Source of the DNA: a virus
IMG/VR virus record: IMGVR_UViG_3300042197_002762
Location: 1-64,000 of that record
DNA length: 64,000 nucleotides
Reading direction: 5' to 3' (one strand)
Part shown: piece after piece, positions 1 to 64,000 of the stretch
Layout of the letters: every line of letters starts with the position of its first letter
Position numbering within the stretch: the first letter of the stretch is position 1
Program-made: the position numbers and the translations under genes
Notes under the pieces: model-generated
The model's database searches: none
The model's input: the letters and a program-made list of their open reading frames with translations, nothing else
What the model was told of the DNA's origin: nothing

Positions 1-8
1 AACAACAA

Positions 9-392
9 ATGCTTATAAACTCTATTGCTTTAGAGTTTGGAGACTTTGAACCTTTCAACTTTGCAAAAGCAATAGAAGCTACTAAGAAGCATACTTGGAA
101 GGGGGAGAGAATACTTTACTCACAAGCTAAACTTAGAAACTTCCTTATCAATGAAGTCATTATTAGAGTAGAAAAGAGTTACTTTACTCTCAATTGTTCG
201 GTAGGTGCTATGGCCTTTATAGAGAGAATGTCTGATTATGCCTGGATAGAACATGGAGTAGGTACTCTCTTGTTAGCAAGCTGTGAAATAGTTGTAAGGA
301 TTGACTTTGATCTAGCAGGTACTACAATCATGTATCCAGTAATTGATCCAAAGTCAGAACAGATCTTAACTAGAGTTCTAATTGCAGAATAA
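9..392 (+). CDS. hypothetical protein
   Basis: 127-aa ORF in a compact co-directional run; no recognised motif. Confidence 0.7.
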   Translation: MLINSIALEFGDFEPFNFAKAIEATKKHTWKGERILYSQAKLRNFLINEVIIRVEKSYFTLNCSVGAMAFIERMSDYAWIEHGVGTLLLASCEIVVRIDFDLAGTTIMYPVIDPKSEQILTRVLIAE

Positions 393-402
393 AATTTAAG
401 CA

Positions 403-645
403 ATGAAAATTACTAAACAACTTCTTAACACTCCATTCAACTCTCAAATACCTATAGATGTTAGAGTAACAAATGGTTATACAAATGTTGTCCTAGCTCT
501 TTGGAAAGATTCTAACTATTGTGAATCAAATACATATCTTCCCAAGTGGCAAGTAGTTAATGCAGAATATTACAATGCTAACAGAGACAAATATGAAGGA
601 TGGATTGATTTAGAAGATCAATTGCCTCCAAAAGAATTTGCTTGA
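403..645 (+). CDS. hypothetical protein, near-identical to the C-terminal part of 2950-3426
   Basis: Shares the segment IDVRVxNGYTNVVLALWKDSNYCESNTYLPKWQVVNAEYYNANRDKYEGWIDLEDQLPPKE. Confidence 0.75.
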   Translation: MKITKQLLNTPFNSQIPIDVRVTNGYTNVVLALWKDSNYCESNTYLPKWQVVNAEYYNANRDKYEGWIDLEDQLPPKEFA

Positions 646-680
646 TTTGTTCTTAAAGTTCCGATATACTCATAGTTGAA

Positions 681-869
681 ATGAAAACTTCAGAACTCAT
701 TAAACAGCTACAAAAAGCCATGGCAGAACATGGAGATATTGATGTTTGCTTTCGAGATACAACAAAAGGTGCCCGAAATGTTGGTAATGTTTCTACTGCA
801 TATCCTTGGAAAGCTGGACAAATGTTAGTGGATGAGGCTGATTCTGTTTTAATGCTTGATATCGAATAA
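681..869 (+). CDS. hypothetical phage protein
   Basis: MKTSELIKQLQK-type small phage ORF; promoter TTGATT-N17-TATACT upstream. Confidence 0.75.
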   Translation: MKTSELIKQLQKAMAEHGDIDVCFRDTTKGARNVGNVSTAYPWKAGQMLVDEADSVLMLDIE

Positions 870-911
870 AAGTTCCGATATACTTTGAACAATGAGTGAA
901 CAAACAATATT

Positions 912-1103
912 ATGAAACCTACCCAAGAAAACCTAGCTATTCTAAAAAAACTAGGCTTTACCTGTGATGAAATCAAAACTAAAAACCCCCTAGATAGAGA
1001 ATGGTATTCTCTAGACAATGGCTGGGGCTTTCGTTTAGATGCCGTTCCAAGCTTTAAACAGCTATTTAAAAATGCCCTAAAGTGGAACAAAGAAGACTTC
1101 TAA
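912..1103 (+). CDS. hypothetical protein
   Basis: 63-aa ORF; promoter TTGATA-N17-TATACT upstream. Confidence 0.65.
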   Translation: MKPTQENLAILKKLGFTCDEIKTKNPLDREWYSLDNGWGFRLDAVPSFKQLFKNALKWNKEDF

Positions 1104-1186
1104 AGGCAAAATAGGGATATACTAGTAGAAAGACCCAAAACAAGGCTAAACCTCTCGTGGGCTTTACCGAATATAACCCCCCCTCA

Positions 1187-1462
1187 AAAAAATCTCTTGA
1201 CCTTCCTAACAAAAACATCTAACATATAAAAACTATGAAAAATAAAACTATTAAACTCACAGAGAGAAATTTCGACATTATCTCCGATGCTCTCGAAGAA
1301 TATGTTGTAGGCGACAAATATTCGGGAATCTTTTCTGAAGATGAAGTCGAAGAAACTTTTTACAAAGTTCAAGATCTTTGGGAAAAAGCTATTCAAGAAA
1401 GAGACGAAAAAATCTCTTGACCTTCCTAACAAAAACATCTAACATATAAAAACTATGAAAAA
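1187..1462 (+). repeat. 56-bp exact direct repeat (1187-1242 and 1407-1462) carrying a sigma70-type promoter and the first codons
   Basis: AAAAAATCTCTTGACCTTCCTAACAAAAACATCTAACATATAAAAACTATGAAAAA occurs twice, 220 bp apart. Confidence 0.95.
1235..1420 (+). CDS. hypothetical protein
   Basis: 61-aa acidic ORF following the first repeat promoter; its stop codon lies in the second repeat. Confidence 0.75.
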   Translation: MKNKTIKLTERNFDIISDALEEYVVGDKYSGIFSEDEVEETFYKVQDLWEKAIQERDEKIS

Positions 1463-1658
1463 GAAAAACCAAGTAGTCCTCGTTACTAAAATCGGTATGG
1501 ATCAAATCGATCTCAAAAATGTCAACATCTTTGAGCTTTTCGATGAACTCATGGAGTCTTATTGCGAGGCTGTTCCGCAAAGCAAATACGAAAAGACCCT
1601 CAAGAAAATTGGCGAATGGGTTGACGAAGCCAGAGAGGGTTATGGTATCAAAAAATAA
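1455..1658 (+). CDS. hypothetical protein
   Basis: 67-aa ORF following the second repeat promoter. Confidence 0.75.
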   Translation: MKKKNQVVLVTKIGMDQIDLKNVNIFELFDELMESYCEAVPQSKYEKTLKKIGEWVDEAREGYGIKK

Positions 1659-1682
1659 CAAAATTAAAACAAAATTAGCATT

Positions 1683-2117
1683 ATGAAGACAGAAAACTAT
1701 TGCAGATGCAGCAAATGCATCGAACAGAAAGAGGAGACCACTCCTGCGAAATCTGAAAACTACTGGCGTGAGCAATACCTGTTCATATACGAAAAGTATC
1801 ACAGGCAGATTGGTGAAAACTCCAAGCAAGCAGATCGAATCGTCCAACTGGAAGCGGCGTTGGACGCCATGGTCGAGGGTGTTGCTCGCAAAACCGACTC
1901 CCAGCAGGCAGAGCGCATCCGCGAGTTGGAAGAGCAACTAAAAGCCGAGCAGGGCGCGAGCCGCGAACTCTACGCCATGTTAGGTCACATCGTGGATTGG
2001 AGTCCCGAACTGCCGTTTTACATGAAGGACCAAAACAAAACGCTGTTCCGAAACGCATTAGCTGCCGCCAGAGAGTTGTTGAGCAAGTGCAGTGGCAAAT
2101 GGGAGGAGGCAGAATGA
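1683..2117 (+). CDS. hypothetical coiled-coil protein
   Basis: 144 aa with heptad-like helical segments; GC-richer than its neighbours. Confidence 0.7.
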   Translation: MKTENYCRCSKCIEQKEETTPAKSENYWREQYLFIYEKYHRQIGENSKQADRIVQLEAALDAMVEGVARKTDSQQAERIRELEEQLKAEQGASRELYAMLGHIVDWSPELPFYMKDQNKTLFRNALAAARELLSKCSGKWEEAE

Positions 2118-2407
2118 GCGACTACAATCATAAATGCCTTGTTCACGAATGCAAAAACCGCATGTGGGGAGGCGAGTTTGTCGGATCATTGTGCAAACCA
2201 TGTTATCTCATGATCGCAACTGGTAATGATTTACCGTCCACGAATTTTATTTCAAAGCTTTTCCGTGAACGCAACCAACTTCGTGAAGCTCTTGAATGTC
2301 TTGTTGACTGGAATCCAAAAGTCGAATACTGGGAACGGGACGAGACTGGATGGAGGTTTGAGGCGGATATGGCGAAGGCGCGGAAAGTGCTGGAGGAGAC
2401 GGAATGA
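2114..2407 (+). CDS. hypothetical protein (Cys-rich N-terminus)
   Basis: Start reassigned to ATG 2114 (GGAGG upstream, ATGA overlap with the previous stop); CxxxxC...CxxC. Confidence 0.65.
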   Translation: MSDYNHKCLVHECKNRMWGGEFVGSLCKPCYLMIATGNDLPSTNFISKLFRERNQLREALECLVDWNPKVEYWERDETGWRFEADMAKARKVLEETE

Positions 2408-2496
2408 GTGAACTACTAATACTATTCTCGCAAGGAGTATTTTATGGCGTTATTGGTGCAATCAGTTATTTGGTTGTTAATAGGATTTTAAAATGA
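2404..2496 (+). CDS. small membrane peptide (30 aa)
   Basis: MSELLILFSQGVFYGVIGAISYLVVNRILK; ATGA overlaps at both ends; not in the ORF track. Confidence 0.55.
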   Translation: MSELLILFSQGVFYGVIGAISYLVVNRILK

Positions 2497-2705
2497 ATAA
2501 AGAAAAGAAAAAAACTAAAATCACTAATTATGATTTACATGATCATAAAAATTACGGATATCTTGAATTTAATGAACCTCCTAAAACTGGCTGGGACTTA
2601 TATATTACTCCAGACTTTACTTTGAACAATGCCAAGCCTGTTAATTGGTTTAATAGAAAGATGCAAGAATTAATTTTAGGATTCAAATGGAAAAGACAAA
2701 AATGA
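2493..2705 (+). CDS. hypothetical protein
   Basis: 70-aa ORF coupled by overlaps. Confidence 0.65.
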   Translation: MNKEKKKTKITNYDLHDHKNYGYLEFNEPPKTGWDLYITPDFTLNNAKPVNWFNRKMQELILGFKWKRQK

Positions 2706-2917
2706 AAAGTAATGCATGTATTAGTATCAATAAAAGAACCACTCTTATGTTCTTTTGCTTTAAAGGTCATTATCTAATAATCTATCCCTTTACTCAATTT
2801 CATTTTAATAAAGGTGCAAAGTATTTTAGTTTCTTTATAGGTAAAAGACTCATTGAGATTCATATTGGTCTGTTTGGTATTTGTTTTGGCAAAGAAATAA
2901 CTGAAAGAAAAGCTTGA
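2702..2917 (+). CDS. hypothetical protein
   Basis: Start at the ATGA overlap 2702; aromatic-rich. Confidence 0.6.
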   Translation: MKSNACISINKRTTLMFFCFKGHYLIIYPFTQFHFNKGAKYFSFFIGKRLIEIHIGLFGICFGKEITERKA

Positions 2918-2949
2918 GTTGTCCTAAAGGTTCCGATATACTTGGAACA

Positions 2950-3426
2950 ATGAAAGAAGACTTTAACAAAACTCCGAGAACTGATGCTCTCTTGGACAAT
3001 CAAGAGTTCGACAATGTTGACTATGATACTAGTTGTCAGCAATTGACTGAGCTTTGCAGAGAGCTGGAAAGAGAGCTCAATGAAGCCATGTTAAATGTGA
3101 GGGAGTGTGAGCTAGAGATCAAAGACTTGACTATTAGGGCCATGGAGGCTGAGAAAAGCTTGGCAGGTAAAATAATCTTAGATAGACCATTTGCTCCAAT
3201 GCCTACTGAGAAGAGCTTGAATTCTCAACATCCTATAGATGTAAGAGTAATAAATGGTTATACAAATGTTGTCTTAGCTCTGTGGAAAGATTCTAACTAT
3301 TGTGAATCAAATACATACCTTCCCAAGTGGCAAGTAGTTAATGCAGAATATTACAATGCTAACAGAGACAAATACGAAGGATGGATTGATTTGGAAGATC
3401 AATTGCCTCCGAAAGAATTACAATGA
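2950..3426 (+). CDS. hypothetical protein: TPRTDA/coiled-coil N-terminus plus duplicated C-terminal domain
   Basis: Promoter TTGAGT-N17-TATACT ends 7 nt before ATG 2950; C-terminus duplicates 403-645. Confidence 0.75.
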   Translation: MKEDFNKTPRTDALLDNQEFDNVDYDTSCQQLTELCRELERELNEAMLNVRECELEIKDLTIRAMEAEKSLAGKIILDRPFAPMPTEKSLNSQHPIDVRVINGYTNVVLALWKDSNYCESNTYLPKWQVVNAEYYNANRDKYEGWIDLEDQLPPKELQ

Positions 3427-3626
3427 AATACAGAATTAAAGCATATCATTACAAAAATTATTCCAGATATATTCCTCAGTGGAGGTTTCTCTGGTTTTGG
3501 AACAATTTTGATGACAGAATATTTGGCTGTATTGATTTTTCTTCTAAAATAAAAGCACAAAAATTTCTTGATGATTATATTGATAAAGCTAACCCTAAAA
3601 TAGAAAATATACCATATGAAGTATAA
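3423..3626 (+). CDS. hypothetical protein
   Basis: 67 aa, ATGA overlap; YIPQWRFLWFW motif. Confidence 0.7.
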   Translation: MKYRIKAYHYKNYSRYIPQWRFLWFWNNFDDRIFGCIDFSSKIKAQKFLDDYIDKANPKIENIPYEV

Positions 3627-3876
3627 ATTCGTAGAAACACAAGGTTGTACAGCATTTGGCTTTACCATTAATGATAAAGACCTAAATGACATTCCAAAAG
3701 CCGAACAAAAAGAAATCGTCGATTATCTTTGCGAAAAGATGAAAGAAGGTCTTGATGATAGCACAGTCTTGTTTTCAGATATTGTTCGCGCTTTTCAAAC
3801 TTCGGATCATGGAAGCGATAACGAGCCTTGCGATCAGTGCGGCGATACAGTCTATTGGGATATTTGGGAACTATGA
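3616..3876 (+). CDS. hypothetical protein with C-terminal CxxC
   Basis: 86 aa ending PCDQCGD. Confidence 0.7.
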   Translation: MKYKFVETQGCTAFGFTINDKDLNDIPKAEQKEIVDYLCEKMKEGLDDSTVLFSDIVRAFQTSDHGSDNEPCDQCGDTVYWDIWEL

Positions 3877-4232
3877 AAGAAGAAATACCAGAAAGTTTTT
3901 GGGAGGCACTTGTTGAAGTGAAAGATAAAGATATTGAAAATGCTAGAGAATTATTTCTAACTGCGATGGAACTTGCCAAAAAGTATAAAGATGAGCGCGA
4001 TGAATTAAAGCTCGCAATTAACGGCATTTGTGCAAAGCTAGGCACAATTCCAGAAAATGTAGTTGATCTCACAGTGCAAATTTTAAAAGTTCTACGCGAG
4101 CGCGACGAATACAAAATCGGACATGATCGTTACGAAAAATTGCGCCGATTAAATCTGCAACAAATTAAAGAATTGTATTTAAAAAACTTGCGAACTGGTG
4201 AACATTTTGATATACTAGTGGATAAGCTATGA
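3873..4232 (+). CDS. hypothetical coiled-coil protein
   Basis: Start reassigned to the ATGA overlap at 3873. Confidence 0.7.
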   Translation: MKEEIPESFWEALVEVKDKDIENARELFLTAMELAKKYKDERDELKLAINGICAKLGTIPENVVDLTVQILKVLRERDEYKIGHDRYEKLRRLNLQQIKELYLKNLRTGEHFDILVDKL

Positions 4233-4274
4233 AACTTGCTTAGATTTTATGTAAATATATATTATAATATAAAT

Positions 4275-5777
4275 ATGAAAGAAGTTGTTGATTCTGCGTG
4301 TGTTGAATTTGCTTATGAATTATTATCAGCCTTACCATATGCTTATAGTTTACATTTAAAAGACCGTTTAGAAAAAACAATATCCGCTTACGATACTTCC
4401 TGTTTATATTTTTTTAGTCCAAATCACACAGAAACAGAATGTGAAAGATCATGGGACAATATGACAAAAGCATGGCAATTAAATATACCAAATATTAATA
4501 TCCATAAAAAAGAATTAGACTGGGAGAACTTCGTCCCACCCCCGTTAAAACAACATTATAAAAAAGATTCAATTAAATTTCAAAAAGAAACATTGGTAAT
4601 TTTTAACAGATATAATTACGAATGGCAAGAACCACCAATTAATTTTTTAGATTTAAAAACTCTTTCTACTTTATTTGATTTATTACAAGACGAATATCAA
4701 ATTGTATACATAAATATTAAGGGACATTCGAAATATTATGATAAGAATACTCCAGCTTTGGATTTAGGAGATGAAGAATTATTAAAAAAATACCCTAAAG
4801 TATTAAGTATTAATAATATACTTTCAGAGTATCCCAATTTAACCTATAACGAAGTTCAATGCAAAATTTTTGCTAATTGCGAGAAATATATATCATCAAA
4901 TGGGGGCCAATTAGTCTTATCTGCATATTTTGGTGGAGAAAATATAATTTTTTCAAAAAAAAGCCAAGAACATAAACCCGAAGTAAATTCTTGGCATCGT
5001 TGGTATCATAAATTAGGCGGTGGAATATTTAAACATGTTAAAACTGAACAGGAGTTAATTAAATTAGTTAAAGAAAAATGGGTTGATAAAAAACCATTAA
5101 TAAATATATTAATAAGAACATCAGGTCGCCCCATTTTTTTTAAAAATTGTATAAATTCTATTTATGAACAAACTTATAGTAATTGGAATATAATTGTTAG
5201 CGTAGATGATGAAGATAGCAAAAAATATGTTCAACCAGAAAAATGCTTAATGATTAAATGTGATTATTCCAGATTAAATAATATAGTCAAACAACAGTGG
5301 TCGAGAATCAGTGGTAATAATACAGAAGATTTTGGATATTTTCACAAAGATTTTGGAAAGTTTTTTGTTTATAATTTATATTTAAATGATTTACAAAAAC
5401 AAGTACAAAAAGGTTATTGTTTAATATTAGATGATGATGTTAAATTATTCTCGCCATTTTCATTAAAAAAGATAGTTGATCAAATAACTAGCGATGACCA
5501 GTTATTAATATGGAAAATAAAATTATTTCATAAAATAGTACCATCAAATGAAAATTTTTATAAGCCACCAGTTGTAGGAGATATAGATTCAGCATGTTTT
5601 TGCTTCCATAATAAATACTGTTTAACTTGGAAACCTTTTAAAAGGGGGGATTTTAGAATTTGTAATCAACTTTACAAAAATATTCCAGAAAAAATATTTA
5701 TAGATGATGTTCTTGTCAGATCACAAAGAAATGATGAGGGGGGAATGGGGAGAAGAGATGATTTACCAACAAAATAA
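4275..5777 (+). CDS. two-domain glycosyltransferase (C-terminal GT2/GT-A domain)
   Basis: INILIRTSGR...SIYEQTYSNWNIIVSVDD and ILDDD (DxD) in the C-terminal half; N-terminal half GT-like but unassigned. Confidence 0.7.
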   Translation: MKEVVDSACVEFAYELLSALPYAYSLHLKDRLEKTISAYDTSCLYFFSPNHTETECERSWDNMTKAWQLNIPNINIHKKELDWENFVPPPLKQHYKKDSIKFQKETLVIFNRYNYEWQEPPINFLDLKTLSTLFDLLQDEYQIVYINIKGHSKYYDKNTPALDLGDEELLKKYPKVLSINNILSEYPNLTYNEVQCKIFANCEKYISSNGGQLVLSAYFGGENIIFSKKSQEHKPEVNSWHRWYHKLGGGIFKHVKTEQELIKLVKEKWVDKKPLINILIRTSGRPIFFKNCINSIYEQTYSNWNIIVSVDDEDSKKYVQPEKCLMIKCDYSRLNNIVKQQWSRISGNNTEDFGYFHKDFGKFFVYNLYLNDLQKQVQKGYCLILDDDVKLFSPFSLKKIVDQITSDDQLLIWKIKLFHKIVPSNENFYKPPVVGDIDSACFCFHNKYCLTWKPFKRGDFRICNQLYKNIPEKIFIDDVLVRSQRNDEGGMGRRDDLPTK

Positions 5778-5821
5778 TTTAAAAATTATTTCTGTTCATT
5801 ATAAAATGGAGCCCGAGCATC

Positions 5822-6532
5822 TTATTTTGACGGCTTGCACTCATTAATTTGTAAATACCTCTTTATTGAACTGATATCAACTGATGTATTAAATATTTTT
5901 GCTAATATTATTCCACAATAAAGTCTAAACTTGTTAATCACTTGTCTCTTGCACTTTTTTTCAAATAAAATTTTGCTGTGTAATACAATATTTATTATAT
6001 TAGAATTTTTGGGAATGTTATGTTGTATAAAATTAAAGTATAAAATATTATAATTAATATTAACGTAATTTTCTTTAAGAGATTCTTCTAATTTTAGCAT
6101 ATTTTCAAAGTTTTTATTATTAAAAATTTCGTCTCTGTAACTTGGTCTATAAAAATAATCCTCATTTATATAAACAAAATATATTTTATTTGAAGAATTG
6201 ATAATCTTTTTAAATCTTTCTATGCGGCGCTCATATTCTTTTATTCCAATTTTTGCATTTTGGTTAAAATGTGCAAAATGAATACCATATTTATTATAAA
6301 ACCTTATTATTTGATCCTTAATATCGGGAATAAAATCTTCAAAATCATTTTCTAAAACTTTCTGAATTTGATCTGGAAAGACAGCAGACCAATCAAACGG
6401 TAATGACATTTTTCGTAAATTAACAAATTGACAACTTAATGCAGACGTGCATCTGTGCCCAAAAGGTACTATATAATAATCTTTATCTGTAATTTTAAAA
6501 TTATTAGGGTTATGTATTATATGAGAAAACAT
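5822..6532 (-). CDS. DUF1796-like putative papain-like cysteine peptidase
   Basis: N-terminal PFGHRCTSA...RKMSLPFDW matches the DUF1796 signature as recalled. Confidence 0.7.
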   Translation of the reverse strand: MFSHIIHNPNNFKITDKDYYIVPFGHRCTSALSCQFVNLRKMSLPFDWSAVFPDQIQKVLENDFEDFIPDIKDQIIRFYNKYGIHFAHFNQNAKIGIKEYERRIERFKKIINSSNKIYFVYINEDYFYRPSYRDEIFNNKNFENMLKLEESLKENYVNINYNILYFNFIQHNIPKNSNIINIVLHSKILFEKKCKRQVINKFRLYCGIILAKIFNTSVDISSIKRYLQINECKPSK

Positions 6533-6534
6533 AT

Positions 6535-7140
6535 TTAAAATGGCATCCCAATATAATAAGAACGACTAGGAGTTATTTCGCCAACTTTTATTAATTTATG
6601 ATTATTAAATAATTTACGAAGGCTTTTCTCGGTATGAACAAACGGATTCTCTTGTTTAAATAAATTTTCTGCATACCAATATGAACATTTAGAACTATAG
6701 GTAGGTATTCTGTAAATACCTTTAAATTCACCAATTTTAACAATTTCATTTTCAATTCCTTCAAAAGAACTCGTGTTTATTAAGTCGTCAAGAACATGAG
6801 TATCTAATATAAATGGAATATCTTTTAATAATTTATTTAATAATAGTTGTTGTTCTAAAGTAAGATGATATAATAATCCTAATACAAATATTGCGTCTTT
6901 ATCTTTATAATTTTGAATTAAAACATTTTCTAGTTTGAATTTACGTTCCTTACCATCTTTTGGTATCCTATCGCGCGCGTCTATATAAGTAACATCAGCA
7001 TCATATAAACTTTGAGCCATATCTCCAGCCCAACCATTTCCGCAAGCAATATCCGCAACACGGCATTTTTGTGATAGACCGAGAAGATGTAAACATTTTT
7101 CAAATGTTAATTTTCGTAATTGTGGGGTATCGTCGGTCAT
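6535..7140 (-). CDS. class I SAM-dependent methyltransferase
   Basis: Motif I VADIACGNGW, acidic post-I motif YIDAR, LGLLYHL. Confidence 0.8.
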   Translation of the reverse strand: MTDDTPQLRKLTFEKCLHLLGLSQKCRVADIACGNGWAGDMAQSLYDADVTYIDARDRIPKDGKERKFKLENVLIQNYKDKDAIFVLGLLYHLTLEQQLLLNKLLKDIPFILDTHVLDDLINTSSFEGIENEIVKIGEFKGIYRIPTYSSKCSYWYAENLFKQENPFVHTEKSLRKLFNNHKLIKVGEITPSRSYYIGMPF

Positions 7141-7400
7141 ATTTCTTTTGGCAAATCAGGAAGATTATCTGGTAAATCGCTAAGATCGTCATCTAAGTTA
7201 TCTCCGTAAAGATATTCTTCCACATCTTTACTTGTGGCTTCTGGAGCATCTATAGCACGAATAAATTTTTTAATATCTCCGTGTTTGCATTCCCATTCTA
7301 CATCTGCTTTTAATAACCATGCAGCATGATCAAACATTTTATGATCATCCGCTATTACAACATATCCAAAATCTATTACTATTCGTTGATATTTTTTCAT
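7137..7400 (-). CDS. hypothetical protein (paralogue of 15804-16016)
   Basis: IDFGYVVIADDHKMFDHA versus LDLYYVVDAEDDHMINHA. Confidence 0.65.
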   Translation of the reverse strand: MKKYQRIVIDFGYVVIADDHKMFDHAAWLLKADVEWECKHGDIKKFIRAIDAPEATSKDVEEYLYGDNLDDDLSDLPDNLPDLPKEI

Positions 7401-7412
7401 TTTTTTTAATTT

Positions 7413-8192
7413 TTAATACGGTAAATTATCTTGCATTTTACATCTTGAGTTATAAATATTAAAAGAATTTAAATTAAGTTTAAATCCATGTATATGTTGA
7501 TACCAATTTTTTCTATTGATTTTATTTAACCACTCAGATTTAGATCTTGTATGTATATGCTTGATCCATACATAATCACTAGAATGTGATAATTGTGGTT
7601 TTCGTGATTTTTTTGGATTTAATGTTTGATGTTCCTCAATACGTCTTCCTTTTTCATCAATATATTTATTTAAACTACTTCCAGCAAAATGAGGATTAAT
7701 ATATGATGTTACAGATTTAGGATTAACTAAAGTTCTTATTTGTCTAGACTCCCAATATTGTTTATATGAAGTAATGGGTACTCTATTCTCAAAAGGCGGA
7801 ATAGCACCATAAAATTTCCAGTATATTGCAAGTCCATCAAAATACCCATGCATTTTCGTCAAAAGATTAATATCTTTAATTATATTATTAGTTTTTGACA
7901 TGTAGTATTCATCAGAATCTATGAATAAAATATAATCATAATAACTATATTTTTTACAAACCGCTGTATATAATTCGGCAAGTATTGGTTTTTTCTGACT
8001 TGTAATTGGTAATATTTTTAAATTTTTAATTTTATTAGATATTTTTTTATCAATATTATTTGAATTAATCATAGTACCATCTAGAAATATTAAAAAATTC
8101 TTAAACCCCATACTTTCATGGTGATCATACCATTCTTCTAAATGGTCTAATTCGCAAGTTAGCATACATATTGCGACATTATAATTTTGCAT
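7413..8192 (-). CDS. glycosyltransferase family 92/GT2-like
   Basis: LEEWYDHH...GFKNFLIFLD and LFIDSDEY (DxD). Confidence 0.75.
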   Translation of the reverse strand: MQNYNVAICMLTCELDHLEEWYDHHESMGFKNFLIFLDGTMINSNNIDKKISNKIKNLKILPITSQKKPILAELYTAVCKKYSYYDYILFIDSDEYYMSKTNNIIKDINLLTKMHGYFDGLAIYWKFYGAIPPFENRVPITSYKQYWESRQIRTLVNPKSVTSYINPHFAGSSLNKYIDEKGRRIEEHQTLNPKKSRKPQLSHSSDYVWIKHIHTRSKSEWLNKINRKNWYQHIHGFKLNLNSFNIYNSRCKMQDNLPY

Positions 8193-8272
8193 ATTAAATA
8201 TTATATTTTATGTATAGATTTTTTTAAAAAATTATTGCTTTTTCTTAAAATTAATGCTACACTATTTTAATA

Positions 8273-9271
8273 ATGAAACTCGCTTCAATAGAAACGATTA
8301 GTGAAATAGTTCCACATAGTGGGGCCGATAAACTTGAGATCGCCAAGATTTTGGGCTGGCAATCTATTGTAAAGAAGGGTGAATTCAAAGCTGGGGACAA
8401 GGTTGTATTTGTAGTAATTGATACTATTCTACCAAATGCACCTTGGTCTGAATTTTTGTCCGATAAGAATAATCCAGAAAAACCAATTCGTTTGCGTACG
8501 GTTAAGTTGCGCGGCGAATACTCTCAAGGCCTTGTTCTTCCACTTTCTGTTCTTCCAGAAAATATTCAAGGTTGGCATGAAAGCGCAGATGTTGGTGGGG
8601 CGCTCAACATTAAAAAGTACGAGAAAGAAATTCCTGCACAATTATCTGGAATTGCGTTAGGTGCATTTCCAACCTATATTTGCGCGCAAACCGATGAAGA
8701 TAATGGGCTTTCGTATCCAGATATTGTTAACGAGGTTCTTAAAAATGAATGGATTACCGTGACTCAAAAATTAGATGGTAGTTCTGGAACAATTATTATT
8801 GAGGACAGGATTATTACTCATGTTTGTAGTCGTCGTTTATCACTAAAAGAAACTGAAGAAAATGCTTTTTGGAAAGTTGCTCGCAAACTGAATTTAGATA
8901 AGCTTGATCGTGGTAGATACGTAATCGCTGGTGAGGTTATGGGTTGTGGAATTCAAGGTAATCAACTTAAGCTAAACGAACCAGAAATTTTTGTGTTTCA
9001 AATAAAATATAAAGATTCTTTTTATAATTATTTAGATATGGTATATGAATGCAAGTACAATTTAAATTGTAAATATGTGCCACATATAGAAAATTTTAAT
9101 ACAATAACTCAAAAAGTTAATATTGATATGCTGCAAGATTTGGCAGATAAACAGGTTTTACCATGCGGTAGCCCAGCAGAAGGTATCGTTGTTCGCCCTT
9201 TAGATTATAAAAGTGCTGGTAATGGTCGCCCACTTAGTTTTAAAATCATTAATAGAAACTTTAAAGATTGA
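8273..9271 (+). CDS. RNA ligase (Rnl2/DRB0094-type) with N-terminal OB/tRNA-binding domain
   Basis: N-terminal ADKLEIAKILGWQSIVKKGEFKAGD; motif I KLDGSS; GEVMG; EGIVVR; FKIIN. Confidence 0.9.
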   Translation: MKLASIETISEIVPHSGADKLEIAKILGWQSIVKKGEFKAGDKVVFVVIDTILPNAPWSEFLSDKNNPEKPIRLRTVKLRGEYSQGLVLPLSVLPENIQGWHESADVGGALNIKKYEKEIPAQLSGIALGAFPTYICAQTDEDNGLSYPDIVNEVLKNEWITVTQKLDGSSGTIIIEDRIITHVCSRRLSLKETEENAFWKVARKLNLDKLDRGRYVIAGEVMGCGIQGNQLKLNEPEIFVFQIKYKDSFYNYLDMVYECKYNLNCKYVPHIENFNTITQKVNIDMLQDLADKQVLPCGSPAEGIVVRPLDYKSAGNGRPLSFKIINRNFKD

Positions 9272-9666
9272 GCAAAGTAATCACAGTTGATTTTGACGAC
9301 ACGCTCGCTGTTACTTCGTCAACAGCTTGGGGTGGAACTACGCTCGTGCCTGTAGAACGTATTGTCAATTTTGTTAAATCAAAAATTGATTCTGGATTTG
9401 AAGTTTACGTTGTTACATTCCGTAATTGGGATAATAAAAAAGAAGTGGTTGACTTTTGTAATCGTCATCGTATTAATATTAAAGATGTCGTTTGCACAGA
9501 GGGGAAAACTAAAACAGAATTTATTAAGAAATTAAATAGTTCTTTACATATTGATGATCATATTGAAACTTGCACACTTCTCACAATGGCCGGAATTGAA
9601 GTCTTGCTTGTTGATTGGAATCAAGAAGAAAATAATCTAATGGCACAATTTTTTAATAAGATATAA
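9268..9666 (+). CDS. HAD-superfamily phosphatase
   Basis: Motif I VDFDDTL, motif II VVTFR, motif IV HIDD; TTG start overlapping the ligase stop. Confidence 0.8.
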   Translation: MSKVITVDFDDTLAVTSSTAWGGTTLVPVERIVNFVKSKIDSGFEVYVVTFRNWDNKKEVVDFCNRHRINIKDVVCTEGKTKTEFIKKLNSSLHIDDHIETCTLLTMAGIEVLLVDWNQEENNLMAQFFNKI

Positions 9667-9723
9667 TAGATGAGTAGATATTTTATAAACTTTGCAAAGA
9701 AGTGACTTTAAATCAAAAATGCC

Positions 9724-10032
9724 ATGAGCACAAAAGAGTTACAAAATAAAATTACCGAATTAACAGAAGAATGGCGTAAATTGGTAGTTAAAGATCACTG
9801 TAAGGATCGTGATTTTCATTTTTATATCAATACTGTTTGGAGTTACGGACAGAAACAAAAGTATCGCGTTGAACACTATGGGTATATCTTTAGAGATATA
9901 GAACAAGAGTTTAATACATACAAAGAAGCGGCACAGTTTTTACTAAATAAAATTACTGAGATGATTAAAATTGAAAAAAACCAAGAAGAGTTTATTCAAG
10001 AAGATGATGAATATTTCTTGACTTTTGATTAA
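9724..10032 (+). CDS. hypothetical protein
   Basis: 102-aa ORF. Confidence 0.7.
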   Translation: MSTKELQNKITELTEEWRKLVVKDHCKDRDFHFYINTVWSYGQKQKYRVEHYGYIFRDIEQEFNTYKEAAQFLLNKITEMIKIEKNQEEFIQEDDEYFLTFD

Positions 10033-10054
10033 AAATTAATTAATATTCAGAAAT

Positions 10055-10351
10055 ATGAAAAAACGTGGTAGAAAAGCTGGTAGTGGTAGTTTCGCACAAG
10101 TATCCTTGGAAGAACTCAATCGAGTTCTCAAACCAAATGCGCGTGTGATTGTTTGGGGTCGTTATGCTCAGATGCTCGGCCTTGATGGTAAAAAAGTCGA
10201 AGCTAAGCATGACACTCTCATTGCTGCCGTTAATGGTGGCACGGCTGAAGTAGAACTTGAGACATTTGGGAACGCGAAACCAGAAAATAAGAAGACTGAA
10301 CCACAAGAAGATCTTGTGCCAAAACCTTCTGTAAAGTTTGAAGTATTTTAA
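10055..10351 (+). CDS. hypothetical protein with basic N-terminus
   Basis: MKKRGRKAGSGS start; 98 aa. Confidence 0.7.
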   Translation: MKKRGRKAGSGSFAQVSLEELNRVLKPNARVIVWGRYAQMLGLDGKKVEAKHDTLIAAVNGGTAEVELETFGNAKPENKKTEPQEDLVPKPSVKFEVF

Positions 10352-10435
10352 TTAACCACAAAAAATTTTCCGTGTGGTAATAAATTGTAAAAAAGGTCTT
10401 GCAAACTGTAAAAATATTGGTAAGATAAAGGAACT

Positions 10436-11374
10436 ATGAGTTACTTCGATGAAATGATTGGTCAGTCCAAAACCAAAAGCGTTCTTGGTTTCTACATTGA
10501 TGCTTTTGAAAAGACTGAGATACTGCCGCATATGTTTATTGTTGGTCAACGTGGTCAAGGTAAGACTATGCTTGCCACTCAAGTTGCCAAGAATTTGCGT
10601 AGCAAAACTCTTGGCCGCGTAAAGCCTATGTTGACTATCAACTGTTCGACGCTCAAAAACGTGCGACAGTTTATTGAGGATATTGTTCTTCAGTATGTTC
10701 GTGACCAGCATATCACCCTCTTTTTCGATGAGGTTCATGAAATGCCTACTCCAATTCAGACCTGTCTCCTGACAGTTCTCAATCCAAACAAACACAATCT
10801 TAATACTCTTCGTTTCGAGGATTACAATATTGAGTTTGACTTTACCAAGGTGAGCTTTATTTTTGCCACTACTGATCCGCAAAGGGTAATTACTCCGCTC
10901 AAAGACCGTTGCCGTATGATCCACATGGAAGAATACCAATACGATGAATTGGGTCAGATTGTCAAGAATAACAGTGAAGATCTTGAGTTTGATGATGAAA
11001 CCTTGCGTGATATTGCCAGCGTTTGTCGTGGTAATGCGCGTAATGCTACGCTCATGGCTAAAGATAACATTCTACAATTTGCTCGTCGGCACAATGTTTC
11101 ATTTGTTGACATGGGCATTTGGAATCGTATCAAAGGATTACTTGGCATCTTGCCGCTTGGTCTTGAGAATACCGAATTGCAAATTCTTAAAGTTCTTAAA
11201 GAACGTAACATTTGCTCGCTCACAAATATCAGTGCGGTTACTGGATTGTCAACTCAATCCCTCCGCGCCGAGTTTGAGCTTTATCCGCTCAAGCACAATC
11301 TCATGGAGATTGCTCAAGGTGGTCGTCGTTTGACAAAGCAAGGTCGTGAATATCTTGAGGCCATTGGGGAATGA
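10436..11374 (+). CDS. ruvB: RuvB-like Holliday-junction branch-migration AAA+ ATPase
   Basis: FDEMIGQ N-terminus, Walker A GQRGQGKT, Walker B FFDEVH, FATT, PLKDR, RGNAR, C-terminal wHTH with GRRLT. Confidence 0.85.
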   Translation: MSYFDEMIGQSKTKSVLGFYIDAFEKTEILPHMFIVGQRGQGKTMLATQVAKNLRSKTLGRVKPMLTINCSTLKNVRQFIEDIVLQYVRDQHITLFFDEVHEMPTPIQTCLLTVLNPNKHNLNTLRFEDYNIEFDFTKVSFIFATTDPQRVITPLKDRCRMIHMEEYQYDELGQIVKNNSEDLEFDDETLRDIASVCRGNARNATLMAKDNILQFARRHNVSFVDMGIWNRIKGLLGILPLGLENTELQILKVLKERNICSLTNISAVTGLSTQSLRAEFELYPLKHNLMEIAQGGRRLTKQGREYLEAIGE

Positions 11375-11483
11375 TTTGTGGAATTAATTATTCTTATGGG
11401 GTGTATGTACCTCGTATACAAGCAGTTAGATAAAAAATCAAAAGCTTGACAAATTGTAAAAATTCACATATATTATATAAATC

Positions 11484-12005
11484 ATGAAAACTGATACAAA
11501 CAAAAAGCTGGTTCATATCAATAATCTGCAACGCGGGGATAAGTTTCAAATTCCTTCGGTGCGCGATACCATGCGCGATATGAAATTTATTTCCTCTACT
11601 GAGACTAGTTCTCTTATCGAGGGGCACAAGCGCGATTCTATTAATGACGCTTGGCGACCATTTCGTATGCACGTTTCCAATGGAGTGATGGTTGAAGTCG
11701 TACAAGAATTTGAGAAAGATCTTATGGAAGAAAACAAACAAAACGCTACTGCTACGGCAGGGCAAAACGAGGCTTCCGCCGCGCCTAAGCGCCGTGGTCG
11801 TCCTTCTAAAACAAAGCTGGCCTTCAATCAACTCAAGGGTGTTGATGGCGAGTTTACGGTGAGGGATGTTGTTGAAAAGAATGACATCAAGGAATACGAA
11901 GTCCACAATTTGATCCGTAGCGCCGTCCAAGGCGGTAAGGTCAAAGTTGTCAAGGAACTCGTTGGTGGGCGCGGTAAGCCCCGCAAGGTCTATCGCCTTG
12001 CCTAA
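11484..12005 (+). CDS. putative DNA-binding protein (AT-hook-like motif plus C-terminal winged helix)
   Basis: KRRGRPSK; FTVRDVVEKNDI...GGRGKPRKVYRL wing. Confidence 0.6.
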   Translation: MKTDTNKKLVHINNLQRGDKFQIPSVRDTMRDMKFISSTETSSLIEGHKRDSINDAWRPFRMHVSNGVMVEVVQEFEKDLMEENKQNATATAGQNEASAAPKRRGRPSKTKLAFNQLKGVDGEFTVRDVVEKNDIKEYEVHNLIRSAVQGGKVKVVKELVGGRGKPRKVYRLA

Positions 12006-12022
12006 GTGTAAAGACATGAAAT

Positions 12023-12093
12023 GCCCTTCAAGCATTGTGGCGATGCACGGGTTTTGTAAACCTGAGAGTAGAGTTCAATTCTCTAGTGGGGCT
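12023..12093 (+). tRNA. tRNA-Thr(UGU)
   Basis: Cloverleaf: anticodon arm CGGGT-TTTGTAA-ACCTG, T-arm TAGAG-TTCAATT-CTCTA; one acceptor-stem mismatch. Confidence 0.75.
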
Positions 12094-12111
12094 TTTCAAT
12101 CTTAAAAACAC

Positions 12112-12393
12112 ATGATTAGTAAACACGTTCAAGAGCTTCTCGAAATATTTCGGGACAATTATCGTAACATCAAATGTGTCGAATCACAATACGATTCACA
12201 TACTAAACTCGAAATTGAAGTAAGTAATCTCTATCCAGAACAAGATGGGGAAGAAATTTTCGGGCTTTCTAATAGTAAATCTCTAACCACTGATGATTTT
12301 GAATTTGCCACTCTTAAAAAGATTAACGGTAAACAAGTAATTTTTCTTGGTAATTATCGTTTCTTTTTTGAAGATGGCATTTTTCACATATAA
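12112..12393 (+). CDS. hypothetical protein
   Basis: 93-aa ORF between two tRNAs. Confidence 0.65.
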   Translation: MISKHVQELLEIFRDNYRNIKCVESQYDSHTKLEIEVSNLYPEQDGEEIFGLSNSKSLTTDDFEFATLKKINGKQVIFLGNYRFFFEDGIFHI

Positions 12394-12401
12394 TATTTAT
12401 A

Positions 12402-12475
<74 letters not shown>

Positions 12476-12485
12476 TTTAATAATT

Positions 12486-12962
12486 ATGGAACAAAAAACA
12501 GAAGAAATAAAACAGGAAGCGCCCAAAGAAATAGGTCTTTTTGATAGGGTTCTTGGAAATACCTACGAACAACCTAAAAAAATTGTAGTTAGACTTTCTA
12601 GTCCGGAAATGGGCTTGGGAATTTTTGCCACCGAGGATATACAAGAGGGCGAATTAGTGGAAAGATGTCCGATGATTCAGATGTCATGGAAATCAAAATA
12701 TTTAGGCGATCCTCAAATTTTTAATTATTTATATAGTAATAGTAATTGCCCTTGTGATGATTGCAAAAGACATGGTAATAGCATGTTCATGGTTCTTGGC
12801 TATGGGATGATTTATAATCACAAAGACGAACCTAATACCAAATGGAATTTTAATTTTAAAAATTTAATCGGTGACGTTATTGCTCTAAAGCCTATTAAAG
12901 CTGGTGAAGAAATATTTGTAAGTTATGGACCTAAATATTTTAAAAATAGGAAAAAGATTTAA
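12486..12962 (+). CDS. SET-domain protein (putative lysine methyltransferase)
   Basis: GLGIFATEDIQEGE, IYNH...PN, ALKPIKAGEEIFVSYG; start moved to ATG 12486 because the track start overlaps tRNA-Pro. Confidence 0.9.
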   Translation: MEQKTEEIKQEAPKEIGLFDRVLGNTYEQPKKIVVRLSSPEMGLGIFATEDIQEGELVERCPMIQMSWKSKYLGDPQIFNYLYSNSNCPCDDCKRHGNSMFMVLGYGMIYNHKDEPNTKWNFNFKNLIGDVIALKPIKAGEEIFVSYGPKYFKNRKKI

Positions 12963-13311
12963 ATTAGTTATTAATAGTTTAATTTAACCCCCACAACCCC
13001 CCACCGTTACCCACAATAAACCATAAAAATACCTTGACTACAGATATAGGATTGTGTATAGTTTAAATATGATCATTTTAACCAAAAGGGAAGAAAAATT
13101 CTTGCAATGTTTCGCATTTATTGGTAGAATACTCATCATTGCGGACGAGACTGTGAAGATCCTAATGAAGATCTTCCAACAGAGTAAAAATAAGGAAAGA
13201 GCTATACAGAAATATACATATAGATACATAAGGTAATAAAGATTATATTAGATTGAATAAAAATTAATTAATATAAAAAAAGAACTATCCGATTTATATA
13301 AATAAAACATT

Positions 13312-13497
13312 TTGAATATGATTAAAAAATTAATAAATAATCCAAAATATCATTCTATAACAGTTAGAGTAATAAGTTCCTTTATCTTTGCGGTAGTGTT
13401 CTTCCTGATTGCGGCAGGGTTCGAGTTGGCGTATCGGGGAAGTGTAGTCAATCAAATAAGTAAATTGATACATGAAATACTATTCTTTGGAATATAA
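13312..13497 (+). CDS. possible small membrane protein
   Basis: One hydrophobic segment; AT-rich region. Confidence 0.4.
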   Translation: MNMIKKLINNPKYHSITVRVISSFIFAVVFFLIAAGFELAYRGSVVNQISKLIHEILFFGI

Positions 13498-13634
13498 GTT
13501 TTCTATAGGGGTAAATACAAAAAAAGAATACAAAAGTGCCAAATAATGAATTTTAATTAATTAAATAACAATTAAAATTAATTTTTATTAAATTTGTGAT
13601 TGACTTTTGGCGAAATAACTAATAGTATACGAAC

Positions 13635-13805
13635 ATGACAGTAAAAGAACTCAAAAAGATTTTAGAGAATGCTCCCGACCATGTCGAGGTAACCGCACTC
13701 AAAGATGGTTACGTTTGTGAGCGCACCGACGTTTGGAGCGCTGGTTACTATGAGGATGAAGATGAAGATGGTAATCCAGTAGAAAGATTTACTATTAATT
13801 GCTAA
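13635..13805 (+). CDS. hypothetical phage protein (56 aa)
   Basis: MTVKELKKILENAPDHVEV...; TTGACT-N17-TAGTAT ends 6 nt before the ATG; not in the ORF track. Confidence 0.7.
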   Translation: MTVKELKKILENAPDHVEVTALKDGYVCERTDVWSAGYYEDEDEDGNPVERFTINC

Positions 13806-13861
13806 CTAATATTTGCGAAATAATTAATTGGAAATAACCAAATAATAATATATAATAATTT

Positions 13862-14101
13862 ATGACTAAATATAAAGTAAAAGTAATCCATATCTTTAAT
13901 GAGCTTCTAGAGGTAGAAGCCGAAAGCCCCGAAGCGGCACAACAAAAAGCTGGAGAGATTTTGGTGAAAGATGATTATCAAGGCGCGCCAGCGTACGAAA
14001 CTACTATTCCGCCAGAGAACTGGCCTGTGATTACCGAAGAAGAGTTTAATAAACTAGTAGCCCAACAAGAAAAAGAATCTTCTAATATTATTACTCCTTG
14101 A
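13862..14101 (+). CDS. hypothetical protein (DpnD/PcfM-like)
   Basis: KYKVKV...LEVEAESPEAAQQKA pattern. Confidence 0.6.
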   Translation: MTKYKVKVIHIFNELLEVEAESPEAAQQKAGEILVKDDYQGAPAYETTIPPENWPVITEEEFNKLVAQQEKESSNIITP

Positions 14102-14296
14102 TTTGTGAATGATATTTTGCGAAATAATTAAATAATAATTGATAATCAATTTGCGAAAGCGAAATTGCGAAATAACGAACGCGAAATAAACAAATAATGA
14201 GTAGTGTACAATTGGGAACATTTTCCCACATTTAAACACGGTCCTTTACTACGTAAAGGGATTGACACTTTGCCCAAGATATCATAACATAGGGAT

Positions 14297-15208
14297 ATGT
14301 ATAGAACAGGATACTGCTGCATCAACCTGAGCATGGGCGAGAAGTTCCGAACCATGACCCTGGCATGGGCCAACCGGAATAGTGTAGAAGATGTAGAAAT
14401 AAAATGGAATGATATAATAAAACATAATTTTGAATTGTTTTATAAAATTATTAGTTGGAATATTACAAATAATGTTTTTCTTTACCGTATTAGTAGTGAT
14501 TTGGTTCCATTTGCTGATCATGAGCGGTGGGGATATCTTTGGGAAGGCTGGCGCAACACTATAGAGAACCACGGTTTGGTCGGACCCTTGCGCGAAATAA
14601 TTAAACGTTATATTGCGTTAGGTGGGCGCATGACAATCCATCCAGGACAGTTTGTCTCTATTGGAAGTGCGAAAGAAGAAGTCCGAAATAACTCAATCAA
14701 GAACTTGGAATATCATGGTCAGCTCCTGGATTTGCTTGGCCTACCACAGAATCACGATTGTCCAATCAATATTCATGTTAGTAATGGAAGTAAAGATTGT
14801 AATGAGACTGCTATTAATATAAAAAATTCTGTCTCTAAATTATCAAATAGTGTAATTAGTAGATTAGTATTCGAAAACGAACAACATGGCTGCTGGAACC
14901 CTCAAAATTTGCGTAAGCTGTTTCCTCAAATACCCATTACATTTGACTACCATCATTTTAGGCTTAATGATGGTGGGCTTACCCTTGATGAGGCAATTAG
15001 AATTACCAGTGAGTCATGGCCAAATAACGACCCCATCCAGCACTATTCAGAGGGCCGAGACAATCCCGACGATCCAGCACATTCCGACTATATACGGATT
15101 TTACCAGAGAGTCAATTCGACATCGAGGTAGAGGCTAAAGCAAAAGACTTAGCAATAAAAGATTTTCTGTTCGGTAGAAATCAAAAGATTGAGGGAATTT
15201 TATATTAA
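14297..15208 (+). CDS. uvsE: UV-damage endonuclease UvsE/UVDE
   Basis: GYCCINL, YRISSDLVP, HPGQFV, NIH, FENE, ITFDYHH, HSD motifs. Confidence 0.92.
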   Translation: MYRTGYCCINLSMGEKFRTMTLAWANRNSVEDVEIKWNDIIKHNFELFYKIISWNITNNVFLYRISSDLVPFADHERWGYLWEGWRNTIENHGLVGPLREIIKRYIALGGRMTIHPGQFVSIGSAKEEVRNNSIKNLEYHGQLLDLLGLPQNHDCPINIHVSNGSKDCNETAINIKNSVSKLSNSVISRLVFENEQHGCWNPQNLRKLFPQIPITFDYHHFRLNDGGLTLDEAIRITSESWPNNDPIQHYSEGRDNPDDPAHSDYIRILPESQFDIEVEAKAKDLAIKDFLFGRNQKIEGILY

Positions 15209-15251
15209 AGGGGCTTGACACCTGCCTGAAGTAGTGGTATATTTCCACAGT

Positions 15252-15713
15252 ATGCCAAACGATTGCTACAACTACTTGGAGGCTCCAGATGGAGACCTGT
15301 CACTGATCGCAGACTATATCTCCACCGCCAAACGCGATTGGAGTCCACTGCCCGATACTTTTCTTGATTTCGAAAAGATCGTCCCTATGCCACCTGATGT
15401 CGAGGACTGGTATGGTTGGCGGAATGAGCATTGGGGCACGCGTTCCAACTCTTACGAGGGCCAAGCCCAAGACGAGGGCATCAGTTTCAATACTGCTTGG
15501 AGTCCTCCGGTCGAAGCGATTGTTGCCCTTGCTAAACGTATCGGAAAACCTTTGCGGCTAATCTATGATGAACCGGGCATGGACTTTTGTGGAGAACTCA
15601 TTGTGGATGCAGAGGGCAAACACTGTGATGAAGTTTATTCCCCACGCAAGGATGCGCCTGAACATCTCAAAGAAGATCTGGCCATTGATGAGGATGATGG
15701 ATTCTTTCTATGA
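15252..15713 (+). CDS. DUF1281/YubB ferredoxin-like domain protein
   Basis: MPNDCYN, DFEKIVPMP, WYGWRNEHWGT, FNTAWSPP, YDEPGMDFCG; promoter TTGACA-N17-TATATT. Confidence 0.75.
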   Translation: MPNDCYNYLEAPDGDLSLIADYISTAKRDWSPLPDTFLDFEKIVPMPPDVEDWYGWRNEHWGTRSNSYEGQAQDEGISFNTAWSPPVEAIVALAKRIGKPLRLIYDEPGMDFCGELIVDAEGKHCDEVYSPRKDAPEHLKEDLAIDEDDGFFL

Positions 15714-15803
15714 AAACGTTTATTACTATATTAATTGCTGGGATGTATATCTTATTTATGGGTATGTTTCTGATTGGTGAATTAATCGAAAAGAAAAAAT
15801 AAT

Positions 15804-16016
15804 ATGAAAAAACTTAAGAAAGTAACGCTGGATCTCTACTACGTAGTTGATGCTGAAGACGATCATATGATTAACCATGCCAAGGATTGTCTCTACGAGG
15901 ATATCATGAGCGCGGTCAAGCATGATGAACTCTTCGGCTTGATTCGTGTGGTCGATGCGCCTCCTAACGCTAAAGAGTGCGACATCCCTGAATTCCTTCT
16001 GGAAGAAATAGCGTAA
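15804..16016 (+). CDS. hypothetical protein (paralogue of 7137-7400)
   Basis: Shared YVV..DD..M..HA and DAP motifs. Confidence 0.65.
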   Translation: MKKLKKVTLDLYYVVDAEDDHMINHAKDCLYEDIMSAVKHDELFGLIRVVDAPPNAKECDIPEFLLEEIA

Positions 16017-16167
16017 ACAACACCTTGACAAACACGTCCACAACTGCTAACATATGAACCCATTTAAACACAGTGAAATACGAAGATCCAAAAGACGATA
16101 TCAAACTATATATATGCATGAGCGCAATTGTTTTTATAATTATGATTGTAATTGGAGGTAATTAAAT

Positions 16168-16401
16168 ATGAAAAATGATCCGATTAAATATGCAACTGAC
16201 TCTGTTATTAGGAGTCTCGATACGGTAGAAGAGATCAAAGATGCTCTCAAAGATCTTACTGATTCCTATAAATATCAAATTAATATTTTGAAAGATTTGA
16301 TTAAGGAATACTTCTCTGATCTACAGAGTGACGAGACTCCTCTTGGCGCTATGCGGCGACTCCAAATTCGTAAGCAATTGCTGGAGTTTGCCAACAAATA
16401 G
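16168..16401 (+). CDS. hypothetical protein
   Basis: 77 aa; GGAGG upstream. Confidence 0.65.
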   Translation: MKNDPIKYATDSVIRSLDTVEEIKDALKDLTDSYKYQINILKDLIKEYFSDLQSDETPLGAMRRLQIRKQLLEFANK

Positions 16402-16450
16402 TGTAAATAATAATATTCCAAAAGGCACTCGGTTGCCCCAGGAATAACAC

Positions 16451-16570
16451 ATGAATAGAAACCCTATAGAGGAAGAACATATAGCCCCTCTAGTAATAAT
16501 AATAAGTGGATTATTATTTTTGTTTGGTATGGGATTATTTTTATAATTATATCTTGGGAGGGCTCGTGAA
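16451..16570 (+). CDS. small membrane peptide (39 aa)
   Basis: MNRNPIEEEHIAPLVIIISGLLFLFGMGLFFIIISWEGS; followed by a terminator. Confidence 0.5.
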
Positions 16571-16605
16571 AGCTGGCGATCTAGAAATGGGTCGCCAGTT
16601 TTTTT
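16571..16605 (+). terminator. intrinsic terminator at the convergence of the + and - blocks
   Basis: CTGGCGAT...GTCGCCAG hairpin followed by T7. Confidence 0.8.
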
Positions 16606-16659
16606 ATTAAAGGAAAGAGTATTATTATTTAATAAGGGAATTCTTATTAAAGGATGGGG

Positions 16660-16745
16660 AGGAGGGTGTGAGATTCGAACTCACGGAACATTTCTGTTCA
16701 CAAAGGTTCAAGCTTTGCGCGATAAACCAGCTCCGCCAACCCTCC
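16660..16745 (-). tRNA. tRNA-Ser(UGA)
   Basis: GGAGGGT acceptor stem, CAAAG-CTTGAAC-CTTTG anticodon arm, long variable arm, TTCGAAT T-loop. Confidence 0.9.
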
Positions 16746-16749
16746 AAAA

Positions 16750-16823
16750 TAGAGGCGGTAGGAGTCGAACCTACGCTCACATCCTTATCAAAGATGGGTT
16801 TTAACCAGCTAAACTACGCCTCT
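16750..16823 (-). tRNA. tRNA-Ile(GAU)
   Basis: AGAGGCG/CGCCTCT acceptor stem, CATCT-TTGATAA-GGATG anticodon arm, TTCGACT T-loop. Confidence 0.88.
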
Positions 16824-17305
16824 ATAACACCGTCATGTATTTCTACATGACAGTTAGAACATACTAGTATACACTTTTTTAATTCCTGTTCAATAACATT
16901 CCAAGATAATTTACTAGTATTAGAGCTAATTTCAAAATTCTTTTGGGTAGGGTCTAAATGATGGAATTGTAAAGCCTTTAAGCATTTATTATATCCACAT
17001 TTGCAACATTTTCCGCCAAGTAATTTAACAGCTTTTTCTTTACGATTAGTTCTAAATTGAGACACGTAGCAAGAATTGCATCTAACTGAAGAATTGCCCT
17101 TTTTTCTACTATAAATATATTCTCTATTACAATTACTACAGATACATTTTTTATCAGATTTTTCTATTAGAACTAATTGTTTTGTGTTGTGCTTACCAAA
17201 TGGAGAACATTCAAGGCAATATTTTCTACGGTAAAGATTATGGGTTTTATCACCTATCTTATACCAATTAGGAAATTGTGAACTACATTTTTGACAAATA
17301 GGCAT
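16814..17305 (-). CDS. HNH homing endonuclease with Zn-finger N-terminus
   Basis: Several CxxC pairs; GGKCCKCGY..C..ALQFHHLDP...KCILVCSNCHVEIH. Confidence 0.88.
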   Translation of the reverse strand: MPICQKCSSQFPNWYKIGDKTHNLYRRKYCLECSPFGKHNTKQLVLIEKSDKKCICSNCNREYIYSRKKGNSSVRCNSCYVSQFRTNRKEKAVKLLGGKCCKCGYNKCLKALQFHHLDPTQKNFEISSNTSKLSWNVIEQELKKCILVCSNCHVEIHDGVIEA

Positions 17306-17366
17306 ACTATTATTTACATGTAGTTTAGATAACTAGACACTATTATGTTATAGCGTCTAAGCAATG

Positions 17367-17440
17367 CGGGGCCGATGGGACTTGAACCCACACTCGACGG
17401 TTCGACAAACCGTTGCTTTAACCGATTAAGCTACGACCCC
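17367..17440 (-). tRNA. tRNA-Asp(GUC)
   Basis: GGGGTCG acceptor stem, ACGGT-TTGTCGA-ACCGT anticodon arm, TTCAAGT T-loop. Confidence 0.9.
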
Positions 17441-17476
17441 GAAACTATATTTACAAACCTGACTTATGCCAAATAA

Positions 17477-17552
17477 TGGCACCACTGATGGGTGCTGCCC
17501 CCACTATCTTCCGCGTGAAAGGCGGACGAGTCTGCTGTTCCTCTTCAGTGGC
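17477..17552 (-). tRNA. tRNA-Glu(UUC), non-canonical T-loop, encoded CCA
   Basis: GCCACTG/CAGTGGT acceptor stem, TCCGC-CTTTCAC-GCGGA anticodon arm, T-arm GTGGG-GGCAGCA-CCCAT, ends GCCA. Confidence 0.8.
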
Positions 17553-17656
17553 ATCTACTCATCAAATAGTATACCACCATATAGACAAATATCAAGAATA
17601 AAACATAGAGAAGTATACCAATCATTTGATATATTACAACTATTTTGATAATTTAT

Positions 17657-17733
17657 GTAAGTTGTTGATTATGAAGTACTTACGCCGCGCCGCCGGGCGC
17701 GCCGCCGTAACCCCTTGATTTTCAACGTGCTAC
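17657..17733. repeat. 77-bp element, copy 1
   Basis: GTAAGTTGTT-N7-AAGTACTTAC, 23-bp GC core, GTAACCCCTT-N7-AACGTGCTAC. Confidence 0.9.
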
Positions 17734-17743
17734 AATTTAATGC

Positions 17744-17780
17744 AAAAAAATGCGGGGCGCAGCACTCGCCACGCCCCGCA
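17744..17780 (-). terminator. intrinsic terminator after rIIA
   Basis: TGCGGGGCG/CGCCCCGCA stem followed by a T-run on the - strand. Confidence 0.8.
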
Positions 17781-17801
17781 CCACCACACCACCACTAACA
17801 A

Positions 17802-20045
17802 TTATACTCCAGCGAGCATGAAGTCGCGGGTCGTAATGTAATCCAAGCAAGCCTCACGATGCTGCTTGTGATTGTCACGATAGGTCTGAAGGTTGTAGGC
17901 ATCAATCGCTTGCAAGACGCGCATGGCGTGAGCAAGTTTGGTTGCTTTGACTTCCATAGCGTCGAGCTTGGCACTACGTTTGGAACGGACGGCAGTAGTC
18001 TTGATGCCAATGTGACCGCAGATGGAATCAATGCAAGACTTGATCGTGGAGTCATTGGTTTGAGCTTGAAGGCTCAAGACTTCTTCCAGCACACGATGCG
18101 TGTTCGGCGCATTGGTCGCGTTGACCATCTTACGGAGTTCGCCGCGCAAGCATTGGTTCCGTGCGACAAAGTGCGTATGGATTTCGTCAGCATATAGAAC
18201 CTCGCCGCAATTAGATTGAGCTTCAATCTCCTTCAACGCATTGGTGAAGAAAGTTTTGAAGTCCATCACCTTACTGGCTTGAGCTTTCTTTAGAGTAGGG
18301 CCATTCTTGATACCGATGATGGTAGGAACAACGATATCCTTGGTCTTGGTCAAGTCAGCAAGCGTCTTGATCTTGGAGCAGCAAGACATAAGAGCAGTAG
18401 GAGACACTTCGCAACCATTGATCTTGCCCATGAACCGCTCAATCTCAACGTAGCAGTATTTCTTGGGGTCGAGATTCTTGAAGTCAACATCTTCCTCCTG
18501 CCAGTAGTCACTCTTGACCTTGTGATAGGACGAGAGATTTTTGGCATTGGGGTCAATCGAAAACACTTTGCTGGTGTGTTTGCTACGATTCGCCATGAGC
18601 GTGTTGCCATTGGCTTTACGAGTTGCGCGAGGCAGGAGAACCTTGGGCAACGTAGCCATGTCAACAATGTCAGCGTCAATCAGTCCGAGATTGTCCATCT
18701 GACGTTTGCGGTCAGCAGCATTGAGAGGCGTGAACACAATCACCTTGCCATCTTTTTGCAGGAACGGAAAGATGTGGTTGATGACTTGGTTCTGAATCTT
18801 CTTTGTGTTCTCAACGATGGTAATGTCATTGTCGAGCGTCACAAGATGAGTCAGTTCTTCGACCTTGCCACCTTTGACTATGTATGCACCACCGATGTAA
18901 CCTTTGCGCGGAGTATAGAGTCTGAATCCCTTGCTATTGGCAAAGTTGATCGTGAAGTCTTTAATGGTCTTGCCGTTATAATCGTAACCATTCTTACCGC
19001 GCATAGCGTTGCACACAACGTAGTAGGGACTATTGAAGTTGTGCATCTCACCAAGCATACGCTTGAACGACCACAGACTTTGTGCGCCCTTGAGTTGCTT
19101 GCTGATGTCAGCAACGAGGAAGTCACGAATGGCAAGGATACGCTTTTTGAGATTCGCAATCGTGCGATCCGTGTATTGCAAACCTTCACGCGAGGCAGCG
19201 ATGTCGCAGTCACCAATGGCAACGTCGAGTTCGATGTCGCAGTTAGTGAGCAAGCGTTCGATCACCGCTTCGTCGGCATTGTTCTCGTCGAGCTTGAGAG
19301 CATCCGAGCTAATGCGGTAAGCGATGTTACCCATGATGGCAAGGGCTTGACGACCATACGAGTTGCGGTCTGCTTTGAGCAAACGCCAATCGCTACCGCT
19401 ATAAAGAGGATTGCGAGTCTCGTAGGTGAAGTCAGCAGCACCACGGACAACAGGCTTGACCTTGAAGTGCTGGAACAAGTTGCGAGCAGTATTGACGAAA
19501 GTTTCGCAGTCGGCAGGTTTTACTGGAATCACAATTTCAACTCCGTTTGCATCCTTGGTAGGAGCAGACGCGAGTTTAGCGATTTGACCGATCTGCGAGG
19601 GATCAATGTAAGCGTTGTAAGTAGTCTTGATGCCGTTGAGATAGCTATTGATGACAAAGTTGTCACCATAGGCAAAAGCGGACTTACTACCAAGACCTAA
19701 CTGCCCGATGAGGGAGTTACTCTTACGCTTCGTTGATTCACCATAAAAGGCGTAAATCTCTTGAATGTCTTGTTCGGAAAGGCCAATGCCGTAGTCACGA
19801 ATCTTGAGTTCAAGAGAGAGACGAGAAGGAAGCGTGACCTCAATCGGACGATTGTGACCAGCTTCGGTGTGTGCGTCCACAGCGTTGCAGGAATACTCGC
19901 GCAAGACTGCAAGAATCTTGTCGGAATACAACTGGTTGCGGAGGACGTTGAAGATGTGAGCAAGACCTTCCTGCTTGATGCCGAAAGACACCGCGCCTTG
20001 AATACCTTGCGTGACAACATTAGCTTTGGGTTGAGTAACGATCAT
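17802..20045 (-). CDS. rIIA: rIIA-like protein (N-terminal GHKL/Hsp90-type ATPase)
   Basis: LYSDK..AVLREYSCNAVDAH, IRDYGIGL, STKRKSN..IGQLGLGSKS; start moved to ATG 20045 downstream of TTGCCA-N17-TATTCT; adjacent to rIIB. Confidence 0.85.
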   Translation of the reverse strand: MIVTQPKANVVTQGIQGAVSFGIKQEGLAHIFNVLRNQLYSDKILAVLREYSCNAVDAHTEAGHNRPIEVTLPSRLSLELKIRDYGIGLSEQDIQEIYAFYGESTKRKSNSLIGQLGLGSKSAFAYGDNFVINSYLNGIKTTYNAYIDPSQIGQIAKLASAPTKDANGVEIVIPVKPADCETFVNTARNLFQHFKVKPVVRGAADFTYETRNPLYSGSDWRLLKADRNSYGRQALAIMGNIAYRISSDALKLDENNADEAVIERLLTNCDIELDVAIGDCDIAASREGLQYTDRTIANLKKRILAIRDFLVADISKQLKGAQSLWSFKRMLGEMHNFNSPYYVVCNAMRGKNGYDYNGKTIKDFTINFANSKGFRLYTPRKGYIGGAYIVKGGKVEELTHLVTLDNDITIVENTKKIQNQVINHIFPFLQKDGKVIVFTPLNAADRKRQMDNLGLIDADIVDMATLPKVLLPRATRKANGNTLMANRSKHTSKVFSIDPNAKNLSSYHKVKSDYWQEEDVDFKNLDPKKYCYVEIERFMGKINGCEVSPTALMSCCSKIKTLADLTKTKDIVVPTIIGIKNGPTLKKAQASKVMDFKTFFTNALKEIEAQSNCGEVLYADEIHTHFVARNQCLRGELRKMVNATNAPNTHRVLEEVLSLQAQTNDSTIKSCIDSICGHIGIKTTAVRSKRSAKLDAMEVKATKLAHAMRVLQAIDAYNLQTYRDNHKQHREACLDYITTRDFMLAGV

Positions 20046-20116
20046 ATTAGTAGTAGGTTGAGTAATCAGAATAGCAGCATTTGTGTCGCATGGCAAGAGT
20101 TTTTTTGCAAAAAAAT

Positions 20117-20193
20117 GTAAGTGCCTTAAACTCAACGACTTACACGGCGCGGCGGGGCGCGGCGCTGTAAGTGCCTGGAATTGAACAGGTTAC
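20117..20193. repeat. 77-bp element, copy 2
   Basis: GTAAGTGCCT-N7-AACGACTTAC, GC core, GTAAGTGCCT-N7-AACAGGTTAC. Confidence 0.95.
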
Positions 20194-20211
20194 AACAAAC
20201 ACTATTGGAAC

Positions 20212-20251
20212 AAAAAGTTGGGGGTGAGGCCCACCACAAGCCCCACCCCCA
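20212..20251 (-). terminator. intrinsic terminator after rIIB
   Basis: TGGGGGTG...CACCCCCA stem followed by TTTTT on the - strand. Confidence 0.7.
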
Positions 20252-20268
20252 TGTCGCACCACCGACGA

Positions 20269-21117
20269 CTACCGCTTCCGCATGAAGCGACCTTTCGCAT
20301 CCCTCACATTGTAGTAAGGAGTTTCTTCCGCATCGTAGTTGAATGAGGGGGAATAATCCTCATCATCGGAAGTGAACTCCGTGTTGAGCGGTTTCCGATA
20401 AACCTGCTCAAAGTCCTTGACAACCTCGTAGCGAGCAGTCCGCAACTTCTGGCAGTCACAATCTTTCGGAACCGAAACAACATCCGAAGGATTGATCTTG
20501 ACGATCACCAAGCGCGAGTTGCCACCACCGAAGGTTTTAGCATACTCATAGCTACCAGCATGGAAACCATACGAGCAACCAACATCGGCGTCGTCGCAGA
20601 CAGCGTTGCGCGGCATTTCCAAAACCTCGCCAACACCATTGAAGAACTTGCCACTATGATGATCCATGTAATCCTCGCGGACACTCTTGTAGGCCAAGAA
20701 GTCGCCATCTTCACAGATCGGAAGATGCTTGTGTTCAAGGAACTTGTAAAGCTCCGAAACAGCACGACGAGAAGGATTCGCCATGAGTTTCTCAAGGAAC
20801 TTGGCAAGCGGAGCGAACGGCAAACCATCATCCATGAAGTCGAAGATACGATCCACGACATAGTTGTGCAAGGGTTCACCTTGGTAGTAGATCACGCCAT
20901 CGGCAATCTCGATACCGCCGACATTATCGGCATTGAACTTGCGGGTGATAGACTCTGAAACGTCGAACAGGGAGTCGAGCGTGTCAATGTCTCCAGTAGC
21001 GAGGCAAGTAAGAGCCTCGGTGAAAGACGGATGATTACAAGTCATCGTCTTGGGAGTGCCATCAATTACTGCGGTGATGGACTCGTCGGTTTTGATTAGT
21101 GCGTTTAGTGCTTTCAT
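20269..21117 (-). CDS. rIIB: rIIB-like protein
   Basis: LYKFLEH..LPI.EDGDFLAYK.V, MPRN.V.DD...CS.GFH.GS..YA, VKINP.DVVSVP.D...KLR. Confidence 0.88.
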   Translation of the reverse strand: MKALNALIKTDESITAVIDGTPKTMTCNHPSFTEALTCLATGDIDTLDSLFDVSESITRKFNADNVGGIEIADGVIYYQGEPLHNYVVDRIFDFMDDGLPFAPLAKFLEKLMANPSRRAVSELYKFLEHKHLPICEDGDFLAYKSVREDYMDHHSGKFFNGVGEVLEMPRNAVCDDADVGCSYGFHAGSYEYAKTFGGGNSRLVIVKINPSDVVSVPKDCDCQKLRTARYEVVKDFEQVYRKPLNTEFTSDDEDYSPSFNYDAEETPYYNVRDAKGRFMRKR

Positions 21118-21150
21118 CGTTTATTATATTATGCGTTTTTGGTCTGATTG

Positions 21151-21396
21151 TCAAACTGATTTCTTATCCATTTGGAAAGAAAAATGGCGAACACCAACCA
21201 GCGCGAGAATATCGTGGTTGACCTTGGAAGTCTCGCGCAATACTTTCATGTATTTGGTGAAAATTTGTTTTTTGTTAAGTCCAGCGTCCACCATCAAATC
21301 CCAGAGTTGCTTGTGCATGGCCGTGCCGTAGTGAGCAACGGCGAAAGCCAAGTCCTCATAGCGGCGAACAGAGTAGGTGTCTTTGAGAATCTTCAT
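21151..21396 (-). CDS. hypothetical protein
   Basis: 81 aa; coupled to the upstream ORF. Confidence 0.65.
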   Translation of the reverse strand: MKILKDTYSVRRYEDLAFAVAHYGTAMHKQLWDLMVDAGLNKKQIFTKYMKVLRETSKVNHDILALVGVRHFSFQMDKKSV

Positions 21397-21578
21397 TGTA
21401 GGTCTGTGATTTCGATAGCATTGACGATATACTTCTTGACATTCCCGACAATATCGGGAAACTCAATCAAAAGCGTTTGCTTGTTGTCAAGGTAAGTAAT
21501 CATAGGAACCGAATAGCCTTTTTCGCTCTGGTCGAGCTTTTCAGCAATGCGGTAAATGAGGTCGGTGCTATTTTTCAT
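21393..21578 (-). CDS. hypothetical protein (leaderless)
   Basis: TTGACA-N17-TACCTT-N6-ATG. Confidence 0.7.
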   Translation of the reverse strand: MKNSTDLIYRIAEKLDQSEKGYSVPMITYLDNKQTLLIEFPDIVGNVKKYIVNAIEITDLQ

Positions 21579-21621
21579 CCTCTAAAGGTATCGCATTTTG
21601 CGATTGGTGTCAAGTGTTTTT

Positions 21622-21698
21622 GTAAGTGCCTGGGATTCAAATACTTACGCCGCGCCGCCCCGCGCGCAATTGTAAGTCATTCATTACCAAATAGTTAT
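21622..21698. repeat. 77-bp element, copy 3 (abuts the tRNA-Lys 3' end)
   Basis: GTAAGTGCCT-N7-AAATACTTAC, core, GTAAGTCATT-N7-AAATAGTTAT. Confidence 0.9.
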
Positions 21699-21769
21699 GG
21701 AACGGGTGAGGCTCGAACTCACAACCAACGCCTTAAAAGGGCGCTGCTCTACCATTGAGCTACCATTCC
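21698..21769 (-). tRNA. tRNA-Lys(UUU)
   Basis: GCGCC-CTTTTAA-GGCGT anticodon arm, TTCGAGC T-loop. Confidence 0.92.
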
Positions 21770-21777
21770 TCAAATAG

Positions 21778-21850
21778 TGGGGCGAGTAGGATTCGAACCT
21801 ACAACCAATCGATTATGAGCCGACTGCTCTGACCATTGAGCTATCACCCC
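21778..21850 (-). tRNA. tRNA with CAU anticodon (Ile2-like or elongator Met)
   Basis: GTCGG-CTCATAA-TCGAT anticodon arm; lacks the three consecutive G-C pairs of initiator tRNA. Confidence 0.9.
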
Positions 21851-21929
21851 AGAAATTTAATCAGTCCGTAAATAGCAAACGCCCAGACCAAAATAGTTAC
21901 AGGTAAAGCTACAAATAGAACAATAGATT

Positions 21930-22178
21930 TCATAATTCAAAATATGATTGTTGATATTCAGTTTGTTCTACATCGTAGTCTGGAACCCAGATGTTCTCAT
22001 CGTTATGAGAACGACAAGCCAGTAGCAAATCTGTATGTTCCGTGTAGTCGTGATCGTAATACGGCTGCTCGGAATCTTCGTAATCAACGATTTCCCAAGT
22101 CTTGCCATCGTATTTTACATAGTCACCAATGACGAGCATTTCGCCATCGTAGTCAGCGGGGCAGATGTTTTTACTCAT
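21930..22178 (-). CDS. hypothetical acidic protein
   Basis: 82 aa; LVIGDYVKYDGKTWEIV (SH3-like). Confidence 0.7.
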   Translation of the reverse strand: MSKNICPADYDGEMLVIGDYVKYDGKTWEIVDYEDSEQPYYDHDYTEHTDLLLACRSHNDENIWVPDYDVEQTEYQQSYFEL

Positions 22179-22501
22179 AGTTTGAATATTGATTCGGGAT
22201 TAGGATAAACTTTTTTGCGTCTAATGTAAAGCCCCCAAAATTTTAGAGCGCGATCTTCGATTTGACAAAAGAGCTTGCCATGATCTAACGTCCCTCCGTA
22301 GAAGTGGCAAACCTCATGGACAACGTAGTAGATGACGAATTTTTCTCCGTGTTTGAACGCCCACTCTGGAATCGAAAACCACCCCTTCGTGGTATAGGCG
22401 CGACCCCGCTTGTTGGGTGTAATTTTGGCCTTGGGTCTAATGGGGAGTCCGAGGAATCTTGCGGTGAGATTTGCGATGGCTTGGATTTCATTTAGTTTCA
22501 T
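22175..22501 (-). CDS. SprT/zincin-like HExxH metalloprotein
   Basis: YYVVHEVCH...HGKLF. Confidence 0.75.
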   Translation of the reverse strand: MKLNEIQAIANLTARFLGLPIRPKAKITPNKRGRAYTTKGWFSIPEWAFKHGEKFVIYYVVHEVCHFYGGTLDHGKLFCQIEDRALKFWGLYIRRKKVYPNPESIFKL

Positions 22502-22560
22502 GGTGTAGCCTTACAGTATGGGATTTTGCGTGTGCGGTCAAGATATTTTTTCATTAAAAT

Positions 22561-22637
22561 GTAAGTGCCTGGAAACCAACGAGTTATGCCGCGCGGCGGG
22601 GCGCGGCGGCGTAAGTGCCTGGGAATGAACGACTTAC
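22561..22637. repeat. 77-bp element, copy 4
   Basis: GTAAGTGCCT-N7-AACGAGTTAT, core, GTAAGTGCCT-N7-AACGACTTAC. Confidence 0.95.
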
Positions 22638-22659
22638 ATAAAAAAGAATTTTTGCAAAG

Positions 22660-22688
22660 AAAAAACTTGACAGGTTGCCCTGTCAAGT
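22660..22688 (-). terminator. intrinsic terminator after the DUF932 gene
   Basis: CTTGACAGG-GCAA-CCTGTCAAG followed by T6 on the - strand. Confidence 0.85.
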
Positions 22689-22706
22689 CTTTCTGAGTTT
22701 GTTCGC

Positions 22707-23486
22707 TTAGGCGAGGACTGCTTCCGCATCCTCAACCCTCGCCAGCGCAACGCCAGCGAGAGGGTCGAGAAGTCCGTGCAGAGAGTCGCTCCGCTTGGGC
22801 AGTGCCAGCACGTTGCCGCGCATGACGTTGGTGAACGAGTTGTGCAAGCCCCACAGGTTGCGTTGCTCTGACCACTCGGCGTGTTCAGGGGTGTGCCACT
22901 GGTCGAGAACGTCCGCCAGTGCCGTCTTGCTGACCGCGCCAACGCGATACGCTTTGGCGATGAGGTCATGCGCCTCAAGGTCGTTGATCGAGCGAGCCTG
23001 ATAAGCCTCGATGCGCTTGGCGTTGTTGCCCCAAGTGTTCAGCAGTTTGCCGAACGCACCGGACAGGAGCATGGGCAGGTCGCGCATGATGAACTTGGTG
23101 TGGCGACGAGCGATCTTGATCTCGTTGTGGAAGGCGAGATTGTCGCAGACGAACGGAGCCGAACCAGCGTTGATGCCAGCAGGGAACGATTTGTCGTGCG
23201 AGTTACGCAGACCGATCACAGTGCCGATGTTCTCCTCTTGCGAGAAGTTGGGGATTCCCGCGACTTGGAACAAGCCGAAGTAGCGGAGACCATTGCGAGC
23301 AAGGGCGTGAGCCTCTTGCGTGATGCTGAGACCAGCGTTGATCACAACCTCGCGCAGACGCTCGACGAGAGCGAAGTGCGGGATGGGCATCCACGTTTCC
23401 GTGGGCGCAGGAGTTGCGATTTGCTGAACTTCAGTGGATTCCACGGCGTGACCGCCGCAGTGCAGTGTTAGGTTTAGGTTTCTCAT
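22707..23486 (-). CDS. DUF932-family protein
   Basis: ETWMPIPH..LVE, GLRYFG, IGLRNSHDKS, FVCDNLAF, LWGLHNSFT. Confidence 0.8.
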   Translation of the reverse strand: MRNLNLTLHCGGHAVESTEVQQIATPAPTETWMPIPHFALVERLREVVINAGLSITQEAHALARNGLRYFGLFQVAGIPNFSQEENIGTVIGLRNSHDKSFPAGINAGSAPFVCDNLAFHNEIKIARRHTKFIMRDLPMLLSGAFGKLLNTWGNNAKRIEAYQARSINDLEAHDLIAKAYRVGAVSKTALADVLDQWHTPEHAEWSEQRNLWGLHNSFTNVMRGNVLALPKRSDSLHGLLDPLAGVALARVEDAEAVLA

Positions 23487-23573
23487 ACTTCATAAGAATA
23501 CGTTGTTTTGCGTGACAGTGCAAGCGGTTTTTTTGAATTTGATTGAAAATATTTTTATGCCTTTCGGCAAAAC

Positions 23574-23589
23574 TTGGCACGGTTCTTGA
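23574..23589 (+). promoter_or_regulatory. sigma54-like -24/-12 box upstream of element copy 5
   Basis: TTGGCACG-GTTC-TTGA; the GG is 26 bp before the element start. Confidence 0.55.
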
Positions 23590-23601
23590 ATGTGAAAAGT
23601 C

Positions 23602-23678
23602 GTAAGGCGTTGATTTTCAACGACTTACGCGGCGCGGCGGGGCGCGCCCTCGTAACCCCATGATTACGAGGGCTTTAC
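23602..23678. repeat. 77-bp element, copy 5
   Basis: GTAAGGCGTT-N7-AACGACTTAC, core, GTAACCCCAT-N7-AGGGCTTTAC. Confidence 0.95.
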
Positions 23679-23680
23679 GC

Positions 23681-23851
23681 CTATTTGAGGAATTTTGCGA
23701 CTTGGATTCGGTTGGCCTTCTTCAGTAGGTCAGTGCGACCCAAGAAACCAGCTTTCTTCCGGCGCGACAAGACAGAGACAACACCAACTTCCTTGCGGAA
23801 GCGAACAGTCTCGCCCTTGTAGTTGTAGATAGCACCTTCGATGAGTTTCAT
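23681..23851 (-). CDS. small basic hypothetical protein (56 aa)
   Basis: MKLIEGAIYNYKGETVRF...; start reassigned; GGAGG-like AGGAGG upstream. Confidence 0.65.
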   Translation of the reverse strand: MKLIEGAIYNYKGETVRFRKEVGVVSVLSRRKKAGFLGRTDLLKKANRIQVAKFLK

Positions 23852-23867
23852 TATATTTTCCTCCTTT

Positions 23868-24092
23868 CTATTCTTCGTCATCCCCAAACATGGAGTCCCA
23901 CTCTTGGGGAGTGATACCCGTTTTGATGAACTCACGTTCACCAGCGGACAGCATGGGGAAAGCGTCTTGGATGAGCATCCCCGTTTGCCACAGGGTTGCA
24001 CGTTTCCCATACTCCTTGGGGGGGAGAGGGATTTCCATCTGGTTGACTTTGCCAGTGAAGGGAGAACGACGAGTGATAGTGATTTTGTTCAT
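23868..24092 (-). CDS. hypothetical phage protein (leaderless)
   Basis: LIQDAFPMLSAGEREFIKTGITPQEWD; TTGCAA-N17-TACATT-N6-ATG. Confidence 0.8.
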   Translation of the reverse strand: MNKITITRRSPFTGKVNQMEIPLPPKEYGKRATLWQTGMLIQDAFPMLSAGEREFIKTGITPQEWDSMFGDDEE

Positions 24093-24130
24093 ATTGCTAA
24101 TGTATGGGATTTTGAGAAGGATTGCAAGGA

Positions 24131-24856
24131 TTATTTTTCAAAAACATACGACCAGTAGCGCGAATCCTGCTTGTCTTGAATCGCGTCCCAATAGAGACAC
24201 CGAGCGATGTAGCAAGGAACATCGTAGGCGCGGCACATACTAATCCAATGCGCTTCGATGTTATCGTAATGTTTTTCGTCTTTAGTTTGGTCGAGTCCGT
24301 AGGCTTGGAACATATGAGTGTCCATGCAGACAACCTCGCACTTGTCGGGATGCATCATTTCCAGAGAGAAGGAAACTTTTGCTTTGCCAAGACCAAGCAC
24401 TTCACCAACAAGCTCGTCACGATGGCCGCGCCAATCGGCGGGAGCGTGAGAGTATTTCGGAATATCTTTCCAGAACTTTTGCTGGAACTGCCACACAAAC
24501 TTTGTGCGATTGTTGTGCAAGCCAACGCCGCTATGCTTGAGCTTGTTGAGAAGAACTTGCTGGTCATGCCACCAATCGAGAGTCTTGATGGCGTTGTAAC
24601 CATTGACGTTGGACTTCCAACTGGTATGGACTGACATAAAAGCAAACAGCCAACGCAACATGGAGTCTTGCGTTCCCTTGGGCGCGATGGAATTCCAGTA
24701 GTTGGTGTATGACACAATGCGCGAGTGGTCGAGAGTGTCAAAGAATTTCTCAACGCGAACGTATTGCGGATTGCGCGTAGGCTTGAGTTCAAGCTCTGGC
24801 TGCACAAGAGCATCAGAGGAGCAACGCATAGGGAGAGGCAGTTGTGTGGTGATCAT
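24131..24856 (-). CDS. HhH-GPD superfamily N-glycosylase/DNA lyase (Ogg-like)
   Basis: RDELVGEVLGLGKAKVSF helix-hairpin-helix followed by CMDTHM (catalytic Asp position). Confidence 0.75.
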   Translation of the reverse strand: MITTQLPLPMRCSSDALVQPELELKPTRNPQYVRVEKFFDTLDHSRIVSYTNYWNSIAPKGTQDSMLRWLFAFMSVHTSWKSNVNGYNAIKTLDWWHDQQVLLNKLKHSGVGLHNNRTKFVWQFQQKFWKDIPKYSHAPADWRGHRDELVGEVLGLGKAKVSFSLEMMHPDKCEVVCMDTHMFQAYGLDQTKDEKHYDNIEAHWISMCRAYDVPCYIARCLYWDAIQDKQDSRYWSYVFEK

Positions 24857-24908
24857 GTTCCAAGGATAGCCCTATTTGAAAATTTTGTCAACTGGTTTTT
24901 TATAATTT

Positions 24909-24985
24909 GTAAGTGCCTGGAAATGAACGACTTACACGGCGCGGCGGGGCGCGGCGCTGTAAGTGCTTGATAATGAGCACCTTGC
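24909..24985. repeat. 77-bp element, copy 6 (right arm overlaps the tRNA-Cys 3' end)
   Basis: GTAAGTGCCT-N7-AACGACTTAC, core, GTAAGTGCTT-N7-AGCACCTTGC. Confidence 0.93.
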
Positions 24986-25047
24986 TGGATTCGAACCAGC
25001 GTATAAGAGTTTTGCAGACTCTGGCCTTACCACTTGGCGAAAGGTGC
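24976..25047 (-). tRNA. tRNA-Cys(GCA)
   Basis: GCACCTT acceptor stem, AGAGT-CTGCAAA-ACTCT anticodon arm, TTCGAAT T-loop. Confidence 0.92.
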
Positions 25048-25818
25048 GAAAGTGTTCGGCTGCTCATACTTCCCTCCGTCAACAACCCTTTACGGCCTCG
25101 GGTGGGGCGAATGTGTTGCCACACTCGCAAGCTAACGCGCACCGAACGCGGGTCATGGCGACCATCCTCCTTTGCGGTAATCACTCCGCTTCTTTGGCCC
25201 AAGGATAGGCATCGTGCGTTGATTAGACGCTAGTATGTGTAGATGGCCCTAGACTATAACGGCTTCGGCTTACGTTGCACAACTTTCTTTCTAGACTATG
25301 TTGAGCAAACCATCAAATTATAAAAATGGTGATAGGGAGGCCAGAACTCCCTACCTATGACTCCGTGCCTTCTGGCGGCACCGACATCAAATTGCCTTTC
25401 GGCAACTAGCCCACAAGTTGAACGGAGATGTATCCGCCAGAGCTTGGGAGAATTTCTGAGCTGGAAGTTAATTCTTCTATTTTTGTCTTACGCGTATCCC
25501 ACCCTTCGGGGATGGGTCAGCTCAAATTGATTTCAGCCTCGGAGGGTTTTGTGTAGGACGACAGACCCTTACTTCTGTCCTTCTTTTATTCCGATACTTT
25601 ATTCGGGCTTGTTTTGCAAATTGTAAAAGAACTGCCCAGAGTTGTGATCGATCACAGCTTTATGACTCTTACGAGAGCAATGGGGTCTGGGCGACTCCCT
25701 ATGTTTTTATCTGCCTCGGCGGATGTTTGATTTTCGCTTTCGCGCCACCGCAAAGATCCGGTTAACTTTGCATCTTTTATTTCCGATATTGATTGTCGGG
25801 CAGATTTATTTTTGTGGC
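25048..25818 (-). ncRNA. candidate large structured ncRNA or array of ncRNAs (family unassigned)
   Basis: ~770 nt with no credible ORF; many stems, GNRA loops on the - strand (GAAA, GTAA), complementary loop pairs and a duplicated pseudoknot motif. Confidence 0.7.
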
Positions 25819-26082
25819 TTACGCCACAGATTTTCCAAAGAGCGATACGACTTCCCTATCAACGATCTCGTCGAAGCGGAACCTACGAACACCTTTGCCG
25901 AAGCAGTAGGCGGTGATTCCATTAGCGAACCCATCGAAGGGACGAGAAACGTAGTAGGTATGAACCTCATTGTTTCCGTGATCGGTGTAAGGCCGATATT
26001 TCAGACGATACACAGGATTGGTGAACTGGCCCAGCTTGGAGTCAGCGATTGCGAGTTTGACTTTATTTAGTAGTGCTTTCAT
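25819..26082 (-). CDS. stand-alone WYL-domain protein (87 aa, leaderless)
   Basis: YRLKY...V.RP...ITAYCFGKGVRRFRFDEI resembles the WYL AYC..R..R.FR.DRI motif; TTGACT-N17-TATTCT-N6-ATG. Confidence 0.65.
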   Translation of the reverse strand: MKALLNKVKLAIADSKLGQFTNPVYRLKYRPYTDHGNNEVHTYYVSRPFDGFANGITAYCFGKGVRRFRFDEIVDREVVSLFGKSVA

Positions 26083-26196
26083 TTTTATAGAATAAGTCTT
26101 TTTGCGTTCAAAGTCAACGGGTTTTTTCCAAAAAAAATTTTCACAAATATCCAAAATAGTATTGACAAAATAGCTAAATAGTGATAGGTTAAATAG

Positions 26197-26448
26197 ATGG
26201 ATAGAAATAGTTTACAATTAATAATTAATAATAATAAAGCATTACAAGACTTGGATAGATACTTCAAGGATAGTGGAGAATTGCATCTCATATGTGACAA
26301 AATAGGTAGGGAGCGTGACCCTGAGAACAGGGAACAGCTTATCAGTAAGATGAAGTGGAAGAATAAACAATTTGCAGAATCAATTGTCAAGTTGGCATCG
26401 ATGATAACTACACTAAAGCATAATCCACAAAGTCCTATCGCTCAATGA
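26197..26448 (+). CDS. hypothetical helical protein, the only + strand gene in the island
   Basis: 83 aa, AT-rich; TTGACA-N17-TAGGTT upstream; stop codon inside element copy 7. Confidence 0.65.
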   Translation: MDRNSLQLIINNNKALQDLDRYFKDSGELHLICDKIGRERDPENREQLISKMKWKNKQFAESIVKLASMITTLKHNPQSPIAQ

Positions 26449-26503
26449 CTTACGACGGGCGGCGGGGCGCGCCGCCGTAAGTGGTTGATGTCCAACGCTT
26501 TAC
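26427..26503. repeat. 77-bp element, copy 7 (left arm degenerate)
   Basis: ACAAAGTCCT-N7-AATGACTTAC, core, GTAAGTGGTT-N7-AACGCTTTAC. Confidence 0.88.
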
Positions 26504-26577
26504 GCCACTTCCGATTTGGGCAAAAAGTCAAACGCCCGTTTGAAGGGGCGTTGACTATGACACAACTATGACAAAGG

Positions 26578-27036
26578 TTAGTCCTCTGTCTCGCTCACCC
26601 AATCCGGCGCGCCGCCGTCGAGTTGCTGGTAGATGTGCGTTGGAGTTTTGGCGAACAGCATGAAACTTTCGCGTGGGAAAGATTCAAACTCTGCGCGTGC
26701 AGCTTGCGCGGCGTCACGGCGAAACTTTTCGCCATTCGGTTTCTTGTGAAAGCGCGGACGCGCCTTGTATTGTTCGCTCACCGGAGAGTCTTGCCAATTT
26801 GTCATAGTTTCGTATGTCATAGCGCGAAGCATATCCGCTTCCGTGGAGAGGAAGTAGGAGAAGTTATCGGAGAGTTCGTGTAAGTAGCTGCCGAGTTCAC
26901 CGATGCCAGTTGCGCCCCAGTTGAAGAAGCGGTTGAACGTGCGTTCAACTTGTTCGCGTGTTCCGTTGAGGCCGACAGCGATGCCGTTGCCGTATGCGCT
27001 GATGATGATGTTTGCTTGTTCCATTGTGTTTGTCAT
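26578..27036 (-). CDS. hypothetical protein
   Basis: 152 aa; followed by a terminator-like hairpin at ~26525-26555. Confidence 0.75.
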   Translation of the reverse strand: MTNTMEQANIIISAYGNGIAVGLNGTREQVERTFNRFFNWGATGIGELGSYLHELSDNFSYFLSTEADMLRAMTYETMTNWQDSPVSEQYKARPRFHKKPNGEKFRRDAAQAARAEFESFPRESFMLFAKTPTHIYQQLDGGAPDWVSETED

Positions 27037-27040
27037 AAAA

Positions 27041-27175
27041 TTAATTTCCGCGAGCGTCGATGTCCTGCCAGTATTTCAGTTCTTGCTCGTCGAGCCAAGC
27101 CTCAAATTCAGAGGCAAACTCGTCGCTTTGGATTTGCGTGGTGAAGTCGTCGTTGATGATGGAGTTCGCTTGCAT
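27041..27175 (-). CDS. small acidic protein (44 aa, leaderless)
   Basis: MQANSIINDDFTTQIQSDEFASEFEAWLDEQELKYWQDIDARGN; not in the ORF track; paralogue of 31568-31780. Confidence 0.75.
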   Translation of the reverse strand: MQANSIINDDFTTQIQSDEFASEFEAWLDEQELKYWQDIDARGN

Positions 27176-27278
27176 GAGAAAAGAATAGCACAGGGGCGCG
27201 AGAGTGCAACGGATTTTTTTGCATTTTTAGAAAGTATTTTTGTTGACGATTTCTCAAACGGGCGTTTGAATCCCAAAG

Positions 27279-27294
27279 TTGGCACGCTTTCTGC
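27279..27294 (+). promoter_or_regulatory. sigma54-like -24/-12 box upstream of element copy 8
   Basis: TTGGCACG-CTTT-CTGC, GG-N10-GC spacing; the GG is 26 bp before the element. Confidence 0.65.
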
Positions 27295-27306
27295 TCCTTG
27301 TTTTGC

Positions 27307-27383
27307 GTAAGTCGTTCATTTTCAAGCACTTACGCTGGCGCGGGGGGCGCGCCGCCGTAAGTCGTTGATTTACAACGCTTTAC
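27307..27383. repeat. 77-bp element, copy 8
   Basis: GTAAGTCGTT-N7-AAGCACTTAC, core, GTAAGTCGTT-N7-AACGCTTTAC. Confidence 0.95.
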
Positions 27384-27384
27384 G

Positions 27385-27540
27385 TTACCGCAATCTATCG
27401 CGCAAGTCGAGGCAACGCTCCCACGCTATGACAAACATTTTCGAGAGTGTCATAAAGCCGTGACGTTCCAATTTTTGCGCGAGGCTGAAGCAACCTTCCG
27501 ACAAGCGGAACAGATTTTTTCGTGCGATTAGGTTTGTCAT
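27385..27540 (-). CDS. hypothetical protein (51 aa)
   Basis: MTNLIARKNLFRLSEGCFSLAQKLERHGF...; start reassigned. Confidence 0.6.
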   Translation of the reverse strand: MTNLIARKNLFRLSEGCFSLAQKLERHGFMTLSKMFVIAWERCLDLRDRLR

Positions 27541-27617
27541 AGTTTTCCGTTCTGATGAATTGCAAAGGCACACGCAGCCACCACTACAAGCAGGCAGATG
27601 ATTTCCATAGGGGTTCA

Positions 27618-28301
27618 TTATACACCAACTTGCACCACGAATCCAGAAGTATCGCGGAGAGCTTTGCCCTTTGCTTTGAGTCCGACGATCACACCTTGCG
27701 GATCGAGAAAGCGTAAGTCGCTTTCGTCGCCGTTTATGACAGTCTTGCCGAGGTAGGTTTCGGGCAACTCATTAAAGACAACCGCCACGTTGCCACCAGC
27801 AGCAACAACGGCGTGGACGCGATGCTGATTGTCCTCCTTACGCGAGAAAGTAAGATGATAATTTTTCGGTAGTTCGCCATTCAAAAATTGCATCATGCGC
27901 TGAAGGTTCGGCGTGTAGTCGTAAAACTGAATTGACGGAAAACGCGCCATGTCGATGAGCATATGCCAAGGAAGGTCAGAAAGCACGTTCGGACGCACAG
28001 CAACGGGCATTTTATTTTTAACGCTCCATTTTTCTGCGTTGTGCAATTCCTTATTCATCTGTGCGAGAAACGTGTTGCGCTCGTCGATGAAAAAACGAGA
28101 CTTTGCAAGGCGAGCGTCTTGCACGTTTGAGAAAATGCCCATGCCCGAAGTGTCGAGACAAGCGGCCTCGCATCCTGCCGAGCGATGCGGACAGAATTGT
28201 TTTCCGCTTTTGCCAGCGGGAGAGAGTGACAGGCCGTAAGTGCGCCAGCCGAGTTTCTCGCCTTTTTTGATTTTGGTGTTGTTGGTGCTGAGTAGTTTCA
28301 T
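27618..28301 (-). CDS. Gp88-like conserved phage protein
   Basis: MKLLSTNNTKI, LSLSPA..SG..CP...GC.AACL, RPNVLSD, FYDYT, YHLTFS, NVAVVF, GDESDLRFLD, IVGLKAKG. Confidence 0.75.
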   Translation of the reverse strand: MKLLSTNNTKIKKGEKLGWRTYGLSLSPAGKSGKQFCPHRSAGCEAACLDTSGMGIFSNVQDARLAKSRFFIDERNTFLAQMNKELHNAEKWSVKNKMPVAVRPNVLSDLPWHMLIDMARFPSIQFYDYTPNLQRMMQFLNGELPKNYHLTFSRKEDNQHRVHAVVAAGGNVAVVFNELPETYLGKTVINGDESDLRFLDPQGVIVGLKAKGKALRDTSGFVVQVGV

Positions 28302-28326
28302 GGTGATGATTTTTGCAGATTTTAAG

Positions 28327-28566
28327 TTAGAGGGCAAGAGCTTTTTTCACCCTTGCGATGTCGCGCTTACTGTGCGTGTAGAGTTTCGCGTCGATGCTTT
28401 CCAGATTGGAGAGCAAACGATAGGCGGCGATTTTTTCGCGTGCGTTACGGCGCGCAAACTTTGAGACGATGCTGTTGCGGTCGCGCAAGCTGTTCGTGAT
28501 GTCCTTTTGAAGCGCAACACGCGCATGAATGAGGGCTTCGTAGAGTTCGCGTTTGGTGATGTTCAT
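28327..28566 (-). CDS. hypothetical basic protein
   Basis: 79 aa; TTGCAA-N17-GAAAAT-N6-ATG. Confidence 0.7.
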   Translation of the reverse strand: MNITKRELYEALIHARVALQKDITNSLRDRNSIVSKFARRNAREKIAAYRLLSNLESIDAKLYTHSKRDIARVKKALAL

Positions 28567-28604
28567 ATTTTTATTTTCTCCGATTTTGAGTTAGGTTGCA
28601 AGGA

Positions 28605-28760
28605 TTATTTTTCGAGAAGTGCCGCAAGCTGTTTGCGAAGCTTGCCCAAGTGATTGAGGAGGACAGTCGTTTGATCGTCGAGCATAGGATCGAGAAGATC
28701 CTCCGCCACTTGTTCGATTTTTGCGGTGAGGGTTTGGATTTGGATTTCTTTCTCTGTCAT
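28605..28760 (-). CDS. small helical protein (51 aa, leaderless)
   Basis: MTEKEIQIQTLTAKIEQVAEDLLDPMLDDQTTVLLNHLGKLRKQLAALLEK; not in the ORF track. Confidence 0.75.
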   Translation of the reverse strand: MTEKEIQIQTLTAKIEQVAEDLLDPMLDDQTTVLLNHLGKLRKQLAALLEK

Positions 28761-28873
28761 GCTTACAATGTATCACAGCCGCGTAAAAATGCAACGATTT
28801 TTTTTCAATTCCGTAAAAGTATTTTTGTTGACACTTTTTCAAACAGGCGTTTGAACCACTATGACATTCATTG

Positions 28874-28889
28874 TTGGCACGGTTCCTGC
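28874..28889 (+). promoter_or_regulatory. sigma54-like -24/-12 box upstream of element copy 9
   Basis: TTGGCACG-GTTC-CTGC; the GG is 26 bp before the element. Confidence 0.65.
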
Positions 28890-28901
28890 GCACTATGTTG
28901 C

Positions 28902-28978
28902 GTAAGTCGCTGATATCCAAGCACTTACGCCGCGCGGCGGGGCGCGCCGCCGTAAGTCGTTGATTATTAGTGCTTTAC
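28902..28978. repeat. 77-bp element, copy 9
   Basis: GTAAGTCGCT-N7-AAGCACTTAC, core, GTAAGTCGTT-N7-AGTGCTTTAC. Confidence 0.95.
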
Positions 28979-29110
28979 GATGTAGTCGCTGATCTGGCCG
29001 TTAGCCGCCATGCGCTCAAGCCATGTGGAAGTATTGTAGTGCCACAGGCTCATGGCGAGCAGTGAAACAGGCGTTTGAATTCCGAGCAGTTGTTTTATCC
29101 AGTTTGTCAT
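28967..29110 (-). CDS. hypothetical protein (47 aa)
   Basis: MTNWIKQLLGIQTPVSLLAMSLWHYNTSTWLERMAANGQISDYIVKH; stop codon inside element copy 9. Confidence 0.55.
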   Translation of the reverse strand: MTNWIKQLLGIQTPVSLLAMSLWHYNTSTWLERMAANGQISDYIVKH

Positions 29111-29114
29111 AGTG

Positions 29115-29300
29115 TTATGACACCGATTCTTCGTCGGTGCCGAGAATTTTTTCCATGCGCTCTTTCAGTAGCGTATAGACAAGGTGCGCGTCATGCACAG
29201 CGTCAACGCAGTCTTTCCGCATACCTTCCATGAGGAAGTCTTTTGCAAAGAAGCGAACGCCATTTGATTCAAGGGCTTTTTGTATGTTGGGCGTGATCAT
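29115..29300 (-). CDS. hypothetical protein
   Basis: 61 aa; KDCVDAVHDAHLVYTLLKER. Confidence 0.7.
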   Translation of the reverse strand: MITPNIQKALESNGVRFFAKDFLMEGMRKDCVDAVHDAHLVYTLLKERMEKILGTDEESVS

Positions 29301-29497
29301 GATTCAGAATCATCGAGGAACATTCCGTCGAAAGCAAGAGGTTTTTCCAGATGGTCAAACATGGTGTTGACATCTTTTTGCAGTTCCTTCTTTTCGTGCA
29401 AGTTGAGGCAAGCTGTCAAAAGCATTACCAGAATGAGGATGAAGGTTGAGAGAGACATTACATAGGCAATGCTGTCGAATGTGATGTATTTTTTCAT
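29297..29497 (-). CDS. small membrane protein
   Basis: MKKYITF... with one TM segment; start reassigned. Confidence 0.6.
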   Translation of the reverse strand: MKKYITFDSIAYVMSLSTFILILVMLLTACLNLHEKKELQKDVNTMFDHLEKPLAFDGMFLDDSES

Positions 29498-29501
29498 GTA
29501 A

Positions 29502-29591
29502 TTATTTTTTTCGGGAATCAGCCCAGAGGATGAGGAACGCGCAAGCGGAAGGGAAGATGCACAGGTAAAAGAGTGGAACCCAGATTGACAT
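29502..29591 (-). CDS. small membrane peptide (29 aa)
   Basis: MSIWVPLFYLCIFPSACAFLILWADSRKK; fills the gap between neighbours exactly. Confidence 0.5.
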   Translation of the reverse strand: MSIWVPLFYLCIFPSACAFLILWADSRKK

Positions 29592-29594
29592 AGT

Positions 29595-29810
29595 TTATTT
29601 ATATGATCCAACAGGGATGTTGGGCGTTGCAGAGTAGACCGCTTCCAGAAAACGACTTTCATCAAAGCGCGGATTCTGTTCGGTGAAGTATTTCGCAAAG
29701 TCCAAGGCGAGGACTTCGACAGCTTCGTATTCTCCGATGGGAGCGTGTTGTTTTTCAGCGAGACGCTTGCCCAAGATTTTTGCGATGGCCTCGAATTGTT
29801 TTTTTGTCAT
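29595..29810 (-). CDS. hypothetical phage protein (NPRFD family, leaderless)
   Basis: MTKKQFEAIA...FTEQNPRFDESRFLEA; TTGACC-N17-CACAAT-N6-ATG. Confidence 0.8.
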   Translation of the reverse strand: MTKKQFEAIAKILGKRLAEKQHAPIGEYEAVEVLALDFAKYFTEQNPRFDESRFLEAVYSATPNIPVGSYK

Positions 29811-29857
29811 GGTGTTATTGTGGTTTGTTTTGTGGTTAGGGTCAAGAGATTTTTTCA

Positions 29858-30037
29858 CTACCAGCGGTTGCGGTAGCGGTCGAGCCTTTCGGCGCGGTTC
29901 ATGCGCTCGATCTCACGCTCGTAAGCGTCAGGGTTGATCTTGTAGGCAGGATCTTCACGATCAATGCCGAGTGGGAGGTCGAGGGTTGCTTCGCGTTCTT
30001 CGTCGCGCCAGCTTCTGGTGTATCCGTTTCTGTTCAT
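29858..30037 (-). CDS. small charged protein (59 aa, leaderless)
   Basis: MNRNGYTRSWRDEEREATLDLPLGIDREDPAYKINPDAYEREIERMNRAERLDRYRNRW; not in the ORF track. Confidence 0.75.
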   Translation of the reverse strand: MNRNGYTRSWRDEEREATLDLPLGIDREDPAYKINPDAYEREIERMNRAERLDRYRNRW

Positions 30038-30163
30038 GTATACAGAATAGCACAGGGCCGCGAAAATGCAACGATTTTTTTTGCGATTGTTGAAAGTATT
30101 TTTGTTGACGTTTCGGCAAACGAGTGTTTGAAAAAAAGACTATGACAAAGAGTGTCATAATGC

Positions 30164-30240
30164 ACAAGTCACTGATATTCAAGCACTTACGCTCGCGCGC
30201 GGGGCGCGCCGTCGTAAGTCGTTGATATTCAACGCTTTAC
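30164..30240. repeat. 77-bp element, copy 10
   Basis: ACAAGTCACT-N7-AAGCACTTAC, core, GTAAGTCGTT-N7-AACGCTTTAC. Confidence 0.93.
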
Positions 30241-30392
30241 TCGTCAGACCAACCGCGAAAAAACTTCGCCTTGCGCGCGAATTTTTTCTTGACACGCATG
30301 GCGAACGAAGGCTTGCAAGTTGTCTTGCGAACACTTCGCTCTATCGCGCGCGCGAGTGGGCGCGTGTCGATTGTCATAATGATTTTGCTCAT
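30237..30392 (-). CDS. small basic protein (paralogue of 32360-32536)
   Basis: IDTRPLARAIERSV; stop codon in the right arm of element copy 10. Confidence 0.6.
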   Translation of the reverse strand: MSKIIMTIDTRPLARAIERSVRKTTCKPSFAMRVKKKFARKAKFFRGWSDE

Positions 30393-30393
30393 G

Positions 30394-30624
30394 TTAGTTG
30401 ACTCCGTAAGAAAACTTTTTGTCGCGCAGTTGCTGAACCTCACGCGCCAGAACGAGGTTCGTTCCACACAAGAGATTCAGTTTGTGCTCGTGCATGGTGA
30501 TGGTGTGCAAGGCTTGTGCCAGCAGTTCTTTCAACTGTGTCATATCAGCCTCCTGCGCCTGGATAGTTTTTTCATGCTTGATGAGAGTCTCCAGCGATTT
30601 TATGATGCCGTCTTGGTTTGTCAT
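30394..30624 (-). CDS. small coiled-coil protein
   Basis: MTNQDGIIKSLETLIKHEK...; start reassigned. Confidence 0.7.
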   Translation of the reverse strand: MTNQDGIIKSLETLIKHEKTIQAQEADMTQLKELLAQALHTITMHEHKLNLLCGTNLVLAREVQQLRDKKFSYGVN

Positions 30625-30628
30625 AGTG

Positions 30629-30790
30629 TTAGTGTTTAGGCTTGGGTTCGGGGCGAGCACACGGATCGTTGCGGTGACGCTCCTCGGCGTAGCCGAAAAG
30701 GATGTCGAACGCTTGTTCGGGTGTGAGGTTATCTTCGGGTTCGTCGAAGTTCCAGACTTCGGGCCAGCCAGTTGTGGTGTTTTCTGTCAT
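30629..30790 (-). CDS. small acidic protein (leaderless)
   Basis: TTGCCT-N17-TATACT-N6-ATG. Confidence 0.7.
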   Translation of the reverse strand: MTENTTTGWPEVWNFDEPEDNLTPEQAFDILFGYAEERHRNDPCARPEPKPKH

Positions 30791-30810
30791 ATTGAAAGTA
30801 TAGGAGATGC

Positions 30811-31014
30811 TTACTCCAAAGGCAAGCAAATTGTGGACTGGATCGCCAACCCGCACAGGTGCGAGTAGTCGTAACCTTTTTGGTCGAGAGTTTTTTTCAT
30901 CTGTTCGATGCGGCGCGTGGCCTTATTGATCGCCGTGCGAAGCGTGGCCGCTTCGATTTCGATGATGACCGGAAGCTCTCCGGTCTTGGTGAAGGTGATG
31001 ACGTATGGTTTCAT
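30811..31014 (-). CDS. hypothetical protein
   Basis: TTGACT-N16-TAAAAT-N7-ATG. Confidence 0.7.
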   Translation of the reverse strand: MKPYVITFTKTGELPVIIEIEAATLRTAINKATRRIEQMKKTLDQKGYDYSHLCGLAIQSTICLPLE

Positions 31015-31045
31015 GGTTAGAATTTTAGCAGGTTAGTGGTGAGAG

Positions 31046-31222
31046 TCAAGCGATTTTCTTGACCGCTACCTTCCAGTAGGGGAAGTAAAGCCCCAAGTAG
31101 CGAGCGGTGATTTGCACACCATCTTTGCACCAGATGGTGCGTTTGTTGTTTTGCGAGACGAAGGGGATGCCCTTCATGGCGTTGAGGACGATTTCCTTTT
31201 TGTGGGTTCCTTTTGTTATCAT
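31046..31222 (-). CDS. hypothetical protein (leaderless)
   Basis: TTGCGT-N16-TATAGT-N6-ATG. Confidence 0.7.
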   Translation of the reverse strand: MITKGTHKKEIVLNAMKGIPFVSQNNKRTIWCKDGVQITARYLGLYFPYWKVAVKKIA

Positions 31223-31335
31223 GCTTACACTATACCACAGATCGCGCAAAACGCAAGGGATTTTTTTGCGATTAGCGAAAGTATTTTTGTTGACGTTTTG
31301 TCAAACGGACGTTTGAATCACTATGACATTCATTG

Positions 31336-31351
31336 TTGGCACGGTTCATGA
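31336..31351 (+). promoter_or_regulatory. sigma54-like box upstream of element copy 11
   Basis: TTGGCACG-GTTC-ATGA; the GG is 26 bp before the element. Confidence 0.5.
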
Positions 31352-31363
31352 GCAGCATATTGC

Positions 31364-31440
31364 GTAAGTCGCTGATTATCAAGCACTTACGACGGGCGGC
31401 GGGGCGCGCCGTCGTAAGTCGTTGAATACCAAGGGTTTAT
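31364..31440. repeat. 77-bp element, copy 11
   Basis: GTAAGTCGCT-N7-AAGCACTTAC, core, GTAAGTCGTT-N7-AAGGGTTTAT. Confidence 0.95.
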
Positions 31441-31567
31441 GCAACATGGGATTTGGGCAAATTGAAACGCCCGTTTAGAACGGGCGTTTCGCTTCCTCAT
31501 CGTTTATTCCCGCGTCATGGAGACACGCATCGAAACGTTCGGAAAGTTATGACACAGCTATGACAAA

Positions 31568-31780
31568 CTAGTTGTCCCAGCCCTCCTGCTCGCCCCAATC
31601 CGCGAGGTCGTCGAGGCCCGACCCATCACCAGGCCATTGGCCCTCGCACCCATCGTAGGGTTGCGGTTCGGGTTCCTGCTCGACGGCAGGCTCTGCCGCG
31701 AACGTGCCGTGAGCCTCCTCATGCTCGCTGGCGTATTCGTCGGATTGCGGTTGCGTGTTGAAGTCGTCGGTGATGTTCAT
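31568..31780 (-). CDS. small very acidic protein (leaderless)
   Basis: MNITDDFNTQPQSDEYASEH...DDLADWGEQEGWDN; TTGCCA-N17-TATCCT-N6-ATG. Confidence 0.8.
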   Translation of the reverse strand: MNITDDFNTQPQSDEYASEHEEAHGTFAAEPAVEQEPEPQPYDGCEGQWPGDGSGLDDLADWGEQEGWDN

Positions 31781-31823
31781 AGTGTTAGGATATGATGAGT
31801 TGAGGTTAATGGCAAGAGATTTT

Positions 31824-32168
31824 TTATGCAGCCAAGGCAGGGCGCACACGGAACACAAGCTGTAGCCTTTCGGGGTGAACCTTGCCAGCGACGAAAGCCG
31901 CAAGACTATCGCTGTCAAAGTTGAAGCGCGAGAGAGGATGAGAGTTAGCCCAGCGCAATCCATCGGGCAAGCCGAGGTCGATGAGTTGCTGCACCTCTGC
32001 GTTAGAGGGCACAGAGTAGGGCGACCAGCCGAGAGTGGCGATGGTCTTGCCAGACTCGACGCTGACGAGCTCATGCCAGAGTTTAGTGCAATCGCCATCG
32101 AAGTCCTCCGAGACGACGAGCGTGCAAAGGGTTCCGTTGACGTTGAATTGTGTTTCTTTATCTTTCAT
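31824..32168 (-). CDS. hypothetical protein (leaderless)
   Basis: TTGCAT-N16-TATTCT-N6-ATG; 114 aa. Confidence 0.8.
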   Translation of the reverse strand: MKDKETQFNVNGTLCTLVVSEDFDGDCTKLWHELVSVESGKTIATLGWSPYSVPSNAEVQQLIDLGLPDGLRWANSHPLSRFNFDSDSLAAFVAGKVHPERLQLVFRVRPALAA

Positions 32169-32258
32169 GCTTATAGAATAGCACAGCGCGCGGAAAATGC
32201 AACGATTTTTTTTGCGATTGTGCAAAGTATTTTTGTTGATGAAAAAAAGTTTTGGGAG

Positions 32259-32274
32259 TTGGCACGCTTCATGA
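32259..32274 (+). promoter_or_regulatory. sigma54-like box upstream of element copy 12
   Basis: TTGGCACG-CTTC-ATGA; the GG is 26 bp before the element. Confidence 0.5.
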
Positions 32275-32286
32275 ATGTGTGTTTGC

Positions 32287-32363
32287 GTAAGTCGTTCATT
32301 ATCAAGCACTTACGTTTCGCGGCGGGGCGCGCCGGCGTAAGTCGTTGAACGACAACAACTTAC
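32287..32363. repeat. 77-bp element, copy 12
   Basis: GTAAGTCGTT-N7-AAGCACTTAC, core, GTAAGTCGTT-N7-AACAACTTAC. Confidence 0.95.
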
Positions 32364-32536
32364 AGAGAACAGATCGTGCGCCAGACAATCACCACAGCAA
32401 GGCCCACAAGTGCGCCTTCTATGACATTGATGATTGCCTTTGTCATAATGTGCTTTGTCATAGTGCGGTGAACGCTCTTGTCGATTGCTTGTGCAAGCGG
32501 CTTGGTGTCGATTGCGAGTGGTATTTTCTTTGTCAT
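32360..32536 (-). CDS. small protein with C-terminal TM segment (paralogue of 30237-30392)
   Basis: IDTKPLAQAIDKSV; stop codon in the right arm of element copy 12. Confidence 0.55.
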   Translation of the reverse strand: MTKKIPLAIDTKPLAQAIDKSVHRTMTKHIMTKAIINVIEGALVGLAVVIVWRTICSL

Positions 32537-32540
32537 AATG

Positions 32541-32768
32541 TTAGCAAGGCGCGCCGCCATAGCAGGGCGCATCTTCGTTTGCGAGGATCTCACAAACAAT
32601 GTCATAGAGTCCTTGGTTTGCTTCAAAGCTCTCTTGCGAGACTTCGTAGCCGTCTCTCCACATGGCAAAACCAGAGAGTTGCAATTGATCGGCATGATCG
32701 AACTCATACTCTGTGCAGAGGTAGTATTCGCAGCCTTGGTAAGTGAAGTAGTCTTCGTATGTGTTCAT
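32541..32768 (-). CDS. small acidic protein
   Basis: MNTYEDYFTYQGCEYYL...; start reassigned. Confidence 0.7.
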   Translation of the reverse strand: MNTYEDYFTYQGCEYYLCTEYEFDHADQLQLSGFAMWRDGYEVSQESFEANQGLYDIVCEILANEDAPCYGGAPC

Positions 32769-32769
32769 G

Positions 32770-32952
32770 TTATTCTTTTCCCAAGTATTCAGCGACTTGA
32801 GAAGGTGTTGCAACCTTCAGAGTGCGCGTGTAGAACAGGCCCATCTTACCATGATGATGAGCGTGAGTCTTGTCGCCTTCGTTGCGAATGACGCGGTAGA
32901 CTGTTGCGCCGCTCACCCAGAGCTGGCCTTTTTGTGGTGTTTTATTTTTCAT
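32770..32952 (-). CDS. hypothetical protein (leaderless)
   Basis: TTGACT-N16-TACATT-N6-ATG. Confidence 0.75.
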   Translation of the reverse strand: MKNKTPQKGQLWVSGATVYRVIRNEGDKTHAHHHGKMGLFYTRTLKVATPSQVAEYLGKE

Positions 32953-32995
32953 GCTTTTAATGTATCAGAGTTGAGGAAAAAGTCAAGGGATTTTT

Positions 32996-33178
32996 TTACT
33001 TTCTCACAAGTTTTTTTTCCCATACCAGAGCATCAACCCTGTGGAACTTTACCTCGTAGGAGCCTTTAGCAGTCCAACCCTTGAACACACGGAGGTTTAA
33101 CCCTCCGAACGTGCAGACCGCTTTGTTGCGAGCGGCATAAGCGTTGATGTCGGTGCTGGTGTAGTATTTCTTTTTCAT
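32996..33178 (-). CDS. hypothetical protein (leaderless), first gene of the leftward early block
   Basis: TTGCTT-N16-TACATT-N6-ATG. Confidence 0.75.
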   Translation of the reverse strand: MKKKYYTSTDINAYAARNKAVCTFGGLNLRVFKGWTAKGSYEVKFHRVDALVWEKKLVRK

Positions 33179-33253
33179 GCTTACAATGTAGCACAGATGC
33201 GGGAAAAAGCAAGGGATTTTTTTACTATTTTGAAAATTATTTTTGTTGACAAT

Positions 33254-33700
33254 CCCCCCCTATTTTTGAAAAAATTCGAACGTTCGTTTTATTTTTTAGG
33301 GCCGGGGGGGTGAAATTTCAATCTCCTGAATATTTATTTTAATTAATTTAATTTAACCTGTCTTACTCTATATGTATATTCTATCTATTCTCTTTATATA
33401 TACCCCCCTGCCCTTTTCTAAAAACAATACGACTATTGTATTCAATATATACAAATCAATTTGAAAATTTGGCGGGGTATTTTTCTTTTTATTAATTTAA
33501 TTTAACCAGTTACTCTTATTCTTACTATTATATATAATTCCTATACATATTCCTATAGTAATGTATAAGTTTGGGGGGTATTTCTATATATATGTACCCC
33601 CTGCCCTTTTTTAAAACTTTGGGGATAAAATAATAATTATAATAATAATCAAATCAAAAAAAATCGGGGGCTATATTTTTTCTGTAATTTTAATTTAACT
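33254..33700. repeat. three imperfect AT-rich modules (C-tract ... G-tract ... AATTTAATTTAAC); candidate origin or terminus region
   Basis: C-tracts at 33254, 33403, 33597; G-tracts near 33299, 33471, 33666; no ORF. Confidence 0.7.
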
Positions 33701-33905
33701 ATGGTCACAATAATGTCACTTGATTATTCTACATATTACTGTAATATAATGGTATGAAAGGGGGTTTTCTAAATGATATCACTAGGCATGATTATCACAA
33801 TAATCAATTTCAAATTTATACTTATTGGGTATATCGCAATGCTTACAGAATTTTTTCCCAGCAGCACTCGTTAATGAATGTTGCTAGGCAATGGTTTTGT
33901 TTAAG

Positions 33906-34304
33906 TTAAGGATTATACAGTAAAACATTTTCTGCATATTCAGCCCAAAGTACTTTACTCATTGGGTGCATAAGTTGTACTATTTTATATGGATCATATA
34001 TTGGGTATTGACTTAATTGATAACTGGCAAACGCTGGATCATATACATATGTACTATTTTTATAGACATATAACGTAACAGCATGCCCAGATTTTGCCCC
34101 TTTCAATTTATACAAAAGAATCTTTGCCCAAACATTAGATTCATTTAATATATTTTGGGCTTCAATTGCGTATTGATACTGAATCGCATAAATCAAACAC
34201 CCGTTATTAAGAATGATATCTTCTTTTTCTGGTTTTGTGGAATAATTCGGAATAATACCCAAAACTATTACAAAAATTAATAATAAATAAAATGTTTTTA
34301 CCAC
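33906..34304 (-). CDS. exported protein with a possible Cys-His-Asp (transglutaminase/papain-like) triad
   Basis: N-terminal TM segment; NNGCLIYA ... GHAV ... YVYDP. Confidence 0.55.
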   Translation of the reverse strand: MVKTFYLLLIFVIVLGIIPNYSTKPEKEDIILNNGCLIYAIQYQYAIEAQNILNESNVWAKILLYKLKGAKSGHAVTLYVYKNSTYVYDPAFASYQLSQYPIYDPYKIVQLMHPMSKVLWAEYAENVLLYNP

Positions 34305-34358
34305 AAATTAAATTACACAAACATTTTTATTTTTTATATAATCATATACAGTTTAAAT

Positions 34359-35180
34359 ATGAAAATTGTTTTTAGCTACATTCATAGTTCAATAGATAAA
34401 CCCATGGATTTAAACATGGCTAGACTCTCATTATATTTTATAAAAAAACTTAATTATCCTACATGTATATATTTAGATCAAAAAAATTTTAATAAATTTG
34501 ATAATTTAAAATATGATGAAAAAATTTTATTAGACCAGTCAATTTTAGATAAGTTACCATCAAATGTTTGGTCATTAGGTAAATTATTAGTTTTTTCGCA
34601 AATTAAAGAGCCTTTTATTCATATAGATTTTGATTTATTCTGTATGCAAGATAATTTTAAATATTTTTTAAATGAAAAATTTTTAGCTTTTCATGAAGAA
34701 CCATGGACAGACTTTGATATATATGAGACCGATATAAAACATGCTTTTTCTCAAATCGAACTTCTTAAAAATCAAAATATTAATGATATTAAAGTTTATA
34801 ATTGCGCCGCAGTTGGCGGCAATGCTATTCCAGAGATAAATAAATCTGCCCAATTGGTTTTAGAATATGCAATAAAAAATAAAGATTATTTTTTAAAGAG
34901 AGATGAATTTTATAATAGTATATGGAGTGTTTCCGTATTCTTTGAACAACTTCTATTTATGAATCTTGTTAAGAAATTATTATCAAGTGATGTTACCTGC
35001 ATATTAGATGAAAAAACAAGTACAGAAAAACACCAACCTCTTTTAAATTTATGCGATAAGATAGGAGTTGATTTTATAGTCGAAGAAATGGCAAGAAAAA
35101 ATATTATCCATCTTTGGGGATCAAAAGAAAAATTTCTAAAAAACTTTTATCTACTATTACAATCTAGAAAAATTAATTAA
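34359..35180 (+). CDS. DUF6734-like putative glycosyltransferase
   Basis: WSLGKL....IKEPFIHIDFDLF, YNCAAVGGN, EQ. Confidence 0.6.
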   Translation: MKIVFSYIHSSIDKPMDLNMARLSLYFIKKLNYPTCIYLDQKNFNKFDNLKYDEKILLDQSILDKLPSNVWSLGKLLVFSQIKEPFIHIDFDLFCMQDNFKYFLNEKFLAFHEEPWTDFDIYETDIKHAFSQIELLKNQNINDIKVYNCAAVGGNAIPEINKSAQLVLEYAIKNKDYFLKRDEFYNSIWSVSVFFEQLLFMNLVKKLLSSDVTCILDEKTSTEKHQPLLNLCDKIGVDFIVEEMARKNIIHLWGSKEKFLKNFYLLLQSRKIN

Positions 35181-35945
35181 AGCTTGTTTGCTTCTCATGG
35201 CGTGTACAATTGCTGGCTGTACAATAATTTTTTCATAGGTCATGTAAGAAGTATATTCCCATTTCCTATTTTCAGGGATAACATCTTTAAAATTATCGGT
35301 CCAATCGCTGGCCCAATAATCTGTAAAATTTTCTAAAAATCTATCTTCAACTCTTGGTGACATTAGATGAGAAAGATATGCAATAGATACTTCTTCTGGC
35401 ACAATAATGTTATAATGTCTTAACTTATTATGAAATTCATAAGCTAAAATATTAGCTTGATCAATAAATTCTTTCTGACATATCCAAAATCCCCCATTGC
35501 TATTCCTAATTTCTTTAGAAAGCACTCCATTTTTACGCATGAAAGTTTCCATTATATGATTTGGCACTTGCCACCAGTCTGGTCTTTTCGTTTTAGTAGA
35601 ATTAATTGGGCTTTCTAAAAAGGAGTGCCAAGGACTATCTTGAATTACGTCCAGCGGCGATATCTCAGGCTTTCTTACAAAATAATGGTCAGCATCAATA
35701 AAAACAAAATAATCATAATCTAATTTTTTAATTTCATGTTTTAAATATTCAAATTTAAAAAATTGTAATTTGTCTAAATTAATATTTTTATTTAGCCTAA
35801 AATTGAAACAATTATTTATCGGCTTTTCAGTAAAAGCATAAAAATCTTCTTTTATTCCCACTTCTCGCGCAGAATTAATCATGGATTGCGCTATATAATC
35901 ATAATCACCCCAAGAAATAGTCCAATAACAAATTTTTTTATTCAT
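35157..35945 (-). CDS. GT-A fold glycosyltransferase-like protein
   Basis: YDYFVFIDADHYF (DxD), NGGFW, PEE. Confidence 0.65.
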   Translation of the reverse strand: MNKKICYWTISWGDYDYIAQSMINSAREVGIKEDFYAFTEKPINNCFNFRLNKNINLDKLQFFKFEYLKHEIKKLDYDYFVFIDADHYFVRKPEISPLDVIQDSPWHSFLESPINSTKTKRPDWWQVPNHIMETFMRKNGVLSKEIRNSNGGFWICQKEFIDQANILAYEFHNKLRHYNIIVPEEVSIAYLSHLMSPRVEDRFLENFTDYWASDWTDNFKDVIPENRKWEYTSYMTYEKIIVQPAIVHAMRSKQALINFSRL

Positions 35946-36979
35946 ATATTTTTAAAAACGTTTTCCCATAAAGATAATTGTGAATTTTTATTAGCCCAGA
36001 TTGTTTCTGCCATTATTTTTGAGTTATATCCCAGTGTATTTAATAAATCATTATCATTATATAGCTTTAATATATATTCATAGCATTCTTCTACAGTGTT
36101 ATATACATAGCCTGTTCTTTCATGCCAAATCATATTAGGAAAATTCCCTTCATTAGGAACTATACAGGGGATTCCCAATAGTTGCGCTTCAACAATAGAC
36201 CTTGATTGATTTTCTGTATAATTGTGGTGACAAGTGAATACGTATAAATCTAACTGCGACAAAAACTCTATAATATTTTCTTGATTCTCATTTAGAACTT
36301 CGAAGTTTTCTCCAAAATTAAACCAACTATATTTTTGTTTTAATTTATCATCCCACCCCATAAATCTAAAATGAACATTAGGGATATTTATTTTTTTATA
36401 AAAAAGCGGGAAATTCTCACTATATTTTGTCCATTCCGCCCTTGACAATTTACCAATTACAAATTTATCTTTTAGATAAGATTTTTTATTGATGCTTTGA
36501 TATTTAGATGAATTAAAATAATTGGGAATAATATAATTTTTAACTTGACTAAAAAGTGGATTTACTTTTACTAAACGCTTTTGATGAAAATCACTAGTGA
36601 ATATAGCGGCATTAACAAGTCCATTTTCTATAGCCGCACCTTCTTCTTTAGAAGACCACATCATATCATTAGACCATATAAATTTTAGCCCAATATTTTT
36701 TATTTTTTCTAATTTCCAAGAATCTTGGAAAATTCTGAAGTTACAAAAAGCTATAGCGTACCCATTACTTTTAGTGGGTAGTGTATCCCACGTAAGAACT
36801 TTAACATTATTTTTATTTAAAAAATCAATATGATCTTGATCTTTTAAACGAAATTTATCGTTTGGAATACAAAATAAATTATACTTATTAGATTCCGCAA
36901 ATAATTCGATTAAGTCTTTTAATCTAGTATCAGCACCCCCAAGATTAGACGGCCACTGAAAAAAATAAATATTTTCCAT
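35942..36979 (-). CDS. GT4-like (GT-B) glycosyltransferase
   Basis: GGADTRL, IGKLSR, LDLYVF...ENQSRSIVEAQLLGIPCIV. Confidence 0.8.
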   Translation of the reverse strand: MENIYFFQWPSNLGGADTRLKDLIELFAESNKYNLFCIPNDKFRLKDQDHIDFLNKNNVKVLTWDTLPTKSNGYAIAFCNFRIFQDSWKLEKIKNIGLKFIWSNDMMWSSKEEGAAIENGLVNAAIFTSDFHQKRLVKVNPLFSQVKNYIIPNYFNSSKYQSINKKSYLKDKFVIGKLSRAEWTKYSENFPLFYKKINIPNVHFRFMGWDDKLKQKYSWFNFGENFEVLNENQENIIEFLSQLDLYVFTCHHNYTENQSRSIVEAQLLGIPCIVPNEGNFPNMIWHERTGYVYNTVEECYEYILKLYNDNDLLNTLGYNSKIMAETIWANKNSQLSLWENVFKNI

Positions 36980-37019
36980 TATCGTTAATTATAACGATAA
37001 TTTTTAAGAATGTAAAGTA

Positions 37020-37424
37020 TTATTTAATTTTAATTTGTTTTGTCCTAGCCTGTTCGGCTTTTTGGGCGGAGATCTTGAGTACACCATGGTCAAGTTCAGC
37101 TTCAATTGTATTTGTGTCTAAAGTTGAAGGAATACTTACTGAATGATAAAACTTAAGATTATCTTGTTCCGCACTAATATGTAAAACATTATTTTCAGCA
37201 GAAAGTTTAATATTCTCTTTACGAAAACGTGGAAGTTCAACTTCTAAGTTATAAGAATCCTTATTTTGTTCTTTAAAACCCAACATATTAGAAAAACTAT
37301 ATTTTGGACTTGTTACAATATTGAAACTATTTGATAATGTAGGCCATAGATGGTTTATATCATCAATAAAGTCCCAAGTTTCCAAAGTGTTATTTAAAGG
37401 TATAAGAGAATAGTTTAAATTCAT
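37020..37424 (-). CDS. small heat-shock protein (Hsp20)
   Basis: YNLEVELPRFRKENIKL...IEAELDHGVLKI. Confidence 0.88.
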   Translation of the reverse strand: MNLNYSLIPLNNTLETWDFIDDINHLWPTLSNSFNIVTSPKYSFSNMLGFKEQNKDSYNLEVELPRFRKENIKLSAENNVLHISAEQDNLKFYHSVSIPSTLDTNTIEAELDHGVLKISAQKAEQARTKQIKIK

Positions 37425-37529
37425 AGTGAGAAATTAGACTCACAGTTTTTACATTCGTTCAAAAAAATTTTTAATCAGGTAAAATAAAAGTGTCCTATAT
37501 TTACTAAGTGTAAATAATAATGTTCTTTC

Positions 37530-38258
37530 ATGAAGTCTAAAAAAGAAAAACCTCGTGACGTTTCTCCGTATACGGAGAAGAAAAAAACAAAATTAATTAA
37601 TATTGATCTCAATATTAGAGAATTACCATGGACAGATAAACAAAAAGAGTTTATAAAACTGGCTAATGATAAAAACACCAAAGTAATTATTACTAAAGGT
37701 GTTGCTGGGACTAGTAAAACACTTCTTGCTGTATATTGCTCTCTACAAAAAATAAGGGATAAAAAAATTAGCGAAATTTATTATAGCCGCGTTCCTGTAG
37801 AGGCTTCTGTTCACGGTATTGGATATATTAAAGGAACATCAGAAGAAAAGATGTCTCCCTATACACATCCGATGGTTGACAAATTAAATGAATTATTAAT
37901 AGAGCCACATGTTAAAGCACTCATGGCCGATGAAAGAATAGTTGGTATTCCTTTGGGATTTTTACGCGGGTTAAATATTTCAAACGCTGCTTTTATTATG
38001 GATGAAGCTCAAAATTGTCGCATCGAAGATTTTCTTCTTGTAATGACGCGCATGGCGAAATTTTCAACTCTATTTATTTGTGGTGATGCTCAACAGTCAG
38101 ATATTAAACAGAGTGGATTTAATAAAGTATTTGATATGTTCAACAGTGAAGAAGCCAAAAAACATGGTATTCATACTTTTGAATTTGGCAAAGAAGATAT
38201 TGTTCGTTCGGAAATTCTTTCTTATATTATAGAACAATTTGAAAAATCTAAAAAATAA
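37530..38258 (+). CDS. phoH: PhoH-family ATPase
   Basis: GVAGTSKT, LRGLN, IMDEAQN, ICGDAQQSDI, DIVRS. Confidence 0.92.
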   Translation: MKSKKEKPRDVSPYTEKKKTKLINIDLNIRELPWTDKQKEFIKLANDKNTKVIITKGVAGTSKTLLAVYCSLQKIRDKKISEIYYSRVPVEASVHGIGYIKGTSEEKMSPYTHPMVDKLNELLIEPHVKALMADERIVGIPLGFLRGLNISNAAFIMDEAQNCRIEDFLLVMTRMAKFSTLFICGDAQQSDIKQSGFNKVFDMFNSEEAKKHGIHTFEFGKEDIVRSEILSYIIEQFEKSKK

Positions 38259-38273
38259 AGTGTAAATTTTGTA

Positions 38274-39407
38274 ATGAGTTTAACTTTTACGAAAAATGGC
38301 GCGAATCAAATAGATTTTAAAGGCGAAGGCGATAAAAAAAATCTATTAAATCCTGATTTTCAAATTCCAGCATTAACGATTGAAAACGGGGTGTTAAAGT
38401 TAAATGGTAATACTTTTTCGGGCATCGGTGTTAATCATCATAGACTTGTACAAGAAAGAGTATTAGCAGATCCTCAAAATTTTTCCTACCTAAACGGGAT
38501 AACGCAACTCGCTCTTTTTAAGATTCCTTTTGCTCGTGTGGGTTTAAATTTCTATCCAATAGATGCAAATATTTTCTTTAATGACCGAAATAAATATTAT
38601 GAAAGGATTGATGGTTTAATAGATTTATTTTCTAAATGCAACATAGGTTTGATACTTGTATTTTCTTGGCGTCATTATACTTTTTGTGATATCGCTGGAG
38701 AAAATGTTGACCAACTAGGAAATCCAAATAGTCTTACCAGGGCATTATTAAGAGAATTTGTCTCTGAAGTAGTTAATAGATATAAAACTTCTAGAATCGT
38801 ATGGGCGTGGGAAATGGGGAATGAGTGGAATTTATCTGCGGATTTGCCTAATGCGACAAATCATTTACCCCCGACAAACACTTCACAAGGCAATCCTTCA
38901 ACTAGAGACCCTGTAAGAGATATTCTTGTTACAGATGATATGCTGTCAACAATGATTGATATAGGTACACTTGTTAAGTCCTTGGACCCCAAGAGACCGC
39001 TTAGTACAGGACATTCTTTATCAAGAGATAGTCAATGGCATCAAGACCAATGGCAAAGAGGTTTTATCCCAATCCAAAATGCTTGGGATGATGATTCCCC
39101 AGAAGAAGCTGAAATAATGGCTATAAGGCATTGCCCAGATCCTTATGATTTATTCAGCGCCCATGTTTATCCATACAATTATCCTAAACTGGAAGAGTTT
39201 GCGGGATATGCTACAAATATGGAAAAACCACTGTTTGTGGGAGAGTTTGGAACAAGTGTTGCTGAAGAAGCAGATTTTGGAGCGGTATTATCAACTGTGA
39301 AAACATATGCTCCGATTTCAGCCTTATGGACTTATGATAGACCCTCTGATACATTTAATGTTTCGACAACAAATAGTAGAAAATGGATGTTCCAAGCTAT
39401 TTTATAA
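38274..39407 (+). CDS. glycoside hydrolase family 5-like (cellulase/mannanase fold)
   Basis: GIGVN, FARV, WAWEMGNE (acid/base), SAHVY, PLFVGEFG (nucleophile). Confidence 0.8.
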   Translation: MSLTFTKNGANQIDFKGEGDKKNLLNPDFQIPALTIENGVLKLNGNTFSGIGVNHHRLVQERVLADPQNFSYLNGITQLALFKIPFARVGLNFYPIDANIFFNDRNKYYERIDGLIDLFSKCNIGLILVFSWRHYTFCDIAGENVDQLGNPNSLTRALLREFVSEVVNRYKTSRIVWAWEMGNEWNLSADLPNATNHLPPTNTSQGNPSTRDPVRDILVTDDMLSTMIDIGTLVKSLDPKRPLSTGHSLSRDSQWHQDQWQRGFIPIQNAWDDDSPEEAEIMAIRHCPDPYDLFSAHVYPYNYPKLEEFAGYATNMEKPLFVGEFGTSVAEEADFGAVLSTVKTYAPISALWTYDRPSDTFNVSTTNSRKWMFQAIL

Positions 39408-39447
39408 AATCGGAGTGATCATAATAAATAAAGTGTAATAGTTATAA

Positions 39448-40491
39448 ATGGCTATTAGAAATATAATACAAAAAGCAGAACAGGAATATCCTCCAGTTGT
39501 TGGTGGGGTATCTGGGGATTTATCTATTTATTATACGAAAGATAACCCAAGCGGGTTTATTACCACTGGCGATTTGGTAGACTTAGAATTAAGAATCGCT
39601 GGAGATATTGTTTATACCACTGGAAATCAAACAGTTAGTGGCATTAAAGATTTCACCTCTCGTCCTACCGTTAATACAGTTCCAGTTTTATTAAGCGGAG
39701 AAGTTAATACTGTCATTAGCGGCGTATTTTTTACAGCAGAAGTCAATATTAAAAATGATAATGGTTCTACAATATTTAAAGGGCAACCAGTTTATGTGTC
39801 TAGCGCTGCTGGCACAAATATTTTAGTCAAATTGGCAAGTAATACCGGAGAAGCAACATCCTCTAAAACTTTTGGACTCGTTAATCAGTCGAGTTTAGCG
39901 CAAAATGCAAATGGGACTGTTGTTACAGAAGGTTTGCTCCAAAATGTAAATACTTCTGCGGCTGGAAATGAAGGCGATCCAATCTGGCTGGGCACAACTG
40001 GTGATTTAATTTATGGTTTAACTAATAAACCAAAAGCCCCAAATCATCTTGTTTATCTTGGCGTTGTTACAAAAAAACACGCAACGCAGGGTGAAATTTT
40101 TGTTCATATTCAAAATGGTTTTGAAATTGACGAATTGCATGATGTTAGAATCATTAATAAACAAAATAGGGACGTAATTATTTATAACAGTGGTAGTGGA
40201 TTATGGCTTAATAGACAACTTAATATAAATGATATTTCTGGCTCAAATAATATTGTTTATACCACTGGCGACCAAACCATTAGTGGAAACAAAACATTTC
40301 AAGCCAATGAATATAATTTTGATGGCGCAGATATTTCTATTTATGGCGGCGGAACTTTTGAAGTCAACGCTTCAGTTGAAACAAAAGGAATCCCAAAAGA
40401 CTTGGGTGGAGTGAGTGGCCTTCAAGTAATGACAACTGGGGCTTACAATTCTGGCATTCCACTTTCTGGCGTGGTTTATATTCTAATCTAA
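39448..40491 (+). CDS. virion fibre/appendage-like protein
   Basis: Two VYTTGxQTxSGxK repeats; KGQPVY...GVVT...IFVHIQNG...LHDVRI module. Confidence 0.6.
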   Translation: MAIRNIIQKAEQEYPPVVGGVSGDLSIYYTKDNPSGFITTGDLVDLELRIAGDIVYTTGNQTVSGIKDFTSRPTVNTVPVLLSGEVNTVISGVFFTAEVNIKNDNGSTIFKGQPVYVSSAAGTNILVKLASNTGEATSSKTFGLVNQSSLAQNANGTVVTEGLLQNVNTSAAGNEGDPIWLGTTGDLIYGLTNKPKAPNHLVYLGVVTKKHATQGEIFVHIQNGFEIDELHDVRIINKQNRDVIIYNSGSGLWLNRQLNINDISGSNNIVYTTGDQTISGNKTFQANEYNFDGADISIYGGGTFEVNASVETKGIPKDLGGVSGLQVMTTGAYNSGIPLSGVVYILI

Positions 40492-40745
40492 TGAGACTCG
40501 ACCAAGCAACGGACATTAAATATAATGGAATTTCGGCTAAACAGGTTTATTATAATAATAACTTAATCTGGCCGCAAATTTCTATTGTTAGCGGTCTTTT
40601 CTGGGATTTTGTGGCAAGCCCATCTGGAAAAACATTAACCGCATTCAATGTTCATTTTGAAAATGGCGGTGTCACCGCCGATTGGGGTGATGGAAGTTCC
40701 CAAATCTTAACTTCTAGTGTAAACTATAACAAAACATTCTCTTAA
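40491..40745 (+). CDS. small protein with PKD-like WGDG domain
   Basis: FWDF...GKTL..F.V...DWGDG; paralogous to the C-terminus of 52410-53048. Confidence 0.6.
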   Translation: MRLDQATDIKYNGISAKQVYYNNNLIWPQISIVSGLFWDFVASPSGKTLTAFNVHFENGGVTADWGDGSSQILTSSVNYNKTFS

Positions 40746-40746
40746 T

Positions 40747-41820
40747 ATGGCTGGAATTAGTTTAATATTACAAAATAATCCAACTGTCACACAAATTAAT
40801 TGTGGTACAAGTTCTCCTAAACTCGGTGGCACTATAGACCTTTCTGCTTTTCCTAATTTGCAACAGTTCAGATGTGAGAATCATAATATTACTAATATAT
40901 CGGGTTATGGTAATAATGTCATAACTGCACTTCAAATTCAAACAAATCTTTTATCTGGATCTTTTTTAAACTTAACAGGCTTAAATCAAGTGCAAGTTCT
41001 TTGGATATACAATAATCAGTATAGTGGTTCTTTTCCAACTGGTTTTGCCAATTTAACAAGTTTGGTAAATTTTCGTTGTGAAGCAAATAGATTGACAGGT
41101 TCTATTCCTAGTTTGTCTACATTTCCAGGTTTGCGCTATTTTCAATGTCATAATCAACAAGGAACTACAAAATTAACTGGACCAATTCCTGTTCTTACTG
41201 GGTGTCCAATACTTCAAGAATTCCAATGTCATACAAATCAAATAGGAGGAACTCTTCCTGAAATATCTGGATTAAATAGTTTGCAGTTGTTTCATTGCTC
41301 CGCTCAAGCAGCACCAGGAGGAATAACAGGCTTTTTTCCTGTTTTAAATAACCCAGCTTTAAGAGAGTTTAGAATAGATAATAACTTGGTATCAGGAACC
41401 ATACCCTCTTTAAATAATATCCCCAATATTCAATTATTTTCATGTTTTCAAAATCGCTTAACTGGATCTATCCCAAATTTATCACAATTGACAAGTTTAA
41501 GAGCTTTTTGGGCTTATAATCAGGGGGGGGCAACTAAATTAACAAATTTTGATGGCGGTAGTGTTTCCAATACTTTAGGAGATTTTAGAGCAGATAGTAA
41601 TCAATTATCTTCTACTGCGGTAAATTCAATCTTGGCGGCTTTTGTGGCGGCTGGCAGAACAACTGGAAATGCAACGGGAATAACTCCAGGTTTCTCACTC
41701 TGCACATTAAATTTAGGCGGAGCATCAACTACAAATTTTAGACCAACTGGTCAGGGGGTTAATGATGTACAAACCCTGAGGGATCGTGGTTGGATCGTTA
41801 CAACAGGAACAAGAGTATGA
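40747..41820 (+). CDS. leucine-rich repeat protein
   Basis: About 9 repeats of LxxLxxFxCxxNxLTGxIP type. Confidence 0.85.
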   Translation: MAGISLILQNNPTVTQINCGTSSPKLGGTIDLSAFPNLQQFRCENHNITNISGYGNNVITALQIQTNLLSGSFLNLTGLNQVQVLWIYNNQYSGSFPTGFANLTSLVNFRCEANRLTGSIPSLSTFPGLRYFQCHNQQGTTKLTGPIPVLTGCPILQEFQCHTNQIGGTLPEISGLNSLQLFHCSAQAAPGGITGFFPVLNNPALREFRIDNNLVSGTIPSLNNIPNIQLFSCFQNRLTGSIPNLSQLTSLRAFWAYNQGGATKLTNFDGGSVSNTLGDFRADSNQLSSTAVNSILAAFVAAGRTTGNATGITPGFSLCTLNLGGASTTNFRPTGQGVNDVQTLRDRGWIVTTGTRV

Positions 41821-42083
41821 TTAAAATATATTCAAATCAAGAAAGGCCAGATGTGATTCCAATGGTAGATGGAATTGTAACATCTGAAACCGAATGGTGG
41901 ATGATTTATGACGCAAATACATTACAAGTGCTTGTACCACCACTTCAATGCGCTGGTGGAACTTCTTGTGTATATACAATGGTTATAACCGACACGCGAG
42001 AAGAAATAGATCAGTATATCCAAGATAATGGTTTAATTCTTCCACCCGATCCATACAATTCTTTTACCGATAATATTGAATAA
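41817..42083 (+). CDS. hypothetical protein
   Basis: Start at the ATGA overlap 41817. Confidence 0.65.
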   Translation: MIKIYSNQERPDVIPMVDGIVTSETEWWMIYDANTLQVLVPPLQCAGGTSCVYTMVITDTREEIDQYIQDNGLILPPDPYNSFTDNIE

Positions 42084-42654
42084 CCTTTTCTGGTATATTT
42101 AAATATTCTCGATAAGATTTTAATATTCTGTTTGGGCAAAATTCCTGAACTTTTTTATATTTCCTATTGTCGTCGGGCCATTTGCCGTATTTATACAGGA
42201 AAGCATATTTATATATAATTGCATTTGCACTTTGGGCATACTTTTTATGGTCGAATAGTTTGTTATTTTTTATAATATTTGTGGCGCATTTTTCACAATT
42301 TATTTCTAGTTCCATTAAAGCTTCTAATTCTTTTTTATATTTTTGTGGTTTTGAAATAATTTGAGAATATGTTACATCGTAATCACAGAACTTATTCCAT
42401 AATCGAGAATCATCTCTCCACTGTATAAAATGGCAATATTCATGTATTAAAACACCAAACCATTCATCTTCTGCTAAATTACCCTTGGCAACTTTAATAA
42501 TTGGATCGTCATTTGAATCCATATAAAAAAGTCCAGAACATTTGCTCTTACCACCACAATAATTTCCTTTTAATAATATAATTCTACCATCAAGAGATTC
42601 GATATCTTCTTTGATGATATCGAACACCTTGGAATTGATTAAAGACGACATCAA
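42064..42654 (-). CDS. HExxH zinc metallopeptidase-like protein
   Basis: FGVLIHEYCHFIQW...LEINCE. Confidence 0.75.
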   Translation of the reverse strand: MMSSLINSKVFDIIKEDIESLDGRIILLKGNYCGGKSKCSGLFYMDSNDDPIIKVAKGNLAEDEWFGVLIHEYCHFIQWRDDSRLWNKFCDYDVTYSQIISKPQKYKKELEALMELEINCEKCATNIIKNNKLFDHKKYAQSANAIIYKYAFLYKYGKWPDDNRKYKKVQEFCPNRILKSYREYLNIPEKVIQYYR

Positions 42655-42738
42655 TGGTTATTTACACACATATATTTATAAAATGTTTATAGAAGAGATT
42701 TTAGAATTTTTTTGTGTAAACCTATAAAATACTAGTGT

Positions 42739-43143
42739 ATGAAATATTTTTGCTCCAAATGTGGCAAGACCACTGAATATAATTTTGAACTTCCAAAATT
42801 CTGTGCTTTTTGCGGACAATCTTTTGCAAGCAAGTCATCTTCTCCTAAAGCAGAAGAAAAAGGAAATAAATTTTTAAATGAATTAAAATTAAAGAAAAAT
42901 ATAAACTCTGTAGAAATTGAAGAAGAGGAATCTTATATTTCAGAAAGTAATATTGATTTTAAAAAAGTAAAACCCAGTTTTAAAGTAGATGTTTATCAAT
43001 CCAAAGGTGAATCTTTTGGTAGCTTGATAGATAATCCATCCGCGCCAATAGAATTTCAAAATCAACATAGTCCAGAAACAAAAACCAGGGAAGAAATTTT
43101 AGCCGAATTCCAAAGAGAAGCTGGCTCGTTAAGATCTGAATAA
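42739..43143 (+). CDS. zinc-ribbon protein
   Basis: CSKCG...PKFCAFCG. Confidence 0.75.
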   Translation: MKYFCSKCGKTTEYNFELPKFCAFCGQSFASKSSSPKAEEKGNKFLNELKLKKNINSVEIEEEESYISESNIDFKKVKPSFKVDVYQSKGESFGSLIDNPSAPIEFQNQHSPETKTREEILAEFQREAGSLRSE

Positions 43144-43148
43144 TTTAT

Positions 43149-43859
43149 ATGCCACGAAAGAAAAAAGGCATTCCCAGACCTTCTTTTGAAGATTCTATAG
43201 ATGTTATTAATTCTGAAATTCAAAAACGTAAACATCGTTGGCACCTTACCGCGATAGCTTGGATGGATTTTGAAGATGTGGCGCAAAGACTGCGGATACA
43301 CATTTATAAAAAATGGGATAAATGGGATCCTGCGCGCCCCATGCGCCCTTGGCTAAACCAAGTCATTAATCACCAAATGACGAACATGTTAAGAAACCAT
43401 TATTCTAATTTTTCGCGCCCGTGTTTAAAGTGTCCATTTAATACAGGAGAATATGGTTGTTCTATTTATGGATCACAAAACAATTCTTGCAAAGATTACG
43501 CCAAATGGGAGAAAAGTAAAAAATCCGCATATGATGTAAAATTTCCATTAAGTATACATAGTCCAAATCATGATAATCCCGAAACAACTTTAGAAAATGT
43601 TTTACATGATACTGAGAATTCCATGGATATAGAAAATTTAATGCCTCTTTTTCACGAAGTTATGAAAAAACATTTGAGTATAATTGAATGGAAAGTTTAT
43701 GATTTTATGTTTTTACAGCACCTAGAAGAAGCCGAAGTCGCCAAGAAAATGGGGTATAAACTAAGTTTAAAAGAAGGGCGGCCAGCTTATAGACAGATTA
43801 GTAAAATTAAATCTAAAATTTTACAAAAAGCGCGCGAAGTTGTAAGGGAGGTTTTATAA
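43149..43859 (+). CDS. phage sigma70/ECF-like sigma factor (probable late sigma)
   Basis: Region 2 DFEDVAQ.LRIHIYKKWDKWDPARPMRPWLNQVI; region 4 HTH ...LEEAEVAKKMG. Confidence 0.8.
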   Translation: MPRKKKGIPRPSFEDSIDVINSEIQKRKHRWHLTAIAWMDFEDVAQRLRIHIYKKWDKWDPARPMRPWLNQVINHQMTNMLRNHYSNFSRPCLKCPFNTGEYGCSIYGSQNNSCKDYAKWEKSKKSAYDVKFPLSIHSPNHDNPETTLENVLHDTENSMDIENLMPLFHEVMKKHLSIIEWKVYDFMFLQHLEEAEVAKKMGYKLSLKEGRPAYRQISKIKSKILQKAREVVREVL

Positions 43860-44971
43860 TGGAAGAAATTCTCACATTAGAGCAGCAAAATAGATTAAAG
43901 GAATTTTTGCAAAAAAATCCCGAAGCTACTCTTACAGAAATAACTGCTTACACATATAATAATGAAAATATAGATAGCCGCAGTAAAGAAGGGCGTATTC
44001 TAAAACAATATTTACTAGATAATAATATTGAATATAAAAATCGCTCTGTCTTTCAACGGGACCGTGTTTCGTTAACAAAAGAACATGAAGAATTTATAAA
44101 AAATAATTATAAAAATCAGCATTATCTAGACATGGCAAAAATTTTATTTAAAAATAATAATTTAACCCATCTGAGTCTCGAATCGCGCGAAGTTAACAAA
44201 TACGTTAATAAACTCCAAAAGGCTGATCCTACATATTTGGATATGACAACTTATGTTCCTAAAGAATCAGAGACTTCAGCGCAAAGTCATATTGGAGAAT
44301 ATTTTCCACCGCGCCGTATGGATCAAACTTTATACAGAATTAATAAGTATCTTAATTTAGGATGGGAAGACAAGAAATTAAAAGCAGTTCAGACTAAACA
44401 GGTTGAAATGTTACAAAGGTATTTAAATACTTTTAGTTTTTGTTATCAAATTAATACTTATCGTCGTGAAGATGATCGTAAATTATTTGAAGATGCTTTT
44501 ATTCGTTATACTTATGATAAAGAAGATTTAACACAAGAAGAGTTAGATCAATTTATTACTCTTTGCACAGAGGTTGTTACGGCTTCTACAATTTTACAAC
44601 AAGTTGAGGATTTGCGTCAATTATTACGTCAAGCATCTGAAGAGGATGAGGGGCGGAATATTAAAATGAGTCTTAATGAAGCGATTAGTAGCTTACAGAC
44701 TGAATACAACCAATGTCGTAATAGACAAAATAAATTATATAAATCACTTGTAGATGACCGTTCTAAAAAAATACAGGAACGTAAACAAGAAAATGCTAGT
44801 ATTCTCAATCTAGTTCAAGCATGGAAAGACGAGGAGCGTCGTAAAAGTATTATTCATTTGGCAGAAGCACAAAAACAAAATCTTGAAGAAGAAGCTAAAC
44901 GTTTATCATCTATGGACGAATTAAAAGCTGTTATCCGTGGAATTGATATAGATGAAATGGTTCATAGTTAA
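43859..44971 (+). CDS. helical/coiled-coil protein (possible terminase small subunit)
   Basis: Position upstream of terL; N-terminal HTH-like segments; C-terminal coiled coil. Confidence 0.45.
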   Translation: MEEILTLEQQNRLKEFLQKNPEATLTEITAYTYNNENIDSRSKEGRILKQYLLDNNIEYKNRSVFQRDRVSLTKEHEEFIKNNYKNQHYLDMAKILFKNNNLTHLSLESREVNKYVNKLQKADPTYLDMTTYVPKESETSAQSHIGEYFPPRRMDQTLYRINKYLNLGWEDKKLKAVQTKQVEMLQRYLNTFSFCYQINTYRREDDRKLFEDAFIRYTYDKEDLTQEELDQFITLCTEVVTASTILQQVEDLRQLLRQASEEDEGRNIKMSLNEAISSLQTEYNQCRNRQNKLYKSLVDDRSKKIQERKQENASILNLVQAWKDEERRKSIIHLAEAQKQNLEEEAKRLSSMDELKAVIRGIDIDEMVHS

Positions 44972-44982
44972 TATAATATATT

Positions 44983-45918
44983 ATGAATAAGAACAAAATA
45001 TACTTAAAATGTAAAGTTTGTGGCGAAGAATTTAATTATTTTGCCGAACTACAAAAACATTTAAGAAATTATCATAAGCTTTCTTGTAAAACTTATTTTG
45101 AAACTTATTGGAAACGCATTGATCGTTTTGATGGTAAAAAATTAGAATATAAATCTTTTGATCAATACGTAACGTGTGATTTTGTTGATAAAAAAAACTA
45201 TAAAAATTGGCTAAAGACTCTTTCAAAAGAAGAGTGTGCCGATTATTTTAAAAGTAAATTAGACCAATATTGTGATTTAAAGAGCTTAGAAACTGCCCCT
45301 GGTCAAGTCGAGGCTCAAAGTATTAATTGTTTGTTGCCAGTAAGTACGATGGAAATTTTTTCTGGAACTAATTATAATAATTTATGTAGAAAAGCTGGAT
45401 TATATTCTAGATTTAATTATGAAATTCCAGACGAGATTCCTTGGACCCCAATTCCACAAATTATTGTAGACAGTCGTGAACAAAAGCCATTTAGTTTTGA
45501 AGAACATACTTTGATTGAATCTAAATTGGAGTATGGTGATTATTCCTTACATCCTAATAATAAATTAGCTGTTGAACGTAAAAGCTTAAGCGATTTGTAT
45601 GGAACATTGAGCGGTGGCCGTGAGAGATTTGAGCGCGAAATTCAAAAAGCTAAAAAACTAGGGGGTTATATTGTAGTTGTTGTAGAATCAACGCTTAACA
45701 ATATGATGTACCAAAAACAAAAATTTGGCAAAGCTTCTGGTGAATTTATTGCACATAATATGAGAAAATTATTACGTCAATATGATAATCTTCAATTTGT
45801 TTTTTGTGATGGGCGCGAAGAAGCAAAAGATAAAACATTACATATCCTAGGAATGAATGAAGAAGCATGTAAAATAGATTTACAATATTACTTTGATACA
45901 AAATGGCCCTTATTGTAG
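44983..45918 (+). CDS. ERCC4/XPF-domain nuclease with N-terminal C2H2 finger
   Basis: IIVDSREQ, GDYSL, VERKSLSDL, RFERE; CKVC...HLRNYH. Confidence 0.85.
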   Translation: MNKNKIYLKCKVCGEEFNYFAELQKHLRNYHKLSCKTYFETYWKRIDRFDGKKLEYKSFDQYVTCDFVDKKNYKNWLKTLSKEECADYFKSKLDQYCDLKSLETAPGQVEAQSINCLLPVSTMEIFSGTNYNNLCRKAGLYSRFNYEIPDEIPWTPIPQIIVDSREQKPFSFEEHTLIESKLEYGDYSLHPNNKLAVERKSLSDLYGTLSGGRERFEREIQKAKKLGGYIVVVVESTLNNMMYQKQKFGKASGEFIAHNMRKLLRQYDNLQFVFCDGREEAKDKTLHILGMNEEACKIDLQYYFDTKWPLL

Positions 45919-47807
45919 GAAATCAAAAAAAATCTAAACCATTAGCTAACGTTAATAAAGAGCTACTTAAACTAAAGGGCGATTTAACTGACGAAGAGGC
46001 CAGGGTTAGTCTTGCCAAGTTTCTAAGATATAATCTTGGTTTTACTACAGAGTTGTCAATGGGTTTAACATTAGAAGCTTATCAAGAATTAACACTCAAT
46101 TCTTTTTTTAATAGAAATTATTGCATGCTAGTTTGGGGTCGTGGTGGAGCTAAAAGTTTTTGCGCTGCAATCTATTGTATTCTTAAATGTATGTTAGAGC
46201 CTGGAACTAAAATACTTATTGCGTCTATTAACTTTCGTACTAGCCGCCGTGTTTTTAATGAAATTGAAAAATTTTTAGCATCTCCAGGTGCTGCTTTAGC
46301 TCGACAATGTTTTGGTTTAAAAAGTAAACGAAATGACCAATATGAATGGCAAATTAATGGAGGTAGCATAACTGCGATTCCATTAACTGGAGAAAAAATT
46401 CGTGGTATTCGTGCTAACGTGCTTATTCTAGACGAGTTCCTACTTTTACCTCCAGATATTATTGATAATGTTCTTATTCCATTCTTAAGTTCGCCACGAG
46501 ATGTTGGCGAAAGAATTCGTATTAGAAAATTAGAAGAAGAATTAATAAGAAAAGGATTATTACATCCCGATAATAGACATATATTTGAAAATACATCACA
46601 AATGTTATGTTTAAGTTCTGCAAGTTATACCTTCGAACATTTATTTCGTGTCTATCAACAATGGTCACATTTAATAGAACATCCAGAAGAACAAGAATCT
46701 AAAGAGGGCGAATTGCCTGGAACATACTTTGTTTCGCAATTAAGTTACGAAGCCTTACCTCAACATATGGTGGATCAGGGCGCAATTCAAGTAGCTAAAA
46801 GTGGCGGAAGTTCACATCATTCGTTCTTAAGAGAATACTGTGCGCGTTTTATTGATGGCGGCGATAGTTATTTTTCTCCTAAAAAAATGCATGAATGTAC
46901 AATTCCAGATGGTGAATATCCAACCACTAAAGTTGTAGGAGATGTTGACAAAAAATATATTCTAGCAATTGACCCTAACTTTTCATCTTCTAAAGTTGCC
47001 GACTATTTCGCCATGAGTCTTATTGAACTTGACGAAGAAAAGAAGCAAGGGGTATTAGTTCATGGATACCAAGCTGCTGGATCATCTTTACAAGATCACA
47101 TCAAATATTTTTATTATTTATATAAAAACTTTAATATTGCTTTAATTATTATTGACCATGCTGGCGCGGATACATTTATTGATGCAGTTAATAATTCTCA
47201 ATTTTTTAAAGACATGAATCGTAAAATTGGATTTGTAGATTTTGAATCTGATAAAGAAAACGAGGATTATAGTAAAATGTTAAAAGATTGTGCTAGGCAA
47301 TACAATAAAGATTTTGGAAGTATTTGTATTAAACAATATTTTACAAGTTTCTTCTTGGGTCGTGCAAACTCATATTTACAAACCTGTATTGACCATAAAA
47401 AGATCTGGTTTGCCTCGCGCGCGAGTAATCATCCCGATATTTTAGAGAATATTTTTACAATGAATTTACCGATGGAATATATTTACCCAAGGGGTATCGG
47501 AGACAAAGCTGACAATGAATTTGAAACTAAAAAGCTAACTGTGAGAGAATTTATAGAAGAACAGGATTTTATCGTTCAAGACACTAAAGATCAATGTGCC
47601 AATGTTGAAGTTACCACAACATCTAGAGGTACTCAGAGTTTTGACCTACCATCACATTTGAGAAAATCCACAAGTATAAACAGGGCTAGAAAAGATAACT
47701 ATACTACTCTTATGTTAGGAAATTGGGGCGTTAAAGCTTATTTTGATATAATGGCTCCAGAAAATTTTGCAAAGAAGAATACGGAATTTGTTGCAGAATT
47801 AATCTAA
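45903..47807 (+). CDS. terminase large subunit
   Basis: Walker A GRGGAKSF, IRGIRANVLILDEF, RNase H-like ILAIDP, RKDNYTT. Confidence 0.9.
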   Translation: MALIVGNQKKSKPLANVNKELLKLKGDLTDEEARVSLAKFLRYNLGFTTELSMGLTLEAYQELTLNSFFNRNYCMLVWGRGGAKSFCAAIYCILKCMLEPGTKILIASINFRTSRRVFNEIEKFLASPGAALARQCFGLKSKRNDQYEWQINGGSITAIPLTGEKIRGIRANVLILDEFLLLPPDIIDNVLIPFLSSPRDVGERIRIRKLEEELIRKGLLHPDNRHIFENTSQMLCLSSASYTFEHLFRVYQQWSHLIEHPEEQESKEGELPGTYFVSQLSYEALPQHMVDQGAIQVAKSGGSSHHSFLREYCARFIDGGDSYFSPKKMHECTIPDGEYPTTKVVGDVDKKYILAIDPNFSSSKVADYFAMSLIELDEEKKQGVLVHGYQAAGSSLQDHIKYFYYLYKNFNIALIIIDHAGADTFIDAVNNSQFFKDMNRKIGFVDFESDKENEDYSKMLKDCARQYNKDFGSICIKQYFTSFFLGRANSYLQTCIDHKKIWFASRASNHPDILENIFTMNLPMEYIYPRGIGDKADNEFETKKLTVREFIEEQDFIVQDTKDQCANVEVTTTSRGTQSFDLPSHLRKSTSINRARKDNYTTLMLGNWGVKAYFDIMAPENFAKKNTEFVAELI

Positions 47808-47849
47808 TAAAATATCAGATTTTAGTGTAATAAACTGTTATAATAATTT

Positions 47850-49754
47850 ATGGCACGAAATATTAATAAAAATATTAAATTCCCAGAGCCGCAGGTAATT
47901 GAAGGATCTATTAAGTCAAAAGACACTATAGAAGTCAAAGCTAGTCGCGGAGAAGTGAATACATCAGTAAGAAGAAATAGAGCTTCTACAATTTCAAGAA
48001 CTGATAAGTATGCGAATATTGAAGGTGGGGTTATTCCTTTTATTTATGGTGGTGGTTATGGAAAATATACCTCAAATATAAGTATTAAAGATACTATTAT
48101 TTTGTGTCAAAAAGCTTATTACAATTTTTCTATTTTTAGAAATACTATTGATTTAATGACCGAATTTAGCTGTTCACCTATTTATTTTACTGGTGGGAAT
48201 GAACAGTCTCGTAAATTTTTCCAAGCATGGGGTGATAGAGTAAATTTGTGGAAACTACAAGACATGTTTTTTAGAGAATTTTTCCGTAGTGGTAATGTAT
48301 TTCTTTATAAATTAAATGCACAGTTTACAAAACAAGACATGCGCGTGCTTTCAGATTTAATTACTACAGAAGCCCGTGCTGGTGAAATTCCTGTTCGTTA
48401 TATTATGTTGAATCCTGCTGATATTCAAGCACTTGGATCAGCTTCATTTATTACTCCTCAATATGTTAAAGTCTTAAATGATTTTGAAATGAAAGTTTTA
48501 ACAAATCCTGATAATGAACAGGATAAACAATTAGCTGAAAAAGTTAAAAATTTAAAAGATTTAAAACAAACTGGCGGAATTACTCCAACAAATCAATATA
48601 TGATTTTTGAATTAGAGCCAGAAAGATTTGTACCCGTTTTTTATAAAAAACAAGATTATGAACCATTTAGCGTACCAATGGGCTTCCCAGTTCTCGAAGA
48701 TATTAACTGGAAGCAAGAACTTAAAAACATGGATATGGCAATCAGCCGTACCATACAGCAAGCAGTCCTGTTGGTTACAATGGGAAATGATGAAGTCGGT
48801 ATGCCTACCAAAGAACAAATAGGAACATTAAGAAAAATTTTTGAAAATGAAAGTGTAGGTCGTATTTTAGTAACTGATTATACAACAAACATTAAATTTA
48901 TTATTCCAGAAATTAGTAATATTTTAGATCCTAAAAAATATGAAGTTGTAGATCGTGACATTCGTTATGGTCTTAATAACGTTCTTTTTGGTGAAGAAAA
49001 ATATGCTAATACAAATACTAAGATAGAAGTATTTCTTTCTAGACTTAAACATGCTCGTGAAACATTCATGCATGATTTTCTTTTACCAGAAATGAAAAAA
49101 ATTGGTAAAAATCTCGGGTTTAAAAATTTGCCAGTAGCACGTTTTAAAGATGCTGATTTTAAAAATGATATGAACCTAACGAGAATTTATTCTCGTTTAA
49201 TTGAGCTTGGAGTTCTTACTCCAGAAGAAGGTGTTACAGCAATTGAAACTGGTCGCTTACCATTACCAGAGGAAAGCGTTGAATCTCAAAAAGATTTCAA
49301 AAAATTGCAAGAAGAAGGTTTATATCAACCTTTATTGAATAAAGGTCAACAACAAGCTGCTGGTCGTCCTGCTGGAACTGGAACCCCACAAACAACTAAA
49401 GCACCAAGAACTGCTCCAAGTGTTCAAGCCGCAGAAGAAAAATCAAAAATTAATGCGGATCTTGTAGCAAAAAATCTAGTTAAATTTGATAATTTGGTTG
49501 AAGCTGTTGAAAACACATTAAAAGAAAAATATAGCCGTAAAAGATTATCAAAAGAACAAAAAGATATTATTCAAACAATTGCAGAAACGATTGCCACAAA
49601 TGAAAAACCAAAAGATTGGTTAAATAAAATTAATGATTATATTAATGAACCAGTGCAATTAAATGTAAACATGGAACAAGTTAATAAGATTGCTGAAGAA
49701 TATGGGTTAGACTATAAAACAGCAATTTTACTTTATCATAGTAAAATAGAATAA
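47850..49754 (+). CDS. portal protein
   Basis: Directly after terL; YYNFSIFRNTIDLM, FFRSGNVFLY; size consistent. Confidence 0.75.
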   Translation: MARNINKNIKFPEPQVIEGSIKSKDTIEVKASRGEVNTSVRRNRASTISRTDKYANIEGGVIPFIYGGGYGKYTSNISIKDTIILCQKAYYNFSIFRNTIDLMTEFSCSPIYFTGGNEQSRKFFQAWGDRVNLWKLQDMFFREFFRSGNVFLYKLNAQFTKQDMRVLSDLITTEARAGEIPVRYIMLNPADIQALGSASFITPQYVKVLNDFEMKVLTNPDNEQDKQLAEKVKNLKDLKQTGGITPTNQYMIFELEPERFVPVFYKKQDYEPFSVPMGFPVLEDINWKQELKNMDMAISRTIQQAVLLVTMGNDEVGMPTKEQIGTLRKIFENESVGRILVTDYTTNIKFIIPEISNILDPKKYEVVDRDIRYGLNNVLFGEEKYANTNTKIEVFLSRLKHARETFMHDFLLPEMKKIGKNLGFKNLPVARFKDADFKNDMNLTRIYSRLIELGVLTPEEGVTAIETGRLPLPEESVESQKDFKKLQEEGLYQPLLNKGQQQAAGRPAGTGTPQTTKAPRTAPSVQAAEEKSKINADLVAKNLVKFDNLVEAVENTLKEKYSRKRLSKEQKDIIQTIAETIATNEKPKDWLNKINDYINEPVQLNVNMEQVNKIAEEYGLDYKTAILLYHSKIE

Positions 49755-49755
49755 T

Positions 49756-50796
49756 ATGGCTAAAAGTTTAATCAGAAAAAATCAGTTGCATCCAGATGTC
49801 GGTGACTTAGTAAGTGGTTATGGATCTGGATATTTCGTCACATTTGATGACTTAGATTTTATTTTAGATAATTATCAACCGACTGTTGAGCTTACTGGTC
49901 AAAATGTTGTGTACACAACAGGCGATCAAATAATAAGTGGTCAAAAAACTTTTAATTCAAGACCTATTTTTAATGGGTCTGGTTTAGCAACTACTGGTGA
50001 ATTAGGAGGCTCAACATCTTTTAACGGTAATCGCCAGATTACTGCTAATGTAGTTGGATTTAAAGACTTAATTCCTGGTGGTAATGATGTTGTTACTTTT
50101 TTAAATAATGTTTTTTATCCTTTTATTTCAGGATCCATTACTCTAAATAGTTTCCCAATACAAGAATTAGGAAAGCCTGTAGTATCAATAAATTTTGTTG
50201 GAACAATTACTACTGGAAGTTTAAGATTAAATCAATTTACAAATGTAGAAGGTTTTGTTAATGATGTTGGTCGTTTGCCATTATTAATACCAGTTGTTCA
50301 AAATTTTAGTTGGGGTGTTACTGTTAATTTAAATAATACTTCTAATAATGTTTATATAAAGGCAACTGGAGTAAACCAAGCAGGATCTCCAATTCAAATA
50401 CAAAGTAATATTCAAAGTATTATATTTGAAGCCCCAACTTTTGCTGGTTCTGGAATAGATAATTTACAAAATAATCCAGCTAATATGAAAACTGTTCTTT
50501 CTGGACAAAATTTCCTTGGCGGTAATAATGGGAAAACAGTTATGCAGGAGCCATCTTCTTTTCAAGTTCAAGTTTATACAAATAATAGTTGGTTCTACAT
50601 TGTATATCCAAGCGGATGGGGCGCTTTATCAAGAATTGCAAACCCCCAATTGGGCGACTTTAATATTAATACAGATTTTACTCAAGGTTTTGTTACTTTG
50701 ACTTTAGATAATAATGTGACTACACACCCTTATCGTTATTATAAAAGAACTTTACCGACAACATTAACAAATTACCCTGTAATATATTACTTTTAA
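49756..50796 (+). CDS. virion structural/fibre protein
   Basis: KNQLHPD N-terminus; VVYTTGDQIISGQK repeat; beta-rich C-terminus. Confidence 0.55.
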   Translation: MAKSLIRKNQLHPDVGDLVSGYGSGYFVTFDDLDFILDNYQPTVELTGQNVVYTTGDQIISGQKTFNSRPIFNGSGLATTGELGGSTSFNGNRQITANVVGFKDLIPGGNDVVTFLNNVFYPFISGSITLNSFPIQELGKPVVSINFVGTITTGSLRLNQFTNVEGFVNDVGRLPLLIPVVQNFSWGVTVNLNNTSNNVYIKATGVNQAGSPIQIQSNIQSIIFEAPTFAGSGIDNLQNNPANMKTVLSGQNFLGGNNGKTVMQEPSSFQVQVYTNNSWFYIVYPSGWGALSRIANPQLGDFNINTDFTQGFVTLTLDNNVTTHPYRYYKRTLPTTLTNYPVIYYF

Positions 50797-50799
50797 TTT

Positions 50800-52410
50800 A
50801 TGGCATTCCAATTAGCAACGAATTTAGAAATGGGCGCAAAAGTTCCATTAGATACTAGATCAGTAGTATCTAATATAGGAGAAAGAGATTCTATTACTCA
50901 AGTTTATCCAGGATTGACGGTTTATGTTACTGGTGAGAATAAATATTATTATTATAATACTAATAACTCCTGGGTAGAATTCGGATCTTCTCAAAATTTA
51001 AATAACCTTGTTTATGTAACTGGCGATCAAACAATTAGTGGAAATAAACAATTTTCTGGGGTTGTTATTTCTCCATTTTTAACAACTCGACTCGCAAGCG
51101 TTCCTAAATCTCCGACTTTTACACTTTTGACTGGCGCTGGTGGAACTATCACTGGAACAAGGCATGGTATTCCATTTACTACTTCTTCGCAAGATCAAGA
51201 AGCTTTGTCAAATTTTATAAATTCTCAATCATGGGTTATATCAGGTAGAAATGGTTCTGGACCTTACAATTTATTAACCCCAAATTTAATTAATACGACT
51301 GGTTTCATTGATATCCCGGTTGCTTCTGGAAATAATTTTATATATGCATTTACGACATTTAATGTAGATGATAAATTAAAAAAAATAGAAAAAAGTGGTA
51401 TTTTTGCATTACTAAGTGGAGAAAAAGTTGGCATTGGAACTATAACGCCAACAGAAAAATTACATGTTATCGGCAATTTGAAATTAGATGGAGAATTACA
51501 AGGTTCTAAAGATTTTAATTTCGAAATGCCATTACAAAATTTAGGACCACAAGTAGCTGGAGGGTTAAAATTAATTGGTGGTAATTTTACTGGTTCTCAA
51601 TATTTTGGAGAACATATTTTTATATCAGGCGGTAATGGCAATTCTATTGGGGGTCATATCGTACTTCAAGGGGGCCGTGGAGCCGTATTGTCTGGAGAAG
51701 TTGCTGGGTGGGGTGATTATTTTAGATTTAATGGTATCCCAATTATTGATCAATTTGGTAGAGTAATTGCCCCAGATGTTTTAACAAATAGAAATGACAT
51801 TATTGTAAATCGTAATATTTTTAGGATATTAAATACTGGACGTGGTAATATTTTTGGCGGGGAGATTATTCTTTCTGGTGGTTCTGCCACTGGTGCAGGA
51901 ACTCCAAATATTGGTGGTCCAATTCGATTTATAGGTGGTTCTGGCGTAGCAGGAATTAGTGGATTTTTTGAATTTAAGGGTGAATCAATTACTTTCAATG
52001 AAAATAAATTTTTAGTACAAAAAAATGGAGATATTTCGGGTAGATCTCTTTCGTGTATTGAACGACCAATCGCAAATGGAACCGGAGTTCTTTTAAGTGG
52101 TGAAGCGGTTGCGCCTTTAGTTGATATAAATAATATTACTGGTAATTTTATATTTAATAATTCATTTAATGCAAAATTGTTAACTATTAATGCGGCCCAA
52201 AATATAACTGGAACCGTACCAACAGGATTCCCTACGGGTTATAATGTATCTTTTGTACAAATGGGTAATGGTCAATTATTTATTACTGGTAGTGGCGGGG
52301 CAATAGTAAGACAACGTTTGAATTTATTTAGAACAGCTGGTCAGTATGGAATTGCTTCACTGCTTCATCATAGTGGTAATCAATTCATATTATACGGAGA
52401 TCTTATCTAA
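50800..52410 (+). CDS. fibre/appendage protein (Gly-rich)
   Basis: PLDTRSVV, VGIGTITPTEKLHVIG, GG-rich repeats, C-terminal RTAGQYGIASL module. Confidence 0.6.
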   Translation: MAFQLATNLEMGAKVPLDTRSVVSNIGERDSITQVYPGLTVYVTGENKYYYYNTNNSWVEFGSSQNLNNLVYVTGDQTISGNKQFSGVVISPFLTTRLASVPKSPTFTLLTGAGGTITGTRHGIPFTTSSQDQEALSNFINSQSWVISGRNGSGPYNLLTPNLINTTGFIDIPVASGNNFIYAFTTFNVDDKLKKIEKSGIFALLSGEKVGIGTITPTEKLHVIGNLKLDGELQGSKDFNFEMPLQNLGPQVAGGLKLIGGNFTGSQYFGEHIFISGGNGNSIGGHIVLQGGRGAVLSGEVAGWGDYFRFNGIPIIDQFGRVIAPDVLTNRNDIIVNRNIFRILNTGRGNIFGGEIILSGGSATGAGTPNIGGPIRFIGGSGVAGISGFFEFKGESITFNENKFLVQKNGDISGRSLSCIERPIANGTGVLLSGEAVAPLVDINNITGNFIFNNSFNAKLLTINAAQNITGTVPTGFPTGYNVSFVQMGNGQLFITGSGGAIVRQRLNLFRTAGQYGIASLLHHSGNQFILYGDLI

Positions 52411-53048
52411 TGTTTGGAAATTATGCAGCGCAAGCTGGTGTTATTGCTGGTAAAAATTTTGCATCAGTCAATATAGAATGGGATTTTAATAATGTATTAG
52501 TATTAGGATTTGATCCGTTCCCCTCTAATATTAATGATAGACCTAGAATTAATACCTGGAGATCTGATAGTACAAATTTAAATTATATGTCTGGTGGTCG
52601 TTATGTATTCTATCCACCTTTTTCTCCGACTGGGCAAGTTTTTGAACCGTGGGGCGATAGAAATACTGGAAGCGCGAATATTAACCTCCCATTGGCTGGT
52701 AATACATTTGCGGGGGTAGATGTTTTTATTCCTAGCGGCGTTGGCGTTACTTTTGAACCGCCAATGGGTCCCAATAGTTGGCAAAAAGTAGGAACGATTC
52801 CTAATGAAGATCAATATCAATATGTATTAAAAAATGGTACAAATCCAGCATTACGAGTATTATTAAATTATACTGGTTTAACGAGTTTCTGGGATTTTAC
52901 ATCTAATCCTGCTGGTAAAGAATTAAGCGGCTTCTCAGTTTCTTTCACAAGTCCTGGAAATAGTGGTGTTGTAATTGCTTACTGGAATGATGGAACTGCT
53001 CCGACCAAGATGACAAATGGCGCAACCTTTTCTCACACTTTTAATTAA
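52410..53048 (+). CDS. virion-associated protein with PKD-like C-terminus
   Basis: FWDF...GKEL..F.V...YWNDG. Confidence 0.55.
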   Translation: MFGNYAAQAGVIAGKNFASVNIEWDFNNVLVLGFDPFPSNINDRPRINTWRSDSTNLNYMSGGRYVFYPPFSPTGQVFEPWGDRNTGSANINLPLAGNTFAGVDVFIPSGVGVTFEPPMGPNSWQKVGTIPNEDQYQYVLKNGTNPALRVLLNYTGLTSFWDFTSNPAGKELSGFSVSFTSPGNSGVVIAYWNDGTAPTKMTNGATFSHTFN

Positions 53049-53078
53049 AATTAAATTATTTAAGTGTACATATATAAT

Positions 53079-53345
53079 ATGAAGTATTTTTTAATAATCA
53101 TATTAGCTTTTGGAACAGGCTGTGCGAGTCTTAAAAATAAAGACGTACCGCCACCATCAGTTTCTACCGCAAAAGTTGTAGAGTCTTTGGAAGAAACAAA
53201 ATCTGAGCTGGCAAAAGCTGGCGAAAGTAATACAAAAGTTGCGGCTAACATTGATAAAGCCCTTTCTTTAGCAGAAAGACTTGAAAAACTTTTGGAAGAA
53301 ATTGAAAAAGCGTCAAATAAAAATATTGTAAAGGAGCAAAAATGA
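53079..53345 (+). CDS. lipoprotein (o-spanin candidate)
   Basis: Signal peptide with lipobox FGTG-C; located in the lysis cassette. Confidence 0.55.
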   Translation: MKYFLIIILAFGTGCASLKNKDVPPPSVSTAKVVESLEETKSELAKAGESNTKVAANIDKALSLAERLEKLLEEIEKASNKNIVKEQK

Positions 53346-53863
53346 AAAAATTATTATTAATATTATGCTTGTTTAGTTTTGCGACAACAGGGTTTGGTCA
53401 ATTTTGGAAACCAAAACCAAAGCCCACTCCAGTCCCAGTTCGTGTAGCAGAACCAGTTCAATCTCCAATGAATAATTTACAAGAAGCGCGCAAAATTATT
53501 AAAGAATTGAATGAGGAATTAACCGTCGCAAAATCAGAAAACGCTAAATTAAAAACAAATTTAGCTAATGCGAATAAAACAGTTGAGGAAGCAGAAAAGA
53601 ATGTTTCCATAGTGCAAAAACAAGCTGATTTACTCAAAGAATGGGGTGTTCAAAAACAACAAGAAGCTTTTGAATGGCTTGAGAAATATAATAATGCAGT
53701 TAAGCGTTATCATCGTTTAAAATGGATTGCTGCAATTATTGCTGCTGCGGGTGGCGTTTTATTAGGATTGCAATTCATGGCGTTTGCTCCACCACCATAT
53801 AATTTATTTATTCCAATCGGCGGCGCTGGATTATTCGGCGCACTAGTTTGGTTCTTTTTATAA
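53342..53863 (+). CDS. membrane coiled-coil protein (spanin-like candidate)
   Basis: N-terminal signal, long coiled coil, C-terminal TM segments. Confidence 0.45.
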   Translation: MKKLLLILCLFSFATTGFGQFWKPKPKPTPVPVRVAEPVQSPMNNLQEARKIIKELNEELTVAKSENAKLKTNLANANKTVEEAEKNVSIVQKQADLLKEWGVQKQQEAFEWLEKYNNAVKRYHRLKWIAAIIAAAGGVLLGLQFMAFAPPPYNLFIPIGGAGLFGALVWFFL

Positions 53864-53868
53864 AAATT

Positions 53869-53988
53869 ATGGATAAGATAACAGAATATTATGAAAAAAC
53901 GGTTGCTTGGATTCAAGCAAATCCTGGCAAGGCTACCTTAATTGGGATATTTGTTGCTGGCTTATTAGTTGGCGCAATATTATTTTAA
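53869..53988 (+). CDS. small TM peptide (39 aa)
   Basis: MDKITEYYEKTVAWIQANPGKATLIGIFVAGLLVGAILF; its TAA overlaps the next ATG; not in the ORF track. Confidence 0.6.
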   Translation: MDKITEYYEKTVAWIQANPGKATLIGIFVAGLLVGAILF

Positions 53989-54464
53989 TGTGGCAAAATT
54001 TAAAACATATTGCGAATAATGCGGCAGCTTTTTTAAGCTCTAGTAAAATTCCGCCTGGAACGCCCATCGAATTACAAGATTCGTTACGGAATCAAAATCA
54101 TTTTAAATCCAAAAAATTTTTCTTAGCATTTTCTTCTTTTATTGGATTGTTGGCTTTTTATTTGTTATCAGTGGGGATTTTATTTTTATTACCAAGTAAA
54201 AATGAATTGATTTCTGGTTATGTAACAATCTTTACAAAAACAATCGAGATTGTTGCAATAATAGTTGCCTCTTATATTGGCGTTCAAGCTGCTATTGATT
54301 TTAAATATGGAAGTTCTTCAAATACAAATTTAGATTCTATATTGACATCTGAGCAAAGAGAAGAAAAAATTATTGAAGAACAAACTGTAGTATACGCAGA
54401 AAAATACAAAAATGATCCATCATACGCACCACTAGATTGGGTATTTGAACAAGGGGTAGAATAA
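53988..54464 (+). CDS. holin-like membrane protein
   Basis: Two TM segments; directly upstream of the endolysin; start reassigned. Confidence 0.55.
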   Translation: MWQNLKHIANNAAAFLSSSKIPPGTPIELQDSLRNQNHFKSKKFFLAFSSFIGLLAFYLLSVGILFLLPSKNELISGYVTIFTKTIEIVAIIVASYIGVQAAIDFKYGSSSNTNLDSILTSEQREEKIIEEQTVVYAEKYKNDPSYAPLDWVFEQGVE

Positions 54465-54465
54465 T

Positions 54466-55161
54466 ATGAAAGTTTTACAAAAAGGTGATGTGAGTGAAGA
54501 AGTAAAACAATGGCAATTGTTTTTGCAAAGTGCTGGTTATAAAATTCCTTATGTTGATGGCGCGTTCGGTCCAGCTACAGAAAGAGAAACATTAAAATTT
54601 CAAGCTAAAAATGGTTTAAAACCAGATGGCGTTGTTGGCCCAAAAACTTGGAAATTTGTTACCACTGTTTCTAATAACACGCCGCTTTCTCAGCGTTGGC
54701 CAAAACAAGATTATACAAGTATGGTTAATTTTTATGGGCCTGTGGGGGAGAATACAACATCTTTAGAAATACCGTATCCAATGAAACTAGCTTGGGATAA
54801 GGGTACGACAATTAAAAAATTTACATGTCACCAAAAATGTGCAAAGAGTTTTTATAATGTTTTTGAAAAAGTATTAAAAACATATGGAGGTAAAGAAATT
54901 GAAAGATTAGGTTTAAATCTATTTGGCGGATGCCTCAACGTTAGAAAAATGCGCGGCGGTAATTCTTGGAGTACCCATTCTTGGTCTTGCGCGATAGATA
55001 TTGATCCCGATAGAAACCAGTTAAGATGGGGAAAAGACCGTGCAAAAATGGCACATCCTGATTTTAATAATTATTGGAAATTTGTTGAAGAAGAAGGCGG
55101 CGTTAGTTTAGGGCGTGAAAGAAATATGGATTTCCAACATTGGCAATTTGCAAGATTATAA
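54466..55161 (+). CDS. endolysin: peptidoglycan-binding domain plus M15 peptidase
   Basis: DGAFGPAT...DGVVGPKTW; STHSWSCAIDID; DFQHWQ. Confidence 0.9.
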   Translation: MKVLQKGDVSEEVKQWQLFLQSAGYKIPYVDGAFGPATERETLKFQAKNGLKPDGVVGPKTWKFVTTVSNNTPLSQRWPKQDYTSMVNFYGPVGENTTSLEIPYPMKLAWDKGTTIKKFTCHQKCAKSFYNVFEKVLKTYGGKEIERLGLNLFGGCLNVRKMRGGNSWSTHSWSCAIDIDPDRNQLRWGKDRAKMAHPDFNNYWKFVEEEGGVSLGRERNMDFQHWQFARL

Positions 55162-55204
55162 TAATAAATTATAAAATTAAGTGTAATTATTTTATAATAT
55201 AAAA

Positions 55205-56938
55205 ATGCCAATATACGAAGATATTCCAGTTGAAAATATTGATAAAAACATTGGGTTTGATTTATCAGATCTTCTTTTTTCATTCACTAGGCCAATTTCA
55301 TTATGCGCGATGCAAATTAATAAATGTGAAAATGATAAAATTATTGTTGGTAGCAAACTCAAAAATGTTGCCCTCTTAGAAGAACAAAGTGTAAATTTAC
55401 AAATGGATGCAATGAAAGATTTTAAATACTCAATTAAATTTGACGGAATAATTGTACAAGCGATGATTTCCTCCGATGAAGATAAATATTTAGCAGTCGC
55501 CTCAGTAGATCAATTAAAAGAATATCTTCCCAAAAATGTTGATCTTGATGTTAACCGCGATTTAATGGGCGTTGCCTTTGATGCTTTCGTTGTTAATCGT
55601 GGAAATAAAAATGGTCACATAATTAGCACTGATGTCGCGCTTGCGATGGTTGAGAATTTTATTAATAAACCATTTAATATAGAACATAATCGTAAAGTTG
55701 TGGTTGGTGTTTGTACTGGCTATGGTTTTAGCGAATTCGGTAGTAGTAAGCCATTAACTCTTGAAGAAGTAAAAGCTATGAAAGATCCTTTCAATGTAGT
55801 TCTTTCTGGCTATGTATGGAAAATTGTAAATCCAGAATTTGCTTCAGAGCTTGTTGAAAGTAGCGACCCATCTTCCAATAAATATCTTTCGGTAAGCGCA
55901 AGTTGGGAGCTTGGATTTAACGAATTTAATGTTGCTAAAGGTAATAAGAATTTAGCTGATGCAACTATTATAGAAAAAGAAGAAGAAATTGTAGAATTAA
56001 AAGATCGCCTTAAAGTCTTTGGTGGTAATGGGTATACAGAAGATGGCGAAATCGTTCTTTTAAATCTTCAAGGTAATGTTCTTCCTTTAGGTATCGGTTT
56101 TACAAATACTCCTGCCGCTGAAGTTAGCGGTGTTGTAATTTCTTACGACAAACCAAAAGACGAAGAGGCTGTAAAAGCCGTTGAGGACACCCAAGAAGAA
56201 GAAAACGTTGAATCTTCTGAAATTAAAATGAATAAAAAAAGTGTCCAAGAAGAAAATAATAATGTAAAAAATAATATGCAACTAAAAAATATTGATGATA
56301 TTACGGAAGATTCCATTAAGGAAGTTGCTGCAAGTCAAGTTCGTGAATTTATTTCGAACCGCATTGCAGACCTTGCTAAAGAATGGCAATCGAAAGTTGA
56401 AGAAAAAGAAACAGCACTTAAAGCCGCTGAAGATCAAATTGCTGAATTAAAAACCAGCCTTGAATCAATTAAAGCCGATAGTGAAAAAGTAAAAGAAGAA
56501 TTCACAAAGATTCAAGAAGACCTCAAAGCAAAAGAAATTGAAGCCAATTTCCAACGCCGCATGGCCTTGCTTGATGAAGAATTTGATCTTACTGATGAAG
56601 ATCGTAGTATCATCGCAGAAGATTTAAACGCCATTGAGAATGATGAACAATTCGAAAAATGGTATAAGAAGTTCTCTACATTCGCAGCCGCAAAGAAAAA
56701 AATGGCTAAAGCCGAAAAGAAAGAAGACTACAAAAAAGAAGAAATGAAAGACGAAGAGAAAATGAAAGAAGAAAAAGCTTCGGAAGTAGTCGCTAGCGAA
56801 CAAAAAACTGTAGAAGAAGTAATTTCGGGTGCAGAGGTAAAGGAAGAAGTTCTTCCAAACGCTTCCTCTCCTCAAGAAGTATCGTTGGTTGATAAAATCA
56901 GCGCTGCTTTCAATAAAAACAGCGTAAAAATTAAATAA
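55205..56938 (+). CDS. prohead protease-scaffold fusion
   Basis: NKPFNIEH (His), SASWE (Ser) herpes/HK97-type motifs; acidic coiled-coil C-terminus; upstream of the capsid genes. Confidence 0.65.
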   Translation: MPIYEDIPVENIDKNIGFDLSDLLFSFTRPISLCAMQINKCENDKIIVGSKLKNVALLEEQSVNLQMDAMKDFKYSIKFDGIIVQAMISSDEDKYLAVASVDQLKEYLPKNVDLDVNRDLMGVAFDAFVVNRGNKNGHIISTDVALAMVENFINKPFNIEHNRKVVVGVCTGYGFSEFGSSKPLTLEEVKAMKDPFNVVLSGYVWKIVNPEFASELVESSDPSSNKYLSVSASWELGFNEFNVAKGNKNLADATIIEKEEEIVELKDRLKVFGGNGYTEDGEIVLLNLQGNVLPLGIGFTNTPAAEVSGVVISYDKPKDEEAVKAVEDTQEEENVESSEIKMNKKSVQEENNNVKNNMQLKNIDDITEDSIKEVAASQVREFISNRIADLAKEWQSKVEEKETALKAAEDQIAELKTSLESIKADSEKVKEEFTKIQEDLKAKEIEANFQRRMALLDEEFDLTDEDRSIIAEDLNAIENDEQFEKWYKKFSTFAAAKKKMAKAEKKEDYKKEEMKDEEKMKEEKASEVVASEQKTVEEVISGAEVKEEVLPNASSPQEVSLVDKISAAFNKNSVKIK

Positions 56939-56958
56939 ATAGAAAGAAATAAAATATT

Positions 56959-57495
56959 ATGGCAAATTTAAAACCATTCAGAGACTATGATGAGCATGAT
57001 GTTATTAACCTTTTTGCTGTAAACTCAGCTTCCTTAAATAAAGGAACTGTAGTTGTAGCAAATGGTAATGGCGTTGATCTCAAAAATAATCTTAGTTTAG
57101 ATAACCTTTCTCAATACGGAAACACTCTTTCCGCACAATTCAATGTTCCTTGGACCGTTAGCGCTGCACCTTCGGGTACTGCCAAAGGCCAAATCGTTGG
57201 ATTATTGCTCAAAGACGTTCGTTCTGTAGACGAGAATGGAGAACAGTTACTTTTCAGACCACGCAAGGCCGCAGAGATGGATGTCATCGTAAGTGGTCAA
57301 GCTTGCCCAATTTTAACAAAAGGGCTTGTACTTGTGAATGGTATTGTTGGAACCCCAGGAGTTGGAAGCGGCGCTGCTGTTTCTGATGCTGGGAACGGTG
57401 ATCTTAAAGTTGTATCTTATGCAAACGCAACAGTTGGTAAATTCCTTGGTCCTAAAAATGATGAAGGATATGCCCTCTTAAAGGTAGAACTCTAA
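56959..57495 (+). CDS. head decoration/cement protein
   Basis: Position between scaffold and MCP; beta-rich. Confidence 0.5.
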   Translation: MANLKPFRDYDEHDVINLFAVNSASLNKGTVVVANGNGVDLKNNLSLDNLSQYGNTLSAQFNVPWTVSAAPSGTAKGQIVGLLLKDVRSVDENGEQLLFRPRKAAEMDVIVSGQACPILTKGLVLVNGIVGTPGVGSGAAVSDAGNGDLKVVSYANATVGKFLGPKNDEGYALLKVEL

Positions 57496-57520
57496 TAAAA
57501 AAAATAAAGAAATAAAAAAT

Positions 57521-58645
57521 ATGAAAATTCAATTTGATAAAAACCCAGAGCAAATCGAGCTTATCAAAGCTCTTGCTTCAGATAACAAAACTGTAGCTAT
57601 GGAAGCCCAAGACGCTTTCGCAGCTTTCATCAGTGAAGTTATCCAGCAAGTTCTTTTACAAGCTGGTTCCGCTCCTATGATTTACAGAGACGTAGAATTT
57701 GATGAAGATGATTCACCTTCGATTCCTCTTGATCTTTACTATGGTCTTAATGAAGGGCACATCAGCGTATGGAGCCAAACTGTTGGTGGCGGATTGCCAA
57801 CCAATTTCGTACAAGGTATGCAAGAAATGAAAATCAACACCTATCGTCTTGATAGTGCGATTTCCATGGACAAGCGCTATGTACGTAGAGCACGCTTAGA
57901 CGTTGTTGCTGCTGGTTTAGAACGTATGGCCAATGAAATTCTTATTAAACAAGAACGTAATGCTTGGGCTGTTATTCTTAAGCTTTTAGCTGACGCTACA
58001 ACTAATGGTAGTAAACATGTTTTCCGTACCGGAACAGCTGGAACTTTCCAACTCGACGACATGAACAAATTATGGACATTGGTTCGTAGATTAAACACTG
58101 CTTACACAGGTGGAACTCCACAAGGTTTACAAAGCCGTGGATTAACAGACATCTTCGTAAGTCCAGAAATCAAAGAACAAATTCGTGCATTCGCTTATCA
58201 GCCAATGAATACACGCGCCGGAACAGTTGCTACAAGTGGTGCTACCGCAGTACCTCTTCCTGACAGCATCCGTGAAGATATCTATCGTGCCGCTGGTACG
58301 AACGAAATCTTCGGCGTAACAATTCATGAATTGCTCGAACTCGGTGAAGGCCGTAAATACAATGACTTGTTCGATACCTTTGCTGGTTCGACACAATTCA
58401 ATACTTATGGTCAAGCTGGTGGAACAACTTTCACAAGCGCAACCGATGAATTAATTCTTGGTATTGATGCTAGCCGTAACGCTTTCTTGCGCCCAGTCGC
58501 AATTCAAAGCGAAAGCCGTGGTCAAGTCAAGGTTCTTCCTGACGATCAATTCTTGGCTCGTAGCCAAAAAGTTGGTTTCTACAGTTTCGTAGAAGAAGGC
58601 CGCGTAGCCGTTGACGCTCGTGCAGCTGTTGGTTTAATTGTATAA
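57521..58645 (+). CDS. major capsid protein
   Basis: 374 aa, highly biased codon use, followed by a strong terminator; ends EGRVAVDARAAVGLIV. Confidence 0.8.
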   Translation: MKIQFDKNPEQIELIKALASDNKTVAMEAQDAFAAFISEVIQQVLLQAGSAPMIYRDVEFDEDDSPSIPLDLYYGLNEGHISVWSQTVGGGLPTNFVQGMQEMKINTYRLDSAISMDKRYVRRARLDVVAAGLERMANEILIKQERNAWAVILKLLADATTNGSKHVFRTGTAGTFQLDDMNKLWTLVRRLNTAYTGGTPQGLQSRGLTDIFVSPEIKEQIRAFAYQPMNTRAGTVATSGATAVPLPDSIREDIYRAAGTNEIFGVTIHELLELGEGRKYNDLFDTFAGSTQFNTYGQAGGTTFTSATDELILGIDASRNAFLRPVAIQSESRGQVKVLPDDQFLARSQKVGFYSFVEEGRVAVDARAAVGLIV

Positions 58646-58668
58646 TTAAACTTAATAGTTTAAAAATT

Positions 58669-58699
58669 AAGGGCCACCCGCAAGGGTGGCTCTTTTTTT
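58669..58699 (+). terminator. intrinsic terminator after the MCP gene
   Basis: GGGCCACCC-GCAA-GGGTGGCTC followed by T7. Confidence 0.9.
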
Positions 58700-58745
58700 G
58701 TAAAAAAATTAGATTATTTTTATATTAAATGTAATAATATTTAAG

Positions 58746-59123
58746 ATGAATACTCAAGTTAAAAAGAAAAGGGGTCGCCCATCCAAAAAAGATATGCTTC
58801 AAATTCATGGAAAAGAAGAAAAAACTGTTAAACAACCATCTTCTTTAGATGAAATTTTAGGCGAAACTCTTTCAATATACACAGCTACAAGTTCCGAACA
58901 ATATCGTGGACAATTGGCTGAAATGAACATGACGGACTTACAGTCTCATGCTTACAAAATCGGTCTTATGCCAACACCAGATCGTAAAGTTCTTACGGAT
59001 CGTTTAGTTCAAGAATTCATTAAATGGAATTCAAGATATGGAAGTAATGTTATTGAAGGTGATATCAAATCTATTGATGACTTAGATGCTAGAGCCCGAA
59101 AGATCTTAAGAGAAGGCGCTTAA
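58746..59123 (+). CDS. hypothetical protein (AT-hook-like KRGRPSKK)
   Basis: 125 aa in the head module. Confidence 0.65.
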   Translation: MNTQVKKKRGRPSKKDMLQIHGKEEKTVKQPSSLDEILGETLSIYTATSSEQYRGQLAEMNMTDLQSHAYKIGLMPTPDRKVLTDRLVQEFIKWNSRYGSNVIEGDIKSIDDLDARARKILREGA

Positions 59124-59142
59124 TTCTTGTGTAAAATAATAT

Positions 59143-59676
59143 GTGAACTGTACATATTCTTTTTCTCAATTTATAAATAGCGTATATAACGATTTAGGTA
59201 ATCCTGTGTCTTATCCATCAAGTCGTTTATCTGGATGGTTTTTAGATAGCTCAAATGCGGGAAAATTAAATAACTTAATTGGTACGCACATTTCTGGGGT
59301 TTGTTTTCAAAATTCTTCTGGAACAATTACTGGTTATGGTTTAATGCCAGAACCATCTTCTGATCAATATTCTATTTATAAGATGATATTCGACTGTGAA
59401 TATTTTAAAAGTGAAGCAAGATCTGTAGCGGCTAGATCTATAACTGTTGGAAATGACTGGACAGATTTAAAAGAGGGAGACAGTACTATTAAAAAAATTA
59501 ATAAGAATGAAATATCGAAGAACTTACGAGGGTTAGCTCAAGATTGTAAAGCTGAATTAGATAAAGCCGTAAAAATGTATCTTAAATATAATGCAATTCC
59601 TGATCAAGTTGTTGGAGATGATACGCAAGGCGTGTCTCATTATATAATTCAAGAATATCAAAGAACCCTAAATTAA
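59143..59676 (+). CDS. putative head-tail adaptor
   Basis: Synteny after the MCP gene. Confidence 0.4.
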   Translation: MNCTYSFSQFINSVYNDLGNPVSYPSSRLSGWFLDSSNAGKLNNLIGTHISGVCFQNSSGTITGYGLMPEPSSDQYSIYKMIFDCEYFKSEARSVAARSITVGNDWTDLKEGDSTIKKINKNEISKNLRGLAQDCKAELDKAVKMYLKYNAIPDQVVGDDTQGVSHYIIQEYQRTLN

Positions 59677-59677
59677 T

Positions 59678-60109
59678 ATGCCAAGTCTTGTATCAAATGA
59701 AGAAAAATTAGCATGGGGAAATGAATTTAATAATATTCATGATACATTCGCGCGGCCAGTTACTGCTTGGAAAACTCCAGAACGTGTAGTTGTGTCTAGC
59801 GATCCAAATTATAATTTTTTATATAATGATCAGGAATCTATAGAGGTAACCTATATTCCTATTAGTGGTACTTTTGATTGTCGTATACAATGGAAAGACC
59901 CATCTAAAATGATGGGCTGGCCAGAAATTCGTGAAGAAGTGCGTGGTAATATTTGTAGAATAAAAGCTAAAAAAGATTTTGTAGATTTTATTAGTGATGC
60001 TGAAAAAATTGAGATTGACGGTCGTCCAGTCCAAGCCCTTGGCACTAACAGGCCACACGGACTTTTTAATATAGATTTTTATACTATGTTTTTTAAGGAG
60101 AGCGAATAA
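59678..60109 (+). CDS. putative head-closure protein
   Basis: Synteny; beta-rich. Confidence 0.4.
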   Translation: MPSLVSNEEKLAWGNEFNNIHDTFARPVTAWKTPERVVVSSDPNYNFLYNDQESIEVTYIPISGTFDCRIQWKDPSKMMGWPEIREEVRGNICRIKAKKDFVDFISDAEKIEIDGRPVQALGTNRPHGLFNIDFYTMFFKESE

Positions 60110-60690
60110 TGGCTGGCACAATAAATAAAAAATTAATAGATAAAGAAATTTTTAACAGTCGTGCTGTCAAAAAAATGGTTCGAGATATGGTAAAAGTAGA
60201 AGTTGAAAAAGAGAAAGCTTTATTTCGCTCAGAATTTGAGTCACACCCAGTAACACAAGAAATTGAAGGTGGGGAAAGTGCTTCTAATATTTCTGGTACT
60301 CTTGGTGGTTATGGAAATCTATTTTCTTTTTTAGGCTTTAATAGAGGCGCAAACCCAACGACTCCTGTTAAAATTTTAATTAAAAAAATCTTACTAGATC
60401 GTAAAGTGCAAAGTACTAAAAATGGTTTTAAAATAAATGTGAATGTTCCATCTAAAGATGAATTCGGCGCGGTGGCACGATTGCCTTGGGAAGGCGGTCG
60501 GAGTTGGTTATTAGATATGGAACGGGGCATATCAGGTTTAGGTTCCTTTTTATATGGACGTTTTGAAGCTTCACGCTCTGGCGGCGGTATACAAAGTAAA
60601 TATAAATATTCTAATCGCGTATTTCGTCCTGTAAAATATTTTAGCCAAATGTATGTAAAATTTCTTAAAAGATTGTCATCAATAAAATGA
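60109..60690 (+). CDS. putative neck/tail-completion protein
   Basis: Synteny; GYGNLFSFLGF, WLLDMERGISG. Confidence 0.4.
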   Translation: MAGTINKKLIDKEIFNSRAVKKMVRDMVKVEVEKEKALFRSEFESHPVTQEIEGGESASNISGTLGGYGNLFSFLGFNRGANPTTPVKILIKKILLDRKVQSTKNGFKINVNVPSKDEFGAVARLPWEGGRSWLLDMERGISGLGSFLYGRFEASRSGGGIQSKYKYSNRVFRPVKYFSQMYVKFLKRLSSIK

Positions 60691-61850
60691 AAGCAACTTA
60701 CATAACAAATTTAATGTCAAGTTTTTATTTATGGTTAGACCATGAAATTTTAACTCGTGGAGAAGCTTTTATAAATTATAGTGGTAAACTATATAACTCT
60801 CCAGATCCGAATTTTCCAACAAATTCAGTTTATAGCGCGCCATTTCGTCAATGGGTATATGATAGTAGCGTTCCAAATGCCAATATTCCTTCTGGAGTTT
60901 TTGTGAATGGAAATTATCTCAATCGTGGGACAAGTGGTTTAAATATTGATTTTAATAAGGGGCGCGTGATTTTAAATAGCGGTATTAATTCTAATAATAT
61001 TACAACCAGTTATAGTTTAAAAGAATATAATATATATTATACGGATGAACGTGAAGAAAAATTACTTTTCGAAAAAGCTTATAATGTTACTCCTAAAGTA
61101 ACACAAGTAACTGGGGGTTTAGGTTATTTAGATACCCCATATCCATGTATATTTATCAAACATCGTATGGGAGAAAATATCCCATTCGCTTTTGGTGGTG
61201 AAGAGTCTACAGAGACAATGATTCGCTGTATAGTATTAGCATCGAATAGTTTTTCATTAGATGGTCTTATTTCTATTTTAAGTGATAGTGCCAGAAAAGT
61301 TTTTCCTGTATTTAGTTCTGAAGATTTTCCGTTTAATTATTTTGGAGATTTTAAATTAAGTAATAATTTTAATTATTCTAATTTATGTAAAAATCAACAA
61401 TCAAATAGTCTTGTATATATTGATCGCGTCACAGTTTCAAAATTAGATGAGATTGATAATGCGAAAATTAATAAAAAATGTGTGGCCGCTATTGTGGATT
61501 TTGAATTGTCAGATTTAAGATTCCCAAGAATTTATGATCAGGTTTCTGAACAAGTTTCTCCAGGTTTACTTTCAAGTGTTAATGTTCAAAATGGGGGCTG
61601 GGGTAATTTAAATGGAACGTTTAATTATACCACTTTATTTCAAGGCAAGCCTTATTATAATAAGGATGGTGTTAGTAGTTGGTTTATAGCGTGGTTTGAA
61701 AACCAATGGAATATTTTTGATTTTTCAGAAAATGGTCTAGATGCGATTTATTGGAGTCCAGAAGATGTGCTATATCCATGGATGGTAAAAACTTGGTTTA
61801 CGATTAATAGCGCTTATTTACCAGTTCCTAAAGTAAATCAAATTATTTAA
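60687..61850 (+). CDS. putative tail terminator with C-terminal extension
   Basis: Directly upstream of the tail tube; PYPCIFIK. Confidence 0.4.
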   Translation: MKATYITNLMSSFYLWLDHEILTRGEAFINYSGKLYNSPDPNFPTNSVYSAPFRQWVYDSSVPNANIPSGVFVNGNYLNRGTSGLNIDFNKGRVILNSGINSNNITTSYSLKEYNIYYTDEREEKLLFEKAYNVTPKVTQVTGGLGYLDTPYPCIFIKHRMGENIPFAFGGEESTETMIRCIVLASNSFSLDGLISILSDSARKVFPVFSSEDFPFNYFGDFKLSNNFNYSNLCKNQQSNSLVYIDRVTVSKLDEIDNAKINKKCVAAIVDFELSDLRFPRIYDQVSEQVSPGLLSSVNVQNGGWGNLNGTFNYTTLFQGKPYYNKDGVSSWFIAWFENQWNIFDFSENGLDAIYWSPEDVLYPWMVKTWFTINSAYLPVPKVNQII

Positions 61851-61900
61851 TAATTAAATTTATAGAGTGTCTTTAATAAAAATGTAATGTAATTATAAGT

Positions 61901-63007
61901 ATGGCAAGAAATAGAACAATTTACCAAGTATTAGCTCTTTATGCAAGTCAAGTTACAGCCGTAACAGGAATGCAAACAGGAGTAAATGATGTCAAACAGC
62001 TCTCTCGTGTTCAAAATTTTGATGAAGATTTTACACGTAACTTCACGGACGTTAACCAATTCGGTAACTTAGCCGCTATTGACCGTATCGAAACTGAAAA
62101 TCCAGATGTTACAGCCAGTTTTTCTTATTATGTTACAAATGGTCAAAATGAAAAATTCTTAGGTTTAAATGTTTATCCAAGTGGTACAGCTGAAGCCAAT
62201 TTACGTTCTTGTATTTCCGGATTGCTTACAAAAGCGACTGATGAAAAAAATTACTACCTCTTAATTGCTGACGAAGGTAATGATGCTGCTGGATATGCTG
62301 GGGCAACTACTGGCGTCATTGGAGTTGGAAATGGATTCTTAACATCTTATAGCGTAAACGCTGCTGTGGGTGAAATTGCAACCGCAGAAATTGAGGTTGA
62401 AGGTTTGAATATTCGTGTGTACGGAAACGCAACTGGAACCCCAGTAATCCCAGCTGTTAACCCAGTTGATGGATCAAATGTTACTGGTAGTTTCTTTAAG
62501 CTTCCACAAGCTACAGCTATTACAGGTGCTGGAATTCCAACGGCCTTACAACCTGGAGATATCGTATTCAATCTTCCAGCCGATAGCACAATTGGTTTTA
62601 CAGAAACAGACTTGAAAGTTCAAGATTTTACTCTTTCTTTCGATCTTGCCCGTACTCCTTTACAAAAACTTGGTAACCGTTTTGCGTTCTCTCGTGAAAT
62701 TGATTTTCCAGTTACAGCTACGTTAGAAGTTAATGCTGAAGTCGGTGATCTTAAAGATGGCAACTTATCTGATATCCTTTGTAGCGAAACTCTTAAAAAC
62801 TTCTCGATCTTGATGAAAGAGCCTGGTTGTGGAGCAACAAAGCCCACAGCAATTGCATATGTTTTTAAAGGCGCAAAACTAGTTTCACAAAGCTTCTCAA
62901 GTGCTATCGGTGATAATGCTACAATGACAGCCACCTATGAAGTTCAATTATCTGGCCCACAAGACACAGAAAAAGGTATCTTCATTTCTGGTAGTATTTT
63001 ATCATAA
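61901..63007 (+). CDS. major tail (tube) protein
   Basis: LSRVQNF...NQFG, L.KLGNRFAFSREIDFPV, SFSSAIGDNA; followed by a terminator. Confidence 0.7.
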   Translation: MARNRTIYQVLALYASQVTAVTGMQTGVNDVKQLSRVQNFDEDFTRNFTDVNQFGNLAAIDRIETENPDVTASFSYYVTNGQNEKFLGLNVYPSGTAEANLRSCISGLLTKATDEKNYYLLIADEGNDAAGYAGATTGVIGVGNGFLTSYSVNAAVGEIATAEIEVEGLNIRVYGNATGTPVIPAVNPVDGSNVTGSFFKLPQATAITGAGIPTALQPGDIVFNLPADSTIGFTETDLKVQDFTLSFDLARTPLQKLGNRFAFSREIDFPVTATLEVNAEVGDLKDGNLSDILCSETLKNFSILMKEPGCGATKPTAIAYVFKGAKLVSQSFSSAIGDNATMTATYEVQLSGPQDTEKGIFISGSILS

Positions 63008-63030
63008 GTTAAATTATTCATAAAAAAATT

Positions 63031-63060
63031 AATGGGCACTTTCGGGTGCCCATTTTTTTT
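63031..63060 (+). terminator. intrinsic terminator after the tail tube gene
   Basis: AATGGGCACT-TTCG-GGTGCCCATT followed by a T-run. Confidence 0.9.
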
Positions 63061-63099
63061 GTTTGGTGTAATTGTTTGTAGGTAAAAGGTTTGTAAAGG

Positions 63100-63324
63100 A
63101 TGAATATTGATTTAAATGATCTAGTTAAAGGTTTCGTCTATAGAGACGTTAAAAAATTATATTTAAGTTTTTTATATTCTTTAGAAGATCTTAAAAGCCA
63201 AGATAAAATCAGTGATGATGAATTCCAGAGAATGCGTAAACGTGTTCTTGATTATGGAAATAATTGTTACAGAAATATAGAAGAAGAATTAGATAATTTT
63301 GATTTTAAACTAAAAGAAAAATAA
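63100..63324 (+). CDS. hypothetical protein
   Basis: 74 aa. Confidence 0.65.
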   Translation: MNIDLNDLVKGFVYRDVKKLYLSFLYSLEDLKSQDKISDDEFQRMRKRVLDYGNNCYRNIEEELDNFDFKLKEK

Positions 63325-63333
63325 TATAAATAT

Positions 63334-64000
63334 ATGAATAAATGGTTATACGAATTTGATGCAAAGAATATTATAAAAAAAGATGATGGTTCACAAGAAA
63401 CTATTATTAAGAAGTTTGCATTATTAAAACCAAATCGTCGTCTGCGCGAAGATGGCGAACTTTTTTACGCCGCTGAAACATCGCGTTTTGCCAAAGCTGG
63501 CGTTTTACCAAAAGCTGCATGGGGAACAATTCTTTCAAACGGTGGTGGTAGTATTAGTGATCAGGAACGTGAAGAATATGGTAAGTTACTTTTGAAATTC
63601 CGTGATTTATCTTTTGAATTACAAACTATTTTAATTAAAGGTGAAGGTGAAAGAACTGAAGCCGAAAAACTTCGTTCAGAAGAATTAATTAATAATCTCG
63701 AAGATATACGTAAAGATATTCAAAATTTTGAAGCTTCACAAATTTCTATTTTTGAAAATACGGCTGAAGCAAAAGCTCGTAATCGTACAATTCTTTGGTG
63801 GGTTATGAATCTTTCTTACGAAAAAGACGGGGAAAATTATAAACCAATTTTTAAAGGAGAAAACTTCGAAGAAAAACTTCTTGAATATGATGGTTTCGAA
63901 GAAGATGAAAATAAATACGAATTTTTATTATCAGTAATTAGAAGAGTAATGTATTTAACTACACTTTGGTTTTTAGGGCGTGTAGATTCCGCAGACGATT
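63334..64000 (+). CDS. putative tail assembly chaperone (3'-truncated by the window)
   Basis: Open from ATG 63334 (MNKWLYEFDAKNIIKK...) to the window end; follows the tail tube gene. Confidence 0.55.
   Translation, partial: MNKWLYEFDAKNIIKKDDGSQETIIKKFALLKPNRRLREDGELFYAAETSRFAKAGVLPKAAWGTILSNGGGSISDQEREEYGKLLLKFRDLSFELQTILIKGEGERTEAEKLRSEELINNLEDIRKDIQNFEASQISIFENTAEAKARNRTILWWVMNLSYEKDGENYKPIFKGENFEEKLLEYDGFEEDENKYEFLLSVIRRVMYLTTLWFLGRVDSADD

Follow-up and report, generated by a model that had tools for sequence, protein, structure and literature searches.

Large phages carry anti-defence and host-takeover genes in fast-changing early islands, and to our knowledge the organisation and reshuffling of such islands are known in detail only for the PeSLs of T4-type phages. 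PeSLs (Arbiol, Comeau and Krisch 2010, PMC2839356; Comeau et al. 2014, PMC4122927) are repeated intergenic motifs limited to an ORFan-rich, hyperplastic early region, with a GC-rich stem beside AT-rich, sigma-70-like early promoters. They bound indels and swaps, crossovers fall inside them, and no dedicated recombinase is involved. A PeSL is a loose composite, whose stem-loop takes variable positions in or near the promoter and acts as a terminator. The BIME-1 (RIB/RIP) repeats of E. coli (Boccard and Prentki 1993, as cited in PMC3333891) are, so far as that account details them, short extragenic repeats that lie scattered at transcription-unit 3' ends, with two GC-rich palindromic REPs around one IHF site; topological insulation and protein scaffolding are among the roles it gives as proposed for BIMEs. 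Integron attC sites and the core sites of tyrosine recombinases border co-oriented gene cassettes, and are imperfect inverted repeats with obligate mismatches.

We analysed a window of 64,000 nucleotides (positions 1 to 64,000 of IMG/VR record IMGVR_UViG_3300042197_002762) from an uncultured freshwater phage, whose early island contains 12 copies of a 77-bp element (27 + 23 + 27 bp). We found no published description of this element in the literature. It shares with PeSLs the features given for them, except the loose build and the terminator role of the stem-loop: it is a rigid double palindrome with invariant letters, lies apart from terminator and promoter, and matches the consensus of a protein site. 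Moreover, PeSL phages are T4-type, and this phage is not T4-like; its terminase and rIIA found distant matches only, none of them T4-like, the terminase being only ∼25% identical to those of Bacillus and Clostridium phages. With BIME-1 the element shares its extragenic position at the ends of transcription units, its GC-rich palindromic parts and an IHF-type site, but in inverted architecture, with two IHF-like sites around one GC core. Unlike BIME-1/RIB as portrayed in PMC3333891, it is of fixed length and phage-borne, lacks the GTAG tag and a RAYT/Y1 transposase, and was not found in the bacterial genomes searched. Like attC and tyrosine-recombinase sites it borders co-oriented cassettes and is an imperfect inverted repeat with obligate mismatches, and its 27-mers have a 10-7-10 layout. 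By contrast, it comes with no integrase, each of its cassettes is equipped with promoter and terminator, crossovers occur at no fixed position, and its length and sequence are fixed where attC keeps structure and varies in both.

All 12 start coordinates given by the original prediction were correct. The half-site pattern gave 20 matches at ≤2 mismatches, against 0.22 expected from shuffles, and a scan of the full 178-kb genome placed the element only at 17657-32363. Elements thus sit only in the early island (17600..32400), which has ∼48% GC in a phage of 32% GC overall. The island holds rIIA, rIIB, a DUF932 gene, a GP88-family gene, tRNA-Lys, -Met and -Cys, and many ORFans. Since its genes and tRNAs are read from the minus strand, an element comes after one cassette in the order of transcription and ahead of the next promoter. 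The original prediction had missed both this gene direction and the IHF-consensus match. The 77-bp unit also occurs in arrays in ∼16 related IMG/VR contigs.

All copies are described here on the minus strand. Copy 12 (32287..32363), the first in the direction of transcription, has a TTGGCACG box and a conserved flank at 32154-32263. The box is also present at copies 11 (31364..31440), 9 (28902..28978) and 8 (27307..27383), with conserved flanks at 31208-31317, 28746-28855 and 27161-27270, respectively; the flank of copy 8 is a promoter-side stretch of ∼110 nt, and that copy's inner arms read A', then B in sense view. Copy 10 (30164..30240) has the conserved flank (30023-30132) without the box. 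At copy 5 (23602..23678), which has a degenerate half at 23652, the TTGGCACG box lies 27 nt ahead on the plus strand. Copy 7 (26427..26503) has a degenerate half at 26427. The outer arm of copy 6 (24909..24985) overlaps the 3' end of tRNA-Cys (24975-25047) by ∼10 nt, and a promoter follows at 24891-24863. Copy 4 (22561..22637) lies after the terminator of the DUF932 gene (22707-23486), with a promoter ∼19 nt beyond. Copy 3 (21622..21698) adjoins tRNA-Lys (21698-21769) at that gene's 3' end and has its core in the opposite orientation to the rest; TTGACA follows 8 nt beyond. Beyond copy 2 (20117..20193), whose inner arms read B', then A in sense view, the A-rich tract and -35-like TTGCCA of the rIIA promoter begin after ∼20 nt. 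Copy 1 (17657..17733) has atypical arms, with a degenerate half at 17707; an AT-rich promoter region and tRNA-Asp come after it.

The elements keep the same placement, between a terminator or tRNA, one or other of which stands ahead of most copies, and a promoter. The separate terminators proposed for rIIA (17782-17749, ahead of copy 1), rIIB (20251-20219, ahead of copy 2) and the DUF932 gene were confirmed, and a terminator scan found others ahead of copies 7 (26552-26531), 10 (30281-30265) and 11 (31482-31468); two copies adjoin tRNA genes in place of a terminator. The terminators fall outside the elements, which, examined as intrinsic terminators themselves, have no U-tract in their sequences. 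Cassettes do have their own promoters, as had been suggested: one follows every copy, at 8–20 nt or at ∼125 nt, outside the conserved 77 bp. Since this distance varies, the element is not a fixed part of the promoter. The polarity of core and loops is tied to the direction of transcription.

The element had been called invariant, which is right for its geometry and wrong for its sequence. In the window and non-redundant related loci the GC core was 23 bp in 82/82 cases, and the distance from GTAAGT to ACTTAC was 15 bp in 31/31; mean pairwise identity of copies was only 0.69. Nor are the 27-mers the palindromes first described. They are never perfect, arms typically differ at 2–4 of 12 positions, and some halves are degenerate. 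The core is ∼91% GC. Identity among paralogues within a genome was 0.69, the same as between genomes (0.69); this lack of homogenisation, together with the lack of length changes, indicates that each copy is kept by selection. That selection acts on particular letters: A3, A4, T10, A18, T24, T25, C37, C38, A53, A54, T60, A68, T74 and T75 vary little or not at all across 88 unique copies. Inner arms are conserved ∼3 times better than outer arms, whose degeneracy is symmetric around the element centre and without strand specificity.

The two inner arms were complementary in only 1/91 copies, and differ near-absolutely, with CG on one side and GC on the other. Positions 20 and 58, which would face each other in an inner stem, are GG in 36 copies and CC in 35, with Watson-Crick pairs in 3%; their linkage reached z = 25, compared to z ≤7 for the core positions between them. 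In the wider family, perfect arm complementarity was likewise depleted (6 observed vs 17.9 expected). This gives a hint of a structure that sets the arms opposite one another, and would suit an RNA or single-stranded DNA element, the 77-mer forming a single long, imperfect hairpin by which read-through transcripts would be stabilised or processed, or which would be recognised as a folded strand like attC or REP. The sense strand is indeed predicted to form a long hairpin of -24 to -32 kcal/mol (z-scores -1.8 to -4.8), and element orientation follows transcription. Yet the strong covariation at 20/58 takes the form of obligate mismatches, and compensatory covariation was seen in none of the four possible helices; "stems" are invariant and "loops" variable, the reverse of typical RNA; and Rfam found tRNAs only. 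Six or seven copies stand behind efficient-looking terminators and would therefore rarely be transcribed. We consider an RNA or folded-strand role very unlikely. Sequence-specific conserved letters without compensatory pairing are better read as a protein site on duplex DNA.

The 10-7-10 geometry of each 27-mer had suggested a tyrosine-recombinase core site in an integron-like or Xer-dependent cassette system. The asymmetric central 7 bp keep a constant polarity, the array is co-oriented, and relatives differ by element-bounded indels of single units, all as such a system would have it. But the central 7 bp differ among copies (>12 variants), exchange points were mapped to the core or to an edge of the element, promoters are present in the cassettes themselves, and the site resembles neither attC R/L boxes nor dif. 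We searched three complete genomes of the clade and found no tyrosine (PF00589) or serine recombinase, and no Y1 transposase; a phage-encoded recombinase for the element is thereby largely refuted, and the integron or Xer reading becomes highly improbable. We give hardly any credence to a MITE- or REPIN-like mobile element spread through the island, or to a signal that stops injection in the manner of T5 iss. Inverted termini and multiple copies recall the former, and the T5 iss region is likewise rich in palindromes and repeats. However, direct repeats of at least 3 nt flanked 0/86 copies, relatives had no empty sites, and a transposase is missing. The 12 dispersed sites are unlike the single iss locus, and the start point of the circularly closed assembly is arbitrary.

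The proposal that the arms are paired protein-binding sites, in contrast, gains from the sequence data, with their invariant letters, fixed spacing and lack of covariation. The conserved letters of the inner arms are the letters specified in the IHF consensus WATCAA-N4-TTR (checked against the literature), and the variable letters fall on its N4. The upstream 27-mer matches this consensus perfectly in 56/91 copies and with ≤1 mismatch in 82/91. For the downstream 27-mer, whose inner arm is usually one mismatch off, the figures are 30/91 and 69/91. The consensus is low in information, with 16 strict matches in the window against 9 expected by chance, and IHF sites are normally not palindromic. 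IHF leaves unexplained the invariant C27 and G51 and the strong conservation of both inner arms, and the near-absolute difference between the inner arms does not follow from IHF contacts. That rule, by which the inner arms must differ, is a clean sequence constraint without an obvious explanation, and is open to direct experiment.

Our best explanation, which we put forward tentatively, is that the element is a host-IHF-type architectural boundary between early cassettes and also a homology patch for PeSL-like shuffling. It would offer two mirror-arranged docking sites to a sequence-specific DNA-bending protein, most likely host IHF (no HU or IHF gene was found in the three complete genomes), with each site backed by a weaker outer copy and the stiff, GC-rich 23-bp core keeping the two at a fixed distance. 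Once the protein has bound and bent it sharply, the element could become a compact nucleoprotein boundary that separates the end of one cassette, marked by terminator or tRNA, from the next promoter. Such a boundary may insulate neighbouring strong early units by stopping both read-through and the supercoiling driven by transcription, a role also proposed for IHF-binding BIME/RIB repeats, and it may determine promoter geometry on the upstream side. As every boundary repeats the same 77 bp, these could serve as a homology patch through which general recombination would delete, insert or move entire cassettes, in the way of PeSLs in T4-type phages. The element shows that a far more rigid, protein-site-like boundary module is in use in an unrelated, uncultured phage clade. 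If a host bending protein such as IHF does bind, host nucleoid machinery partitions the phage early region into insulated, exchangeable units. This would give a testable model of cassette turnover, and a practical marker with which to locate accessory-gene islands and the borders between cassettes in phage genomes from metagenomes.

The reader of the sites could instead be a phage-encoded or virion-delivered dimeric DNA-binding protein, for which the elements would be an operator array that coordinates, represses or times the early island. Dyad symmetry of the arms, stronger conservation of inner than outer arms and fixed spacing all fit, and so does the restriction of the elements to phage DNA: none of 400 sampled bacterial genomes contained the 27-mer, and apart from phage contigs only three tiny MAG contigs carry the element. 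However, ∼30 ORFs in and beside the island showed no HTH or other DNA-binding family, and elements lie upstream of promoters at variable distance, not over them. The motif scan also found versions with other core lengths in many other clades; the arm motif stands on both sides of GC-rich cores, 14 to 33 bp long, in >118 IMG/VR stretches of other contigs, which are not obliged to share a regulator. This spread over many core lengths favours a widely conserved reader, probably encoded by the host, over a clade-specific phage protein, and we regard the operator array as unlikely. We also entertain, as a quite unlikely extension, that large phages share a widespread cassette exchange which works without a recombinase and has this element as its cis site, a "phage integron without an integrase". 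A bending protein of the host would fold the double site, two elements would synapse and exchange within the GC core, non-complementary inner arms would prevent self-folding, and the core lengths of other clades would be lineage-specific versions.

As the original prediction of an exchangeable cassette array implied, cassette order and content differ between relatives, and breakpoints are enriched at elements. We counted synteny wherever both flanks had homologues in another genome. In these counts, which are not phylogenetically independent, synteny was broken at 76/159 elements (48%), compared to 61/340 random sites and 40/148 element-free gene junctions (27%), a ∼2-fold enrichment over other gene junctions. 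It is unlikely, in our judgement, that the element is purely a PeSL-like recombination module with no role in the infection cycle, kept through the lineage-level payoff of shuffling accessory cassettes by the phage's own recombination machinery. The enrichment of breaks speaks for such a module, as does the setting: a hyperplastic early region with ORFan cargo, and a GC-rich stem element near AT-rich, sigma-70-like promoters, with no dedicated recombinase. But enrichment is just ∼2-fold, a homology patch requires neither exact length nor invariant letters among free ones, and copies of ∼69% identity without concerted evolution are a poor substrate for homologous exchange. By itself, a lineage-level benefit would also exert little force to keep 12 copies so tightly constrained. 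Where relatives differ by a single unit, elements bound the insertion or deletion, and the crossovers that were mapped lie within the core or on the edge of the element rather than at a constant point in the spacer. In one instance, which fits both a pure recombination module and the boundary reading that we prefer, two elements of genome G002 (L025:14951 and L025:14384) flank an extra cassette, and the single corresponding element of genome G001 (L023:8409) is a chimera of the two.

All twelve copies of the 77-bp element (27 + 23 + 27 bp) were found exactly at the predicted starts: 17657, 20117, 21622, 22561, 23602, 24909, 26427, 27307, 28902, 30164, 31364 and 32287, numbered here copies 1–12 in that order. 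At up to two mismatches the half-site pattern matched 20 times, against 0.22 expected from shuffles, and all 15 good 27-mers of the genome fall within 77-bp units. A whole-genome scan confined the elements to 17657–32363 of the 178,478-bp phage assembly, of which the window is bases 1–64000. This assembly is circularly closed: the 127 bp at its start recur exactly at its end. Distinct from this exact overlap is an internal repeat of ∼400 bp, 96% identical, at window 1–395 and genome 176637–177031, near the arbitrary assembly start.

As an intergenic module of phages, the element is real, rigid and widespread. Scanning IMG/VR for the exact pattern located it in 20 stretches on ∼16 contigs, every time in arrays. 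Two complete relatives, G001 (170.5 kb) and G002 (166.5 kb), carry 13 and 11 copies within the equivalent GC-rich island, and their rIIA proteins share 81% identity with that of the window. Among 50,697 records of cultured phages, none matched the element or island DNA; terminase and rIIA gave distant matches only, none T4-like. A host origin of the REP type was considered and rejected: scanning bacterial contigs returned just three MAG contigs of 1.2–1.6 kb, probably mis-binned phage DNA, and no arrays in bacterial genomes, while 400 sampled genomes of the matching MAG's class gave no match to the 27-mer pattern. We found no description of the element in the searchable literature, where queries with the arm sequences led to unrelated primers only.

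The island is at ∼48% GC, against ∼32% for the genome. Relatives with rIIA at 81% protein identity show the contrast too, so it looks to be a feature that the early region maintains, not something recently imported. The high-GC region takes in conserved genes (rIIA and rIIB) and three tRNAs. All island genes and tRNAs are on the minus strand: rIIA (17802–20135), a rIIB-like gene (20269–21117), a DUF932 gene (22707–23486), a GP88-family gene (27618–28337) and tRNA-Lys, tRNA-Met and tRNA-Cys; some 20 further island ORFs had no family match. Just outside the island, on the plus strand, is a gene for a UvdE-family UV-damage endonuclease (14297–15208; PF03851, E = 9e-46).

In terms of transcription, every element lies 3' of the end of one unit and 5' of the next promoter. 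An intrinsic terminator precedes six or seven copies, a tRNA adjoins two (the copy at 24909 overlaps its tRNA by ∼10 nt), and a stop codon precedes the rest. On the promoter side there are two layouts. At copies 1–4 and 6, 8–20 nt separate the element from the start of an A-rich tract with a -35-like hexamer. At copies 8–12 another ∼110 nt are conserved, containing a sigma-54-like box (TTGGCACG; lacking at copy 10), a short palindromic hairpin and an A-rich tract, and the promoter is ∼125 nt from the element. The palindrome TCAAACG-N2-3-CGTTTGA recurs at 27190–27230, 28800–28830, 30060–30100 and 31260–31290; in the promoter-side flank of copies 8–11 it has no T-tract, and it is also part of the terminators at 26531–26552 and 31468–31482. 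This palindrome is possibly another protein site. Within cassettes we noted a single family of internal promoters (21575–21623, 29807–29855, 31011–31059 and 31777–31825), combining an A-tract with a -35 of the TTGAC type; the start codon nearly coincides with the -10, a position suggestive of leaderless mRNAs.

The sigma-54-like box, TTGGCAYG-N4-YTGM, starts exactly 27 nt ahead of five of the 12 window copies (23575–23601, 27280–27306, 28875–28901, 31337–31363 and 32260–32286, all plus strand) and of 44 of 87 copies overall. Its side relative to the core is constant in 42 of the 44. It points antisense to the genes, and transcription from it would begin at roughly base 1 of the element. Only some half of the copies have a C at the -12 position. 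Neither sigma-54 nor a clear activator is encoded by the phage, and the sigma-54 DNA-binding domain is absent from the window phage genome, G001 and G002. A weak Sigma54_activat match proved to be a RuvB-like AAA+ protein (10436–11374, plus strand; RuvB_N, AAA and RuvB_C winged-helix matches). G001 and G002 have it as well, in conserved form; we found nothing that ties it to the elements.

Properties of the element were counted over 88–91 unique copies (88 for letter and pair counts, 91 for later ones). The original prediction that length and phasing stay fixed despite divergence held throughout: every core counted (82 of 82) measured 23 bp and every arm spacing (31 of 31) 15 bp, at a mean copy identity of just 0.69. 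Identity is equal within and between genomes; concerted evolution is ruled out, since paralogues are no closer to each other than copies from different genomes. A subset of letters is invariant or almost so among the 88 copies. The inner arms match the motif exactly in 74/91 and 65/91 copies, the outer arms in 28/91 and 23/91. Core polarity and the polarity of the AT-rich centres of the 27-mers track transcription direction and the box, core orientation being identical in 42 of the 44 boxed copies. At some orthologous positions the GC core, or its G-run/C-run part alone, is flipped while the flanking arms have not moved (window 21622–21698 compared with its orthologues in L023 and L025, the related loci of G001 and G002; also copy 1), suggesting small inversions or template switching within the core.

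The 77-mer is predicted to fold strongly as a single long hairpin, a result that is explained by the repetition of the arm motif. Pair counts over the 88 unique copies revealed no compensatory change in any of the four possible helices, and Rfam found tRNAs only; on these results an RNA structure was rejected as unlikely. The would-be stems are invariant and the would-be internal loops variable, and the outer arms degenerate as mirror images on the two sides of the core, not in a strand-specific way. Because of this symmetry, the invariant stems and the lack of compensatory change, we read the element, from its pattern of variation, as a putative duplex protein site.

The inner arms follow a rule of non-complementarity. 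They come in two types, differing solely in CG or GC at arm positions 7–8, and an element nearly always carries one of each: the pairings CG+GC and GC+CG were seen 24 and 25 times, CG+CG twice and GC+GC never (Fisher p = 1.5e-12). Perfect arm complementarity occurs in one of 91 copies, and the modal mismatch count is exactly two. Linkage might have produced such a pattern; it was rejected because the variable core between the arms tracks neither of them, the association of positions 20 and 58 reaching z = 25 against z ≤7 for the variable core positions between. Both arrangements are found with identical core and gene orientation, and they can differ between orthologues, window copy 28902 being opposite to L023:4043 and L025:7908. 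The wider family, at least 118 stretches, likewise has perfect complementarity of the N4 pairs more rarely than chance (6 observed, 17.9 expected). Most simply, a perfect inverted repeat, which could extrude or fold, would be selected against, with both half-sites kept readable. Alternatively, the arms could face each other within a functional folded form.

Which protein might read a duplex site is suggested by the 27-mer itself. Its sense strand is GTAA-N4-TTGA-WWA-TCAA-N4-TTAC, and positions 14–26 equal WATCAA-N4-TTR, confirmed in the literature as the IHF consensus; the specified positions coincide with the invariant letters. At the upstream 27-mer, 56 of 91 copies fit the consensus perfectly and 82 of 91 do so with no more than one mismatch; the downstream inner arm has one mismatch in most copies. 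The consensus is low in information (16 window matches, 9 expected), and C27 and G51 are not accounted for by IHF. The phage has no HU/IHF gene, and neither G001 nor G002 has one (no PF00216). Scanning IMG/VR for the arm motif with the spacer left free yielded at least 118 stretches with GC-rich cores; among those listed, core lengths were 14, 15, 18, 21–24, 26 and 31–33 bp, with peaks at 21 and 23. That a single arm motif is spread over many clades, with a fixed core length particular to each, points to a conserved reader, probably host-encoded.

The original prediction also proposed recombination sites, possibly for a tyrosine recombinase, and this fared poorly: tyrosine and serine recombinases and Y1 transposase are absent from all three complete genomes (no PF00589, PF00239 or PF01797). 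Nor does the element behave as mobile, with target duplications at 0 of 86 copies and no empty sites. The accompanying idea of an exchangeable cassette array, to be checked for breakpoints at the elements, fared better: the cassettes of G001, G002 and the window differ in content and order. In G002, one element plus a 460-bp cassette (L025:14384 to L025:14951) form an additional unit at a place where G001 and the window each have just one element. The G001 element, L023:8409, matches one G002 element in its left half and core and the other in its right half, and thus indicates a crossover in or near the core. Another extra G002 unit, of 1.3 kb (L025:7908 to L025:9186), corresponds to one G001 element, L023:4043. 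In the window, copies 9 and 10 enclose the genes at 29142–29853; their homologues in G001 and G002 are transcriptionally upstream of the copy-9 counterpart, adjoining the homologue of 32776–33505.

To quantify this, 12 islands were each compared with the others, counting a site only if each of its flanks had a homologue in the genome it was compared with. Breaks in synteny fell at 76 of 159 elements (48%), compared with 61 of 340 random sites (18%) and 40 of 148 element-free gene junctions (27%); as the counts share ancestry, these are effect sizes and not a basis for a p-value. At a 500-bp threshold the figures were 32% of elements and 16% of gene junctions. Some breakpoints map to internal promoters instead, for example 29853.

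The best-supported mechanism, which we put forward tentatively, is that a host IHF-type protein would bind and bend the element, making it an architectural boundary or insulator, and that the element would double as a recombination patch for cassette turnover. The analysis demonstrates the structure of the element, the constraint on it, its placement and the breakpoint enrichment; the binding protein, its bending of the DNA and the insulation are inferred.

Among known systems the closest is the promoter-early stem-loop (PeSL) of T4-type phages (PMC2839356, PMC4122927). The two share setting, ORFan cargo, a GC-rich stem beside AT-rich sigma-70-like promoters, and recombination at the motif without a recombinase. 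PeSLs, however, are loose composites without fixed length, their stem-loop being a terminator at variable positions; the element is of fixed length and is not such a composite. A protein-site reading, as given here for the element, has not been proposed for PeSLs, and the window phage is not T4-like. E. coli BIME-1/RIB (as cited in PMC3333891) resembles the element in 3'-end placement, an IHF-type site and a proposed insulator role, whereas its architecture is reversed and it is tied to RAYT transposases, Y1 transposase being absent from the element's three complete genomes. With integron attC and tyrosine-recombinase core sites only the cassette setting and 10-7-10 geometry are common. The T5 injection-stop region, a single non-coding locus with DnaA boxes, is not comparable.

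Three elements exactly 170 bp apart, alternating in core orientation, occur in two related loci (L010:2684–3100 and L006:12244–12660). The 93-bp spacers between them hold no gene; each consists of an internal tandem duplication, and in one of them there is a 27-mer without a core. These triplets have the appearance of empty cassettes or of additional regulatory units.

Follow-up and report, generated by a model that had tools for sequence, protein, structure and literature searches.

A sigma-54-type box at a fixed distance from a repeated 77-bp element in the early-gene block of an uncultured large phage

Boxes and elements in the early-gene block

The uncultured phage considered here (IMG/VR record IMGVR_UViG_3300042197_002762) has a genome of 178,478 bp. 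Positions 1 to 64,000 of the record, hereafter the window, include a block of early genes with copies of a 77-bp element. Five of these copies (5, 8, 9, 11, and 12; Table 1) are preceded by a box containing TTGGCACG, which occurs in the window as five exact copies, every one on the + strand; the whole genome holds a sixth, on the - strand at 99704, and no further exact copies. An exact-match search placed all five boxes where the initial annotation had put them, and the distance from the first G of the GG to base 1 of the element, the G of GTAAG, is 26 bp in five of five cases, as had been claimed. The division into two boxes with GG-N10-GC (TGC at -12; copies 8 and 9) and three with GA at -12 (TGA; copies 5, 11, and 12) also proved correct. 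With one mismatch allowed in the 8-mer, the window contained 48 matches, compared with 33.7 ± 6.2 expected, and 48 was reached in 2 of 100 shuffles. Since the 8-mer is not clearly enriched in this relaxed form, the signal lies in the five exact, same-strand, element-tied copies. Because the box is included in a longer version of the repeat, family D3, the five boxes in the window are not independent events.

The surroundings of the boxes recur from one to the next. A divergent sigma-70-type early promoter lies 50–80 bp from the box, and a 16-bp palindrome can be present between the two, ~20–45 bp upstream of the GG. Such a palindrome is found upstream of 17 of 48 boxed elements, compared with 4 of 56 unboxed ones, counts in which some matches are far upstream. 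The element abuts the stop codon of the gene that it faces in 48 of 64 boxed cases, compared with 11 of 60 unboxed ones (copies not de-duplicated). The boxes, being on the + strand, are antisense to conserved - strand genes, which bears out the earlier statement that they point against the early genes. Shine-Dalgarno sequences are almost absent genome-wide (12 of 147 genes), in keeping with a leaderless design.

Table 1. Coordinates of the boxes, elements, and neighboring features in the window.
Feature	Position	Strand	Remarks
Sigma-54-type box 1	23574–23590	+	TGA at -12; precedes element copy 5
77-bp element copy 5	23602–23678	+	Stop codon of - strand ORF 23681–24010 lies 2 nt past element
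Divergent sigma-70-type early promoter of next cassette	27173–27209	-	-35 27209–27204; -10 27187–27182; ATG 27175–27173; leaderless layout
Equivalent promoters left of the other four boxes	ATGs at 23486, 28760, 31222, 32168		
16-bp palindrome between early promoter and box	27254–27269; likewise 28839–28854, 31301–31316	none	
Sigma-54-type box 2	27279–27295	+	TGC at -12, canonical GG-N10-GC; precedes element copy 8; predicted start 27306/27307
77-bp element copy 8	27307–27383	+	Abuts stop of - strand ORF 27385–27618
GP88-family gene	27618–28337		Comes after - strand ORF 27385–27618, beside copy 8
Sigma-54-type box 3	28874–28890	+	TGC at -12; precedes element copy 9
77-bp element copy 9	28902–28978	+	
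Sigma-54-type box 4	31336–31352	+	TGA at -12; precedes element copy 11
77-bp element copy 11	31364–31440	+	
Sigma-54-type box 5	32259–32275	+	TGA at -12; precedes element copy 12
77-bp element copy 12	32287–32363	+	Overlaps stop of - strand ORF 32360–32707

Conservation and exchange among related contigs

The comparison set consisted of 109 distinct elements from this phage and related contigs. TTGGCA stands exactly 28 nt before element base 1 in 50–51 of them, distributed over this phage and 14 related contigs (15 contigs), and at a shifted offset in none, so that the 26-bp offset first noticed in the window is constant in homologous phages. Every one of 50 copies has TTGGCA and, 9 nt further on, TG; position 7 of the box is C or T (39 and 11 copies) and position 8 G or A (44 and 6). 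At -12, 22 copies have C, and with it the canonical GG-N10-GC spacing, and 28 have A. The TGA class carries a short TTC-NN-GAA inverted repeat around -12. The spacer and flanks drift, as do the four bases between the blocks, three of which (T, T, and C) are moderately conserved. Pairs of elements have a mean identity of 0.93 over the -24 block, of 0.50 over the 11-nt spacer between box and element, and of 0.38 further upstream. That ten box positions are unvarying next to a spacer that is only 50% identical yet free of insertions and deletions indicates purifying selection on both the box and its distance from the element. Descent and duplication link the 50 copies, which therefore represent far fewer independent events. 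Orthologues of box 1 in six genomes keep the box, with a variable spacer.

At the counterpart of copy 8 in one relative (G001), a sigma-70 promoter close to consensus, TTGACA-N17-TAGTAT, takes the place of the box, on the same strand and 12 nt before the element. The two elements have the same unusual GC centre, and the flanking - strand genes encode proteins that are 87% and 55% identical. At least four more copies have the same design, with a sigma-70 promoter in place of the box. Some consensus boxes in the relatives are not next to an element: one has a Shine-Dalgarno sequence and an ATG after it, and another, common to four contigs, is directed antisense into a gene's 3' end. The sigma-70 swap and these element-free boxes favour a genuine RNA polymerase site.

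Between the window and G001, the orthologous element and the right-hand genes are common, and the left-hand cassette and promoter type differ; upstream flanks that are orthologous can precede boxes of different classes. Cassettes are shuffled between relatives, with junctions in the interval between box and promoter. This exchange, and the inclusion of the box in the extended repeat D3, would suit a functionless passenger of a repeat subfamily that spreads by inter-cassette recombination, as do the promoter-early stem-loop (PeSL) cassettes of T4-type phages, but such a passenger would hardly be expected to keep ten box positions unchanged in 50 distinct copies from 15 contigs beside a half-identical, indel-free spacer, and we consider this explanation very improbable.

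The PeSL is described as a sigma-70 promoter combined with a terminator stem-loop (PMC2839356, PMC4122927). In both systems, composite regulatory cassettes recur among the small early genes of a plastic region, with a strong sigma-70 early promoter beside a palindromic element and a gene content at the junctions that varies among relatives; modular exchange of the kind that characterizes PeSLs is found between the window and G001. The phage cassettes are unlike PeSLs in that the element is fixed at 77 bp, pairs poorly (63–77%), and has no U-tract, and in that an additional, oppositely directed -24/-12 site (or sigma-70 promoter) faces the element. A PHROG search for T4-like structural proteins found none in this phage.

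Comparison with sigma-54 sites

The sigma-54 consensus is YTGGCACG-N4-TTGCW, with GG at -24 and GC at -12, 10 bp apart. The proposal that the boxes are of the sigma-54 type stood in part: their two-block layout, spacing, and tolerated variants (C/T, G/A, and TGC) coincide with those of a -24/-12 site, and the two-block conservation appears to be the information profile of sigma-54 sites. At -12, C is found in two of the five boxes in the window and 22 of 50 overall; with A in the remaining 28, more than half of the copies depart from the consensus at one of its best-conserved positions.

Escherichia coli provides a point of reference, with 135 sigma-54 sites mapped by ChIP-seq (Bonocora et al., 2015; PMC4591121). 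The phage boxes share the two-block motif and the tolerated variants of these sites, the spacing being the same in 22 of 50 phage copies. In E. coli likewise, a large number of sites are antisense to genes or not in a promoter context, and C at -12 is missing from a few, such as hydN, pspA, and pspG (PMC4591121). Counted by eye in Table 1 of that study, C is missing at -12 in 7 of 50 intergenic sites, and A occupies the position in 3, including the bound site at hydN. The TGA form is accordingly compatible with sigma-54, but A is found in 28 of 50 phage copies compared with ~6% of the E. coli table. In other respects the phage boxes are unlike the E. coli sites: their phage is of the virulent type and has a gene for neither sigma-54 nor an activator, and the boxes stand at one fixed offset to a repeated 77-bp element, are all directed against early genes, and have A at -12 in the majority.

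Domain searches found no Sigma54_DBD encoded by the phage and no true enhancer-binding ATPase. The sole match to Sigma54_activat (PF00158) is in a RuvB-like AAA+ protein (10436–11374) with RuvB_N and RuvB_C domains. Upstream of the boxes, at the usual distance, no convincing conserved enhancer was found.

Other promoter classes and structures were also considered for the box. A + strand sigma-70 promoter, with TTGGCA or an upstream TTGACR as the -35, would in most copies be without a -10 at 16–18 nt; a sense-strand ECF-type promoter has a GGAAC-like -35 without a consistent -10; and a hairpin or terminator does not fit consistently on either strand.

The reader of the box might instead be an early protein of the phage, a different host factor, or sense-strand RNA, in which case the resemblance to a -24/-12 site would be coincidence or mimicry. 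The majority form with A at -12, the moderately conserved T, T, and C between the blocks, where the sigma-54 consensus is mostly unspecified, and the TTC-NN-GAA repeat of the TGA class would all be at home in such a scheme, and the island, which is rich in small proteins of unknown function, could supply a reader. Weighing against it are the coincidence of both blocks, the spacing, and the variants with a sigma-54 site, the textbook boxes at other places in relatives, the sigma-70 promoter swap, which argues that polymerase is the reader, and the failure of any sigma-70, ECF-type, or hairpin reading to fit consistently on either strand. We regard a reader other than sigma-54 holoenzyme as rather unlikely.

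This alternative would gain if the host were without rpoN, and the leaderless, Shine-Dalgarno-poor design fits also phyla that lack sigma-54. Megablast found no close relatives among deposited phages, an exact-protein look-up gave no match, and a protein atlas returned viral clusters only. The best tblastn matches were to Streptomyces phages for rIIA (~30% identity), large Bacillus and Clostridium phages for the terminase (22–25%), Pelagibacter and other alphaproteobacterial phages for the GP88-family protein (42–47%), and mixed marine phages for PhoH. In bacterial genomes, the element was matched on contigs of 1–2 kb in three unrelated MAGs; all three contain rpoN, although the binning of contigs of this size is no evidence of a host.

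Predicted transcription from the box and its possible roles

Because the box points into the element, a start ~12 nt past the -12 base would be at element base 1 or one base earlier (27306/27307 at copy 8), in agreement with the initial annotation, which had predicted a start almost at the first base of the element. The further proposal that this would yield a small structured RNA found no support, because the element pairs poorly, shows almost no covariation, and is not followed by a terminator. Its candidate helices are 63–77% Watson-Crick, with ~19% of pairs mismatched in each; RNAalifold gave -5.6 kcal/mol with one covarying pair; and the bias of G-U versus A-C has opposite signs in the two arm hairpins, as if they belonged to opposite strands. 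The mismatched helices, single covarying pair, and opposite arm bias led us to set aside a structured RNA. No U-tract terminator was found downstream of the element on the + strand, and an Rfam search returned tRNAs only. The element is palindromic, and in many copies its arms fit the IHF consensus.

The explanation that we favour, tentatively and at somewhat less than even confidence, is that the box is a selected -24/-12 (RpoN-type) docking site for the RNA polymerase of the host, acting as a cassette-specific antisense promoter. It would be one module of a composite intergenic cassette, together with the 77-bp element and the divergent leaderless sigma-70 early promoter. The transcript would cross the element and enter, in antisense, the early gene or genes with a stop codon next to it. 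Since no activator is encoded by the phage, firing would need an enhancer-binding ATPase of the host, and such gating could make the silencing of certain early cassettes dependent on the state of the host. The motif, its exact offset, selective conservation, and polarity, and its exchange for a sigma-70 promoter at an orthologous site are observed; that sigma-54 holoenzyme would bind, fire, and affect the sense transcript is our inference.

Alternatively, the holoenzyme may bind and fire rarely or never, its closed complex forming a roadblock or insulator at the cassette boundary, or a polymerase sink. A stable closed complex, possibly together with a DNA-bending protein of the host bound to the element's IHF-like arms, could keep transcription of the upstream early gene from running on into the next cassette. 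On binding DNA, sigma-54 holoenzyme is transcriptionally inactive, and in E. coli many of its sites are intragenic or antisense, without a known transcript (PMC4591121). The box also faces the upstream gene, just past its 3' end, and the IHF matches, the absence of an activator from the phage, and the lack of a clear enhancer in our searches are in keeping with a silent complex. Against this, an activator-independent, near-consensus sigma-70 promoter replaces the box at orthologous or analogous sites, which suggests that transcription matters beyond occupancy, and a weak -12, with A in 56% of copies, would be an odd choice for the most stable complex. A role of this kind is unlikely in our estimation.

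Sigma-54 is the sole bacterial sigma factor that is silent until activated by an ATPase, and phage early transcription is usually described as driven by sigma-70 and then by phage-encoded factors. If phages set sigma-54 sites against chosen early cassettes, the early programme would depend partly on host signals, possibly nitrogen, envelope stress, or RNA-damage stress; alternatively, parked polymerases could form the boundaries between cassettes. That a family of large phages uses host sigma-54 in this way in its early region, for a purpose other than gene expression, as element-docked, sigma-70-interchangeable antisense switches or poised complexes read by host activators, cassette by cassette, is a possibility that we hold with more reserve than the local explanation above. 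Our literature search found no paper describing the arrangement of a sigma-54-type box with a 77-bp repeat. The natural exchange of a sigma-54-type box for a sigma-70 promoter at one orthologous site offers a ready-made experimental comparison, and the strict 26-bp coupling is a constraint on any model of the element.

IHF is reported to be linked mainly to RpoN-dependent promoters (PMC7962754). The phage cassettes resemble IHF-assisted sigma-54 promoters in having a -24/-12 site at a fixed distance from matches to the IHF consensus. In the classical layout IHF binds upstream, between enhancer and promoter, whereas in the phage the IHF-like arms lie downstream, within the element that would be transcribed.

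The early island and its boxes

The window covers the first 64 kb of a phage genome that is 178,478 bp long in IMG/VR and has direct terminal repeats. The early island of this genome (17600-33000) has a G+C content of ~48% vs ~32% in most of the genome, a contrast retained in related phages. The minus-strand island genes include rIIA, rIIB, a DUF932 protein and a GP88-family protein, and three tRNA genes lie within the island, which is split into cassettes by 12 copies of a 77-bp element (base 1 being the G of GTAAG), all in the same orientation. A search of the whole 178,478-bp genome found the element confined to the island. Since related contigs carry both the island and its elements, the island is not an assembly chimera; short pieces of it, 1-2 kb in length, have been binned with MAGs of unrelated bacteria (Alphaproteobacteria, Verrucomicrobia, Thiobacillus).

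The sigma-54-type box TTGGCACG occurs in exact form five times in the window, on the plus strand only, and once more in the whole genome, on the opposite strand at 99704. The first G of its GG lies 26 bp before element base 1 in all five window cases, and the -12 block reads TGC at copies 8 and 9 and TGA at copies 5, 11 and 12. The initial annotation had described these positions, the strand, the offset and the -12 variants, and a recount in the window agreed with it throughout. At copy 7 a TTGGCAT precedes the element by 35 nt (26392-26408), which is the wrong offset, and no -12 block accompanies it; relatives have a degenerate form at most in this place, so this may be a decayed box. Another strict -24/-12 match, TGGCAC-N5-CTTGCA, lies in sense orientation on the minus strand (30506-30521), inside a small minus-strand ORF (ATG at 30623).

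Coordinates of the features discussed
Feature	Position	Strand	Remark
RuvB-like AAA+ protein	10436-11374		RuvB C-terminal winged helix; source of weak Sigma54_activat match
rIIA	17802-20135	-	island gene
rIIB	20269-21117	-	island gene
Exact boxes 1-5	23574, 27279, 28874, 31336, 32259	+
Element copies 5, 8, 9, 11, 12	base 1 at 23602, 27307, 28902, 31364, 32287		preceded by box
16-bp palindrome (TCAAACG..CGTTTGA)	27254-27269, 28839-28854, 31301-31316		between early promoter and box

Conservation of the box and exchange of promoters

The five window copies alone do not prove selection, because the box belongs to an extended form of the repeat. Eighteen related viral contigs were gathered by an rIIA search and an element-core pattern, and scanning with an element profile turned up some dozen copies per island. 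TTGGCA is placed precisely 28 nt upstream of element base 1 in 50-51 of the 109 distinct elements, and these boxed copies come from 15 contigs; a shifted offset occurs in none of the 109. Within the box, TTGGCA is invariant and is followed by C or T (39/11), then by G or A (44/6). The four positions after the -24 block are variable. The T and G located 9 nt after the GG are again invariant, and the base after them, at -12, is C 22 times and A 28 times. Averaged over pairs of copies, identity reaches 0.93 for the -24 block, 0.50 for the four bases that separate the blocks and 0.66 for the -12 block, compared with 0.50 for the 11-nt spacer and 0.38 for the sequence upstream. In orthologous sets, e.g., copy 5 in six genomes, the box is constant while the spacer varies. 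Since the box is kept, the spacer changes and the offset never shifts, the box and its distance to the element are, on this comparative evidence, under selection, and a functionless box hitchhiking with the repeat is very improbable.

An element of the related genome G001 is orthologous to window copy 8, sharing an unusual six-G run in its center and a right flank of minus-strand genes, which code for proteins with 87% and 55% identity to those of 27618-28337 and 27385-27618. Here TTGACA-N17-TAGTAT takes the place of the box on the same strand and stops 12 nt short of the element (G001 locus L021, reverse strand, ~9925-9808, aligning with window 27240-27383). By its sequence this is a sigma-70 promoter close to consensus, preceded by an AT-rich tract, and it aims into the element, antisense to the conserved genes; the plus-strand open frame past it overlaps the conserved minus-strand gene and is most likely spurious. 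At the aligned -35, the window retains TTGACG (27243-27248) without a -10. The same design is found at a second G001 element and at loci L028, L026 and L027/L038 of relatives. The two promoter types thus share one position and polarity, with predicted starts within ~5 nt, which argues for selection on the presence of a promoter that fires into the element. Set beside this, a sigma-54 complex bound to the box but silent, serving as a boundary or roadblock, appears unlikely. Bacterial sigma-54 sites, which include antisense and non-productive ones, are among the nearest known things (PMC4591121).

The boxes face the minus-strand early genes, and the stop codon of the faced gene is touched by 48/64 boxed vs 11/60 unboxed elements (copies not de-duplicated). 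Consensus boxes with TGC and no element 28 nt downstream also occur in relatives (L019, L020, L027, L030, L038, L039). One, which G004 and G005 share, lies in the AT-rich sequence flanking the island; downstream of it come a strong Shine-Dalgarno sequence, a rarity in the present genome, and an ATG, and the small ORF encodes a hydrophobic product of 33 aa in G005 and an unrelated one of 55 aa in G004. A second such box, common to four contigs, follows an inverted element at a distance of 36 nt; the inverted element is itself preceded by a sigma-70 promoter, and the box is again aimed at the 3' end of an opposite-strand gene.

Likeness to sigma-54 sites

The two-block profile, spacing and permitted variants of the box are, as far as sequence can tell, those of a -24/-12 site. 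We tentatively favor the reading that it is an antisense promoter: host sigma-54 polymerase would read the box and start transcription at the element, the transcript would run against the faced early cassette, and a host activator would gate the promoter. A domain search found no sigma-54 DNA-binding domain encoded by the phage, and the only activator-domain match was the RuvB-like AAA+ protein, which is not an enhancer-binding protein. What weakens the sigma-54 reading is that 56% of copies have A at -12. It is somewhat unlikely that something other than sigma-54 reads the motif. By our own count, 7/50 intergenic sites bound in E. coli ChIP-seq (Table 1 of PMC4591121) lack C at -12; pspA and pspG have T, and three of the seven carry A, among them hydN, which bears a 'C' mark in the EcoCyc column (PMC4591121). 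The A form can thus be bound, although A is far commoner here than in E. coli.

Full-text searches turned up no account of sigma-54-type sites that lie in phage early regions or keep a fixed distance to a repeat. Also among the nearest known things are the PeSL promoter-terminator cassettes, which shuffle genes in T4-type phages (PMC2839356, PMC4122927).

Surroundings of the box and the element itself

The divergent sigma-70 promoter noted earlier is present at all five boxes: the next cassette has its early promoter, of sigma-70 type, 50-80 bp to the left, in the opposite direction. These promoters have the ATG 6-8 nt past the -10. Shine-Dalgarno-like motifs precede only 12/147 long ORFs of the genome, near the random rate of 5.6%, and in 55/147 the end of a TANNNT lies 4-9 nt upstream of the ATG, suggesting that mRNAs throughout the genome are leaderless or have very short leaders. 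The host would therefore read canonical sigma-70 promoters and translate leaderless or Shine-Dalgarno-less mRNAs. Such translation does not settle the host phylum; some phyla rich in leaderless genes lack sigma-54.

The element had also been proposed to yield a small structured RNA, a proposal that was not supported. RNAalifold gave -5.6 kcal/mol with one covarying pair, and single-copy folds were only modestly better than shuffles. Each candidate helix has ~19% mismatches, among them a two-base mismatch that recurs systematically in the arms; the first arm hairpin has a G-U bias toward the minus strand and the second one toward the plus strand; and no U-tract follows the element on the plus strand. 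As a structured RNA the element is not convincing. Conservation resides in the primary sequence of the four arms, and the IHF consensus is matched, on the strand opposite the box, by the first arm in 24/51 and the third arm in 33/51 boxed copies.

The 16-bp palindrome lies upstream of 17/48 boxed vs 4/56 unboxed elements and is absent at copy 5. It might serve the early promoter as an operator or belong to the region that controls the box; it is only 20-45 bp upstream of the GG, and usual enhancers lie farther upstream. TATGACA heptamers occur immediately upstream of boxes 3 and 4 (28855-28873, 31317-31335), and unboxed copy 10 has a TATGACA-N5-TGTCATA palindrome at the corresponding site (~30139-30157).

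Follow-up and report, generated by a model that had tools for sequence, protein, structure and literature searches.

Phage tRNA clusters can also encode small stable RNAs, a class known since T4 and, to our knowledge, still without an assigned function. In T4, rnaC and rnaD (species 1 and 2) are small structured RNAs that lie beside the phage tRNA genes and are made from the tRNA precursor transcript. GOLLD and ROOL also occur in phages, close to tRNAs, and contain many GNRA loops and pseudoknots; each is a single RNA with domains that are conserved together. ToxI-like type III antitoxin arrays, finally, consist of tandem near-identical repeats of ~34–46 nt next to the gene of an endoribonuclease toxin.

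Here we analyse a locus within a window of 64,000 nt, the whole stretch of DNA under study (positions 1 to 64,000 of IMG/VR record IMGVR_UViG_3300042197_002762), and compare it with ~100 related loci from uncultivated freshwater phages. The locus belongs to an uncultivated freshwater phage of 178 kb, where it lies in the early region that also bears tRNAs, and it includes an ORF-free stretch that is probably an array of small structured RNAs: about eight independent cassettes (M1 to M8) of 65–125 nt, many of them pseudoknotted. As in T4, small non-tRNA structured RNA genes lie by tRNA genes, in this case between an early ORF and tRNA-Cys. However, T4 has two such RNAs, whereas the ~8 cassettes are shuffled between strains and share a conserved spacer, and, unlike rnaC/rnaD, the unit is headed by a small protein gene. 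Covariance models (CMs) R1 and R2, run with filters off on T4 69500–72500, gave no RNA-strand match at rnaC/rnaD (best scores 6–10 bits). GNRA loops, pseudoknots, phage context and tRNA proximity recall GOLLD/ROOL, but the cassettes are present or absent independently of one another. TRF analysis of 24900–26200 revealed no ToxI-like tandem repeat; the cassettes are mutually different and no toxin gene is adjacent.

Layout of the locus

On the minus strand the locus reads promoter, 87-aa ORF, 771 nt without an ORF of more than 40 aa, tRNA-Cys and a stem-loop element. The sigma-70-type promoter (TTGACT-17-TATTCT; 26117–26089, minus strand; 9/12 in a consensus scan) had been described as strong and leaderless; its −35 and −10 boxes are conserved in all relatives examined (16, including distant ones) while the spacer between them varies. 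The distance from the −10 box to the ATG is 6–7 nt; as the ATG here lies 6 nt downstream of the −10 box, the mRNA of the ORF is predicted to be leaderless. The preliminary description of ~770 nt without a credible ORF also holds: within 25048–25818 nothing longer than 40 aa is found in any frame, the minus-strand frames hold 9–17 stops each, and gene callers placed no gene in the equivalent gap of the relatives. An alternative genetic code for 25048–25818 was rejected, because stops of all three kinds occur in every frame and no recoding opens one.

The tRNA-Cys (GCA; 24975–25047, minus strand) noted previously is confirmed by an ARAGORN cloverleaf and by Rfam RF00005 tRNA at 62.3 bits. It is followed by the GC-rich stem-loop named 'element copy 6' (24913–24974, minus strand), which folds strongly (MFE −24.6 kcal/mol, z −4.28) and may mark where the transcription unit ends; in the promoter scan the following site is at 24891–24863. 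In relatives, tRNAs Asp, Lys and Trp lie just upstream. In distant relatives the same ORF precedes a related hairpin (CCCGAU..AUCGGAA), the spacer and then ordinary tRNA genes, which indicates that the array occupies the slot of a tRNA-type transcription unit. Among cultured phages, blastn with the region and tblastn with the ORF against 50,697 phage records yielded no match, and the terminase is just 22–25% identical to those of Bacillus and Clostridium phages, too little to infer a host.

Structured RNA cassettes

Cassettes M1–M8 come and go independently among close relatives, forming a mosaic of presence and absence across 40 distinct arrays, and each has its own closing helix. They are conserved separately, have been shuffled, lost and acquired among close relatives, and share their reading strand with the ORF and tRNA-Cys. 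In M1/M3, M4, M5 and M6 at least, helices are kept through compensatory mutations. Of the possibilities raised earlier, an array of several ncRNAs is the one that agrees with these observations, and a comparison of homologues found compensatory changes in five cassettes (M1, M3, M4, M5 and M6), with many counts depending on few events, since the relatives are close, and on the M1-versus-M3 paralogue split. Folding energy alone cannot choose the strand because the z-score of the whole stretch is similar on both (−3.3 on the minus and −3.7 on the plus strand); G-U pairs within the covarying helices fit the minus strand only. For single cassettes the folding energy is just moderately better than that of shuffled sequences, and poor for M3, M6, M7 and M8.

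M1 (25710–25805, minus strand; CM R1 86.6 bits) consists of the closing helix ATCTGCC/GGCAGAT, CCGA-loop-UCGG, AAAUAAAAG, an inserted GNRA hairpin and a further hairpin with loop CGGAU, which pairs with AUCCG downstream to form a pseudoknot. Closing helix, hairpin and pseudoknot all covary, so that ATCTGCC/GGCAGAT, one of the helices listed in the preliminary description, is backed by compensatory changes. M3 (25531–25610, minus strand; CM R1 85 bits) is a shorter second pseudoknot of the same family with loop AGGGU pairing with ACCCU, and its pseudoknot pairs covary as GGG/CCC, GCG/CGC, GCA/UGC, CGCAU/AUGCG and CGCAC/GUGCG. M1 and M3 are paralogous pseudoknots: 89.9% of the cells in their alignment are paired, compared with 34–42% when the alignment is slid, and nine pairs show double changes. 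Among 38 further loci the first R1 match nearly always begins 12–28 nt past the ORF stop, as it does in the earlier loci, and searches with R1 and R2 over the whole 178-kb genome found no further copies. H-type pseudoknot aptamers of the preQ1-I/SAM-II-like kind and exoribonuclease-resistant RNAs likewise have a hairpin loop that pairs downstream and A-rich strands, and the position of M1/M3 just past the stop codon is like that of 3′-end protective pseudoknots; the resemblance is one of architecture only, and M1/M3 has no homology to the Rfam families of either kind.

M2 (25633–25701, minus strand; MFE z −2.0) is an H-type pseudoknot candidate built from GGGAG..CCCC and GCCCAGA/UCUGGGC with two inserted hairpins. 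It was found elsewhere only as one diverged copy (L007/L043), where the previously noted helix GCCCAGA/TCTGGGC reads GCCCCGA/UCGGGGC, a compensatory change from A-U to C-G as judged by eye. Between M2 and M3 lies the U-rich spacer GTTCTTTTACAATTTG (25617–25632, minus strand). The motif was counted once in 75 loci and 2–5 times in 12, invariably on the ORF strand, which is ~100 times over chance (expectation ~1.3 per strand in 464 kb). Cassettes are often bounded by this strand-specific spacer, and in locus L095 it marks the cassette starts, delimiting five successive cassettes; the conserved spacer behaves as a cassette boundary would. The spacer contains a −10-like TACAAT, but relatives have no conserved −35 upstream and a promoter was rejected.

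M4 (25458–25523, minus strand; MFE z −4.74) has the closing helix GAGCUG/CAGCUC around two hairpins, and compensatory changes at 6 of 20 pairs in four sequences back the earlier call of GAGCTG/CAGCTC. M6 (25242–25314, minus strand) is closed by the helix GAUGG/CCAUC, inside which lie a 9-bp helix and a small hairpin; four pairs are compensatory among seven sequences, and 91.8% of cells are paired versus 22–51% when slid. M7 (25173–25236, minus strand; MFE z −1.1) is a candidate of two hairpins with complementary loops UAAUCA/UGAUUA, matched elsewhere by one near-identical variant only. Last, M8 (25048–25172, minus strand; MFE z −1.35) is a multi-hairpin RNA with GNRA loops. A CGG in one of its loops pairs with CCG in the 3′ tail, and the cassette stops 8 nt before tRNA-Cys. 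The helix first written as GTTCGG/CCGAAC is kept in a shifted register; covariation of the M8 hairpins was seen by eye in seven variants.

The most constant RNA of the array is M5 (25331–25450, minus strand; ~120 nt), present in a single copy in the genome and 92–95% identical across relatives, compared with 81–91% at the nucleotide level for the ORF. It comprises three hairpins: one with a GNRA loop, one with the loop GCCAGAA and one of 9 bp that carries the loop UUCUGGC. These last two loops, each of 7 nt, are mutually complementary, and a 5′ segment, CUCUGGCGG, can compete for the first of them. Across 31 distinct variants most unpaired positions are invariant and seven pairs show double changes, including 81/91 and 82/90. 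An alternative long helix is 99.8% compatible. All 31 variants are compatible with CTGGCGG/CCGCCAG, another helix proposed on first inspection, but a hairpin with compensatory changes of its own competes with it. M5 is absent from the distant relatives L028, L031 and L032. Either M5 or M8 is able to sit directly 5′ of tRNA-Cys. Pattern scans of IMG/VR for M5 and the M1/M3 core gave genuine matches in the same phage clade only; L016, L020, L023 and L067 were set aside as chance matches, lying in unrelated or coding DNA. CCCAAGC in M5 has no conserved flanking stem, and a twister-like reading of it was therefore rejected.

Comparison with known RNA families

Rfam cmscan of the window at the gathering score found tRNA only, at E ≤ 10 in 24800–26300 tRNA and chance matches only, and at E ≤ 1 in eight relatives tRNAs only. 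The families suggested beforehand (GOLLD, ROOL, twister, pistol and HDV-like) were not among the matches, and the accompanying suggestion of ribozymes gained no Rfam ribozyme match at E ≤ 10 or in the relatives, a result that covers modelled families (hammerhead, twister, pistol, hatchet and HDV-like) and not unmodelled minimal variants. The covariation-supported motifs, namely the pseudoknot family tied to the stop codon, the constrained ~120-nt RNA with complementary loops and at least M4 and M6, are new. They are candidates for Rfam and offer a way to study, in uncultivated freshwater phages, how such RNAs are processed, whether proteins bind them and whether they take part in counter-defence; they also indicate that such RNAs can form a shuffling array, much like early phage protein genes.

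The 87-aa protein and the RNAs

The ORF (25819–26082, minus strand) has homologues in 47 protein clusters at 56–95% identity, and its product is predicted to form an N-terminal helix and a five-strand small beta-barrel that is Sm/WYL-like. In the AF2 model (mean pLDDT 74.8) a helix at residues 2–21 precedes five strands. The best 12 PDB matches in Foldseek are WYL-domain proteins, with insignificant E values of 0.14–0.7, and Hfq/Sm chains come next. VIA alignment to WYL domains gave Z 2.0–2.8 and r.m.s.d. 3.6–4.7 Å over 54–63 residues, tied with other small barrels and with Hfq/Sm chains (Z only 2.0–2.6); all VIA matches have Z ≤ 3.5, and no family outside the small-barrel group is prominent. 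The predicted helix and barrel are therefore weak matches to Sm/Hfq/WYL-like folds. At the sequence level, hmmscan found no Pfam family at E ≤ 1, a PDB sequence profile search found nothing and an ESM Atlas search returned no usable match. With PF13280 as the query, all six frames of the complete phage genome yielded nothing at E ≤ 10, whereas 9 of 14 control genomes matched, and the remote homologue P0050 scored just 13.5 bits against a curated cut-off of 21.8 bits. A PADLOC match to DrmC (E 0.009, 14.5 bits) was taken as chance. In the proposed stand-alone WYL-like ORF, the ORF itself is conserved in 47 clusters, but the WYL label is without a Pfam match. The predicted fold, a helix followed by a five-strand small barrel, recalls that of WYL proteins (PafBC, DriD, CapW and BrxR) and of Sm/Hfq; WYL regulators, however, carry HTH or other domains, whereas the 87-aa protein stands alone without them.

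From the sequence we infer how the array may be transcribed, co-transcribed, processed, stabilized and used. A single precursor covering ORF, cassettes and tRNA-Cys would be transcribed from the leaderless promoter at 26117, although the 3′ hairpin of M5 with its U-run is terminator-like and could split the unit. Cleavage by host RNase P at the tRNA, together with cuts made in the AU-rich spacers by an enzyme of the RNase E type, would free the cassettes as small stable RNAs, as in the case of T4 rnaC/rnaD. The M1/M3 pseudoknot, 12–28 nt past the stop, could form the protected 3′ end of the ORF mRNA or a site bound by the protein itself. M5 would act in trans and may switch between a kissing-loop state and one where the 5′ segment captures one loop.

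A partnership between the RNAs and the 87-aa Sm/WYL-like protein, through autoregulation or an RNP at the pseudoknot or through binding of the U-rich spacer in the manner of an Sm site, is doubtful. The placement of an M1/M3-type pseudoknot shortly past the stop in nearly all close relatives points to such a link, as does the persistence of a related hairpin and spacer at 56–65% protein identity, where all other cassettes differ, and the predicted barrel is of the type found in Sm/Hfq/WYL nucleic-acid binders. However, adjacency by itself is weak evidence, the remote homologues L071–L074 have no RNA gap downstream of the gene, and the fold matches are insignificant and without Pfam WYL. A wider phage RNP system, with the protein binding the spacer or M1/M3, M5 bistable and the cassettes serving as an early trans-acting toolkit, is an unlikely extension of the same idea. 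If true, the complementary loops and the competing 5′ segment would switch M5 activity, and swappable decoy or regulator RNAs would be deployed early, alongside leaderless phage mRNAs.

Other readings of the array

A decoy function of the cassettes against host defences, in which they imitate, for instance, antitoxin RNAs or the substrates of RNases or nucleases, is distinctly unlikely. Their high turnover and shuffling in an early-expressed region resemble those of counter-defence genes, and type III toxins are reported to be neutralized by pseudoknotted RNAs, of which phages can carry mimics. The array, however, contains no tandem identical repeats and does not resemble known antitoxin repeats.

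It is very unlikely that the array is processed or regulated by one or more of its cassettes acting as self-cleaving ribozymes or ligand-binding aptamers. The near-invariance of M5 at unpaired positions would suit a catalytic or ligand-binding core, and the compact M1/M3 pseudoknots with A-rich strands resemble small riboswitch aptamers in architecture, but, besides the negative Rfam results, no cassette precedes a gene that it could control and no hammerhead core was seen by eye in the cassettes of the window. A CUGAUGA in one cassette of the relatives was rejected as a hammerhead, with no hammerhead-type stem II or GAAA following it and no Rfam hammerhead match.

A single new, ornate RNA of ~770 nt that folds as a unit, as GOLLD or ROOL do, is most improbable, even though the stretch lacks ORFs, abounds in GNRA loops and adjoins a tRNA, as is often the case for those RNAs, and has a whole-stretch z of −3.3. 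Single cassettes with their own closing helices are lost or gained in close relatives, and Rfam has no match to such an RNA at E ≤ 10 in 24800–26300 or at E ≤ 1 in the eight relatives. The one long-range helix proposed between cassettes, GGCCATCT/GGATGGTC, fails as well: it would join M6 and M8, each of which occurs without the other, leaving it unsupported. A non-functional spacer of decayed genes or recombination scars with chance hairpins would fit the high plasticity of the region and the lack of support for M7, but is almost certainly wrong, being largely refuted by the compensatory changes in five cassettes and contradicted by the strand-specific spacer motif and by M5, which is more conserved than the adjoining protein gene.

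A search of the phage genome for antisense targets of the array returned only AT-rich low-complexity 12–14-mers, 52 in number compared with ~16 expected for uniform base composition.

Organization of the unit

The 771-nt stretch under study (25818–25048, minus strand) lies between an 87-aa ORF (26082–25819, minus strand) and a tRNA-Cys gene (25047–24975, minus strand). A promoter scan placed a promoter-like site (TTGACT-17-TATTCT; 26117–26089, minus strand) ahead of the ORF, with the ATG 6 nt past the −10 box. Across 16 relatives, some with an ORF of only ~60% identity, the two boxes (−35 and −10) are conserved, as is the 6–7-nt gap to the ATG, whereas the spacer is variable; by this comparative evidence the promoter is judged to be real. 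The stretch itself contains no ORF longer than 40 aa, each minus-strand frame carrying 9–17 stops of all three kinds, and gene callers placed no gene in the equivalent gap (440–1000 nt) of any relative. Together, these results bear out the preliminary description, which had proposed both the promoter and ~770 nt without a credible ORF. Beyond tRNA-Cys lies a GC-rich stem-loop element (24974–24913, minus strand; folding z −4.28), which has no U-tract despite its strong fold. In relatives it recurs past tRNA-Cys, where conserved ACTTAC/GTAAGT arms flank a GC core that varies; the next promoter is downstream of it, at 24891 (minus strand).

A mosaic array of RNA cassettes

A cmscan search against Rfam, as the preliminary description had proposed, found no family besides tRNA: Rfam 15 matched only tRNAs in the window at gathering score, 24800–26300 gave no credible match at E ≤ 10, and eight relatives, including further cassette types, yielded tRNAs only at E ≤ 1. 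Comparison by blastn with the relatives, which are loci of uncultivated phages from freshwater metagenomes, revealed that the stretch is a mosaic. It was split into eight blocks, M1 to M8 in minus-strand order, and these were scored across 40 distinct arrays. M5 occurs at 89–95% identity in nearly all close relatives with sufficient sequence (it is absent from locus L076, and L077 has a diverged form only), M1 and M3 are present in most relatives, and M4, M6, M7 and M8 are each confined to subsets. M2 was found at this locus only, plus a diverged copy in L007/L043, and relatives carry at least eight block types that are absent here. Either M5 or M8 can stand directly 5′ of tRNA-Cys, and M8 is also found without that tRNA.

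The locus had been described as a new large ncRNA or an array of several RNAs; the mosaic distribution across the 40 arrays favours the array and speaks against a single large RNA. The long-range helix GGCCATCT/GGATGGTC noted in that description would link M6 with M8, and is unsupported because these cassettes occur apart among relatives. G-U pairs in helices that covary (UCGUC/GGCGA and AACUGCC/GGUAGUU, among others) are compatible with the minus strand only; folding-energy z-scores did not separate the strands. The stretch is an array of structured RNA cassettes that are under separate selection and lie on the strand of the ORF and tRNA. It is a real feature that is not in Rfam and is best filed with the small stable RNAs of phage tRNA clusters, not as a new giant RNA.

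The arrays of some relatives include promoter-plus-small-ORF cassettes amid the RNA cassettes (L078:743–790 and L014:4880–5150), and RNA and protein cassettes thus seem to shuffle within one slot. A cassette at L095:1504–1645, closed by a single helix (GAGCG/CGCTC), encloses two sequences that resemble T arms, GGTTCGATTCC and GGTTCAAATCC, and may be a tRNA-like or double-tRNA-derived RNA.

Conserved structure in the cassettes

M1 and M3 are paralogues. Both contain a closing helix (..GCC/GGC..), CCGA-loop-UCGG, the unvarying segment AAAYAAAAG, and a hairpin loop that pairs with the strand immediately 5′ of CCGAGGC, which is likewise invariant; M1 has an extra GNRA hairpin. Across 20 distinct members, 89.9% of cells are paired, compared with 34–42% when the partners are slid, nine pairs have changed on both sides, and the covariation score is 0.248 versus 0.089 in shuffles. 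The pseudoknot occurs as CGGAU/AUCCG, AGGGU/ACCCU, GCGU/ACGC, AGCAU/AUGCU, CGCG/CGCG, CGCAU/AUGCG and CGCAC/GUGCG. The closing helix, which in M1 is the previously noted ATCTGCC/GGCAGAT, also varies: its 5′ strand appears as ATCTGCC, AGCC, ACACGCC, CCGCC, GCGCC or CUCGCC with a matching partner each time, including GCU/AGC. UCGG could pair with the 5′ or the 3′ CCGA, a choice that is undecidable because all three segments are invariant. A covariance model found two copies only in the 178-kb genome, M1 and M3, and one or two in relatives, the first beginning 12–28 nt past the ORF stop at nearly all loci. Pattern scans of IMG/VR placed the family in this phage clade only. The M1/M3 pseudoknot is tied to the ORF stop, and a conserved boundary motif is also present.

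Among the other cassettes, M4 has compensatory changes in 6 of 20 pairs (four sequences; MFE z −4.74), and M6 has a 9-bp helix with four compensatory pairs (91.8% of cells paired versus 22–51% slid). In M8, covariation is visible by eye in two hairpins, GGUC/GACC and CGCG..CGCG, and no fewer than 4–5 pairs between the CGG loop and the 3′ CCG tail persist as the register shifts. The previously noted M2 helix GCCCAGA/TCTGGGC stays paired as GCCCCGA/UCGGGGC in the sole other version; for M7, a search among relatives gave no informative variants.

M5 is invariant across most of its 120 nt in 31 distinct variants, unpaired positions included; the ORFs of the genomes carrying them differ by 9–19% in nucleotide sequence. 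Its variation centres on a GNRA-capped hairpin (four covarying pairs) and the base of the 3′ hairpin. In one fold, the loop of the hairpin GGUGCC-GCCAGAA-GGCAC is exactly complementary to the UUCUGGC loop of the 9-bp 3′ hairpin; in a competing fold, a 5′ CUCUGGCGG segment forms a long helix with CCGCCAGAG. In the first, compensatory double changes arose twice independently, at 81/91 (L098) and at 82/90 (L107), both C-G to U-A; the second has one break (17/91), every other change being tolerated through G-U pairs. Substitutions fitting both folds would be expected of a two-state RNA, although the data are few. A diverged M5-like element cut by the contig end (L077:975–1084) keeps the block order, and its loops, GCCAAG and CUUGGC, are again complementary, which is suggestive of a loop–loop contact in M5. 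The 3′ hairpin and downstream U-run resemble a leaky terminator.

A U-rich spacer between cassettes

The U-rich motif GTTCTTTTACA (full form about AATTTTTA GTTCTTTTACAATTTG) occurs once in 75 loci and two to five times in 12, always on the ORF strand, with a chance expectation of ~1.3 per strand in 464 kb. In L095, five consecutive cassettes each have it at the start and ATTTTTA at the end. The window has a full copy preceding M3 (25617–25632, minus strand) and shortened forms (AATTTG) ahead of M4 and M6. The motif is kept in relatives with 56–65% ORF identity, though every other cassette differs there. We read it as a cassette boundary at which RNase E-type processing, recombination or both may take place; a promoter is ruled out because no conserved −35 lies upstream.

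The 87-aa ORF

Homologues of the ORF fall into 47 clusters (56–93% identity) with conservative substitutions, indicating a real gene. It had been called WYL-like. Pfam found no WYL domain in it, and a WYL HMM run over the complete genome gave no match at E ≤ 10. An AF2 model (pLDDT 74.8) has an N-terminal helix and five strands; its top 12 Foldseek PDB matches are all WYL-domain proteins (CapW, PafBC, DriD, BrxR), at E 0.14–0.7, and VIA-align Z-scores reached 3.5 at most, WYL, Hfq and Sm chains being level at 2.0–2.8. WYL is therefore a reasonable lead, not demonstrated membership. Profile searches recovered remote homologues with the barrel alone in common, one with a sub-threshold WYL match. 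In remote homologues' loci (L071–L074), genes follow directly and the RNA array is absent; some relatives have a tandem paralogue before the array (for example, L068:3001–3596, 80 aa then 87 aa).

Proposed role and genomic setting

We suggest that the leaderless promoter drives one early transcript through tRNA-Cys, and that RNase P, together with an enzyme of the RNase E type, would cut this transcript into small stable RNAs. M1/M3 could form a protective 3′ end, or a protein site, of the ORF mRNA, and M5 could be a trans-acting, possibly bistable RNA. Distant relatives keep the ORF, hairpin and spacer, followed by ordinary tRNAs, which fits the idea that the slot is a tRNA-type precursor that has taken in other RNAs. 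Among known systems, T4 rnaC/rnaD is the nearest analogue, with no homology to the array. In one distant relative, a 117-nt tRNA-model match (L028:4391–4507; 40.9 bits; no ARAGORN call) with a ~45-nt insertion past the anticodon region may represent a phage tRNA interrupted by an intron or in some other way.

The source record is complete (178,478 bp, direct terminal repeats; the window is its first 64 kb) with 33.5% GC. No cultured phage is close: neither blastn nor tblastn gave any match for the locus, and the terminase is at most ~25% identical to those of Bacillus and Clostridium phages. A 48–52% GC island at ~17–33 kb carries rIIA/rIIB homologues and several tRNA genes; it also houses the RNA array and has sharp edges at ~17 kb and ~33 kb, in a genome of ~33% GC. 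The downstream 241-aa gene (24131–24856, minus strand) matches the Ogg-HhH 8-oxoguanine glycosylase fold below threshold (E 0.0024) and stays adjacent to the array in relatives, often with a SprT-like gene beside it.
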